Source: Tubulanus polymorphus (lineage: Eukaryota; Animalia; Nemertea). From it: a DNA stretch of 64,000 bases. The stretch covers positions 1,409,355 through 1,473,354 of the forward strand of contig NC_134030.1 of the NCBI RefSeq assembly GCF_964204645.1. The letters run 5' to 3'. Made by a program: the position numbers and the translations under genes. Below the pieces are notes generated by a model. The model saw only the letters and a program-made list of their open reading frames with translations. It did no database searches and was not told the DNA's origin. Positions 1-64,000 of this stretch are shown here, piece by piece. The number at the start of each line of letters is the position of its first letter. Within the stretch, counting starts at the first letter, position 1.

Positions 1-1215
1 AGATATTAAATCAATAGATTTTTACAGCTGAATGACCTTCGTGTTCAGATAAGCTACAATTGTTCCTAGTGTGTTCTGTTAAGAAAGGGTGGAAAAACTT
101 GACCCAAATTCAAATTGAGTCGAGTTTTTCAAAGATAATCTCTGATCAAGATCGGCAGTTATAATCCATAATTGTTGAACTTGATTGGAGATTTTCGAGA
201 ACTGTTTTTAAGGTGATTCAGAAGTGTGAATCTGATGTTTTAATCTCTGGGTTTCAGAGATTAAATCAATAGGTTTTAACTTCTGAATCACTTCGGGTTT
301 TGGTAAGTTAAAGTGTTTCCTATTGTAATCTGTTAAACTGATTAAAGGGTGGAAAAAATTGATTCAAATTAATAATCTGAATCACAATTCACAATTAAAT
401 GAACTTTTTTAAGGTGATTCAGAAGTATAAATCTGATGTTTTAATCTCTGGGTTTCAGAGATTAAATCAATAGGCTTTACTTCTGAATCACTGTTAGGTT
501 TTGATAAGTTGTAAGTTGTTCCTATTGTTTAATGAATTGGTAGAAATTCTATTTTTAGGTGACAGGTCAAATAGATTAGAACAGTAATTTATGCAGAGGT
601 TGAATTAATTTAATGTTTGATATACCAAAGAATGGTTTATTGTGAAGATTTAATTAAAATCTTAAATAAAGAGTTGTTCAATTTCATAAATGTTTTGTTT
701 TCGATGAAGTTTTTTCATTTTCTGGATTTGAGGAATTTGACTTTAAACACATCGGTGGATTCAGCACAGTTCTGTGGACACAGTTTTGGGACCGAGACAC
801 AGCTCAAGACCCAGTTACAAGTTCAACTGGACTCCATCCCAAAAAACCCTGGGCCCTTCAAACCTTTAAGTAAGATGCTCACTTACAGATTCATAAAATT
901 GACCCTTATTATCTTGTCATCTGCAGAACCATCTCAAGAGGCTTAAACCAAGAATTTCTTGTAATGTTCAACAAATGTGAATTACATTAAGTAATTTTTG
1001 AGATCGACTAACACCAGTATTGAGTTTTTTCTAAATCACAGTCTACTTATTTTATATTCATCCACGATTTCATAGCTCTTTAACTATTCAACCCTTTCCC
1101 TGATGGGCCCTGGCCCCAATTGCTGAACCCAGTTCTCCAAGTCTAACTTCTGGGTTTAATGGTTTATCAGAGAATTAATGGATTAATTGGAAATAATCTA
1201 ACAATCAATAAAGTT
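1..1215 (+). repeat. 3' tail of a preceding ~30-kb tandem unit
   Basis: Matches 29226-30499 (apart from a 59-bp deletion near 384) and 60224-61495. Ends ...acaatcaataaagtt. Confidence 0.95.
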
Positions 1216-1355
1216 GTTCTTTTTTGATACGGGCTAGAAGTTGAGGGGCCCGCGCCCCGGGTTTTCTTTAAAGCTTTTGGCATTATCTAGAAAAACAAGT
1301 AAAAATATTAAATCATTTGAAAATATATCAGTCAGTCTTATTCTGGTTCAGTGAA

Positions 1356-1840
1356 CTAATTCTCTATATGGTGCATGTAGGGGTCCGGGGACACGACATC
1401 CACTAATTCTCTATATGGTGCATGTAGGGGTCCGGGGACACGACATCCACTAATTCTCTATATGGTGCATGTAGGGGTCCAGGGACACGACATCCACTAA
1501 TTCTCTATATGGTGCATGTAGGGGTCCAGGGACACCACATCCACTAATTCTCTATATGGTGCATGTAGGGGTCCAGGGACACCACATCCACTAATTCTCT
1601 ATACGATGCATGTAGGGGTCCAGGGACACCACATCCACTAATTCTCTATATGGTACGTGTAGGGGTCCAGGAACACCACATCCACTAATTCTCTATACGA
1701 TGCATGTAGGGGTCCAGGGACACCACATCCACTAATTCTCTATATGGTGCGTGTAGGGGTCCAGGAACACCACATCCACTAATTCTCTATACGATGCGTG
1801 TAGGGGTCCAGGGACACCACATCCACTAATTCTCTATATG
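1356..1840 (+). repeat. 47-bp tandem array, ~10.3 copies (left arm; unit B copy 30640-31124)
   Basis: Unit ctaattctctatatggtgcatgtaggggtccagggacaccacatcca; period 1356 to 1403. Confidence 0.97.
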
Positions 1841-2112
1841 TCGAGGGAGCTCTATCAATCAAGGAACAGTCGGCTCACAAGCAGCCCCTGCCCAAAAGGT
1901 TTTGACATTATATTTTCAAAAGCTCTAGTTGTTCTGTAGAACCGAGAGCGGAGCTCTGACTTGTTCCCCTCACTGCTGAGGTCTACTTTCTCTGATTCGC
2001 TGATTGGCTTCTCTTTGGTACATTTTAGATGATCAAAAACTAGAAACTGTCATGCGTTTATTCATTTGGGTATATGTTAAAATTCTTTTACAGTAATGGC
2101 ATATTAGGCACA

Positions 2113-2425
2113 TCAAAACAAATCCGGAATTGTCCCCGAACGAAGTGGCTCCCTCCACTCTCCATCAGTATGCCGGGCCACCACCTCTACCTCTCGGGCA
2201 ACTCGATCCCTCGCCAGCTTTTTGGCGAGTGAACGAGTGACCGCCCGAGATACGGATGGAGAAGCAGGAGGAGCAGGACCCGCACCTGCCCCAGCCCCAC
2301 CACCATCCCTCTTCGGCCTCTTCCTATTTATCCCCTCCCCTTCCTCCCGATTACCTTCGTCAGCCGCACCATCCGCCGGGACCACTCTTGCTCCTCCTCC
2401 CTGCAGAGCCACGACGACCGCAACT
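2113..2425 (-). pseudogene. Inverted paralog of the orphan gene's terminal exon (frame intact; pseudo-exon or paralog exon)
   Basis: Aligns to 21704-22012 with 9 amino-acid differences in ~102 (VAVVVALQGGGARVV...PLRSGTIPDLF*). Upstream exons not found. Confidence 0.7.
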
Positions 2426-3346
2426 GGTACTTTTCGGTTTCTCATGGTTTCCCCACCATCTTTCAAAAGAGAACTATCAATATATCATTAGCTACAAGGA
2501 AATTTTTCAGAAACTTTTTCAGGTCATTCTTTCTTGTATTATTAGCATTTGATTCTCTATATATCGTCAGAACATGGACTCAGAGTGTTTCTTTAATGGT
2601 TAAGAATGTCTCTTTAACCAACATCCCCCTAGCCTGCTTCCTACATATCCCTTCCCTTTCCTCCTGATTACCTTTGATCCCCACTGCCTAGCAGCTAACA
2701 GCTGCTGCTATTTTATCTGGTTTACATGTTTTGCAGATAGTGTCTGTTATGCTATAGTTGTTCTTTTAATCGTTTAACTTCTTCATCTGAAATTTCATTA
2801 TTCTAATTTCAGTTTCACGCAGGAAATGGTTCATGAAAATCTGCATTGAGACTGGGACGAAATGTGCATTGAGACGGATGAAATCTGCATGAACAGAGAT
2901 ATACTTTAAGATCCCCATTTTATCCATCGGAGTGAATGTACATCCACTACTCACAGGTAGAAAACCTACAAACGCTAAACACTCATCCCTGGGCCCTGAT
3001 TCAAAATAAAAAAAAAAAGATTAAATTAAGAATTAACATTTTTATGAATCAGTGATCAGTTTCATAAAATAATTCCTAAATTAATTTTAGGGGTTTATTA
3101 TTTCAGATTGAAATGAATTCTTCATGTTTATGCAATTCTCATTATCTTTCATTGCAGCATTTATATATTCAATTTTAATCATACATGTGAAATATATAAT
3201 GTATTTTCAGGGAAACGTAAACAAGAAAGGAAGGGAAGAAAGAGAAGGGAAGAAAGAGTTGGATGATTAATGCGCACTTATTCTCCATTCCGAATTCCTG
3301 TATTCGACTCTAGGTGATCATCATACGAACGAGATATAGAAAAAAA

Positions 3347-3655
3347 CATTACTGAAGTCATCTCTATTTTTTAGTCTCAATTTGTATTTCTAATTCAATT
3401 TACTAAGTGTGTAAGTCATCATTTGGATAAGTCGTCACATTACTGAAGTCATCTCTATTTTTTAGTCTCAATTTGTATTTCTAATTCAATTTACTAAGTG
3501 TGTAAGTCATCATTTGGATAAGTCGTCACATTACTGAAGTCATCTCTATTTTTTAGTCTCAATTTGTATTTCTAATTCAATTCACTAAGTGTGTAAGTCA
3601 TCATTTGGATAAGTCGTCACATTATTGAAGTCATCTCTATTTTGAAGTCTCAATT
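3347..3655 (+). repeat. 91-bp tandem repeat, ~3.4 copies (unit B copy 32631-32939)
   Basis: cattactgaagtcatctc recurs at 3347, 3438, 3529 and 3620. Confidence 0.95.
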
Positions 3656-6600
3656 AGTATTCAGTTTACTTCAGATAACGTAATTCGGTTTAATCACAAG
3701 TCGTCAACATTATAATCAATGTAACTACAGTGACTACATTATTGTCCTTTTATTGAGAAATTTATGTTAATTTTTGATTTCTGGGATAAATCAAAATTCA
3801 AATGTTATCATTTTTTGTATCAAAAATTGTAAAAAATTGAATAATTTGTGTGCTATTGAAACATTCAGTTATGGGGAGTTTTAAGCTCAGAAAACTTTGA
3901 GCCTGTTTATACAAGTGTTGTAACAAGTGTTGAACAATTCAAAGATCATGTTTTTTATACTTTGTCATGTTAGAAAAAATGTTTTCTAGTATATTGATGT
4001 TTCTAAAAAAACATATGATTCAACTTTAAAAGGCCAAGCCTTCTAATAAAATTAGTTTGTCATATATATATATATATTACTTGGTTATTGTCAAGTTTTT
4101 TAAAAAATATTTTGGTTTTCTCAGCTTTCTCTGGTGGAAATTTCTTCGTGGAATTCCTCTTCTATACAAGTTCCTCCTCAGACTGTTTTTATGCGAGAGT
4201 TTATAACAACCGGATCCTCAGAAAATGGTCGGAGTGCCAAGTCTTCGATTTAAGATCACCAGTCTTATCTGAGACCATAAGTTCACTAGCAAGTTTCACT
4301 AGCGATTCCAACAGCTATAGGATGGAACAGTATTATTATATAGGTCACCACTGTGCAATTGAGCCCAGATCATCAGAAAAAGATAAAAGTGAAGATATGT
4401 GATGGGATTCATTGAAAATTTTGCATATTTAATTAATTCATTGAACTACTTGATTTGTATGATTTATTTTTTGGGAATTTTCGAATTTGTCATCAATAAC
4501 TAGTATATATTTCTTTTCAAGTTGTGAGCGATCTAGTTCTCTGTCGACCCATTGAAAGTGAATCGACTCTGAACTGTAGAACTGGACCCAGGGAGCTGAA
4601 TCTCGCGTGCCACAGCAAGATACAGAGCTCTTCAATGTCTTAACCGTCAGGTGCTGCCCCTAAACAAATCAATAGCGGTAAATCTGTGAACTAACTTATA
4701 GCTCGCTTGCCAGAGTAGAATGATAGCGAGCTGTCTAAAATCTTGAACCGTCTAGTGCTGCCCCTTAATCGATATGTATCGGAAAAGTGAATTTATTACT
4801 CGCATGCCACAGTAGTTGAGTAGTTGGAACATCATGATAGACTCGTTTTTCTGTGCAGCTATAACGGGAACTATTTCAGATCTGATAATGAATATAAACT
4901 CAGTCACAGTTCGATAACAAACGCCGCTGGGTGAAATTGATGTAAACAAATAATCGTGTTGAAATTGAATTTAGTTTAAGATATATTTTCGTGGTAGTTT
5001 TTATTTTCAAGCTGTTTACGTTCACTTCAAATGATGAAACGATGAAACCATATTAAATACATCCCTGTTTTAGTGGGGATTTTGAGTTTTGGTCCTTTCC
5101 GTATCTTCTAGAAACATCAAGTAGAAAGGCATTAACTGAACCCTATGTCTTTAACTTCAGGAGTCTATATGGAGTTTTCGGATGCCTCTTTTCCTCACTT
5201 CTTGCATTCGTCACTATTAGAAATCCGGACAAACTGAATTCAGTTCGACGAGGCCGAAGAACAGAAGATCTGCACTAGCCGCAGGGTTCGTGTTGGCTTG
5301 GATCGGTGGGAGGCAATCAAACCCCGACACGTGAAGATGTATCCTCAAAAATGGATACCGGAACGCTTCTCTGGTTTACGATGATTAGTCTGCAGGGATA
5401 ACTCTTTGGCGGGGCGTGATCGCGTGAATAGCCCAAACTAAACCTTCAGAGTTCACTGTACTACAGCATACAACATCTGATAACTTGCATAATAAAGCGC
5501 GGCGTGCATGAAAAGAATTGTATAAATGCGGGCAAGATTCCGTGCCCTGGCAATCGAACGCCGGAGTGGAGGTATTCCATACACTGGTAGGTGAGTCGGA
5601 GCATAGACTGGTTGCTTGTCCCATAGAGACCGGTAACCAGTCTAGCCACCTCACGATCAGTCTACATTGAAAAACCATTACTGAAATATGGTTGACGGAA
5701 ATATTCATTTCATATCAGATTCTGAAATATTTTCTCGTATTGACTACAAAATTTTTATTATCTTAATAAGATAAATCTGCCAAAGCTCAACAATTTGAAT
5801 TAGTGAAAACCGATGTGCGAAGTCGTCAATTCAGTAGCCCGATAGAGCCCGGTAACCAGTCTAACTGTCAATGTTCATTGCGCGGGAATGAACGGGCAAC
5901 CAGTCTACGATGAAAAATCATTTCTGAAAAATTATGAACGGAGATATTCATTTTACTTTGAATTTTGAATTATCTTATAAAACTGGCAGCCATATTAACC
6001 AAAGTATTAATAGTAAATCTGATAAAATCTAATACCGGTTTTAGAATAGGTGAAAACTGATTTATGTGATGCCGTCGGTTCAGAAGACTGATCCGTAGAA
6101 TCGTTCGCCACTTTCTTCCGGTCCACTTACTTCCGCGTTTGTGATTTGCATACAAGTAGTTTGAATGTTAAATGTATTAAGCCGCGTGTTGATTGGTTGA
6201 GGTCAGTGCGGTTTACTGAACGATGACCAGCTGTCAGCTGATCGAATCATTCGTTTCACAGACATTACGACGTAAGTATATTTTACATCTTTGATCAAAA
6301 ATTGTAGTGTAAAAAAACTCAAAACTAAGGCCTCTATAAATGATCGATTGACTTTAAATGATTACTTTAGCACAGCTCTTGTAGACAATGATTAGGTGTC
6401 ATAGTAGTTTAGCTCGAAAGTGCACATATAAGGTTAATTTTCATCCCTTATTTAGAGACCGAGGTATTGAGCGTCCATTTCAGCCCTTAAAATATCATCA
6501 ACCTACCTCAAACCGACTGTTTTTAAATCCAGCAATAGTTAACTATTGACTCATCATGGATTCGATTCAAAAACAATTTTAGTGATCATAGTGATTCGAA

Positions 6601-6894
6601 ACGTTTGAATTTTTGAAAAACACGAATGCTAAACGACGGATCCGGACTTCGATTGCGGCCCAATGGCAGAGTTGATTTTCTTATTTGGAATTTGAAGATA
6701 TAAATCACTGAAATCAATTGGTTTTCTGAACCAAAATTAAAATTAAGAAGAATTTAGGATGGAGATGTTTGATTTTCATTTTGTCTAAAATGCCGACTTA
6801 AAAATTAATTCAATTGAATCAAATTAATGAATTCATCATTTCACGATATTAGGCCTATAGATAATCAAAGTGTGAATATGAAATCACCTTTTCA

Positions 6895-7903
6895 ATCGCT
6901 GTTTTTGGGTAAGATTGCAGTTTTTAGGTAAGATCGCAGTTTTTAGGTTAGATCGCTGTTTTGAGGTTAGATCACCGTTTTGTGTTAGATTGCGGTTTTG
7001 TGTTAGATCACTTTTTTGTGTTAGATCGCTGTTTTGTTTAAGATCGCTGTTTTAGGTTAGATCGCAGTTTTTAGGTTACATTGCAGTATTTGGGTTAGAC
7101 CACAGTTTTTTGTTAGATCGCAGTTTTTAAGTTAGATCGCTGTTTTGGGTTAGATCAAAGTTTTTGTGTTAGATCGCTGTTTTAGGTTAGATCGCAGTTT
7201 TTGTGTTAGATTGCATTTTTGTGTTAGATCACTGGTTTTTTGTTAGATCGCAGTTTTTAGGTTAGATGGCAGTTTTTAAGTTAGATGGCTGTTTTGTATT
7301 AGATCGCTGTTTTTAGGTTAGATTGCTGTTTTTAGGTTAGATCGCTGTTTTGTGTTAGATCGCTGTTTTTAGGTTAGATCACAGTTTTTGTGTTAGATCA
7401 CAGCTTTTAGGTTAGATTGCTGTTTTTAGGTTAGATGGCTGTTTTTAGGTTAGATCCCTTTTTTTCTTAGATCGCAGTATTTAGGTTAGATCGCTTTTTT
7501 TGGATTAGATCGCAGTTTTTGGGTTAGATCGCAGTTATTGTGTTAGATCGCTGTTTTTGGGTTAGATCGCTGTTTTTGGGTTAGACGGCAGTGTTTAGGT
7601 TAGATTGCAGTTTTTAGGTAAGAACAATGTTTTTCTGTTAGATCGCAGTTTTTTTGTTAGATCGCAGTTTTTAGGTTAGATCGCAATTTTTTGTGTAAGA
7701 TAGCAGTTTTTTGTTTGGTCGCTGTTTTTGGGTTAGAAAGCTGTTTTTGTGTTAGATTGGTGTTTTTAGGTTAGATCGCTATTTTTGTGTTAGATCGCTG
7801 TTTTTGGGTTAGATGGCTGTTTTTGGGTTAGATGGCTGTTTTTGGGTTAGATGGCTGTTTTTGGGTTAGATCGCTGTTTTTGGGTTAGATCGCTGTTTTT
7901 GTG
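6895..7903 (+). repeat. 18-20-bp minisatellite (gttagatcgctgtttttgg-like)
   Basis: Strand-asymmetric G/T-rich array, about 1 kb. Confidence 0.95.
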
Positions 7904-7954
7904 TTTTTGTCAATCATCATATCAAGATTTGCAATCCCAGTTGCCTTCAAGTTT

Positions 7955-8721
7955 CATATAGAGAATTAGTGGATGTGGTGTCCCTGGACCCCTACATGCA
8001 CCATATAGAGAATTAGTGGATGTGGTGTCCCTGGACCCCTACATGCACCATATAGAGAATTAGTGGATGTGGTGTCCCTGGACCCCTACATGCACCATAT
8101 AGAGAATTAGTGGATGTGGTGTCCCTGGACCCCTACATGCACCATATAGAGAATTAGTGGATGTGGTGTCCCTGGACCCCTACATGCACCATATAGAGAA
8201 TTAGTGGATGTGGTGTCCCTGGACCCCTACATGCACCATATAGAGAATTAGTGGATGTGGTGTCCCTGGACCCCTACATGCACCATATAGAGAATTAGTG
8301 GATGTGGTGTCCCTGGACCCCTACATGCACCATATAGAGAATTAGTGGATGTGGTGTCCCTGGACCCCTACATGCACCGTATAGAGAATTAGTGGATGTG
8401 GTGTCCCTGGACCCCTACATGTACCATATAGAGAATTAGTGGATGTGGTGTCCCTGGACCCCTACATGCACCATATAGAGAATTAGTGGATGTGGTGTCC
8501 CTGGACCCCTACATGCACCATATAGAGAATAAGTGGATGTGGTGTCCCTGGACCCCTACATGCACCATATAGAGAATTAGTGGATGTGGTGTCCCTGGAC
8601 CCTTACATGCACCATATAAAGAATTAGTGGATGTGGTGTCCCTGGACCCCTACATGCACCATATAGAGAATTAGTGGATGTGGTGTCCCTGGACCCCTAC
8701 ATGCACCATATAAAGAATTAG
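7955..8721 (-). repeat. 47-bp tandem array, inverted, ~16.3 copies
   Basis: Reverse complement of the 1356-1840 unit. Confidence 0.97.
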
Positions 8722-8921
8722 TTCACTGAACCAGAATAAGACTGACTGATATATTTTCAAATGATTTAATATTTTTACTTGTTTTTCTAGAAGATGCCAA
8801 AAGCAACAAAAAAAACACGGGGCGCGGGCCCCTCACATTCAAGCCCGTATAATAAAGTAAGTACAAATTTACTGCTTCCATGCTTATTTATTCATCCCAT
8901 ACTTAGTATTTTGTACCCCTG

Positions 8922-9028
8922 GGTCCAGTTTCACAAAAAGGATTAACGCCTAAATCGATTTAAGATAAACTGAATTAATGAAGAAATTAAATCGATTTAA
9001 GAGTTAAACCTGTTTGTGAAACTAGGCC
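8922..9028. mobile_element. Small MITE, PIF/Harbinger-like (unit B copy 40130-40236)
   Basis: TIR ggtccagtttcacaaa / tttgtgaaactaggcc flanked by CTG on both sides (3-bp TSD). Confidence 0.7.
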
Positions 9029-9280
9029 CTGAATTGCATCTAGAATGAAAAAAAAAGAAAAAAAAATATTGAAAATAACGTTGGTGAAATATTTCTGGAT
9101 CTCTCTGGATTTCTGCTCAATGCATCGTTTAGTAAAATATCGATATTCTCTAAAAGTAAAGATATAAGAATAAAAATATTGTATTGAATCGTGATTAGTT
9201 ACTGTATGCGCTGCTAGTTGTTGCCCAACCCATAGCCTCATTTCTCTCCATTCTAAATTTGCATTGTTTAACATTGTCTG

Positions 9281-9879
9281 GTCGCTATGGAATCTATTTA
9301 TTTAAGTTTCTTTGTGGTATCCATGGCAACAGTAACGTTTAGGTAGTGGCACCAATTATGGGTCCCAACGTTCCCATGGCGATACATGAGAACATTTATC
9401 CTATTTTTGACCTTCATGACGTAAGATGGTAGTGAGTCGATGACGTCATTTTCGTCTCACCACTAATGAAAAAAAAAATGAAATGAAAAAAAAGGAAAAA
9501 ATCGTTAGAATTACGTTTATAAAATTTTTCTCGATCGGCTAAATGTATTGTTCCATTAAATATCGACATTCTCTAAAATTATAGGCATCAATATCAAAAT
9601 GATGATACAGCAGACTCCGCTTAACTCTGTTCTATTTGGACCATTAATTAACCGAATACCAACTTTTTAAAATTTTAGGATTTTTACGTTAAGGATCAGA
9701 AAATGTGTATGCAATTTCAACCGGGTACCGAGTAGGGTGGCCGAGTCTACTGTAGTCTGCTGCCCCCTCGAATCCATTACCTTATTATCTCTCAATTTGC
9801 ATTGTTTGACCTCGTCTGGTTGCTATGGAAACTATTTAGTTATATCAGGAACGGTTTTTTCGAGGTAACCAGTGGCAAC
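9281..9879 (+). promoter_or_regulatory. Cluster of 5 RFX X-box-like motifs and 2 CRE motifs upstream of the orphan gene
   Basis: gtcgctatggaatc 9281, gtatccatggcaac 9317, gttcccatggcgat 9370, gttgctatggaaac 9819, gtaaccagtggcaac 9865; tgacgtaa 9417, tgacgtca 9441. Confidence 0.6.
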
Positions 9880-10029
9880 AGTTAACAGACGTGTCCATCC
9901 TAGAGATAAACTGTCTGATTTCACAGCCACATCCGTCCTGGAGATAAACTGTTAGATAAACTCTGATTTCGCGTCTGTCCTATTTCTTGTCATTGTATGA
10001 ATATGTTTTCTCTTTTATAGGGTACAGCG

Positions 10030-10033
10030 CAGC

Positions 10034-10073
<40 letters not shown>

Positions 10074-10086
10074 GCAACAACAACAA
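10030..10086 (+). repeat. (CAA)n microsatellite in the first recognised exon, upstream of and in frame with ATG 10102
   Basis: About 19 CAA/CAG triplets; shorter in unit B (~41237-41281). Confidence 0.95.
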
Positions 10087-10101
10087 AAATTTAATATTTC
10101 T

Positions 10102-13087
10102 ATGTCGGGAATAGACGTAAGTTATCGTAAACGCCTGTTTGAAGTCATCATTCTTGAGCTTGAAACCGAAATTTATATATATAGAATATTAAACCCTGCT
10201 TCTGCTACTGACAGGTAATGTCCGTCATACATTACTGCATCGTCAAATCTATACCAGGGTGCACCCAGGCAGATCGTTCGCATCATCACATGCAAAGGGC
10301 TGATTATTTTGGAACCCAGTTTTTATCAGCTGGAACATTCTGCACATTCGACCATATTGATTGATAGCCCGTTATAGACGAGTGGAGAAAACTGAAAAAC
10401 CAGTTCGGAAAAACTTCGATTGATTTCACTCACATTTACAGAAATTTGGTCCGACCCCAAAACCATTTACTTACACTATACAAATCAGATCAGGTTTTTA
10501 ACATTGTCTTTGATTGTATTTTCAGTTTTTACCGACAACGCCGCCGAGCGGTTCTTCTACGCCGGTAAGTGACAACTATTTTCTAATAAATCACGCTTAT
10601 TTCAATTTGTAATTTGAAAATAGAGGGTAGTAGCTGTTATGCATAGATTATGCTAATTAGGAATAAATTCAAATTCGATTAAGTCTCATCATCGTAGAAG
10701 TCATATATTAATGATGCTATCTCTACAGTTGTCATTTAAATTAAGTGTTATATTTACTACTTCATTTGCTTCATGACCCAAAAACCTCTACTATATAACT
10801 ACTGGTTTTGTTCTAATCTTGGAGAATTTGCTGCAAAATTTACTTATCATTTGTTAAACAGTTTTTATTGAAAACCTGAATCAGTGATACATGCATTCAT
10901 GAATATCCATCTAATATTTTGTTTTATTTTATCTTTACAGGATTTATCACCGATACAGCACGTGGACGTAAGAGATTAAACATTGATCTTGAATTTTAAG
11001 TTCAAACTAATTTATTTTTTATCTCACTCGGGACTATAGTTATTGCGTTCACTTTGCGTCCAGTTGTCTCGGGTAGTTTTTGATTTATCGTGTTGATAAT
11101 TGGTTTATATACTCAAACTCAAAATATCGGCGCAATTGGAATTAAGATGGCGCACTTGTATGTCCATTTTTTTCCCCGGCAAAATTAGCACTTTAGCAGA
11201 TTTTAAGGATCAATTCTGTTGTTATATTACATTGAAATCAGAGTTTAATATATATCGGTATAGAGCAGGTTTTTGCTCTAGTTATAAATAAAGTTATAAA
11301 TAATCTCATGACATGTTCTGTATATGTGTAGTGAGTTTCAATGTCTTTGGTTCCTTTTAAACCAGGGGGAGTTAAATTTGAAAATGTCAGATCGTCGAGC
11401 ATTTCAGACCGCTTCCAAAGTGGGTCCCTGCACCCCTAGTTATACCGTTAATATTTTAATAATATATTGATATACCATACATTGATATCGGTCTTGTAAT
11501 TGGATCAACAACCATGAGATCAAAACACAGCAAATATGAACCTGCTGTGAATCAATAGATTTGTGATAAATGTAATGAAATTGTTATTTTTCATATTGAC
11601 TTTTTGAGTTAAGGGTCTGTTGTATAAGAGTATTTGGTCTCGCGTGTCAATGTATGATATCAATCTGTATTTCCTCGTTCCAATGTTTAAAAGGTGTTCG
11701 TCACCTTATATTAATAAACTACTTTTACCGTTAGATGGCGCCATAAGTGTGATATTTGATTTATGGGATACCCGCAAAACCAGCTATTCCACCAGATGGC
11801 GCAACGAGTAGTAGGTCGTTCGTTGTCAAAATTAGTTCATTTTCGATGAACTTTGAACTGGTTTGAAGAAGAAATACTTTCATTCTTCTACTCTGATATC
11901 GATTTAGTTTTCATTAATAATTGATTCATTTAAGAGAACAATTCATTCAGATTTAATTGAAATGTACAAGAAAATCGAACGCAGACGACCAACTATTTAC
12001 TAGCGACACCTGGTGGATCCTCGCCTGCCATAAGTGGAATCCTCGATTGCCACAGTAAGACTGCGGGTATCCCATTGTTTGGCGTGTGAATTAAAGTAAA
12101 GTTAGAAAACGGATGTTTAACTTTGTTGTGAAACGAAAGCGTTTTGGAGATTTTTAAACCAATCAAATCAATATTTTGATATTACGCTTGAAACCCTTCC
12201 CACTCATATTCTACTTACTAAGTATATATTCTTGTTTCCGTGGAAATCATGGTGAGTGGCGCCATCTATACAGTGGAGTTAGCTTTATAAATCGAGCATG
12301 ATTCGACAAGTGGCTCCATCTATTCCCTAATACTGAAGCGAGGTAACCAGCAGCGCCCTCATATACAGGAAATGAACGCCTATCAAGTTTAACAATGCAC
12401 GGTGTATTGACCACAGCGACCGGTGATAATTATATCAATGTTGATTAGCTATTGCCATAGACAGGTCCGTAGCGTTTGACTGGACCAGAACGGGGCCCCC
12501 TAACCAAAACAAATTTTGAAAACGTGCCCAGATAAATTGCCTCTGGGAGATTGATTTAACGAGGTTTTGATTAAATGAACAAATTTTAATATTTGTAAGT
12601 TTAACATTTCTGTTTTTAATTTTTCTTTGCAAGGAACTGAATTTTCGAACCCCCCTGAACCGCCTCAAGCTACATTCCTGATATAGTGCTAGCTATACCT
12701 GAATACTTTTCTCTTATTGAAATTGTCTAAAAAACCAGCACCTTGAACTAATGAACGTCATAATGAAAATGTTTAAAAATTCAACCGTTAATGAATTTGA
12801 CTAATATATTTTTTTTATTTTCATTTCTAGCGTCAGTTTGCCTCACAGGCAAGGTCGCCGTCGCTTAATGTAAGTATCAGTGACGCCCTCAATCTCACAT
12901 GCCTCACTTCCCTCCTAATGTAACCATTTTTATGAAATTCCTCAAGAAAATATATACTAGTAATCTTAGAATACACGTTTTTGTACCCAGACCCCTTCAT
13001 TCTACTGAACTACCGTGTAATAAGTGCCTGTTGTGTTCATTTTCTGTTGCATTGATTTATATATTATTTCTATTTACAGTTGTCAAA

Positions 13088-13118
<31 letters not shown>

Positions 13119-16100
13119 GCACCCCTCCCGCTGGAGACGCCTCCCGACTTGCAAGCAAGAAGTAAGTTCAGTCTTCAAATACAATTTCAATGCATTCAAT
13201 TTTGTGTATGGCGTTAAAACGGTTAAAGTTGTGACTAGTTTTCATAACTCCGTGACGTCATATTTCCATCGAGTACCGGACCCTTTCCTATGTTTTTTGC
13301 CAATTTGGATTGAATGATCGCCAGCGGTTTTTCTATACGACCCGGCTCTGCTGTATTGCATTTAGCCATCCTTTTTCTTGGCGTTTTTTATAAGAAGGTG
13401 TTTGATTTTGTCTCTAAGGGATTTAGGAATTTAAGAGACACTTGTACTCTCTATACAGTGAGTTTGTTCTGTTTTTGTTCCCTCGTGAATTTTATTTTTG
13501 TTTGGTATAATTTGATTTATCATAATCAAATCAAATCAGTGCATATTTCTTGAATTGCGTGTAAGTTATAATGTTATCAAATATCTGTTATATTTAAACC
13601 GAATATTTAATTGTTGTATTTTGAATGCGATAATGCCGCTCCCTGCTAAAGTCCAGCGTCGTCATCGTGAGGGATGCGGTCATCTGTTCGGGCCCTGATT
13701 ACGTTCTGTGTTCATCCTGTTGGGCTACATCGGGCGTTATATGAGTTAATCCTTCCTCGACTTGCGGATTGTGGTTGGAAGATCTATGGGTTCGGGCCGA
13801 TAAGTCCCGGAAATAGAAAGTACAGTTTCTGCCGATGTGCCCATTGATGTCTCTATTTCAGAACATCACAGCGGTCGCCGGCTGTACAAGCACGGTCGGC
13901 TTCCCAACTCCATTCTCTGAGGAGGATCGCTTGTTCTCTAGTAACGGTCAGTCACCAGTCAATCAACGGTTCAGCTGGTTCAGTTTCCCAGGTATCGGCG
14001 CGCGACAGTTGGGATACCTGCACAGGAACTCAGGTCAGGTCCGGGCTACTCCGAGCACCGGTCCGGTCCAGGCATCACCGGATACTGAACATCCTGTCCG
14101 GTAGCTTCGAGAACTGGTCCGGTCCAGGCATCACAGGGTACTGAACATCTGGTCTGGTCAGCTTCGAGAACCGGTCCAGGCATCACCGGATACTGAACAT
14201 CTGGTCCGGTCAGCTTCGAGAACTGGTCCGGTCCAGGCATCACCGGGTAATAAACATCCGGTCCGGTCCGGGTGGCTTCGAGCACCGGTCCGGTCCAGGC
14301 ATCACCGGGTACTGAACATCTGGTCCGGGAGCTTCGAGAACTGGTCCGGTCCAGGCATCACTGGGTACTGAACATAGAGTCCGGTCCGGTCCAGGCATCA
14401 CTGGGTACTGAACATCCAGTCTGGTCCGGTCCAGGCATCACCGGGTACTGAACATCCAGTCTGGTCCGGTCCAGGCATCACCGGGTACTGAACATCCAGT
14501 CCGGTCCGGTCCAGGCATCACCGGATACTGAACATCCGGTCCGGTAGCTTCGACAACTGGTCCGGTCCAGGCATCACCGGGTACTGAACATCCAGTCCGG
14601 TCCGGTCCAGGCATCACCGGGTACTGAACATCCAGTCTGGTCCGGTCCAGGCATCACTGGGTACTGAACATCCAGTCCGGTCCGGTCCAGGTATCACCGG
14701 GTTCTGATCATCCAGTCCGGTTCGGTCCAGGCATCACCGGGTACTGAACATCCAGTCCAGTCCGGTCCAGGCATCACCGGGTACTGAACATCCAGTCCGG
14801 TCCGGTCCAGGCATCACCGGGTTCTGATCATCCTGTCCGGTCAGCTCCGTGCACCGGTCCGGTCCAGGCATCACTGGGTACTGAACATCCAGTCCGGTCC
14901 AGTCCAGGCATCACCGGGTACTGAACAGGGTTCGTCGCGGTGCTTGAAAAGCTTGAAATGGCTTGAATTTGAAAAATACTACTCAAGCGCTTGAAAACAG
15001 CTTGAAAATAGATCGAAAGCTTGAAATAATTATTTTTGACTTGAAATAAAAAGTTATGGCTTGAAATGCTTGATTATCACAAATTTTCTTCTTCGCGAAT
15101 TTTTTTCGATGAAATCGCAGACAGAATAGGTTCTTGAGTTGTTTCTACGCGTGCGTCATGTTTTAGGCATCAATAAAGAAATTAATTGAATTGTATTGAA
15201 TCGCTATGAGACTCTTGTGGTGAAACTCTACGGTGTCTGGAGACATGAACATACGGGGAAATTTCAGTCATGCATGTTATCGAGCATTGATGTAAAATGG
15301 CATTGAAATCCCACACCAGGAGTGAGAGCCATGTTGAAGGCACCGCGACCTAGTCAAAGTCATTGAACATTACAAATTTCGTATTAGGCCATCCAAAAAT
15401 CAAGGTCTGTTTGCCGTCATCCGACCGACCCGACTTCAAAGGTACCCAGTGGAAACTTTTTTCTTGGATTCATTGAAATAAATTGTATTTTTGATACAAA
15501 TGGCCGACCCACTGCCGATGTATGAGCTATGTATGTTTGAAGTTAAGTGTGCATCATGTGAAAACATGCCTCGACTATTTAGTTGAAGTTTTCCAGGAAA
15601 CTGGCAGTGTTCCAATAAGCTGCCATTCATTCTAAAGCTGGTAATGTTATAGCGTGCATATATTCAATCTACTGTTTCATTTTGAACGCAGATTTCGGAT
15701 GTTGTTTCCGCTAAAAGTGGTGATGATAAATTTGTTGTTTTTTTTGCCCCAAAATTTTGCAAAAAAAAAATGATGCTACCTTCCTACTGACTTATCCCAA
15801 AAATAGTAGGTGTGACGGCAAAACAGACAATTAATTTGGGATGGCCAAATATCCAAATCTTGATTGATATGAATATTTAAGCTAGGAAATGCTGAAAATC
15901 ATTTTGATGAACAGGTTTCATCTCTAACAGAATCGTATCAACTCGGAGGTTCCACTGGAATCAAAATTTTACCTCTTTTTTAACATTTTTATACGAACCT
16001 GTTCAAAATAGGCAAATTGGCTGTTTCGAATTTAAAACATAGTTATCATGGGTCTAGGTTTGGTAGAGGGCGCTCTTCTACCAGATGCGGGAGCGAGGTC

Positions 16101-19100
16101 ACCTTCACGGAGATCGAGATCGAAGGATTATGATTGATTCTGTAGGAACCATCATCATTCATCAGTTCAGGTCGAGGGACCGTTTAGGAAGTTCACGTCT
16201 TTCACGTCGAGGGACCATTTAGGAAGTTCACGTCTTTCACGTCGAGGGACCGTTTAGGAAGTTCACGTCTTTCACGTCGAGGGACTGTTTAGGAAGTTCA
16301 TGTCTTTCACGTCGAGGGACCGTTTAGGAAGTTCACGTCTTTCACGTCGAGGGACCGTTAAGGAAGTCGTCACAATAATCAGGATTTCCGCGATTTCGAA
16401 AGTCAGATTTTAAACTTGTTATTGTCATTGTAAGCTACCGCAGTTACAGGTAAGCCTATTCTTGATTGCCCGAGACAGGCGTGCAGATATTGTTCCCGAC
16501 TTAAGTTTTTGGTTGATTTTCTTGTGACTTGTTTGTTTTAGGGGTGAGATGGATGAGCCTTATCGTTTTTTGACATATATAGGTCATCCAAGATGGCCGC
16601 CACAGCCATTTCAATGTGTGAAATAGCCATTTTGAAGCTGGTTACCGCTCTACGGACTTAAGTTTTAAGCTTAAGACTTAAGATGGCCACCACAGTTATA
16701 TCAATGTGTTAAATCTTATCCGATTTGGAGCTTGTTACTGCTCTAAGATGTAGAGGTTTAGAGGTTTATAATTTCATTCATACTTGTACTGTGGTTTATT
16801 TATGGTGGTCAGAGGATGAGCCCTATTACAATTTGCATTCTCTACTTGACTCACTGGTCAAGGGTTAATATCTAGTTTGATAAATGTGGAGCATGTCGGT
16901 GAATCACCCCCCCCCCCCGGACTCTGATCTCAATGTCTGATGTCAATCGTCAGCAGTTTCAATGGAATGGGCTCGATTAGGTGTGGAACCAGTGGAATCC
17001 TCGATTGCCACAGTCGAACCTAGAGTATTAAGAGCTCAATTAGGTTCTTCTTTGCGTATCTTCTCCGGTTGGAGTGCTCCAGTTTCCACCGAATGGAGGA
17101 AGATTAGAGATGTGCAGATTCAAGTCCACCATGCGGACTCCGGCTCCGGCAGCTCAAGGTTCAGCTCCGGCTCCGGCAGCTCAAGGTTCAGCTCCGGCTC
17201 CGGCAGCTCAAGGTTCAGCTCCGGCTCCGGCAGCTCAAGGTTCAGCCCAACTCACACAATGCCATCTCAAGCATCTACTAATGCTGGTTGGAGAACAAGT
17301 GCACAGCTCCAACATTCTCGTGCCCCTTCTGGTCAGAATAATTCTAGTTCATATCGGGGAATGCTTTTAAAAGGAGCTCTTCCTCTCGGAGAAACTCAAA
17401 ATGAATGCTCGGGGCCAGTGAGAGGTTGTCTATAACGAGCAGCCACCTACTGATCCGGCGTTCCCGGGTCGTATCACGGCGGCTACTGTCTTCAATTCTG
17501 AACACCTCCCGACATGCGCCCGAAAGCAGGTCACGAGACACTAATCTCGTCAGCTCTCAAAGATCTGGCCAAAAAGAGAGCAATAGAACCAGTACGGGAC
17601 GAAGCCACATCCGGCTGGTTTTCATGAATATTTATGCTCCTGAAAACCACAGGGCGTCGATGGACTGTCATTCCTCGAGTGGCACCTGGATATCCCGAGG
17701 CTTCCGATGACTAAAACAGGGAGGTAATTCAAGGTCTCCGCCGAGGTTAATGGGCGGCTTCATTGGACCTGAAAGATGTCAGGTTCCTATTCACCCGAAA
17801 TCTCATCAATTTTACAGAATGAAGTGGAAACTCCGCCAGTTCCAGTTCAGGTCTCTTCCAGTCGGCCTCAGTACAGCCCACGCCCTGGGTATTTACCAGC
17901 TTGGGTCAAGTCCAGAAGGTACACTACACTCCAGGGCTGGGTTTCATAGATATGGAAGAAAAATAATTCCAGGGATCATTTTGAAATTTGTCAGTTAAAA
18001 CCATGGTTTCTCATTGTTAGTATGGTGGTTGTTACCCAGATTGAGGATTTATCCCTTTGGATAACTTTGATACTCAGTCTATGAAACCGGGTCCTGGAGT
18101 ATTTGTCTGTTGGTTTACCTCGACGACTGGTTACTAGTACCAAACTCGACTATAGAATGTCAGGAGGCGGTGACCGCTGTCGACCGCTGTCGTAGACTTA
18201 GTTCACCAGTTCCGCGTAAACTAAGTAAAATCTCACTTGATGCCGTCCCAACAGTTCACATCTCCGGATCAGCACGGTCTTTCCGTCCATGGCTCGAGTA
18301 GCCAAACTTCAAGAAGCGTAGTTACCACAAACGAGAGGACAGCTAGTTATCGGTGACGCCTGTGGCTAAATGCAATACCGCAGTGCCAGGGATCGTATCT
18401 CTGGCTATCTACACATTCAGAGAATATTAACTAAAACCATAGGAAAGGGTCAAGCACTACTCCGAAAAAAAACTAATTTTATTTCCAAAAAATTACGATA
18501 TTATATGGATTGCATGCTGTGTGGAAGAAGTTTTCAAAATTATTTAGGAGCTTATTATAATTTGAATGCATGAATTGAGAGCAATTTGAAATGTGTTGAT
18601 ATCCGAAAGTGTTTCCATTGACTTCACTCATTCACCTGATGAAGCTTCTATACATTAGTACCCAAAGCTTGTGTGTCAAATAAACTAGTTACACGTCCTA
18701 TAAAGTACTACTTGTCTCGTTATATATTCTAAACCCCAGTTAACAATTCCAGTAAGTCAGGTTTAGGGAATAGATATTTAAACCTTCAGATGATACCGAT
18801 GTGATACAATTCCAGTAAGTCAGGTTTAGGGAATAGATATTTAAACCTTCAGATGATACCGATGTGATACAATTCCAGTAAGTCAGGTTTAGGGAATAGA
18901 TATTTAAACCTTGAGATGAAACCGATGTGATACAATTCCAGTAAGTCAGGTTTAGGGAATAGATATTTAAACCTTCAGATGAAACCGATGTGATACAATT
19001 CCAGTAAGTCAGGTTTAGGGAATAGATATTTAAACCTTGAGATGAAACCGATGTAATACAATTCCAGTAAGTCAGGTTTAGGGAATAGATATTTAAACCT

Positions 19101-22052
19101 TGAGATGATACCGATGTGATACAATTCCAGTAAGTCAGGTTTAGGGAATAGATATTTAAACCCTCAGATGATACCGATGTGATACAATTCCAGTAAGTCA
19201 GGTTTAGGGAATAGATATTTAAACCTTCAGATGATACCGATGTGATACAATTCCAGTAAGTCAGGTTTAGGGAATAGATATTTAAACCTTCAGATGAAAC
19301 CGATGTGATACAATTCCAGTAAGTCAGGTTTAGGGAATAGATATTTAAACCTTCAGATGATACCGATGTGATACAATTCCAGTAAGTCAGGTTTAGGGAA
19401 TAGATATTTAAACCTTGAGATGAAACCGATGTGATACAATTCCAGTAAGTCAGGTTTAGGGAATAGATATTTAAACCTTCAGATGATACTGATGAATTTA
19501 GCAATTTTGAATGAATTAAACCAATATGAGATTTCGATCCTAAGAATATTGGAAGCTTGTGTTTAACGTTACTAAATAGTAATATTATATAAAGCTAGAA
19601 GGACACGAGCGTATCCATTTTTTTGCCCGATCGCAACAATTAAATTCGCCGGTGAATTTATACGCCCGATACGAGCGGGTACCGATCTATCTATAAATCG
19701 GCCGTCACGGTGATTTCGTCGCCCGCCGACATTAAACATGTTCGATATTTACGCCGGTGTTCAGGTCACTTGTTAATTCGCTCGTCTTGTCGGCAAGCTT
19801 AAAAAGATTTAGAAAAAACTACAAATTCTCATTCCTGAATGAACTGGATTCATCTGGGTTCAGTTTCATGAGACACAGTTCAAACTGCTCTAGAATTTGA
19901 GTTTGTAATTAATGTATGTGATTATAATGAATTGTAATTTTTGTTTTACAGCTTTGGCATTTCGGTTAAGTCGTGCGTTCCGGCGGGAGGAGTTTGTACG
20001 TTTGTTTCTCCCGGAGTGTAAGTAGTTTAACTATTTTCATACAATATCATTTAGTGTGACGTATGTCACTGATAATCAAAATCTAATAATAACTGTTGAT
20101 CCGTAGTATTAACATTGTGCAATTGAAATCCTATAGTTGTTTTTAGAAAGGATAAATGGCGCCATCAATGTGACAATCGATTGTAAAGTTTAAGAAATGA
20201 ATGTTTAACCTCGCCGAGTACCAGAATTCTTAACCGTAGCATCGAAACCATTCGACTTGTTGTTTAATGTATTTCTCTCTATTTTTATTTTACAGTGATG
20301 ATCATTTTACAAGACTGCCCGTTTGGGGACTTGGTGGGGGAATTCAAAAGAAACTTGGTTCCCGATAGGATACCACCACCGGTTAATCCTATGTCGCCCG
20401 CTGCTGCCCCTCCCCAAAATCCGATAAATTCGCCTCAGCAGCGGCCTGTCAGACAGCCGCCCCCGGCCGCCACTCGTTCGTCAGACAGAGTCCGGGGACG
20501 GCTGTTTGAAGGAGATCTGACGGAGGTAAGAATCTTTATTTGTTTTCATATTTTATTCAGGATATCAGTTGAAGTTCAGCAAATAAATTACCAGACCTGT
20601 AAACAGAAGAGTAGTTATAAATTTCCATTTGCGGGTAAAACCCCATAGTCGAAAACCTTCGGTTATTGATCTATATCTGCTTAAGACCAATGGTTGTACA
20701 CACGAGTGCGAAAACTTATCGCTCAAACTTTGATTGTATCCATGGTAACGCGTACAGTATACTATGCGTGACTTACCGTTTCCTATCACTGGAATACAAT
20801 ACTGTTTTAGACCATGAGCGCCATCTGCGGCGGTCATAACGGACTGAGTGGTGATTGGCTGAAATGCTCGTCTACCGTGGTGACGATTATTCGGTGTTAC
20901 ACGTGCAGCAGACACGTCTCTGAATATCTAACATTTGATTGTTGTAACTCATCGGGAAAAATATGTTTATGAGTCGATTTTTTGTCGAAATTTTGTTCGG
21001 CAGAAAATTGGCTGCGTACGTCAAGAAGGCGGCTGATATTTGTATCGTGTGACCCCTCGTCCCGGTAATATGCCGACCCACGTACACCTGAGACCAGTTG
21101 CATAGTCAGAGCTTAGAATTAAGACCGTTCTAAGACCAACTTAGTTCTATAGCCAATCTAATAACTTGAGACCAGTCTTTAGATTTAAGACCACTTTTGG
21201 ACTTAAGTCTTGACCATGGAATCGGCCCCAGATGCTTATTCCGCTGTATTGGATGCTGACGTGCTCGTGTCTTCCAGCAATGTTGTTATTCACCAAAAAT
21301 ATCATGTTTTCTTCGAATAACACGATTCATCTGAGTCTGGGTTTAACGGATGACACGTTCAAACAGAACTACGAAATCAATATCAGAAGTCCTTTTATAT
21401 TGAAACGGTCCCAGAAGTCCCTGTTATAATGGGTACTTTTTCAAAAAAAGTAACGAGAACTCCGATGGCTTTCCGTATCGGTAAAAACTAACTATTTCTA
21501 TGAGCGTCACTCGTAGATTTACCGAAACGCCACCTTGTGACACGATATCCTAACTACGTATAGGTGTTTTATTTGCTGAATCGCTGGTTTCTCATTCTCA
21601 TTTTTTATACTTGTGTTTAATTTTTTACTAAACAAATTTTTCACTTTTTCTCTTTACAGACACGACCACCGCCAAAAAAAACTAGAACAAAAAGGAAAAG
21701 AAAAGTTGCGGTCGTCGTGGCTCCGCAGGGAGGAGGAGCAAGAGTGGTCCCGGCGGATGGTGCGGCTGACGAAGGTAATCGGGAGGAAGGGGAGGGGATA
21801 AATAGGAAGCGGCCGAGGAGGGATGGTGGTGGGGCTGGGGATGGTGCGGGTCCTGCTCCTCCTGCTCCTCCATCCGTATCTCGGGCGGTCACTCGTTCAC
21901 TCGCCAAAAAGCTGGCGAGTGAACGAGTGGCCCGAGAGGTAGAGGTGGTGGCCCGACATACGGATGGAATGTGGGAGGAGCGGCTTCGTTCGGGGACAAT
22001 TCCGGATTTGTTAACTGATTTAAAAAATATTCTTTCAGTGAAGGGATATTAG
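10102..22052 (+). CDS. Spliced orphan gene, 8 coding exons, 296 aa; basic, Pro/Ser-rich, low-complexity protein with NLS-like KKTRTKRKRK
   Basis: join(10102-10116,10526-10564,10941-10967,12831-12869,13080-13161,19952-20017,20296-20525,21660-22052) = 891 nt. All donors GTAAG(T/A), all acceptors pyrimidine tract+YAG, phases 0,0,0,0,1,1,0, no internal stop: MSGIDFLPTTPPSGSSTPDLSPIQHVDRQFASQARSPSLNLSNNSSS...LAFRLSRAFRREEFVRLFLPELMIILQDCPFG...RLRSGTIPDLLTDLKNILSVKGY. Five synonymous A/B differences in exons 1-2 support the frame. The start codon and the exon-5 frame are less certain. Confidence 0.75.
11763..12075. mobile_element. MITE-like element in intron 3 (unit B copy 42987-43299)
   Basis: 14-bp perfect TIR atgggatacccgca / tgcgggtatcccat, plus degenerate subterminal inverted similarity. 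Confidence 0.7.
14053..14925 (+). repeat. 40-bp (with ~57-bp variants) GC-rich tandem array (unit B: 45270-46214, resuming 47423-47560)
   Basis: Unit ccggtccggtccaggcatcaccgggtactgaacatccagt. Confidence 0.95.
14926..16023. mobile_element. Same DNA transposon in unit A, right end deleted
   Basis: Left end CAGGGTTC at 14926. The 256 bp corresponding to 47315-47570 are missing at 16023/16024 (TG microhomology). Confidence 0.8.
15387..15846. mobile_element. Nested MITE (unit B copy 46676-47137)
   Basis: Imperfect ~33-bp TIR ggccatccaaaaat...gtctgtttgccgtca / tgacggcaaaacagac...atttgggatggcc. Confidence 0.75.
16171..16367 (+). repeat. 35-bp tandem repeat, ~5.6 copies (unit B 47718-47984, ~7.6 copies)
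   Basis: Unit gtcgagggaccgtttaggaagttcacgtctttcac. Confidence 0.95.
17139..17246 (+). repeat. 27-bp tandem repeat, 4 copies (single copy in unit B)
   Basis: Unit tccggctccggcagctcaaggttcagc. Confidence 0.95.
17562..18270 (+). pseudogene. DIRS-type reverse transcriptase remnant with stops and frameshifts
   Basis: In order across frames: LAKKRAIEPV, GWFS*IFMLLKTTGRRWTVI, WAASLDLKD, VPIHPKSHQF...QFQFRSLPVGLSTA, VYLDDWLLV, FRVN*VKSHLMPSQ. YLDDWL is typical of DIRS1-group RTs. Confidence 0.85.
18630..18720 (+). mobile_element. Possible Penelope-like pseudo-LTR fragment with degenerate minimal hammerhead (unit B ~50340-50430)
   Basis: cac-CTGATGA...cAAAGCTT-gtg...AATAAA arrangement; the catalytic GAAA reads CAAA. 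Confidence 0.4.
18743..19493 (+). repeat. 63-bp tandem array, ~12 copies
   Basis: Unit acaattccagtaagtcaggtttagggaatagatatttaaaccttcagatgataccgatgtgat. Confidence 0.97.
21091..21228. mobile_element. Degenerate Harbinger-like MITE in intron 7
   Basis: ctg|agaccagttgcatagtc ... gaccatggaatcggccc|cag imperfect TIR with internal taagacc repeats. Confidence 0.45.
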
Positions 22053-22109
22053 GTGCCTTGAACGCATGAGTCGTTCATGCGCGCCTAATATGCCTTCACT
22101 GAAAAAAAT
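22029..22109 (+). other. ~35-bp-stem hairpin spanning the stop codon (unit B 53418-53498)
   Basis: tttcagtgaagg-g-atattagg...tgaacg / loop catgagt / cgttca...cctaatat-g-ccttcactgaaa. Confidence 0.8.
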
Positions 22110-22449
22110 CAACTATAACATGTACCACATATTTTTTGATTTAATTTTAGTCCAATTCCACAATTATTTCGGCTTACAATAGTGTCTTCAATTCTTTAAA
22201 GCCCAAAGCACCTTTTTGACTCAACATCCAGTATGAAGGTGGCCGGGAATCGGGCCTGTTTTCTTCCATTTTTGTATCCCGCCCAGCATACTGGTTGTTG
22301 ACTCGAAAAGGTGCTCGCTCTGGGAGCTTATCAAAGGCAGGTGATGGGAAAGGTGCCATCACACACTCTCCTTTGATAAGTTTCCTAGAGTGTCACGGGC
22401 TTTAACGGGTTGAATTCACTATAATACCAATTTTCCAAAATCAATTTAA

Positions 22450-22650
22450 TTTCTTTCAGGCCATTCTTTTTCCATGTTTTTCTGGTACATGTTATGGTTG
22501 ATTTCCATTTTCTAAAATCCGGAATTGAAGCCGTTCGAAGTCGGGGGGATGGTGGTGGGGTTGGGTTAGTTTAGGGTTCCTCTCTGATTACCTTCTTTAG
22601 CTCATCATCCGTGCAGGTGGCGCTTGCTCTTCTAGCCGGTGTTCCCTGGG
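22450..22650 (-). pseudogene. Second, highly degenerate inverted copy of the terminal exon and 3' UTR (unit B ~53840-54040)
   Basis: Minus strand reads gaaggtaatcagagaggaa (gene: gaaggtaatcgggaggaa), RLRTASIPDF (gene: RLRSGTIPDL) and aaatcaaccataacatgtacca (gene 3' UTR ~22106: aaatcaactataacatgtacca). Confidence 0.6.
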
Positions 22651-22699
22651 GTAAACATTTTAAATTTAAAAAATCAAAAATAAAAAAAAAATTATAAAA

Positions 22700-23285
22700 T
22701 CTTTAAAAATCTCATCTCATTTCATCCAATTTATTTATTTGCGGGTGCGATGCCTATCGCACCCATTCATGTCATCCATCAAAAAAAAAATTAAAACTAA
22801 AAACGAAAAAAAATATAAAAATTTAAAAAATCTCATCTCATTTCATCCAATTTATTTGCGGGTGCGATTCCTATCGCACCCATTCATGTCATTCATCCAA
22901 AAAAAATAAAAAACTAAAAACGAAAAAAAAATATAAAAATTAAAAAAATCTCATCTCATTTCATCCAATTTATTTATTTGCGGGTGCGATTCCTATCGCA
23001 CCCATTCATGTCATTCATCCAAAAAAAAATAAAAAACGAAAAACGAAAAAAAAATATTAAAATTAAAAAATCTCATCTCATTTCATCCAATTTATTTATT
23101 TGCGGGTGCGATCCCTATCGCACCCATTCATGTCATTCATCAAAAAAAAATTAAAACTAAAAACGAAAAAAAATTTAAAAATTTAAAAAATCTCATCTCA
23201 TTTCATCCAATTTATTTATTTGCGGGTGCGATTCCTATCGCACCCATTCATGTCATTCATCCAAAAAAAATTTAAAAACTAAAAA
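22700..23285 (+). repeat. ~119-bp A-rich tandem repeat, 5 copies, each with a 9-bp GC hairpin (unit B 54090-54550, 4 copies)
   Basis: gggtgcgat-NNNN-atcgcaccc in every unit. Confidence 0.93.
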
Positions 23286-23544
23286 TTAAAGTTCTAAGTT
23301 TGTTGTTAGATTCTATTCAAAGAACGTTGTAAAGTTCTTAATTTGTCGTAAAAAACGTTTGAAAAAAAGAACTTCTTAAAGTTCTCAATCTGCCGTAAAA
23401 TGCAATTGAAAAGATTATAACTCACATGAAAATTAAAAAGATAAAATAATTGATAAATAATCATTAATAAAAATTGAACTTTGGTCTCGCAATGTTTCCC
23501 CGTTATGCATTTTTTACTCGTCGTCAAACATCGGCAGCTCATAG

Positions 23545-24130
23545 TCGATACTCGCAGCTCGATACACACCAGCAGCTTGTCGTCGATACACACCAGCAGC
23601 TCGATACACACCAGCAGCTTGTCGTCGATACTCACCAGCAGCTCGATTCACACCAGCAGTTCGTCGTTGATACACACCAGCAGTTCGTCGTCGATACACA
23701 CCAGCAGTTCGTCATCGATACACACCAGCAGTTCGTCGTCGATACACACCAGCAGCTCGATACACACCAGCAGTTCGTCATCTATACACACCAGCAGTTT
23801 GTCGTCGATACACACCAGCAGTTCGTCGTCGATACACACCAGCAGTTCGTCGTCGATACACACCAGCAGTTGGATACACACCAGCAGCTCGATACTCAGC
23901 AGCAGTTTGATACACACCAGCAGCTCGTCGATACACACCAGCAGTTCGTCGTCGATACACACCAGAAGCTCGATACACACCAGCAGCTCGTCGTCGATAC
24001 ACACCAGCCGCTCGATACTCACAGCTCGATACACACCAGCAGCTCGTCGATACACACCAGCAGCTCGATACTCACCAGCAGCTCGATACACACCAGCAGC
24101 TCGTCGTCGATACACACCAGCAGCTTGATA
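23545..24130 (+). repeat. 18/21/24-bp minisatellite (unit B 54813-55536, longer)
   Basis: cgatacacaccagcagyt(cgt)0-2 units. Confidence 0.95.
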
Positions 24131-25102
24131 CCAAAACAGCTTTTAGCTGGTGAAAACCTACCCCCCATCGGGGTTAAACATGATCAAGCTATTATTCTAG
24201 GAATATAACTGTTGCAAGGGAAGTTAAGATTCATTATATCCTAAACTTGATACAAAGAGATTATTGCTAATTATGAATTTCAAGGGTTTAAAAACTGATT
24301 TAAAAATCTTGAAAGACGCTCGGTCTCACTAGAGATTTTCATCTTAAAGATTTATTGTCCTCTTACTATTGTTTAGGTGATCTATAATTTGGTAAATGCT
24401 GCTGTTGGAAAGATGCCAGAAGAAAGTTGATTCGTGCACATCTTCACTTCACGTATTTATTGCACAAGGCGCCGACTTGCACCTGCACTACACCATTCAC
24501 ACTTCACCACTTCTGCATCTTTATCAATTAATTCTGGCATCTATTTGAAAATTACTTTAAACATCAGATCTCAAACTGAAACATTGAGGTATTGAATTTC
24601 AAACTGAAATATCGAGCTATCGAATCTCGATCTCAAATGTTTACTGGAAGCCATATTTGATGTTGTATTATTCATCATAGATTGTTTAGTGTTTTCTGGC
24701 ATATGCGGGCCATTTAAGATGGTCAGATAAATTCCCCGGTGGAAAATATATCTCGTGGAAGAGTCATGGAAATGAAAAATATCTTATGTAGATGTGAAGT
24801 TAGGAACCTTGCAACAGTTATTCCACCTGAGGATAATTTGATATAAGATGAATCAGTTATTGGATCATTTAACTGAAGCCAAATATAGTGAAAATCTTAG
24901 TAAAAATTTGTCTCAAACTACAATTGAAAGGACTTATCACAGTTCTAATTCGACTCTAGGTGCGTTCAGAAGAACTTCTTAACAGTGAAAAAACTTGACT
25001 AAAAATCAGGAATCGACCCTGTTCATTGATAAGATTTGATCTTTATTTGAAGATTAAGAATCAAACTCGCTAATTCACAATTTTTGGTAGTAAATACTGT
25101 TG

Positions 25103-25232
25103 ATCCATCATATTCGCAGCCCCCGTGGGCTTATCGATCCATCATACGTGCAGCCCCCGTGGGCTTACCAGTCCATCATACAGCCCCAGTGGGCTTATCA
25201 ATCCATCATACGCGCAGCCCCCTTGGGCTTAT
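25103..25232 (+). repeat. ~33-bp tandem repeat, 4 copies (unit B 56508-56782, 8 copies)
   Basis: atccatcatacgtgcagcccccgtgggcttacc-like units. Confidence 0.9.
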
Positions 25233-25419
25233 CAATGAGAAACATTCAGACATAGTAACCGTTTTACTCGTGCTTTTCAACGACACCGTCTTATCACTCT
25301 GTAGAACGGCGATCGCAGCGTGAAATTTGTAATCGTATTTCTCCGCTGAATTTGAATATTTGATACGCGACGCGCGTGATTGAAGCTTTGTTTATGTTCG
25401 TGCTTGCCGCGATGAATTG

Positions 25420-25704
25420 TCATAAATATATCCTCCGTACAGGAGGACCATGAAAAGGTTTGAAGGGATCCCTAGTTAGCGCTTGTCCAGGTTTGGCTCT
25501 GGACCCGCTTGTTCGACTAGGCATCTTGTTGGAAATTTTGTCGACTGAAACTTCCGTAACTTTCGTTTTAGACCTCGCTGCTCGAAGAGCCGTTGCTGCG
25601 TCGGTTACTGTCATGCTTCGGCACAATTTTGAACGATTGTTGGAAACCGCCTTGTTCTTCTGCTGCAGATGTTGACTGTGTCGTACCCACAGTAAAGTAG
25701 CCAT
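25420..25704 (-). CDS. Possible 94-aa basic hypothetical protein (unit B 56967-57251)
   Basis: True ATG in aagATGg context; protein identical in both units with one synonymous Leu change; no recognisable domain. Confidence 0.3.
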   Translation of the reverse strand: MATLLWVRHSQHLQQKNKAVSNNRSKLCRSMTVTDAATALRAARSKTKVTEVSVDKISNKMPSRTSGSRAKPGQALTRDPFKPFHGPPVRRIYL

Positions 25705-26120
25705 CTTAAATTCAAATAGTTTCGGACATTTGAGGTCCTCATCAACTCCGAGTCTTCATTCAACTGCAGTTACTGCCATTTGCCAGTGTCTGATGTAGAA
25801 GTTCTGACTTGACATTTTGATTTTCAGAATTAAAACCTTTTTTCTATTAAAGAAATTAGATATTGGTCAAAAAGAAATTAGATATTGGTTAAAAAACAAG
25901 TGAATAATTGTTTGTATGAAAAAAGAAAATCATGTTAGAAAAAAATATAGATGTGAAAAAATATAGATGTAAGAAAAAAAAAGTATATTGTAAATCGACG
26001 AGACGACAGAACCAGCATCAGCAACAACAACATCAGAGGAAGCAGTAACCAGTTATTTATCAGCTCCATAAATTACTGAAACGAAATCCACAACTCGGAA
26101 ACCAACCACACTCAACTCTA

Positions 26121-27783
26121 GAATTGTTCATACAACTGTCAACATGGAGTTCATCTCACAAGCAAATTAGGTAATTATCTTATGAAATTGTATGAATTGC
26201 CAATTTAACATTTTTGCATTTCAAGTAGGTGTAATTGAATGTTTGTCAACCTTACTCTTATAAAACTGTGTTAACCGTTGAACAGGATTCTAAGACTGTG
26301 CAGAAAACCCGTTATCGCTGCTTTGCACCTATAATTATCTGATAAATTAGTATGGAATGCCAATTTTACATTTTTGCATTTAAGTTTAAGTGAGTTTAAA
26401 ATCACGTTTCATTTGTTGTTTATTTTGTCTTTTCAGTTTTCAATTTGCCGAGGTCAGTCGTCAAAAACTGTTACAACGGAAACTAAGATAACAAAGACTT
26501 GATTTGGCAAAGATTGAAGAAATCCTGCGAAAAGATTATTCATGAATTGTTCATACAACTGTCAACATGGAGTTCATCTCACAAGCAAATTAGGTCATTA
26601 TCTTATGATTTTGTATGAAATGCTAATTTTTACTCGTTAATTTTTTACAAATAAGTTGACTTTGAAATCTTTATTAATTTCTTGTTTATTTTGTTTTTTC
26701 AGTTTTCAATTTGCCGAGATCAGTCATCAAAAACTGTTACAACGCAAACTAAGATAACAAAGACTTGATTTGGCAAAGATTGAAGAAATCCTGCGAAAAG
26801 CTTATTCATGAATTGTTCATACAACTGTCAACATGGAGTTCATCTCACAAGCAAATTAGGTAGTTATCTTATGATTTTGTATGAAATGCTAATTTTTACT
26901 CGTTAATTTTTTACAAATAAGTTGACTTTGAAATCTTTATTAATTTCTTGTTTATTTTGTTTTTTCAGTTTTCAATTTGCCGAGATCAGTCATCAAAAAC
27001 TGTTACAACGGAAACTAAGATAACAAAGACTTGATTTGGCAAAGATTGAAGAAATCCTGCGAAAAGCTTATTCATGAATTGTTCATACAACTGTCAACAT
27101 GGAGTTCATCTCACAAGCAAATTAGGTAGTTATCTTAGGATTTTGTATGAAATGCTAATTTTTACTCGTTAATTTTTTACAAATAAGTTGACTTTGAAAT
27201 CTTTATTAATTTCTTGTTTATTTTGTTTTTTCAGTTTTCAATTTGCCGAGATCAGTCATAAAAAAACTGTTACAACGGAAACTAAGATAACAAAGACTTG
27301 ATTTGGCAAAGATTGAAGAAATCCTGCGAAGAGATTATTCAAGAATTGTTCATACAACTGTCAACATGGAGTTCATCTCACAAGCAAATTAGGTAATTAT
27401 CTTATGGTTTTGTATGAAATGCTAATTTTACATTTTTGCATTTAAGTTTAAATGAGTTTAAAATCACGTTTCATTTGCTGTTTATTTTGTCTTTTCAGTT
27501 TTCAATTTGCCGAGATCAATCGTCAGAAAACTGTTTCAACGGAAACTAAGATAACAAAGACTTGATTTGGCAAAGATTGAAGAAATCCTGCGAAGAGATT
27601 ATTCAAGAATTGTTCATACAACTGTCAACATGGAGTTCATCTCACAAGCAAATTAGGTAATTATCTTATGATTTTGTATGAAATGCTAAATTTTACTCGT
27701 TATTTTTTTACTAATAAGTTGACTTTGAAATCTTTATTTATTTCTTGTTTATTTTGTCTTTTCAGTTTTGAATTTGCCGAGAT
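26121..27783 (+). repeat. ~266-bp tandem repeat shaped as exon plus intron, 5 full units and partials
   Basis: gaattgttcatacaac at 26121, 26544, 26810, 27076, 27343 and 27607; each unit has ttttcag| and aaattag|GT. Confidence 0.9.
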
Positions 27784-27883
27784 TCACATGTAGCAGATAT
27801 AATGGAATTTAGTATTGAGAACCGCAACTTAACAATAAACCGGATCAACTTAATATAGTGCTGAGGACCAAAAATAAAGGATA

Positions 27884-28640
27884 AACCCGACCAGTGTAAT
27901 TCAGTGTCGAGAACCGCAGTTAAACGATGAACCCGACCAGTGTAATTCAGTGTCGAGAACCGCAGTTAAACGATGAACCCGACCAGTGTAATTCAGTGTC
28001 GAGAACCGCAGTTAAACGATGAACCCGACCAGTGTAATTCAGTGTCGAGAACCGCAGTTAAACGATGAACCCGACCAGTGTAATTCAGTGTCGAGAACCG
28101 CAGTTAAACGATGAACCCGACCAGTGTAATTCAGTATTGAGAACCACAATTAAACGATGAACCGGACCAGTGTAATTCAGTGTCGAGAACCACAATTAAA
28201 CGATGAACCGGACCAGTGTAATTCAGTGTCCAGAGCTGCAGTTAAACAATGAACCGGACCAGTGTAATTCAGTGTCGAGAACTGCAGTTAAACGATGAAC
28301 CCGACCAGTGTAATTCAGTATTGAGAACCACAATTAAACGATGAACCGGACCAGTGTAATTCAGTGTCCAGAGCCGCAGTTAAACAATGAACCGGACCAG
28401 TGTAATTCAGTGTCGAGAACCGCAATTAAACGATGAACCGGACCAGTGTAATTCAGTGTCGAGAACCACAATTAAACGATGAACCGGACCAGTGTAATTC
28501 AGTGTCGAGAACCGCAATTAAACGATGAATCGGACCAGTGTAATTAAGTGTCGAGAACCACAATTAAACGATAAACCGGACCAGTGTAATTCAGTGTCGA
28601 GAACTGTAATTAAACGATGAACCGGATCAGTGTAATTCAG
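27884..28640 (+). repeat. 46-bp tandem array, ~16.5 copies (unit B 59157-59639, ~10.5 copies)
   Basis: Unit aacccgaccagtgtaattcagtgtcgagaaccgcagttaaacgatg. Confidence 0.96.
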
Positions 28641-28847
28641 TTTCGCAATAACCGCAATAAAACGATAATCTGGAGTTGTAATAGTGTTGTGTATTTGCGT
28701 AGTGGATCAAGTGGAAGGATTTTAAGTGTATTTGGTGACTTTAATTCGTTCGCATCCAACAGAATCAACAAAGACATTACAAAAAACGACAAAAAATGAT
28801 TGAATGTAAATGCATTGAATTTAGGTTTGATGATCAAGATAATCACT

Positions 28848-29810
28848 GATCAAGATTGACAGTTATAATCCATAATTGTTGAACTTGATCAGAGATTTTC
28901 AAGATCGATTTTAAGGTGATTCAGAAGTTTAAATCTGATGTTTTAATCTCTGGGACTCAGATATTAAATCAATAGATTTTTACTGCTGAATGATCTTCAT
29001 GTACAGATGAGCTACAATTGTTCCTAGTGTGTTCTGTTAAGACTGATTAAAGGGTGGAAAAACTTGACTCAAATTCAAATTGAGTCGAGTTTTTCCAAGA
29101 TAATCTCTGATCAAGATCAGCAGTTACCGGTATAATCCATAATTGTTGAACTTGATTGGTGATTTTCAAGATCTGTTTTAAGGTGATTCACAAGTTTAAA
29201 TCTAATGTTTTAATCTCTGGGTTCCAGATATTAAATCAATAGATTTTTACAGCTGAATGACCTTCGTGTTCAGATAAGCTACAATTGTTCCTAGTGTGTT
29301 CTGTTAAGAAAGGGTGGAAAAACTTGACCCAAATTCAAATTGAGTCGAGTTTTTCAAAGATAATCTCTGATCAAGATCGGCAGTTATAATCCATAATTGT
29401 TGAACTTGATTGGAGATTTTCGAGAACTGTTTTTAAGGTGATTCAGAAGTGTGAATCTGATGTTTTAATCTCTGGGTTTCAGAGATTAAATCAATAGGTT
29501 TTAACTTCTGAATCACTTCGGGTTTTGGTAAGTTAAAGTGTTTCCTATTGTAATCTGTTAAACTGATTAAAGGGTGGAAAAACTTGATTCAAATTAATAA
29601 TCTGAATCAAGTTTTCCAATGATAATCCGCGATCAAGTTCGGCAGTTATAATTCATAACTGTTGAACTCAATTCACAATTAAATGAACTTTTTTAAGGTG
29701 ATTCAGAAGTATAAATCTGATGTTTTAATCTCTGGGTTTCAGAGATTAAATCAATAGGCTTTACTTCTGAATCACTGTTAGGTTTTGATAAGTTGTAAGT
29801 TGTTCCTATT
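28848..29810 (+). repeat. ~260-bp degenerate tandem repeat, ~4 copies (also 1-530 and 59846-60810)
   Basis: gatcaag...cagtta start motif near 28848, 29109, 29369 and 29631; aaggtgattca...tctctggg in each unit. Confidence 0.88.
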
Positions 29811-31396
29811 GTTTAATGAATTGGTAGAAATTCTATTTTTAGGTGACAGGTCAAATAGATTAGAACAGTAATTTATGCAGAGGTTGAATTAATTTAATGT
29901 TTGATATACCAAAGAATGGTTTATTGTGAAGATTTAATTAAAATCTTAAATAAAGAGTTGTTCAATTTCATAAATGTTTTGTTTTCGATGAAGTTTTTTC
30001 ATTTTCTGGATTTGAGGAATTTGACTTTAAACACATCGGTGGATTCAGCACAGTTCTGTGGACACAGTTTTGGGACCGAGACACAGCTCAAGACCCAGTT
30101 ACAAGTTCAACTGGACTCCATCCCAAAAAACCCTGGGCCCTTCAAACCTTTAAGTAAGATGCTCACTTACAGATTCATAAAATTGACCCTTATTATCTTG
30201 TCATCTGCAGAACCATCTCAAGAGGCTTAAACCAAGAATTTCTTGTAATGTTCAACAAATGTGAATTACATTAAGTAATTTTTGAGATCGACTAACACCA
30301 GTATTGAGTTTTTTCTAAATCACAGTCTACTTATTTTATATTCATCCACGATTTCATAGCTCTTTAACTATTCAACCCTTTCCCTGATGGGCCCTGGCCC
30401 CAATTGCTGAACCCAGTTCTCCAAGTCTAACTTCTGGGTTTAATGGTTTATCAGAGAATTAATGGATTAATTGGAAATAATCTAACAATCAATAAAGTTG
30501 TTCTTTTTTGATACGGGCTAGAAGTTGAGGGGCCCGCGCCCCGGGTTTTCTTTAAAGCTTTTGGCATTATCTAGAAAAACAAGTAAAAATATTAAATCAT
30601 TTGAAAATATATCAGTCAGTCTTATTCTGGTTCAGTGAACTAATTCTCTATATGGTGCATGTAGGGGTCCGGGGACACGACATCCACTAATTCTCTATAT
30701 GGTGCATGTAGGGGTCCGGGGACACGACATCCACTAATTCTCTATATGGTGCATGTAGGGGTCCAGGGACACGACATCCACTAATTCTCTATATGGTGCA
30801 TGTAGGGGTCCAGGGACACCACATCCACTAATTCTCTATATGGTGCATGTAGGGGTCCAGGGACACCACATCCACTAATTCTCTATACGATGCATGTAGG
30901 GGTCCAGGGACACCACATCCACTAATTCTCTATATGGTACGTGTAGGGGTCCAGGAACACCACATCCACTAATTCTCTATACGATGCATGTAGGGGTCCA
31001 GGGACACCACATCCACTAATTCTCTATATGGTGCGTGTAGGGGTCCAGGAACACCACATCCACTAATTCTCTATACGATGCGTGTAGGGGTCCAGGGACA
31101 CCACATCCACTAATTCTCTATATGTCGAGGGAGCTCTATCAATCAAGGAACAGTCGGCTCACAAGCAGCCCCTGCCCAAAAGGTTTTGACATTATATTTT
31201 CAAAAGCTCTAGTTGTTCTGTAGAACCGAGAGCGGAGCTCTGACTTGTTCCCCTCACTGCTGAGGTCTACTTTCTCTGATTCGCTGATTGGCTTCTCTTT
31301 GGTACATTTTAGATGATCAAAAACTAGAAACTGTCATGCGTTTATTCATTTGGGTATATGTTAAAATTCTTTTACAGTAATGGCATATTAGGCACA

Positions 31397-31709
31397 TCAA
31401 AACAAATCCGGAATTGTCCCCGAACGAAGTGGCTCCCTCCACTCTCCATCAGTATGCCGGGCCACCACCTCTACCTCTCGGGCAACTCGATCCCTCGCCA
31501 GCTTTTTGGCGAGTGAACGAGTGACCGCCCGAGATACGGATGGAGAAGCAGGAGGAGCAGGACCCGCACCTGCCCCAGCCCCACCACCATCCCTCTTCGG
31601 CCTCTTCCTATTTATCCCCTCCCCTTCCTCCCGATTACCTTCGTCAGCCGCACCATCCGCCGGGACCACTCTTGCTCCTCCTCCCTGCAGAGCCACGACG
31701 ACCGCAACT
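31397..31709 (-). pseudogene. Inverted terminal-exon paralog, unit B copy
   Basis: Same translation as 2113-2425. Confidence 0.7.
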
Positions 31710-34700
31710 GGTACTTTTCGGTTTCTCATGGTTTCCCCACCATCTTTCAAAAGAGAACTATCAATATATCATTAGCTACAAGGAAATTTTTCAGAAACTT
31801 TTTCAGGTCATTCTTTCTTGTATTATTAGCATTTGATTCTCTATATATCGTCAGAACATGGACTCAGAGTGTTTCTTTAATGGTTAAGAATGTCTCTTTA
31901 ACCAACATCCCCCTAGCCTGCTTCCTACATATCCCTTCCCTTTCCTCCTGATTACCTTTGATCCCCACTGCCTAGCAGCTAACAGCTGCTGCTATTTTAT
32001 CTGGTTTACATGTTTTGCAGATAGTGTCTGTTATGCTATAGTTGTTCTTTTAATCGTTTAACTTCTTCATCTGAAATTTCATTATTCTAATTTCAGTTTC
32101 ACGCAGGAAATGGTTCATGAAAATCTGCATTGAGACTGGGACGAAATGTGCATTGAGACGGATGAAATCTGCATGAACAGAGATATACTTTAAGATCCCC
32201 ATTTTATCCATCGGAGTGAATGTACATCCACTACTCACAGGTAGAAAACCTACAAACGCTAAACACTCATCCCTGGGCCCTGATTCAAAATAAAAAAAAA
32301 AAGATTAAATTAAGAATTAACATTTTTATGAATCAGTGATCAGTTTCATAAAATAATTCCTAAATTAATTTTAGGGGTTTATTATTTCAGATTGAAATGA
32401 ATTCTTCATGTTTATGCAATTCTCATTATCTTTCATTGCAGCATTTATATATTCAATTTTAATCATACATGTGAAATATATAATGTATTTTCAGGGAAAC
32501 GTAAACAAGAAAGGAAGGGAAGAAAGAGAAGGGAAGAAAGAGTTGGATGATTAATGCGCACTTATTCTCCATTCCGAATTCCTGTATTCGACTCTAGGTG
32601 ATCATCATACGAACGAGATATAGAAAAAAACATTACTGAAGTCATCTCTATTTTTTAGTCTCAATTTGTATTTCTAATTCAATTTACTAAGTGTGTAAGT
32701 CATCATTTGGATAAGTCGTCACATTACTGAAGTCATCTCTATTTTTTAGTCTCAATTTGTATTTCTAATTCAATTTACTAAGTGTGTAAGTCATCATTTG
32801 GATAAGTCGTCACATTACTGAAGTCATCTCTATTTTTTAGTCTCAATTTGTATTTCTAATTCAATTCACTAAGTGTGTAAGTCATCATTTGGATAAGTCG
32901 TCACATTATTGAAGTCATCTCTATTTTGAAGTCTCAATTAGTATTCAGTTTACTTCAGATAACGTAATTCGGTTTAATCACAAGTCGTCAACATTATAAT
33001 CAATGTAACTACAGTGACTACATTATTGTCCTTTTATTGAGAAATTTATGTTAATTTTTGATTTCTGGGATAAATCAAAATTCAAATGTTATCATTTTTT
33101 GTATCAAAAATTGTAAAAAATTGAATAATTTGTGTGCTATTGAAACATTCAGTTATGGGGAGTTTTAAGCTCAGAAAACTTTGAGCCTGTTTATACAAGT
33201 GTTGTAACAAGTGTTGAACAATTCAAAGATCATGTTTTTTATACTTTGTCATGTTAGAAAAAATGTTTTCTAGTATATTGATGTTTCTAAAAAAACATAT
33301 GATTCAACTTTAAAAGGCCAAGCCTTCTAATAAAATTAGTTTGTCATATATATATATATATTACTTGGTTATTGTCAAGTTTTTTAAAAAATATTTTGGT
33401 TTTCTCAGCTTTCTCTGGTGGAAATTTCTTCGTGGAATTCCTCTTCTATACAAGTTCCTCCTCAGACTGTTTTTATGCGAGAGTTTATAACAACCGGATC
33501 CTCAGAAAATGGTCGGAGTGCCAAGTCTTCGATTTAAGATCACCAGTCTTATCTGAGACCATAAGTTCACTAGCAAGTTTCACTAGCGATTCCAACAGCT
33601 ATAGGATGGAACAGTATTATTATATAGGTCACCACTGTGCAATTGAGCCCAGATCATCAGAAAAAGATAAAAGTGAAGATATGTGATGGGATTCATTGAA
33701 AATTTTGCATATTTAATTAATTCATTGAACTACTTGATTTGTATGATTTATTTTTTGGGAATTTTCGAATTTGTCATCAATAACTAGTATATATTTCTTT
33801 TCAAGTTGTGAGCGATCTAGTTCTCTGTCGACCCATTGAAAGTGAATCGACTCTGAACTGTAGAACTGGACCCAGGGAGCTGAATCTCGCGTGCCACAGC
33901 AAGATACAGAGCTCTTCAATGTCTTAACCGTCAGGTGCTGCCCCTAAACAAATCAATAGCGGTAAATCTGTGAACTAACTTATAGCTCGCTTGCCAGAGT
34001 AGAATGATAGCGAGCTGTCTAAAATCTTGAACCGTCTAGTGCTGCCCCTTTATCGATATGTATCGGAAAAGTGAATTTATTACTCGCATGCCACAGTAGT
34101 TGAGTAGTTGGAACATCATGATAGACTCGTTTTTCTGTGCAGCTATAACGGGAACTATTTCAGATCTGATAATGAATATAAACTCAGTCACAGTTCGATA
34201 ACAAACGCCGCTGGGTGAAATTGATGTAAACAAATAATCGTGTTGAAATTGAATTTAGTTTAAGATATATTTTCGTGGTAGTTTTTATTTTCAAGCTGTT
34301 TACGTTCACTTCAAATGATGAAACGATGAAACCATATTAAATACATCCCTGTTTTAGTGGGGATTTTGAGTTTTGGTCCTTTCCGTATCTTCTAGAAACA
34401 TCAAGTAGAAAGGCATTAACTGAACCCTATGTCTTTAACTTCAGGAGTCTATATGGAGTTTTCGGATGCCTCTTTTCCTCACTTCTTGCATTCGTCACTA
34501 TTAGAAATCCGGACAAACTGAATTCAGTTCGACGAGGCCGAAGAACAGAAGATCTGCACTAGCCGCAGGGTTCGTGTTGGCTTGGATCGGTGGGAGGCAA
34601 TCAAACCCCGACACGTGAAGATGTATCCTCAAAAATGGATACCGGAACGCTTCTCTGGTTTACGATGATTAGTCTGCAGGGATAACTCTTTGGCGGGGCG

Positions 34701-36173
34701 TGATCGCGTGAATAGCCCAAACTAAACCTTCAGAGTTCACTGTACTACAGCATACAACATCTGATAACTTGCATAATAAAGCGCGGCGTGCATGAAAAGA
34801 ATTGTATAAATGCGGGCAAGATTCCGTGCCCTGGCAATCGAACGCCGGAGTGGAGGTATTCCATACACTGGTAGGTGAGTCGGAGCATAGACTGGTTGCT
34901 TGTCCCATAGAGACCGGTAACCAGTCTAGCCACCTCACGATCAGTCTACATTGAAAAACCATTACTGAAATATGGTTGACGGAAATATTCATTTCATATC
35001 AGATTCTGAAATATTTTCTCGTATTGACTACAAAATTTTTATTATCTTTATAAGATAAATCTGCCAAAGCTCAACAATTTGAATTAGTGAAAACCGATGT
35101 GCGAAGTCGTCAATTCAGTAGCCCGATAGAGCCCGGTAACCAGTCTAACTGTCAATGTTCATTGCGCGGGAATGAACGGGCAACCAGTCTACGATGAAAA
35201 ATCATTTCTGAAAAATTATGAACGGAGATATTCATTTTACTTTGAATTTTGAATTATCTTATAAAACTGACAGCCATATTAACCAAAGTATTAATAGTAA
35301 ATCTGATAAAATCTAATACCGGTTTTAGAATAGGTGAAAACTGATTTATGTGATGCCGTCGGTTCAGAAGACTGATCCGTAGAATCGTTCGCCACTTTCT
35401 TCCGGTCCACTTACTTCCGCGTTTGTGATTTGCATACAAGTAGTTTGAATGTTAAATGTATTAAGCCGCGTGTTGATTGGTTGAGGTCAGTGCGGTTTAC
35501 TGAACGATGACCAGCTGTCAGCTGATCGAATCATTCGTTTCACAGACATTACGACGTAAGTATATTTTACATCTTTGATCAAAAATTGTAGTGTAAAAAA
35601 ACTCAAAACTAAGGCCTCTATAAATGATCGATTGACTTTAAATGATTACTTTAGCACAGCTCTTGTAGACAATGATTAGGTGTCATAGTAGTTTAGCTCG
35701 AAAGTGCACATATAAGGTTAATTTTCATCCCTTATTTAGAGACCGAGGTATTGAGCGTCCATTTCAGCCCTTAAAACATCATCAACCTACCTCAAACTGA
35801 CTGTTTTTAAATCCAGCAATAGTTAACTATTGACTCATCATGGATTCGATTCAAAAACAATTTTTGATGATCATAGTGATTCGAAACGTTTGAATTTTTG
35901 AAAAACACGAATGCTAAACGACGGATCCGGACTTCGATTGCGGCCCAATGCCAGAGTTGATTTTCTTATTTGGAATTTGAAGATATAAATCACTGAAATC
36001 AATTGGTTTTCTCAACCAAAATTAAAATTAAGAAGAATTTAGGATGGAGATGTTTGATTTTCATTTTGTCTAAAATGCCGACTTAAAAATTAATTCAATT
36101 GAATCAAATTAATGAATTCATCATTTCACGATATTATAGATAATCAAAATGTGAATATGAAATCACCTTTTCA

Positions 36174-38552
36174 ATCGCTGTTTTTGGGTAAGATCGCAGT
36201 TTTTAGGTAAGATCGCAGTTTTTAGGTTAGATCGCTGTTTTGAGGTTAGATCACCGTTTTTGGTTAGATTGCTGTTTTGTGTTAGATCACCTTTTGTGTT
36301 AGATCACAGTTTTTGTGTTAGATCGCTGTTTTTGGGTTAGATCGCTGTTTTGTGTTAGATCGCTGTTTTAGGTTAGATCGCAGTTTTTAGGTTACATTGC
36401 AGTATTTTGGTTAGACCGCAGTTTTTTGTTAGATCGCAGTTTTTAAGTTAGATCGCTGTTTTGGGTTAGATCACAGTTTTTGTGTTAGATCGCTGTTTTA
36501 GGTTAGATCGCAGTTTTTAAGTTAGATCGCTGTTTTGGGTTAGATCACAGTTTTTGTGTTAGATCGCTGTTTTAGGTTAGATCGCAGTTTTTAAGTTAGA
36601 TCGCTGTTTTGGGTTAGATCACAGTTTTTGTGTTAGATCGCTGTTTTTAGGTTAGATCGCAGTTTTTAGGTTACATTGCAGTATTTGGGTTAGACCGCAG
36701 TTTTTTTGTTAGATCGCAGTTTTTAAGTTAGATCGCTGTTTTGGGTTAGATCACAGTTTTTGTGTTAGATCGCTGTTTTTAGGTTAGATCGCAGTTTTTA
36801 GGTTACATTGCAGTATTTGGGTTAGACCGCAGTTTTTTTGTTAGATCGCAGTTTTTAAGTTAGATTGCTGTTTTGGGTTAGATCACAGCTTTTGTGTTAG
36901 ATCACAGTTTTTGGGTTAGACCACAGTTTTTTTGTTAGATCGCAGTTTTTAAGTTAGATCGCTGTTTTGGGTTAGATCACAGTTTTTGTGTTAGATCGCT
37001 GTTTTTAGGTTAGATCGCAGTTTTTAGGTTACATTGCAGTATTTGGGTTAGACCGCAGTTTTTTTGTTAGATCGCAGTTTTTAAGTTAGATTGCTGTTTT
37101 GGGTTAGATCACAGCTTTTGTGTTAGATCACAGTTTTTGGGTTAGACCACAGTTTTTTTGTTAGATCGCAGTTTTTAAGTTAGATCGCTGTTTTGGGTTA
37201 GATCACAGTTTTTGTGTTAGATCGCTGTTTTTAGGTTAGATCGCAGTTTTTAGGTTACATTGCAGTATTTAGGTTAGACCGCAGTTTTTTTGTTAGATCG
37301 CAGTTTTTAAGTTAGATCGCTGTTTTGGGTTAGATCACAGTTTTTGGGTTAGATCGCTGTTTTGGGTTAGATCACAGTTTTTGTGTTAGATCGCTGTTTT
37401 GGTGTTAGATCGCTGTTTTGGGTTAGATCACAGTTTTTGGGTTAGATCGCTGTTTTTGGGTTAGATCGCTGTTTTGGGTTAGATCACAGTTTTTGGGTTA
37501 GATCGCTGTTTTTGGGTTAGATCGCTGTTTTGGGTTAGATCACAGTTTTTGGGTTAGATCGCTGTTTTTGGGTTAAATTGCTGTTTTTGTGTTGGATCAT
37601 TGTTTTTTGTGTTAGATCATTGTTTTTGGGTTAGATCGATGTTTTTGTGTTAGATCGCATTTTTGTGTTAGATCACTGGTTTTTTGTTAGATTGCAGTTT
37701 TTAGGTTAGATCGCTGTTTTTGAGTTAGATCGCTGTTTTGTGTTAGATCGCCGTTTTGTGTTAGATCGCCGTTTTTAGGTTAGATTGCTGTTTTTAGGTT
37801 AGATCGCAGTTTTTGTGTTAGATCACTGTTATTGTGTTAGATAGCAGTTTTTAGGTTAGATCGCTGTTTTTGGGTTAGATCGCTGTTTTTGAGTTAGATC
37901 GCTGTTTTTAGGTTAGATCGCAGTTTTTGTGTTAGATCACTGTTATTGTGTTAGATAGCAGTTTTTAGGTTAGATCGCTGTTTTTAGGTTAGATCGCTGT
38001 TTTTAGGTTATATCGCAGTTTTTGTGTTAGATCACTGTTATTGTGTTAGATAGCAGTTTTTAGGTTAGATCGCTGTTTTTGAGTTTAATCGCCTTTTTGG
38101 GTTAGATCACAGTTTTTGTGTTAGATCACAGCTTTTAGGTTAGATTGCTGTTTTTAGGTTAGATCCCTTTTTTTTCTTAGATCGCAGTATTTAGGTTAGA
38201 TCGCTTTTTTTGGATTAGATCGCTGTTTTTGGGTTAGATCGCAGTTATTGTGTTAGATCGCAGTTTTTTGTTAGATCGCTGTTTTTGGGTTAGACCGCAG
38301 TGTTTAGGTTAGATTGCAGTTTTTGGGTTAGAACACTGTTTTTCTGTTAGATCGCAGTTTTTTGTTAGATCGCTGTTTTAGGTTGGATCGCTGTTTTAGG
38401 TTAGATCGCAGTTTTTTGTTAGGTCGCTGTTTTTGGGTTAGAAAGCTGTTTTTGTGTTAGATTGGTGTTTTTAGGTTAGATCGCTATTTTTGTGTAAGAT
38501 CGCTGTTTTTGGGTTAGATCGCTGTATTTGGGTTAGATCGCTGTCTTTGTGT
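36174..38552 (+). repeat. 18-20-bp minisatellite, expanded to ~2.4 kb
   Basis: Homolog of 6895-7903 with internal block duplications. Confidence 0.95.
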
Positions 38553-38602
38553 TTTTGTCAATCATCATATCAAGATTTGCAATCCCAGTTGCCTTCAAGT
38601 TT

Positions 38603-39932
38603 CATATAGAGAATTAGTGGATGTGGTGTCCCTGGACCCCTACACGCACCATATAGAGAATTAGTGGATGTGGTGTTCCTGGACCCCTACATGCACCATA
38701 TAGAGAATTAGTGGATGTGGTGTCCCTGGACCCCTACATGCACCATATAGAGAATAAGTGGATGTGGTGTCCCTGGACCCCTACATGCACCATATAGAGA
38801 ATTAGTGGATGTGGTGTCCCTGGACCCCTACATGCACCATATAGAGAATTAGTGGATGTGGTGTCCCTGGACCCCTACATGCACCATATAGAGAATTAGT
38901 GGATGTGGTGTCCCTGGACCCCTACATGCACCATATATAGAATTAGTGGATGTGGTGTTCCTGGACCCCTACATGCACCATATAGAGAATTAGTGGATGT
39001 GGTGTCCCTGGACCCCTACATGCACCATATAGAGAATTAGTGGATGTGGTGTCCCTGGACCCCTACATGCATCATATAGAGAATTAGTGGATGTGGTGTC
39101 CCTGGACCCCTACACGCACCATATAGAGAATTAGTGGATGTGGTGTCCCTGGACCCCTACACGCACCATATAGAGAATTAGTGGATGTGGTGTCCCTGGA
39201 CCCCTACACGCACCATATAGAGAATTAGTGGATGTGGTGTCCCTGGACCCCTACACGCACCATATAGAGAATTAGTGGATGTGGTGTTCCTGGACCCCTA
39301 CATGCACCATATAGAGAATTAGTGGATGTGGTGTCCCTGGACCCCTACATGCACCATATAGAGAATAAGTGGATGTGGTGTCCCTGGACCCCTACATGCA
39401 CCATATAAAGAATTAGTGGATGTGGTGTCCCTGGACCCCTACATGCACCATATAGAGAATTAGTGGATGTGGTGTCCCTGGACCCCTACATGCACCATAT
39501 AGAGAATTAGTGGATGTGGTGTCCCTGGACCCCTACATGCATCATATAGAGAATTAGTGGATGTGGTGTCCCTGGACCCCTACATGCACCATATAAAGAA
39601 TTAGTGGATGTGGTGTCCCTGGACCCCTACATGCACCATATAGAGAATAAGTGGATGTGGTGTCCCTGGACCCCTACATGCACCATATAGAGAATTAGTG
39701 GATGTGGTGTCCCTGGACCCCTACATGCACCATATAGAGAATTAGTGATGTGGTGTCCCTGGACCCCTACATGCACCATATAGAGAATTAGTGGATGTGG
39801 TGTCCCTGGACCCCTACATGCACCATATAGAGAATTAGTGGATGTGGTGTCCCTGGACCCCTACATGCACCATATAGAGAATTAGTGGATGTGGTGTCCC
39901 TGGACCCCTACATGCACCATATAGAGAATTAG
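38603..39932 (-). repeat. 47-bp tandem array, inverted, ~28.3 copies
   Basis: Expanded homolog of 7955-8721. Confidence 0.97.
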
Positions 39933-40487
39933 TTCACTGAACCAGAATAAGACCGACTGATATATTTTCAAATGATTTAATATTTTTACTTGTTTTTCTA
40001 GATGCCAAAAGCCACTAAGAAAACCCGGGGCGCGGGGCCCTCAACATCTAGCCCCTATAATAAAGTAAGTACAAATTTACTGCTTCCATGCTTATTTATT
40101 CATCCCATACTTAGTATTTTGTACCCCTGGGTCCAGTTTCACAAAAAGGATTAACGCCTAAATTGATTTAAGATAAACTGAATTAATGAAGAAATTAAAT
40201 TGATTTAAGAGTTAAACCTGTTTGTGAAACTAGGCCCTGAATTGCATCTAGAATGAAAAAAAAGAAAAAAAAATATTGAAAATAACGTTGGTGAAATATT
40301 TCTGGATCTTTCTGGATTTCTGCTCAATGCATCGTTTAGTAAAATATCGATATTCTCTAAAAGTAAAGATATAAGAATAAAAATATTGTATTGAATCGTG
40401 ATTAGTTACTGTATGCGCTGCTAGTTGTTGCCCAACCCATAGCCTCATTTCTCTCCATTCTAAATTTGCATTGTTTAACATTGTCTG

Positions 40488-41086
40488 GTCGCTATGGAAA
40501 CTATTTATTTAAGTTTCTTTGTGGTATCCATGGCAACAGTAACGTTTAGGTAGTGGCACCAATTATGGGTCCCAACGTTCCCATGGCGATACATGAGAAC
40601 ATTTATCCTATTTTTGACCTACATGACGTAAGATGGTAGTGAGTCGATGACGTCATTTTCGTCTCACCACTAATGAAAAAAAAAATTAAATGAAAAAAAA
40701 GGAAGAAATCGTTAGAATTACGTTTATGAAATTTTTCTGGATCGGCTAAATGTATTGTTCCATTAAATATCGACATTCTCTAAAATTATAGGCATCAATA
40801 TCAAAATGATGATACAGCAGACTCCGCTTAACTCTGTTCTATTTGGACCATTAATTAACCGAATACCAACTTTTTAAAATTTTAGGATTTTTACGTTAAG
40901 GATCAGAAAATGTGTATGCAATTTCAACCGGGTACCGAGTAGGGTGGCCGAGTCTACTGTAGTCTGCTGCCCCCTCGAATCAATTACCTTATTATCTCTC
41001 AATTTGCATTGTTTGACCTCGTCTGGTTGCTATGGAAACTATTTAGTTATATCAGGAACGGTTTTTTCGAGGTAACCAGTGGCAAC
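40488..41086 (+). promoter_or_regulatory. RFX/CRE motif cluster, unit B copy
   Basis: All motifs retained; the first is gtcgctatggaaac, closer to consensus. Confidence 0.6.
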
Positions 41087-41296
41087 AGTTAACAGGCGTG
41101 TCCGTCCTAGAGATAAACTGTCTGATTTCACAGCCACATCCGTCCTAGAGATAAACTGTTAGATAAACTCTGATTTCGCGTCTGTCCTATTTCTTGTCAT
41201 TGTATGAATATGTTTTCTCTTTTATAGGGTACAGCGCAGCAACAACAACAACAACAACAACAACAGCAACAACAACAACAAAAATTTGATATTTCT

Positions 41297-44200
41297 ATGT
41301 CCGGAATAGACGTAAGTTATCGTAAACGCCTGTTTGAAGTCATCATTCTTGAGCTTGAAACCGAAATTTATATTATAGAATATTAAACCCTGCTTCTGCT
41401 ACTGACAGGTAATGTCCGTCATACATTACTGCATCGTCAAATCTATACCAGGGTGCACCCAGGCAGATCGTTCGCATCATCACATGCAAAGGGCTGATTA
41501 TTTTGGAACCCAGTTTTTATCAGCTGGAACATTCTGCACATTCGACCATATTGATTGATAGCCCGTTATAGACGAGTGGAGAAAAACTGAAAAACCAGTT
41601 CGGAAAAACTTCGATTGATTTCACTCACATTTACAGAAATTTGGTCCGACCCCAAAACCATTTACTTACACTATACAAATCAGATCAGGTTTTTAACATT
41701 GTCTTTGATTGTATTTTCAGTTTTTACCCACAACGCCGCCCAGTGGTGTTTCGACGCCGGTAAGTGATAACTATTTTCTAATAAATCACGCTTATTTCAA
41801 TTTGTAATTTGAAAATAGAGGGTAGTAGCTGTTATGTATAAATTATGCTAATTAGGAATAAATTCAAATTCGATTAAGTCTCATCATCGTAGAAGTCATA
41901 TATTAATGATGCTATCTCTAAAGTTGTCATTTAAATTAAGTGTTATATTTACTACTTCATTTGCTTCATGACCCAAAAACCTCTACTATATAACTACTGG
42001 TTTTGTTCTAATCTTGGAGAATTTGCTGCAAAATTTACTTATCATTTGTTAAACAGTTTTTATTGAAAACCTGAATCAGTGATACATGCATTCATGAATA
42101 TCCATCTAATATTTTGTTTTATTTTATCTTTACAGGATTTATCACCGATACAGCACGTGGACGTAAGAGATTAAACATTGATCTTGAATTTTAAGTTCAA
42201 ACTAATTTATTTTTTATCTCACTCGGGACTATAGTTATTGCGTTCACTTTGCGTCCAGTTGTCTCGGGTAGTTTTTGATTTATCGTGTTGATAATTGGTT
42301 TATATACTCAAACTCAAAATATCGGCGCAATCGGAATTAAGATGGCGCACTTGTATGTCCATTTTTTTCCCCGGCAAAATTAGCACTTTAGCAGATTTTA
42401 AGGATCAATTCTGTTGTTATATTACATTGAAATCAGAGTTTAATATATATCGGTATAGAGCAGATTTTTGCTCTAGTTATAAATAAAGTTATAAATAATC
42501 TCATGACATGTTCTGTATATGTGTAGTGAGTTTCAATGTCTTTGGTTCCTTTTAAACCAGGGGGAGTTAAATTTGAAAATGTCAGATCGTCGAGCATTTC
42601 AGACCGCATCCAAAGTGGGTCCCTGCACCCCTAGTTATACCGTTAATATTTTAATAATACATTAATATTTTTATTTGATAGAATATATTGATATACCATA
42701 CATTGATATCGGTCTTGTAATTGGATCAACAACCATGAGATCAAAACACAGCAAATATGAACCTGCTGTGAATCAATAGATTTGTGATAAATGTAATGAA
42801 ATTGTTATTTTTCATATTGACTTTTTGAGTTAAGGGTCTGTTGTATAAGAGTCTTTGGTCTCGCGTGTCAATGTATGATATCAATCTGTTGTATTTCCTC
42901 GTTCCAATGTTTAAAAGGTGTTCGTCACCTTATATTAATAAACTACTTTAACCATTAGATGGCGCCATAAGTGTGATATTTGATTTATGGGATACCCGCA
43001 AAACCAGCTATTCCACCAGATGGCGCAACGAGTAGTAGGTCGTTCGTTGTCAAAATTAGTTCATTTTCGATGAACTTTGAACTGGTTTGAAGAAGAAATA
43101 CTTTCATTCTTCTACTCTGACATCGGTTTAGTTTTCATTAATAATTGATTCATTTAAGAGAACAATTCATTCAGATTTAATTGAAATGTACAAGAAAATC
43201 GAACGCAGACGACCAACTATTTACTAGCGACACCTGGTGGATCCTCGCCTGCCATAAGTGGAATCCTCGATTGCTACAGTAAGACTGCGGGTATCCCATT
43301 GTTTGGCGTGTGAAGTAAAGTAAAGTTAGAAAACGGATGTTTAACTTTGTTGTGAAACGAAAGCGTTTTGGAGATTTTTAAACCAATCAAATCAATATTT
43401 TGATATTACGCTTGAAACCCTTCCCACTCATATTCTACTTACTAAGTATATATTCTTGTTTCCGTGGAAATCATGGTGAGTGGCGCCATCTATACAGTGG
43501 AGTTAGCTTTATAAATCGAGCTTGCTTCGACAAGTGGCTCCATCTATTCCCTAATACTGAAGCGAGGTAACCAGCAGCGCCCTCATATACAGGAAATGAA
43601 CGCCTATCAAGTTTAACAATGCACGGTGTATTGACCACAGCGACCGGTGATAATTATATCAATGTTGATTAGCTATTGCCATAGACAGGTCCGTAGCGTT
43701 TGACTGGACCAGAACGGGGCCCCCTAACCAAAACAAATTTTGAAAACGTGCCCAGATAAATTGCCTCTGGGAGATGATTTAACGAGGTTTTGATTAAATG
43801 AACAAATTTTAATATTTGTAAGTTTAACATTTCTGTTTTTAATTTTTCTTTGCGAGGAACTGAATTTTCGAACCCCCCCGAACCGCCTCAAGCTACGTTC
43901 CTGATATAGTGCTAGCTATACCTGAATACTTTTCTCTTATTGAAATTGTCTAAAAAACCAGCACCTTGAACTAATGAACGTCATAATGAAAATGTTTAAA
44001 AATTCAACCGTTAATGAATTTGACTAATGTATTTTTTTTATTTTCATTTCTAGCATCAGTTTGCCTCAGAGGCAAGGTCGCCGTCGCTTAATGTAAGTAT
44101 CAGTGACGCCCTCAATCTCACATGCCTCACTTCCCTCCTAATGTAACCATTTTTATGAAATTCCTCAAGAAAATATATACTAGTAATCTTAGAATACACG

Positions 44201-47200
44201 TTTTTGTACCCAGACCCCTTCATTCTACTGAACTACCGTGTAATAAGTGCCTGTTGTGTTCATTTTCTGTTGCATTGATTTATATATTATTTCTATTTAC
44301 AGTTGTCAAACAACAGCAGCAGCAGCAACAGCAGCAGCAGCGCACCCCTCCCGCCGGAGACGCCTCTCGACTTGCAAGCAAGAAGTAAGTTCAGTCTTCA
44401 AATACAATTTCAACGCATTCAATTTTTTGTATGGCGTTAAAACGGTTAAAGTTGTGACTAGTTTTCATAACTCCGTGACGTCATATTTCCATCGAGTACC
44501 GGACCCTTTCCTATGTTTTTTGCCAATTTGGATTGAATGATCGCCAGCGGTTTTTCTATACGACCCGGCTCTGCTGTATTGCATTTAGCCATCCTTTTTC
44601 TTGGCGTTTTTATAAGAAGGTGTTTGATTTTGTCTCTAAGGGATTTAGGAATTTAAGAGACACTTGTACTTTCTATGCAGTGAGTTTGTTCTGTTTTTGT
44701 TCCCTCGTGAATTTTATTTTTGTTTGAATCAAATCAAATCAGTGCATCTTTCTTGAATTGCGTGTATGTTATAATATTATGTTAGTTATAACGTTAAAAT
44801 ATCTGTTATATTTAAACCGAATATTTAATTGTTGTATTTTGAATGCGATAATGCCGCTCCCTGCTAAAGTCCAGCGTCGTCATCGTGAGGGATGCGGTCA
44901 TCTGTTCGGGCCCTGATTACGTTCTGTGTTCATCCTGTTGGGCTACATCGGGCGTTATATGAGTTAATCCTTCCTCGACTTGCGGATTGTGGTCGGAAGA
45001 TCTATGGGTTCGGGCCGATAAGTCCCGGAAACAGAAAGTACAGTTTCTGCCGATGTGCCCATTGATGTCTCTATTTCAGAACATCACAGCGGTCGCCGGC
45101 TGTACAAGCACGGTCGGCTTCCCAACTCCTTTCTCTGAGGAGGATCGCTGGTTCTCTAGTAACGGTCAGTCACCAGTCAATCAACGGTTCAGCTGGTTCA
45201 GTTTCCCAGGTATCGGCGCGCGACAGTCGGGATACCTGCACAGGAACTCAGGTCTGGTCCGGGCTACTCCGAGCACCGGTCCGGTCCAGGCCTCACTGGG
45301 TAATGAACATCTGGTCCGGTCCGGGCGGCTTCGAGCACCGGTCCGGTCCAGGCATCACCAGATACTGAACATCCTGTCCAGTCAGCTCCGTGCACCGGTC
45401 CGGTCCAGGCATCACCGGGTACTGAACATCTGGTCCGGTAGCTTCGAGAACTGGTCCGGTCCAGGCATCACCGGGTACTGAACATCTGGTCCGGTAGCTT
45501 CGAGAACTGGTCCGGTCCAGGCATCACCGGGTACTGAACATCTGGTCCGGTAGCTTCGAGAACTGGTCCGGTCCAGGCATCACCGGGTACTGAACATCTG
45601 GTCCGGTAGCTTCGAGAACTGGTCCGGTCCAGGCATCACTGAGTACTGAACATCCAGTCTGGTCCGGTCCAGGCATCACCGGGTACTGATCATCCAGTCC
45701 GGTCCGGTCCAGGCATCACTGGGACTGAACATCCAGTCTGGTCCGGTCCAGGCATCACCGGGTACTGATCATCCAGTCCGGTCCGGTCCAGGCATCACCG
45801 GGTACTGAACATCCAGTCTGGTCCGGTCCAGGCATCACCGGGTACTGAACATCCAGTCTGGTCCGGTCCAGGCATCACCAGTTACTGAACATCCAGTCCG
45901 GTCCGGTCCAGGCATCACCGGGTTCTGATCATCCAGTCCGGTCCGGTCCAGGCATCACCGGGTACTGAACATCCAGTCCGGTCCGGTCCAGGCATAACTG
46001 GGTACTGAACATCCAGTCCGGTCCGGTCCAGGCATCACTGGGTACTGAACATCCAGTCTGGTCCGGTCCAGGCATCACCGGGTAATGAACATCCAGTCTG
46101 GTCCGGTCCAGGCATCACTGGGTACTGAACATCCGGTCCGGTCCGGTCCGGTCCAGGCATCACCGGGTACTGAACATCCAGTGCGGTCCAGTCCAGGCAT
46201 CACCGGGTACTGAACAGGGTTCGTCGCGGTGCTTGAAAAGCTTGAAATGGCTTGAATTTGAAAAATACTACTCAAGCGCTTGAAAACAGCTTGAAAATAG
46301 ATCGAAAGCTTGAAATAATTATTTTTGACTTGAAATAAAAAGTTATGGCTTGAAATGCTTGATTATCACAAATTTTCTTCTTCGCGAATTTTTTTCGATG
46401 AAATCGCAGACAGAATATGTTCTTGAGTTGTTTCTACGCGTGCGTCATGTTTTAGGCATCAATAAAGAAATTAATTGAATTGTATTGAATCGCTATGAGA
46501 CTCTTGTGGTGAAACTCTACGGTGTCTGGAGACATGAACATACGGGGAAATTTCAGTCATGCATGTTATCGAGCATTGATGTAAAATGGCATTGAAATCC
46601 CACACCAGGAGTGAGAGCCATGTTGAAGGCACCGCGACCTAGTCAAAGTCATTGAACATTACAAATTTCGTATTAGGCCATCCAAAAATCAAGGTCTGTT
46701 TGCCGTCATCCGACCGACCCGACTTCAAAGGTACCCAGTGGAAACTTTTTTCTTGGATTCATTGAAATAAATTGTATTTTTGATACAAATGGCCGACCCA
46801 CTGCCGATGTATGAGCTATGTATGTTTGAAGTTAAGTGTGCATCATGTGAAAACATGCCTCGACTATTTACTTGAAGTTTTCCAGGAAACTGGCAGTGTT
46901 CCAATAAGCTGCCATTCATTCTAAAGCTGGTAATGTTATAGCGTGCATATATTCAATCTACTGTTTCATTTTGAACGCAGATTTCGGATGTTGTTTCCGC
47001 TAAAAGTGGTGATGATAAATTTGTTGTTTTTTTTTGCCCCAAAATTTTGCAAAAAAAATGATGCTACCTTCCTACTGACTTATCCCAAAAATTTTAGTAG
47101 GTGTAACGGCAAAACAGACAATTAATTTGGGATGGCCAAATATCCAAATCTTGATTGAAATGAATATTTAAGCTAGGAAATGCTGAAAATCATTGTGATG

Positions 47201-50200
47201 AACAGGTTTCATCTCTAACAGAATCGTATCAACTCGGAGGTTCCACTGGAATCAAAATTTTACCTCTTTTTTAACATTTTTATACGAACCTGTTCAAAAT
47301 AGGCAAATTGGCTGCGACTAACGAAAATTGCTTCCAACGTGCCTTAAAAAATAGTTTGAAAATGGTATAAATCTAGCTTGAAATGGCTTGAATTTCACCT
47401 GAGCTTGAGACAATGAACCCTGCTGAACATCTGGTCCGGTCAGCTTCCAGCACCGGTCCGGTCCAGGCATCACCGGTTACTGAACATCCGGTCCGGTCAG
47501 CTTCCAGCACCGGTCCAGGCATCACCAGGTACTGAACATCTGGTCTGGTCCGGGCGGCCTGGCATCAATGTTTCGAATTTAAAACATAGTTATCATGGTT
47601 CTAGGTTTGGTAGAGGGCGCTCTTCTACCAGATGCAGGAGCGAGGTCACCTTCACGGAGATCGAGATCGAGGGATTATGATTGATTCTGTAGGAACCATC
47701 ATCATTCATCAGTTCAGGTCGAGGGACCGTTTAGGAAGTTCACGTCTTTGACGTCGAGGGACCGTTTAGGAAGTTCACATCTTTCACGTCGAGGGACCGT
47801 TTAGGAAGTTCACGTCTTTGACGTCGAGGGACCGTTTAGGAAGTTCACGTCTTTCACGTCGAGGGACCGTTTAGGAAGTTCACGTCTTTCACGTCGAGGG
47901 ACCGTTTAGGAAGTTCACGTCTTTCACGTCGAGGGACCGTTTAGGAAGTTCACGTCTTTCACGTCGAGGGACCGTTAAGGAAGTCGTCACAATAATCAGG
48001 ATTTCCGCGATTTTGAAAGTCAGATTTTAAACTTGTTATTGTCATTGTAAGCTACCGCAGTTACAGGTAAGCCTATTCTTGATTGCCCGAGACAGGCGTG
48101 CAGATATTGTTCCCGACTTAAGTTTTTGGTTGATTTTCTTGTGACTTGTTTGTTTTAGGGGTGAGATGGATGAGCCTTATTGTTTTTGACATATATAGGT
48201 CATCCAAGATGGCCGCCACAGCCATTTCAATGTGGGAAATAGCCATTTTGAAGCTTGTGACAACTCTACAATCTACAGTTTCAAACCAATTTACCAATTA
48301 CTTATTCTGTGGTTTCATAATGGTAAGAGGATGAGCCTTATTGTTTTTGACATATATAGGTCATCCAAGATGGCCGCCACAGCCATTTCAATGTGTGAAA
48401 TAGCCATTTTGAAGCTTGTTACCGCTCTACGGACTTAAGTTTTAAGCTTAAGACTTAAGATGGCCACCACAGTTATATCAATGTCTTAAATCTTATCCGA
48501 TTTGGAGCTTGTTACTGCTCTAAGATGTAGAGGTTTAGAGGTTTATAATTTCATTCATACTTGTACTGTGGTTTATTTATGGTGGTCAGAGGATGAGCCC
48601 TATTACAATTTGCATTCTCTACTTGACTCACTGGTCAAGGGTTAATATCTAGTTTGATAAATGTGGAGCATGTCGGTGAATCATCCCCCCCTCCCCCGGA
48701 CTCTGATCTCAATGTCTGATGTCAATCGTCAGCAGTTTCAATGGAATAGGCTCGATTAGGTGTGGAACAAGTGGAATCCTCGATTGCCACAGTCGAACCT
48801 AGAGTATTAAGAGCTCAATTAGGTTCTTCTTTGCGTCTCTTCTCCAGTTGGAGTGCTCCAGTTTCCACCGAATGGAGGAAGATTCGAGATGTGCAGATTC
48901 AAGTCCACCATGCGGACTCCGGCTCCGGCTCCGGCAGCTCAAGGTTCAGCCCGAACTCACACAATGCCATCTCAAGCATCCGTACTTTCTCAAGCGGCTA
49001 CTAATGCTGTTTGGAGAACAAGTGCACAGCTCCAACATTCTCGTGCCCCTTCTGGTCAGAATAATTCTAGTTCATATCGGGGAATGCTCCTAAAAGGAGC
49101 TCTTCCTCTCGGAGAAACTCAAAATGAATGCTCGGGGCCAGTGAGAGGTTGTCTATAACGAGCAGCCACCTACTGATCCGGCGTTCCCGGGTCGTATCAC
49201 GGCGGCTACTGTCTTCAATTCTGAACACCTCCCGACATGCGCCCGAAAGCAGGTCACGAGACACTAATCTCGTTAGCTCTCAAAGATCTGGCCAAAAAGA
49301 GAGCAATAGAACCAGTACGGGACGAAGCCACATCCGGCTGGTTTTCATGAATATTTATGCTCCTGAAGACCACAAGGCGTCGATGGACTGTCATTCCTCG
49401 AGTGGCACCTGGATATCCCGAGGCTTCCGATGACTAAAACAGGGAGGTAATTCAAGGTCTCCGTCGAGGTTAATGGGCGGCTTCATTGGACCTGAAAGAT
49501 GTCAGGTTCCTATTCACCCGAAATCTCATCAATTTCACAGAATGAAGTGGAAACGCCGCCAGTTCCAGTTCAGGTCTCTTCCAGTCGGCCTCAGTACAGC
49601 CCACGCCCTGGGTATTTACCAGCTTGGGTCAAGTCCAGAAGGTACACTACACTCCAGGGCTGGGTTTCATAGATATGGAAGAAAAATAATTCCAGGGAAC
49701 ATTTTGAAATTTGTCAGTTATAACCATGGTTTCTCATTGTTAGTATGGTGGTTGAGGATTTATCCCTTTGGATAACTTTGATACTCAGTCTATGAAACCG
49801 GGTCCTGGAGTATTTGTCTGTTGGTTTACCTCGACGACTGGTTACTAGTACCAAACTCGACTATAGAATGTCAGGAGGCGGTGACCGCTGTCGACCGCTG
49901 TCGTAGACTTAGTTCACCAGTTCCGCATAAACTTAGTAAAATCTCACTTGATGCCGTCCCAACAGTTCACATCTCCGGATCAGCACGGTCTTTCCGTCCA
50001 TGGCTCGAGTAGCCAAACTTCAAGAAGCGTAGTTACCACAAACGAGAGGACAGCTAGTTATCGGTGACGCCTGTGGCTAAATGCAATACCGCAGTGCCAG
50101 GGGTCGTATCTCTGGCTATCTACACATTCAGAGAATATTAACTAAAACCATAGGAAAGGGTCAAGCACTACTCCGAAAAAAAACAAATTTTATTTCCAAA

Positions 50201-53200
50201 AAATTATGATATTATATGGATTGCATGCTGTGTGGAAGAAGTTTTCAAAATTATTTAGGAGCTTATTATAATTTGAATACATGAATTGAGAGCAATTTGA
50301 AATGTGTTGATATCTGAAAGTGTTTCCATTGACTTCACTCATTCACCTGATGAAGCTTCTATACATTAGTACCCAAAGCTTGTGTGTCAAATAAACTAGT
50401 TACACGTCCTATAAAGTATTACTTGTCTCGTTATATATTCTAAACCCCAGTTAACAATTCCAGTAAGTCAGGTTTAGGGAATAGATATTTAAACCTTCAG
50501 ATGAAACCGATGTGATACAATTCCAGTAAGTCAGGTTTAGGGAATAGATATTTAAACCTTCAGATGATACCGATGTGATACAATTCCAGTAAGTCAGGTT
50601 TAGGGAATAGATATTTAAACCTTGAGATGAAACCGATGTCATACAATTCCAGTAAGTCAGGTTTAGGGAATAGTTATTTAAACATTCAGATGAAACCGAT
50701 GTAATACAATTCCAGTAAGTCAGGTTTAGGGAATAGATATTTAAACCTTGAGATGATACCGATGTGATACAATTCCAGTAAGTCAGGTTTAGGGAATAGA
50801 TATTTAAACCTTGAGATGAAACCGATGTGATACAATTCCAGTAAGTCAGGTTTAGGGAATAGATATTTAAACCTTCAGATGATACCGATGAATTTAGCAA
50901 TTTTGAATGAATTAAACCAATATGAGATTTCGATCCTAAGAATATTTGAAGCTTGTGTTTAACGTTACTAAATATTAATATTATATAAAGCTAGAAGGAC
51001 ACGAGGGTATCCATTTTTTTGCCCGATCGCAACGATTCAATTCGCTGGTGAATTTATACGCCCGATACGAGTGGGTACCGATCTATTTATAAATCGGCCA
51101 TCACGGTGATTTCGTCGCCCGCCGACATTAAACATGTTCGATATTTACGCCGGTGTTCAGGTCACTTGTTAATTCGCTCGTCTTGTCGGCAAGCTTAAAA
51201 AGATTTAGAAAAAACTACAAATTCTCATTCCTGAATGAACTGGATTCATCTGGGTTCAGTTTCATGAGACTCAGTTCAAACTGCTCTAGAATTTGAGTTT
51301 GTAATTAATGTATGTGATTATAATGAATTGTATTTTTTGTTTTACAGCTTTGGCATTTCGGTTAAGTCGTGCGTTCCGGCGGGAGGAGTTTGTACGTTTG
51401 TTTCTCCCGGAGTGTAAGTAGTTTAACTATTTTCATACAATATCATTTAGTGTGACGTATGTCACTGATAATCAAAATCTAATAATAACTGTTGATCCGT
51501 AGTATTAACATTGTGCAATTGAAATCCTATAGTTGTTTTTAGAAAGGATAAATGGCGCCATCAATGTGACAATCGATTGTAAAGTTTAAGAAATGAATGT
51601 TTAACCTCGCCGAGTACCAGAATTCTTAACCGTAGCATCGAAACCATTCGACTTGTTGTTTAATGTATTTCTCTCTATTTTTATTTTACAGTGATGATCA
51701 TTTTACAAGACTGCCCGTTTGGGGACTTGGTGGGGGAATTCAAAAGAAACTTGGTTCCCGATAGGATACCACCACCGGTTAATCCTATGTCGCCCGCTGC
51801 TGCCCCTCCCCAAAATCCGATAAATTCGCCTCAGCAGCGGCCTGTCAGACAGCCGCCCCCGGCCGCCACTCGTTCGTCAGACAGAGTCCGGGGACGGCTG
51901 TTTGAAGGAGATCTGACGGAGGTAAGAATCTTTATTTGTTTTCATATTTTATTCAGGATATCAGTTGAAGTTCAGCAAATAAATTACCAGACCTGTAAAC
52001 AGAAGAGTAGTCATAAATTTCCATTTGCGGGTAAAACCCCATAGTCGAAAACCTTCGGTTATTGATCTATATCTGCTTAAGACCAATGGTTGTACACACG
52101 AGTGCGAAAACTTATCGCTCAAACTTTGATTGTATCCATGGTAACGCGTACAGTATACTATGCGTGACTTACCGTTTCCTATCACTGAATACAATACTGT
52201 TTTAGACCATGAGCGCCATCTGCGGCGGTCATAACGGACTGAGTGGTGATTGGCTGAAATGCTCGTCTACCGTGGTGACGATTATTCGGTGTTACACGTG
52301 CAGCAGACACGTCTCTGAATATCTAACATTTGATTGTTGTAACTCATCGGGAAAAATATGTTTATGAGTCGATTTTTTGTCGAAATTTTGTTCGGCAGAA
52401 AATTGGCTGCGTACGTCAAGAAGGCGGCTGATATTTGTATCGTGTGACCCCTCGTCCCGGTAATATGCCGACCCACGTACACCTGAGACCAGTTGCAGAG
52501 CTTAGAATTAAGACCGTTTTAAGACCAACTTAGTTCTATAGCCAATCTAATAACTTAAGACCAGTCTTTAGATTTAAGACCACTTTTGGACTTAAGTCTT
52601 GACCATGGAATCGGCCCCAGATGCTTATTCCGCTGTATTGGATGCTGACATGCTCGTGTCTTCCAGCAATGTTGTTATTCACCAAAAATATCATGTTTTG
52701 TTCGAATAACACGATTCATCTGAGTCTGGGTTTAACGGATGACACGTTCAAACAGAACTACGAAATCAATATCAGAAGTCCTTTTATATTGAAACGGTCC
52801 CAGAAGTCCCTGTTATAATGGGTACTTTTTCAAAAAAAGTAACGAGAACTCCGATGGCTTTCCGTATCGGTAAAAACTAACTATTTCTATGAGCGTCACT
52901 CGTAGATTTACCGAAACGCCACCTTGTGACACGATATCCTAACTACGTATAGGTGTTTTATTTGTTGAATCGCTGGTTTCTCATTCTCATTTTTTATACT
53001 TGTGTTTAATTTTATACTAAACAAATTTTTCACTTTTTCTCTTTACAGACACGACCACCGCCAAAAAAAACTAGAACAAAAAGGAAAAGAAAAGTTGCGG
53101 TCGTCGTGGCTCCGCAGGGAGGAGGAGCAAGAGTGGTCCCGGCGGATGGTGCGGCTGACGAAGGTAATCGGGAGGAAGGGGAGGGGATAAATAGGAAGCG

Positions 53201-53441
53201 GCCGAGGAGGGATGGTGGTGGGGCTGGGGATGGTGCGGGTCCTGCTCCTCCTGCTCCTCCATCCGTATCTCGGGCGGTCACTCGTTCACTCGCCAAAAAG
53301 CTGGCGAGTGAACGAGTGGCCCGAGAGGTAGAGGTGGTGGCCCGACATACGGATGGAATGTGGGAGGAGCGGCTTCGTTCGGGGACAATTCCGGATTTGT
53401 TAACTGATTTAAAAAATATTCTTTCAGTGAAGGGATATTAG
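41297..53441 (+). CDS. Spliced orphan gene, unit B copy (296 aa)
   Basis: join(41297-41311,41721-41759,42136-42162,44054-44092,44303-44384,51348-51413,51692-51921,53049-53441). All splice sites and exon lengths preserved. Confidence 0.75.
46215..47422. mobile_element. Non-autonomous TIR DNA transposon, hAT-like ends with 5-bp TSD
   Basis: ctgaa|CAGGGTTC...GAACCCTG|ctgaa inserted in the 40-bp array; subterminal gcttgaa repeats at both ends. Confidence 0.85.
49285..49981 (+). pseudogene. DIRS-type RT remnant, unit B copy
   Basis: Same motifs; YLDDWL in ORF 49821. Confidence 0.85.
50454..50890 (+). repeat. 63-bp tandem array, ~7 copies
   Basis: Homolog of 18743-19493. Confidence 0.97.
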
Positions 53442-56400
53442 GTGCCTTGAACGCATGAGTCGTTCATGTGCGCCTAATATGCCTTCACTGAAAAAAAATC
53501 AACTATAACATGTACCACATATTTTTTGATTTAATTTTAGTCCAATTCCACAATTATTTCGGCTTACAATAGTGTCTTCAATTCTTTAAAGCCCAAAGCA
53601 CCTTTTTGACTCAACATCCAGTATGAAGGTGGCCGGGAATCGGGCCTGTTTTCTTCCATTTTTGTATCCCGCCCAGCATACTGGTTGTTGACTCGAAAAG
53701 GTGCTCGCTCTGGGAGCTTATCAAAGGCAGGTGATGGGAAAGGTGCCATCACACACTCTCCTTTGATAAGTTTCCTAGAGTGTCACGGGCTTTAACGGGT
53801 TGAATTCACTATAATACCAATTTTCCAAAATCAATTTAATTTCTTTCAGGCCATTCTTTTTCCATGTTTTTCTGGTACATGTTATGGTTGATTTCCATTT
53901 TCGAAAATCCGGAATTGAAGCCGTTCGAAGTCGGGGGGATGGTGGTGGGGTTGGGTTAGTTTAGGGTTCCTCTCTGATTACCTTCTTTAGCTCATCATCC
54001 GTGCAGGTGGCGCTTGCTCTTCTAGCCGGTGTTCCCTGGGGTAAACATTTTAAATTTAAAAAATCAAAAATAAAAAAAAAATTATAAAATCTTTAAAAAT
54101 CTCATCTCATTTCATCCAATTTATTTATTTGCGGGTGCGATGCCTATCGCACCCATTCATGTCATCCATCAAAAAAAAAATTAAAACTAAAAACGAAAAA
54201 AAATATAAAAATTTAAAAAATCTCATCTCATTTCATCCAATTTATTTGCGGGTGCGATTCCTATCGCACCCATTCATGTCATTCATCCAAAAAAAATAAA
54301 AAACGAAAAACGAAAAAAAAATATAAAAATTAAAAAAATCTCATCTCATTTCATCCAATTTATTTATTTGCGGGTGCGATCCATATCGCACCCATTCATG
54401 TCATTCATCAAAAAAAAATTAAAACTAAAAACGAAAAAAAATATAAAAATTTAAAAAATCTCATCTCATTTCATCCAATTTATTTATTTGCGGGTGCGAT
54501 TCCTATCGCACCCATTCATGTCATTCATCCAAAAAAAATTTAAAAACTAGAAATTAAAGTTCTAAGTTTGTTGTTAGATTCTATTGAAAGAACGTTGTAA
54601 AGTTCTTAATTTGTCGTAAAAAACGTTAGAAAAAAAGAACTTCTTAAAGTTCTCAATCTGCCGTAAAATGCAATTGAAAAGATTATAACTCACATGAAAA
54701 TTAAAAAGATAAAATAATTGATAAATAATCATTAATAAAAATTGAACTTTGGTCTCGCAATGTTTCCCCGTTATGCATTTTTTACTCGTCGTCAAACATC
54801 GGCAGCTCATCGTCGATACTCGCAGCTCGATACACACCAGCAGCTTGTCGTCGATACACACCAGCAGCTTGTCGTCGATACACACCAGCAGCTCGATACA
54901 CACCAGCAGCTTGTCGTCGATACTCACCAGCAGCTCGATTCACACCAGCAATTCGTCGTTGATACACACCAGCAGTTCGTCGTCGATACACACCAGCAGT
55001 TCGTCATCGATACACACCAGCAGTTCGTCGTCGATACACACCAGCAGCTCGATACACACCAGCAGTTCGTCATCTATACACACCAGCAGTTTGTCGTCGA
55101 TACACACCAGCAGTTTGTCGTCAATACACACCAGCAGTTCATCGTCGATACACACCAGCAGTTCGTCGTCGATACACACCAGCAGTTCGTCGTCGATACA
55201 CACCAGCAGTTCGTCGTCGATACACACCAGCAGTTGGATACACACCAGCATCTCGATACTCAGCAGCAGTTTGATACACACCAGCAGCTCGTCGATACAC
55301 ACCAGCAGTTCGTCGTCGATACACACCAGAAGCTCGATACACACCAGCAGCTCGTCGTCGATACACACCAGCAGCTCGATACTCACAGCTCGATACACAC
55401 CAGCAGCTCGTCGATACACACCAGCAGCTCGATACTCACCAGCAGCTCGATACACACCAGTAGCTCGTCGTCGATACTCACCAGCAGCTCGATACACACC
55501 AGCAGCTCGTCGTCGATACACACCAGCAGCTTGATACCAAAACAGCTTTTAGCTGGTGAAAACCTACCCCCCATCGGGGTTAAACATGATCAAGCTATTA
55601 TTCTAGGAATATAACTGTTGCAAGGGAAGTTAAGATTCATTAACCTAAACTTGATACAAAGAGATTATTGCTAATTATGAATTTCAAGGGTTTAAAAACT
55701 GATTTAAAAATCTTGAAAGACGCTCGGTCTCACTAGAGATTTTCATCTTAAAGATTTATTGTCCTCTTACTATTGTTTAGGTGATCTATAATTTGGTAAA
55801 TGCTGCTGTTGGAAAGATGCCAGAAGAAAGTTGATTCGTGCACATCTTCACTTCACGTATTTATTGCACAAGGCGCCGACTTGCACCTGCACTACACCAT
55901 TCACACTTCACCACTTCTGCATCTTTATCAATTAATTCTGGCATCTATTTGAAAATTACTTTAAACATCAGATCTCAAACTGAAACATTGAGGTATTGAA
56001 TTTCAAACTGAAATATCGAGCTATCGAATCTCGATCTCAAATGTTTACTGGAAGCCATATTTGATGTTGTATTATTCATCATAGATTGTTTAGTGTTTTC
56101 TGGCATATGCGGGCCATTTAAGATGGTCAGATAAATTCCCCGGTGGAAAATATATCTCGTGGAAGAGTCATGGAAATGAAAAATATCTTATGTAGATGTG
56201 AAGTTAGGAACCTTGCAACAGTTTTTCCACCTGAGGATAATTTGATATAAGATGAATCAGTTATTGGATCATTTAACTGAAGCCAAATATAGTGAAAAAT
56301 CTTAGTAAAAATTTGTCTCAAACTACAATTGAAAGGACTTATCACAGTTCTAATTCGACTCTAGGTGCGTTCAGAAGAACTTCTTAACAGTGAAAAAACT

Positions 56401-57667
56401 TGACTAAAAATCAGGAATCGACCCTGTTCATTGATAAGATTTGATCTTTATTTGAAGATTAAGAATCAAACTCGCTAATTCACAATTTTTGGTAGTAAAT
56501 ACTGTTGATCCATCATATTCGCAGCCCCCCGTGGGCTTACCAATCCATCATACGTGCAGCCACCTTGCGCTTACCAGTCTATCATACTCGCAGCCCCAGT
56601 GGGCTTACCAATCCATCATACGTGCAGCCACCTTGCGCTTACCAGTCTATCATACTCGCGGCCCCAGTGGACTTATCAATCCATCATACGTGCAGCCCCC
56701 GTGGGCTTACCAGTCCATCATACTCGCAGCCCCAGTGGGCTTATCAATCCATCATACGCGCAGCCCCCTTTGGGCTTATCAATGAGAAACATTCAGACAT
56801 AGTAACCGTTTTACTCGTGCTTTTCAACGACACCGTCTTATCACTCTGTAGAACGGCGATCGCAGCGTGAAATTTGTAATCGTATTTCTCCGCTGAATTT
56901 GAATATTTGATACGCGACGCGCGTGATTGAAGCTTTGTTTATGTTCGTGCTTGCCGCGATGAATTGTCATAAATATATCCTCCGTACAGGAGGACCATGA
57001 AAAGGTTTGAAGGGATCCCTAGTTAGCGCTTGTCCAGGTTTGGCTCTGGACCCGCTTGTTCGACTAGGCATCTTGTTGGAAATTTTGTCGACTGAAACTT
57101 CCGTAACTTTCGTTTTAGACCTCGCTGCTCGAAGAGCCGTTGCTGCGTCGGTTACTGTCATGCTTCGGCACAATTTTGAACGATTGTTGGAAACCGCCTT
57201 GTTCTTCTGCTGCAGATGTTGACTGTGTCGTACCCATAGTAAAGTAGCCATCTTAAATTCAAATAGTTTCGGACATTTGAGGTCCTCATCAACTCCGAGT
57301 CTTCATTCAACTGCAGTTACTGCCATTTGCCAGTGTCTGATGTAGAAGTTCTGACTTGACATTTTGATTTTCAGAATTAAGACCTTTTTTCTATTAAAGA
57401 AATTAGATATTGGTTAAAAAGAAATTAGATATTGGTTAAAAAACAAGTGAATAATTGTTTGTAAGAAAAAAGAAAATCATGTTAGAAAAAAATATAGATG
57501 TAAAAAAATATAGATGTAAGAAAAAAAAAGTATATTGTAAATCGACGAGACGACAGAACCAGCATCAGCAACAACAACATCAGAGGAAGCAGTAACCAGT
57601 TATTTATCAGCTCCATAAATTACTGAAACGAAATCCACAACTCGGATACCAACCACACTCAACTCTA

Positions 57668-59057
57668 GAATTGTTCATACAACTGTCAACATGGAGTTCA
57701 TCTCACAAGCAAATTAGGTAATTATCTTATGAAATTGTATGAATTGCCAATTTAACATTTTTGCATTTCAAGTAGGTGTAATTGAATGTTTGTCAACCTT
57801 ACTCTTATAAAACTGTGTTAACCGTTGAACAGGATTCTAAGACTGTGCAGAAAACCCGTTATCGCTGCTTTGCAGCTATAATTATCTGATAAATTAGTAT
57901 GGAATGCCAATTTTACATTTTTGCATTTAAGTTTAAGTGAGTTTAAAATCACGTTTCATTTGTTGTTTATTTTGTCTTTTCAGTTTTCAATTTGCCGAGA
58001 TCAGTCGTCAAAAACTGTTACAACGGAAACTAAGATAACAAAGACTTGATTTGGCAAAGATTGAAGAAATCCTGCGAAAAGATTATTCATGAATTGTTCA
58101 TACAACTGTCAACATGGAGTTCATCTCACAAGCAAATTAGGTAATTATCTTATGATTTTGTATGAAATGCTAATTTTTACTCGTTAATTTTTTACAAATA
58201 AGTTGACTTTGAAATCTTTATTAATTTCTTGTTTATTTTGTTTTTTCAGTTTTCAATTTGCCGAGATCAGTCATCAAAAACTGTTACAACGGAAACTAAG
58301 ATAACAAAGACTTGATTTGGCAAAGATTGAAGAAATCCTGCGAAAAGCTTATTCATGAATTGTTCATACAACTGTCAACATGGAGTTCATCTCACAAGCA
58401 AATTAGGTAGTTATCTTATGATTTTGTATGAAATGCTAATTTTTACTCGTTAATTTTTTACAAATAAGTTGACTTTGAAATCTTTATTAATTTCTTGTTT
58501 ATTTTGTTTTTTCAGTTTTCAATTTGCCGAGATCAGTCATAAAAAAACTGTTACAACGGAAACTGAGATAACGAAGACTTGATTTGGCAAAGATTGAAGA
58601 AATCCTGCGAAGAGATTATTCAAGAATTGTTCATACAACTGTCAACATGGAGTTCATCTCACAAGCAAATTAGGTAATTATCTTATGATTTTGTATGAAA
58701 TGCTAATTTTTACATTTAAGTTTAAATGAGTTTAAAATCATGTTTCATTTGTTGTTTATTTTGTCTTTTCAGTTTTCAATTTGCCGGATCAGTCGTCAGA
58801 AAACTGTTACAATGGAAACTAAGATAACAAAGACTTGATTTCGGCAAAGATTGAAGAAATCCTGAGAAGAGATTATTCATGAATTGTTCATACAACTGTC
58901 AACATGGAGTTCATCTCACAAGCAAATTAGGTAATTATCTTATGATTTTGTATGAAATGCTAAATTTTACTCGTTATTTTTTTACTAATAAGTTGACTTT
59001 GAAATCTTTATTTATTTCTTGTTTATTTTGTCTTTTCAGTTTTGAATTTGCCGAGAT
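57668..59057 (+). repeat. ~266-bp exon-plus-intron repeat, unit B, 4 full units and partials
   Basis: Marker at 57668, 58091, 58357, 58624 and 58881. Confidence 0.9.
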
Positions 59058-62000
59058 TCACATGTAGCAGATATAATGGAATTAAGTATTGAGAACCGCA
59101 ACTTAACAATAAACCGGATCAACTTAATATAGTGCTGAGGACCAAAAATAAAGGATAAACCCGACCAGTGTAATTCAGTGTCGAGAACCGCAGTTAAACG
59201 ATGAACCCGACCAGTGTAATTCAGTGTCCAGAACCGCAGTTAAACGATGAACCCGACCAGTGTAATTCAGTATTGAGAACCACAATTAAACGATGAACCC
59301 GACCAGTGTGATTCAGTGTCGAGAACCACAATTAAACGATGAACCGGACCAGTGTAATTCAGTGTCCAGAGCCGCAGTTAAACAATGAACCGGACCAGTG
59401 TAATTCAGTGTCGAGAACCGCAATTAAACGATGAACCGGACCAGTGTAATTAAGTGTCGAGAACCACAATTAAACGATGAACCGGACCAGTGTAATTCAG
59501 TGTCGAGAACCGCAATTAAACGATGAACCGGACCAGTGTAATTAAGTGTCGAGAACCACAATTAAACGATAAACCGGACCAGTGTAATTCAGTGTCGAGA
59601 ACCGTAATTAAACGATGAACCGGACCAGTGTAATTCAGTTTCGCAATAACCGCAATAAAACGATAATCTGGAGTTGTAATAGTGTTGTGTATTTGCGTAG
59701 TGGATCAAGTGGAAGGATTTTAAGTGTATTTGGTGACTTTAATTCGTTCGCATCCAACAGAATCAACAAAGACATTACAAAAAACGACAAAAAATGATTG
59801 AATGTAAATGCATTGAATTTAGGTTTGATGATCAAGATAATCACTGATCAAGATTGACAGTTATAATCCATAATTGTTGAACTTGATCAGAGATTTTCAA
59901 GATCGATTTTAAGGTGATTCAGAAGTTTAAATCTGATGTTTTAATCTCTGGGACTCAGATATTAAATCAATAGATTTTTACTGCTGAATGATCTTCATGT
60001 ACAGATGAGCTACAATTGTTCCTAGTGTGTTCTGTTAAGACTGATTAAAGGGTGGAAAAACTTGACTCAAATTCAAATTGAGTCGAGTTTTTCCAAGATA
60101 ATCTCTGATCAAGATCGGCAGTTACTGGTATAATCCACAATTGTTGAACTTGATTGGTGATTTTCAAGGTCTGTTTTAAGGTGATTCACAAGTTTAAATC
60201 TGATGTTTGAATCTCTGGGTTCCAGATATTAAATCAATAGATTTTTACTGCTGAATGACCTTCGTGTTCAGATAAGCTACATTTGTTCCTAGTGTGCTGT
60301 TAAGAAAGGGTGGAAAAACTTGACCCAAATTCAAATTGAGTCGAGTTTTTCCAAGATAATCTCTGATCAAGATCGGCAGTTATAATCCATAATTGTTGAA
60401 CTTGATTGGAGATTTTCGAGAACTGTTTTTAAGGTGATTCAGAAGTGTGAATCTGATGTTTTAATCTCTGGGTTTCAGAGATTAAATCAATAGGTTTTAA
60501 CTTCTGAATCACTTCGGGTTTTGGTAAGTTAAAGTGTTTCCTATTGTAATCTGTTAAACTGATTAAAGGGTGGAAAAACTTGATTCAAATTAATAATCTG
60601 AATCAAGTTTTCCAATGATAATCCGCGATCAAGTTCGGCAGTTATAATTCATAACTGTTGAACTCAATTCACAATTAAATGAACTGTTTTAAGGTGATTC
60701 AGAAGTATAAATCTGATGTTTTAATCTCTGGGTTTCAGAGATTAAATCAATAGGCTTTACTTCTGAATCACTGTTAGGTTTTGATAAGTTGTAAGTTGTT
60801 CCTATTGTTTAATGAATTGGTAGAAATTCTATTTTTAGGTGACAGGTCAAATAGATTAGAACAGTAATTTATGCAGAGGTTGAATTAATTTAATGTTTGA
60901 TATACCAAAGAATGGTTTATTGTGAAGATTTAATTAAAATCTTAAATAAAGAGTTGTTCAATTTCATAAATGTTTTGTTTTCGATGAAGTTTTTTTCATT
61001 TTCTGGATTTGAGGAATTTGACTTTAAACACATCGGTGGATTCAGCACAGTTCTGTGGACACAGTTTTTGGACCGAGACACAGCTCAAGACCCAGTTACA
61101 AGTTCAACTGGACTCCATCCCAAAAAACCCTGGGCCCTTCAAACCTTTAAGTAAGATGCTCACTTACAGATTCATAAAATTGACCCTTATTATCTTGTCA
61201 TCTGCAGCACCATCTCAGAGGCTTAAACCAAGAATTTCTTGTAATGTTCAACAAATGTGAATTACATTAAGTAATTTTTGAGATCGACTAACACCAGTAT
61301 TGAGTTTTTTCTAAATCACAGTCTACTTATTTTATATTCATCCACGATTTCATAGCTCTTTAACTATTCAACCCTTTCCCTGATGGGCCCTGGCCCCAAT
61401 TGCTGAACCCAGTTCTCCAAGTCTAACTTCTGGGTTTAATGGTTTATCAGAGAATTAATGGATTAATTGGAAATAATCTAACAATCAATAAAGTTTAAAA
61501 TTAATTATTTGACATATCGTAATTGATTTTGTTCGCCACAACGCCTTTCTCATCAGGATTATAGCATTTTACTTTCTATGGGTTTTTAAAGGTAAGTTTT
61601 CAAAGGAAAGACAGAATGTCCGAATATACGTCCGGATCCGCCTTTATATGCCTCATTCCGATTCTGCTCATTTGCATATATTTTCAGCAAGTGGAAATTC
61701 CCCGAATTCCAAGATGGCGGCGACCATGATATATTAAATAACAACTATTTTGGGCCAAATCAACGCTTTCTCAAGCTCAATATGAGATTTCCCGAGCGCA
61801 AATGTAACTTAAAAAGAAAATAATCCTGTTGGTTAGTTATATTTTTGATAATTAAATTTATTTGCAAAGTTAAAGTGAAGTTCCAATGACAGATAGAAAC
61901 GTTGAAAGACTGGGGTAATTGAAACATGCCCTAGCCACTGGCCACTATGAACAGTCCTAAACGTTTTGATCCAACTGCACCAGTTGAGGTCACCAACTGT

Positions 62001-63384
62001 GTGGCCCTTATTTAACAATAATGTGTACATATAAGCACAAGGGCCCCCAAACTGCAGTTGCTCTGTTGGTTTTAAATCTGTATATAGTCATAGTCATTTT
62101 TGATCTTATCATCTGTTCTCCACCTTTTTGAGTGTGAGAGTTTTATGAACTGTTGTGAAGATTGAGGAAGTCGATAGAAAGAGATGAAAATTGTTTAAGT
62201 TGTTATCATGAAAATGACTGAGCTTACTATGTACGGTACATACGACCCAGAGGGACATGGCTTATTATGAGAAACATTGAGGTTTTCATGAAAGTTCATG
62301 AATTTTGCATGAAAGTACAATGTTGGAAAATATATCCCCTATGTCACACTCCCTGATTCTTTTTCATTGCCCTCATTTCTCTGAAAGGCCCTTCAATTGA
62401 ATCAGTCTCCAGTCGAAAAGGTTCCTCTTATAAGTTCAATTGTCTATAACTGATGATGTGATGTGAAGAGTCTACAATTGAACAAATACCGCATTGAAAT
62501 CAAATCTTCTCTATTTCAGGCATTACTTCTGGCATAAAACACTATTCAAGCAATGTAGGAGCATTTATAGGCGCAGCAGGAAGGAGGAGTTCAGGAGCAG
62601 CATCATATAGGAGTTGCACAGGAGCAGCATCATAGGAGTAGTGCAGGAGCAGTGAGAGCTTCATAGGAGCAGCAAGACCAGCATCATAGATAGGAACAGT
62701 AGCTGAAGAAATGAAACAAGATAAGTAGCATTTGAAATATAGAAAATAGAAAAGCTGTAGAATGTTTTCTATTGTAAAAATATTTTCAAATTCAGTCTGA
62801 TTTGTGCCAGATTGTAACTGTAGAAGTTTCACTCATTGTTTCAGTCTAATAGAGATGTGGCTGGTGTACATGTAACATTGACTGTGTAACACTGCAGTCA
62901 TTTCTTCAATTATTCCTCCTCAGTTGGAAGAATGTTTGTTCTCTCATCTTCATTAGCGATAAGAATCAATCCCATCCATCTACCAACAACATCGTCAAAT
63001 TTCCACTTATCTAATCCTAGAGGGAATGAGTAGTATGAGGTTTGGGTATGGAATTGGGCAGGGTATGGTGTAGTTGACAGTTAGGGTAGGATAGGGTAAT
63101 GTGATGAGGTAAGGTCGGTCAGATGATGCAGGGTTATTTGATGTGGTTGGATTGGATGATGAGTTTGATATGGAACTGGTCGAGGTGGGTGTATGTGGTA
63201 GTGTACGGTGTGTATGTTCGGAGGGTGTATGATAACTGATTGAAAGGTTGCTGTTAGAGGTCAGTGCAGTAGTGATGCTGGTATAGTTTGTGTAAGGTAG
63301 GCGTCGGTGTACCGGGTTAAGTATAGGGTAAGGCATGGTCAGAGTAATGTTACCGTAGAGGAAAAGTTATGTGGGGAAGGGTGT

Positions 63385-63640
63385 TTTTGTTTTCAGCCCA
63401 CTTGAGACTTAAGTCTCAGCGGGCCGTTGCATTTTCTTTTCATCCGTTGTCCGTTTGTGTATCCGCAGACGGAATACAGTTATTTTTGGAGGTTTTTAAG
63501 TTTTCCAACGCCACTGCACATGTTCTCCAGGGGGTGTTGAGTATAGAATTTTCAGATTGTCAGGAATTTCACCAAGTGTGCATTGGTGTCCCTGGACTCC
63601 CCAATTTTGAAATTAGGGTGAATTCTGTAGAATTCTAATG
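63385..63640 (+). mobile_element. Possible non-autonomous Helentron-associated (HINE/DINE-like) fragment in the unique flank
   Basis: T-run, then hairpin gccc-act-tgagact-ta-agtctca-gc-gggc, then tccgttgtccgt microsatellite-like tract: the usual HINE 5' layout. Confidence 0.45.
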
Positions 63641-64000
63641 ATTGGTTAAATGGGCATCACTCTTTATTGGAATTCTGTGCTTAAAATATTGAATACGAAA
63701 GTAAGAACAGACGTGGAAGCTGTCACTGTGGACAGTGAATCTATTTCTGATTTGTCTGGATGTGATGGCGCAGGTGGTGGCCATAACTTCGAGGTCACCT
63801 CTTAATCATTACATGTCCTTAGATGGATAGGACACAAGGGTAAATGAAAACATTCTTTAGGTTACTGCCAGGTTTTAGGGTATCGTACCAAGCCTTACCT
63901 TCCCGACCTCCTTCCCGCGCTAGCTATTCCAAAATCTCTATATGAGATACATCGAGAACGATGCTATTGAAGATTGAATTCATCGATTCATTTTGGAATT

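Follow-up and report, generated by a model that had tools for sequence, protein, structure and literature searches.

A head-to-tail array of a putatively lineage-restricted gene in the ribbon worm Tubulanus polymorphus, with inverted gene fragments that are probably co-amplified relics

The 64,000-nucleotide stretch of DNA analysed here (the window) sits within a head-to-tail array of ∼0.7 Mb, composed of 30-kb units, on a chromosome of the ribbon worm Tubulanus polymorphus. The best explanation, to which we give a probability of about 0.6, is a tandem gene array with one protein-coding gene in each minisatellite-dense unit of 30-36 kb, in which the inverted pieces of the gene are passively co-amplified relics. 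The structure of the array is itself of an ordinary kind; what is new here is the architecture of the unit, the probable debris origin of the inverted pieces, a larger number of differences in exons than in introns, and the palindromes within a conserved last exon.

On contig 6 (C6), the chromosome of the window, 17 intact forward last exons of the gene lie between 1.077 and 1.752 Mb. Eleven of the intervals that separate them measure 29.9-36.2 kb and five, which correspond to long units, 58.8-64.4 kb; the short and long unit types follow each other in irregular order. One further intact last exon, inverted, is found at 0.65 Mb. The original prediction had called for a search for the unit elsewhere in the genome, and this search recovered related arrays, for a total of three contigs and, counted from the assembly alone, 34 intact last exons genome-wide (7+3 copies on contig 3 and 6 on contig 8).

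It had also been proposed that the window holds at least three tandem units with a base-identical junction. The tandem arrangement is confirmed, as two full units, one unit tail and one unit start are present (Table 1); the junction is near-identical, with 598 of 600 bases matching, and strict identity does not hold. Both unit junctions fall within 3.8 tandem copies of a 260-bp repeat, and therefore the "junction" marks how the array is phased and is no breakpoint. Neighboring units are 96-99% identical. By self-BLAST, units A and B align in collinear blocks of 91-98.7% identity, with an offset that drifts from 29283 to ∼31700 because their minisatellite lengths differ, and positions 60001-64000 match C6:1214331-1218343 with 98.7% identity. 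Neither the window nor the 200 kb of genome sequence retrieved contains an N gap. Rfam and tRNA scans of the window gave no matches and, the gene apart, no ORF of the unit has a family match in Pfam (five other ORFs and the relic ORF, nothing above noise).

Table 1. Features of the window, with positions counted from its first letter
Feature	Position	Strand	Remarks
End of preceding array unit (260-bp boundary satellite copies)	1..366	+	window 1-384 = unit end and next unit's start, C6:1214554-1214934, 98.4%
Array unit A, short type, 29.3 kb	367..29649	+	self-BLAST; ∼30% tandem repeats in 13 arrays
Inverted 5'-end relic, unit A	1221..1840	-	first-exon relic (1283 down to 1221) and 47-bp minisatellite (1355-1840)
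Inverted last-exon relic, unit A	2117..2435	-	93.7% identity to 21695-22012; frame open; first arm of stop-codon hairpin absent
47-bp minisatellite, 16 copies, directly upstream of first exon	7955..8722	+	
Gene copy A, nine exons, 344 aa	8794..22052	+	8794-8856, 10021-10116, 10526-10564, 10941-10967, 12831-12869, 13080-13161, 19952-20017, 20296-20525, 21660-22052
Intron-1 motif cluster, unit A	9317..9832	.	X-boxes 9317, 9819; CRE 9441; motif matches
Perfect 20-bp palindrome within coding last exon	21887..21932	+	-56 kcal/mol, z -9.8
Stop-codon hairpin, ∼33-bp stem over TAG stop (22050-22052)	22033..22105	+	-46 kcal/mol, z -7.6
Possible very old decayed inverted last-exon fragment, marginal	22515..22632	-	weak inverted matches, two in collinear order
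Array unit B, short type, 31.0 kb	29650..60645	+	self-BLAST
Inverted 5'-end relic, unit B	30505..31124	-	inverted-repeat pair; first-exon open frame
Inverted last-exon relic, unit B counterpart	31401..31719	-	
Gene copy B, nine exons, 340 aa	40002..53441	+	40002-40064, 41228-41311, 41721-41759, 42136-42162, 44054-44092, 44303-44384, 51348-51413, 51692-51921, 53049-53441
Intron-1 motif cluster, unit B			X-boxes 40488, 40524, 41026; CRE 40648; motif matches
Unit C start (long type)	60646..61495	+	98.7% identity to 367-1215; continuation as at C6:1214975
Opening 2.5 kb of ∼28-kb long-unit insert	61496..64000	+	matches C6:1215836-1218343, 98.7%

One intact spliced gene per unit had been predicted, and the copies bear this out: in all seven examined in full (two in the window and five more) the frames are open and every splice site is GT-AG, the predicted proteins are 340-347 aa long, and each indel among the seven is a multiple of 3. 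The earlier model of eight exons needed correction, as a ninth exon lies upstream at 8794-8856. Processed copies were sought with genome-wide patterns for the intron-less junctions 10116/10526 and 20525/21660, which returned none (one chance-level match with 3 mismatches). A copy in which the first and second exons are fused (C6:1239870, minus strand) was considered as a product of cDNA; this origin is not proven, the join being imprecise by ∼14 nt.

What does the gene encode? In the protein of copy A, a polyQ tract is accompanied by S/T-P sites and by NLS-like stretches rich in K and R; the C-terminus is helical, and the pI calculated from the 8-exon, 296-aa version is 10.5. The product thus looks like a lineage-restricted, basic and largely disordered protein of nuclear type, with a presumed role in the nucleus. 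Protein searches used individual exons, which were joined only to check the frame and to count substitutions. In Pfam, exons 6, 7, 8 and 9 gave nothing above noise, and the protein has no similarity to an HMG box or to protamines; ESM Atlas returned no usable match for exons 8 and 9. The last exon had no match in a library of 1.84 billion representative proteins, a search in which relatives of this 130-aa query below ∼50 bits would go unreported. Within the genome, contigs 11, 9 and 8 have weak paired matches to exons 8 and 9, with 43-51% identity and comparable spacing (C11:2084115-2085075 and C9:1580486-1581450 are examples). AlphaFold2 modeled the last exon alone with a pLDDT of 57, and this value is too low for a fold search.

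The divergence among copies tells how the arrays have evolved. Intron 7 differs by 0.6% within contig 6, by 1.5% between contig 6 and the proximal contig-3 array, and by 6.3% between contig 6 and the distal contig-3 genes. In the tree of this intron, a fully supported clade consists of the distal contig-3 genes alone, the proximal contig-3 copies group together (83/91), and the contig-6 copies are not resolved; no two of the 28 sequences compared are identical. Copies are therefore closer within an array than between arrays, as in concerted evolution. The last exon behaves differently from the adjacent intron: its divergence from the distal contig-3 genes is 1.6% versus 6.3%, with pN 0.007, pS 0.02-0.04 and 98% amino-acid identity. 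The last exon is under purifying selection. The contig-8 copies of this exon retain 87-99% amino-acid identity and are still open, and the differences in exon 3 (10526-10564) and exon 7 (19952-20017) are mostly synonymous. Exon 8 (20296-20525) shows pN equal to or higher than pS in comparisons between arrays. Divergence between copies is greater in the N-terminal and middle exons than in the introns that flank them, a pattern for which simple homogenization does not account.

Within the last exon, a core of 244 nt is invariant across 28 copies, and it contains the palindrome listed in Table 1. The stop-codon hairpin of the original prediction is found at the end of the exon and recurs in 7/7 contig-6 copies checked; in two relic copies it is weakened by a 7-nt deletion. 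The predicted RFX/CRE cluster in intron 1 is likewise present as motif matches above expectation: the X-box pattern has 9 matches versus 0.58 expected, and the TGACGTCA pattern 4 versus 0.92. In the eight copies of the intron checked (two in the window and six in the left block), there are always two or three X-boxes and one CRE, with three X-boxes everywhere except unit A. RFX and CREM sites are typical of mammalian spermatid genes.

The most unusual elements of the unit are the inverted gene fragments. Two inverted copies of the last exon had been claimed for each unit. The copy at 2117-2435 is solid, and its equivalent occurs in every contig-6 unit. The other one is marginal: its parts match at 70% (22577-22632) and 79% (22515-22543), over 57+29 nt, with a local alignment score no better than that of shuffles. 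Close to the solid relic lies a 620-nt inverted repeat, whose arms 1221-1840 and 8237-8856 are 95% complementary; the former carries an inverted first exon, with a minus-strand open frame beginning MPKA at 1283, and this inverted promoter-side fragment points away from the last-exon relic. A foldback-transposon origin of the repeat was considered and rejected, as the arm end is not dispersed in the genome and is confined to these arrays.

We read the inverted last exon as a co-amplified relic, that is, as probably inert debris copied along with the unit and no silencing device. This reading follows from its faster change between units, the lack of a nearby partner arm, the inverted first exon and minisatellite alongside, and the failure to detect it beside most family members on other contigs. 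Between units, the relics differ at up to 12 of 306 bases and by deletions of 3 and 9 nt, and the working exon at no more than 3 of 393; both 9-nt deletions fall within short direct repeats. All relics carry a common set of fixed differences from the working exon, with a pN/pS of 0.4-0.9 between the two. The sense exon nearest to the relic at 2117-2435 belongs to the upstream unit, at a distance of 9.3 kb (19.3 kb for the one in its own unit), with 90-95% identity, and the exon has no local two-arm inverted repeat of the kind that hpRNA loci require. On contig 3, inverted copies were detected neither in the short units of the array nor by the three distal genes, which are intact; on contig 8, the sole nearby opposite-strand pieces lie ∼20 kb from one gene. 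Complementarity to the gene does exist, since the relic shares 119 of 331 21-mers with the exon and matches it perfectly over up to 85 nt, and, if transcribed, it could be a source of targeting small RNAs. The 8/8 copies examined have an open frame, with indels only in multiples of 3; it is therefore still conceivable that the relic acts as coding sequence or as RNA.

The long units contain more of this material. Further along, their insert holds a scrambled, inverted and broken gene copy, which spans exons 1-8 and has a premature stop, and they carry two relic copies that both face the same way. A second gene in the insert, a 184-aa ORF that occurs once per long unit, is doubtful; this ORF is open on contig 6, is disrupted on contig 3, and has no family match. 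Three ORFs of the insert gave only noise in Pfam.

How might such a unit have arisen? The backwards last exon, the backwards first exon and the promoter-side minisatellite may together represent one fragment of an older and more compact gene-to-gene junction, which would have been inverted into the unit before amplification and then copied passively, the long units retaining more of the inverted, broken gene copy. The units would have multiplied head to tail, most likely via unequal crossing-over, with gene conversion keeping them similar and selection conserving the C-terminal exon.

The other explanations have to be measured against the same data. That haplotypes or collapsed reads were misplaced in tandem during assembly is hardly credible: the 96-99% identity of adjoining units could also come from high heterozygosity, but 17 distinct copies stand on one contig, all 28 intron-7 sequences differ, minisatellite lengths are specific to units, exon variants are mosaic, two unit types alternate irregularly, the window and the 200 kb retrieved are free of gaps, and related arrays lie on two other contigs. 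Unlikely, too, is a young macrosatellite devoid of function, amplified for structural reasons in a repeat-prone region, with frames open only through recency. Such an origin would suit an intron divergence of just ∼0.6% within the array, a unit that is 30% minisatellite, and the frequent partial and broken gene copies; no protein like the last exon occurs in the collection of 15 billion proteins that underlies the library searched, a weak point against transcription that is valid only if the transcriptomes of this species are included there. However, where the intron has diverged by 6% the last exon is still 98% identical in amino acids, its pN far lower than its pS, the contig-8 copies remain open at 87-99% identity, differences in exons 3 and 7 are mostly synonymous, and relics within the same DNA do gain stops and deletions.

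The window had been singled out as a possible conflict amplicon, and the descriptive part of this claim stands, as it is a large head-to-tail amplicon, in an invertebrate, of a seemingly lineage-restricted gene with inverted fragments. The gene would then be a germline driver, or a participant in a dosage race, restrained by small RNAs from the inverted exon copies or the last-exon hairpins, in the manner of Stellate/Su(Ste) or Dox/Nmy. We consider this quite unlikely. In its favor are a high-copy, lineage-restricted gene for a basic, nuclear-type protein, the inverted exon fragment with long perfect matches in every contig-6 unit, the 20-bp perfect palindrome and 33-bp stop-codon hairpin of the last exon, the X-box/CRE cluster in intron 1, and an exon 8 with pN ≥ pS between arrays. 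Yet four points tell against a driver and its suppressor: the change of the relic between units, its pN/pS, the missing local partner arm (the sole nearby candidate reaches 70-79% over <60 nt), and the intact contig-3 genes, beside most of which no inverted copy was detected. In addition, the relics have drifted apart, both from one another and from the exon, and the relic lies upstream, not downstream, of the inverted promoter-side fragment. The broader idea of a spiralian germline conflict or dosage-race locus, where small RNAs from the relics or from the two last-exon hairpins restrain an amplified nuclear protein, is decidedly improbable; if it held, the invariant 244-nt core would record selection on both RNA and protein.

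A tandem gene array carrying passive relics is thus the reading we retain, and it has its own interest. On the sex chromosomes of flies and mammals, large tandem arrays of lineage-specific genes are a familiar feature and are tied to germline conflict; to our knowledge, they have hardly been described in spiralians. The ribbon-worm locus provides a clean and well-assembled example, with 34 intact copies, three contigs and two unit types. With it one can ask whether such amplification accompanies germline expression, whether conflict drives it, and in what way the copies are shaped by gene conversion and by selection.

Several known systems invite comparison. Drosophila FB elements have foldback inverted repeats with arms built of tandem subrepeats. 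The arms 1221-1840/8237-8856 resemble them: they flank 6.4 kb, and each combines a unique outer end with 47-bp subrepeats on its inner side. They differ in that one arm ends outward in the first coding exon of the gene, and no transposase was found. In Stellate/Su(Ste) of Drosophila melanogaster, as in the nemertean, a protein-coding gene amplified in tandem occurs together with homologous antisense-oriented sequence. Su(Ste), however, is a separate Y-linked array in which a transposon insertion drives antisense transcription and piRNAs result, whereas the antisense-oriented piece of the nemertean is a single 319-bp exon fragment inside each unit, and none was detected beside most of the contig-3 family members.

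The Dox family of Drosophila simulans, with its Nmy and Tmy suppressors, is similar in that a basic nuclear-type gene family expands and inverted gene fragments occur; the nemertean protein differs in having neither HMG box nor protamine similarity. An hpRNA locus is a local inverted repeat whose arms, of high complementarity, belong to one transcript, the source of Dcr-2-dependent siRNAs (PMC10317233). In contrast to Nmy and Tmy, the nemertean arms would lie 9-19 kb apart and be 90-95% identical.

Further parallels are ampliconic or tandemly arrayed lineage-specific gene families, among them mammalian X/Y ampliconic genes such as Slx/Sly, and gene-bearing macrosatellites such as D4Z4/DUX4 and CT47. 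The nemertean array differs from them in its host, which has no known sex chromosomes, in a protein without recognized family, and in a unit that is ∼30% minisatellite and comes in short and long forms. The shared features are many copies of at least 97% identity, a unit of tens of kb with one small gene, adjacent near-identical copies with intact ORFs (units at 96-99%, 34 last exons, and 7/7 full genes intact), concerted evolution within arrays and divergence between them, frequent broken partial copies, and a position of the contig-6 and contig-3 arrays 0.4-1.8 Mb from the contig starts.

Self-BLAST of the window (G000:C6:1409355-1473354, on contig 6 of an assembly of 268 Mb in 77 contigs) aligns units A and B in collinear blocks of 91-98.7% identity, with an offset that rises from 29283 to about 31700 owing to the differing copy numbers of the many minisatellites. 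The DNA gives no sign of being human or viral. As the tail of a preceding unit and the start of a unit C stand beside these two (see the table), the window touches four units, two of them complete, in keeping with the at least three tandem units of the original prediction. The junction, announced there as base-identical, is nearly so, although not strictly: 598/600 bases are shared between A|B and B|C. Both sit within a 260-bp tandem repeat, and in a head-to-tail array neither is a true junction. Unit C leaves the pattern of the short units at 61496, and from there is 98.7% identical to the first part of a ~28-kb insert at C6:1215836. Tandem repeat makes up ~30% of the unit; in the remainder, none of the ORFs matched a family, and tRNA and Rfam searches found nothing. 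A 122-bp A-rich tandem repeat of 5 copies occupies 22667-23285, starting ~600 bp past the stop codon; each copy can pair in a perfect stem of 9 bp (GGGTGCGAT...ATCGCACCC) and carries several AATAAA/ATTAAA signals.

Units, inverted pieces and weak paired matches to the gene (bare positions refer to the window; C8, C9 and C11 are contigs of the same assembly)
Feature	Position	Strand	Remark
Tail of preceding unit	1-366		
Unit A	367-29649		
Unit B	29650-60645		
Start of unit C	60646-61495		repeat of 367-1215 (self-BLAST)
Inverted last-exon relic, unit A	2117-2435	minus	
Inverted last-exon relic, unit B	31401-31719	minus	
Second inverted piece	1221-1840		47-bp minisatellite and first exon
Weak exon 8/9 pair	C11:2084115-2085075		
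Weak exon 8/9 pair	C11:2002371-2003332		
Weak exon 8/9 pair	C9:1580486-1581450		
Weak exon 8/9 pair	C8:13961557-13962462		about six more pairs besides the four listed

A genome-wide count with 20200-22100 as probe (the exon 8-exon 9 stretch with a short flank on either side) gives 17 forward copies on contig 6, at 1.077-1.752 Mb, separated by eleven intervals of 29.9-36.2 kb and five of 58.8-64.4 kb; the order of long and short units shows no fixed period. This array region is repeat-prone and lies 1.0-1.8 Mb into a 23-Mb contig. A 200-kb block to the left of the window (C6:1060001-1260000), read directly, holds five more short units and one long, and ~350 kb left of the main array there is a mirrored long unit at 0.65-0.69 Mb (C6:650000-688000), with its gene on the minus strand and the insert pieces on the plus strand. 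Contig 3 carries an array of 7 copies (0.42-0.74 Mb) and, at 1.25-1.33 Mb, three genes that have diverged more, and contig 8 six diverged genes at 15.1-16.3 Mb. A search elsewhere in the genome, as had been proposed, thus finds copies on contigs 6, 3 and 8, with 34 full-length open last exons in all. Beyond these, exons 8 and 9 have weak paired matches at about ten loci on contigs 11, 9 and 8 (43-51% identity, E about 1e-5), with exon order kept and similar spacing, which suggests an older, wider, dispersed family related to the amplified gene. At C8:15158588-15172302, six head-to-tail copies of the last exon's first 91 codons, 2.7 kb apart and mostly with open frames, adjoin an intact family member at C8:15155183.

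The claim of one intact spliced gene per complete unit is borne out by seven fully read copies, all with open frames and GT-AG sites. The eight-exon model at 10102-22052 keeps its consensus splice sites and open joined frame, but the exons number nine: an upstream exon at 8794-8856, with 21 codons starting MPKA and a GTAAGT donor, is in frame with 10021-10116, a polyQ stretch holding the former start codon. The predicted protein has 340-347 aa in all seven copies, whose indels are all multiples of three. It is basic (pI 10.5 for the 8-exon, 296-aa version) and rich in P, R, A and S/T-P, with KR clusters of nuclear-localisation type; helix is predicted, at low confidence, for the last ~55 residues only. 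Pfam, searched exon by exon, returned no family, the last exon found no match among 1.84 billion representative proteins, and the exon queries none in the ESM Atlas. The RFX/CRE cluster holds up as a set of motif matches (9 X-boxes observed vs 0.58 expected, with CRE alongside): 2-3 X-boxes (three except in unit A) and one CRE fall within 540 bp of intron 1 in 8/8 copies, a recurrence that adds no independent support because the units are near-identical.

How do the parts of this gene evolve? Mean pairwise divergence of intron 8 (between exons 8 and 9), the last exon and exon 8 is, respectively, 0.6%, 0.4% and 1.9% within contig 6, 1.5%, 0.6% and 3.7% between contig 6 and the proximal, 7-copy contig-3 array, and 6.3%, 1.6% and 1.8% between contig 6 and the three distal contig-3 genes. 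The intron tree places the distal genes in their own clade with full support and clusters the proximal copies (83/91); it does not resolve the contig-6 copies. In the last exon, pN is 0.007 vs a pS of 0.02-0.04, and positions 112-355 (window 21771-22014, 244 nt) are invariant in all 28 copies compared from three arrays, next to an intron that diverges by up to 6.3%; either the exon is under constraint or it is converted between arrays, or both hold. The stop-codon hairpin is confirmed and occurs in 7/7 contig-6 copies checked, and within the invariant stretch lies a perfect 20-bp palindrome (21887-21932; -56 kcal/mol, z -9.8) that codes a near-symmetric peptide around LAKKLA. Exon 8 departs from the intron genealogy, with pN ~ pS. 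In the seven complete gene copies, the small exons have diverged further than the introns that flank them, as in 10526-10564, where 9 of 39 nt segregate vs 3/408 and 6/370 in the introns on either side. In 10526-10564, 19952-20017 and 20296-20525 the differences fall in clusters and are for the most part synonymous. An old two-haplotype block, which runs from the end of 19952-20017 through the next intron (of 278 or 1782 nt) into the start of 20296-20525, includes one of these clusters. The cluster in 10526-10564 is confined to the exon, with CpG decay and short tracts of conversion from diverged paralogues as candidate causes.

As for the two inverted terminal-exon copies predicted per unit, the relic is solid, whereas 22515-22632 is marginal. 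Every contig-6 unit has an inverted last-exon copy. Against the working exon, these copies have a set of fixed differences in common; all are without the first arm of the stop-codon hairpin, and their pN/pS against the exon is 0.4-0.9. Between units they differ at up to 12/306 bases, plus 3- and 9-nt deletions (both 9-nt deletions fall within short direct repeats); the working exon between the same units differs at no more than 3/393. The inverted copies behave as relics. A second inverted piece, absent from the original prediction, forms a 620-nt inverted repeat of 95% with 8237-8856. Along the minus strand, the last-exon relic is followed by 277 bp, the minisatellite and the first-exon relic, the arrangement expected of a compact gene-to-gene junction in an older array. 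Long units have more of the inverted copy: exons 1-8, scrambled and with duplications, exon 8 being interrupted by a premature TAG. They also carry the last-exon relic in two direct copies, of which the short-unit relic looks to be a recombinant, and some eleven cassettes that resemble the first exon. A 184-aa ORF (L018:1369-1920; C6:1231369-1231920, minus strand), long for DNA with 39% G+C, occurs once per long unit; the broken inverted exon 8 lies ~450 bp upstream of it. The frame stays open in the long units of contig 6 and is broken in both contig-3 copies, and Pfam gives no match.

Taken together, the data favor, with a probability of roughly 0.6, an ampliconic tandem array evolving in concert, with a functional, unrecognised gene of nuclear type and inverted pieces that are co-amplified debris. 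The unit would have been amplified head to tail, the inverted pieces being copied along. An assembly artefact is scarcely credible against 17 mutually distinct copies. A young macrosatellite without function is an unlikely account, given that the last exon is conserved in diverged copies. More doubtful still is the conflict amplicon of driver/suppressor type, the candidate reading of the original prediction: hpRNA loci are defined by a local two-arm hairpin (PMC10317233), which the array lacks. On contig 3, no inverted copy was detected in the short units or beside the distal genes, and around the contig-8 genes the sole opposite-strand pieces are those at 16.33 Mb, ~20 kb away from one gene; a gene paired with an inverted copy is thus characteristic of one array and not of the whole family.

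A literature search for genome papers on Tubulanus polymorphus found none on this topic, and we know of no such array described in Nemertea. What is new here is how the unit is built, how the relics behave and how exon and intron divergence compare. With Stellate/Su(Ste) and Dox/Nmy, the sole likeness is an amplified gene accompanied by inverted fragments of itself; the present structure belongs with the ampliconic, or macrosatellite, gene arrays.
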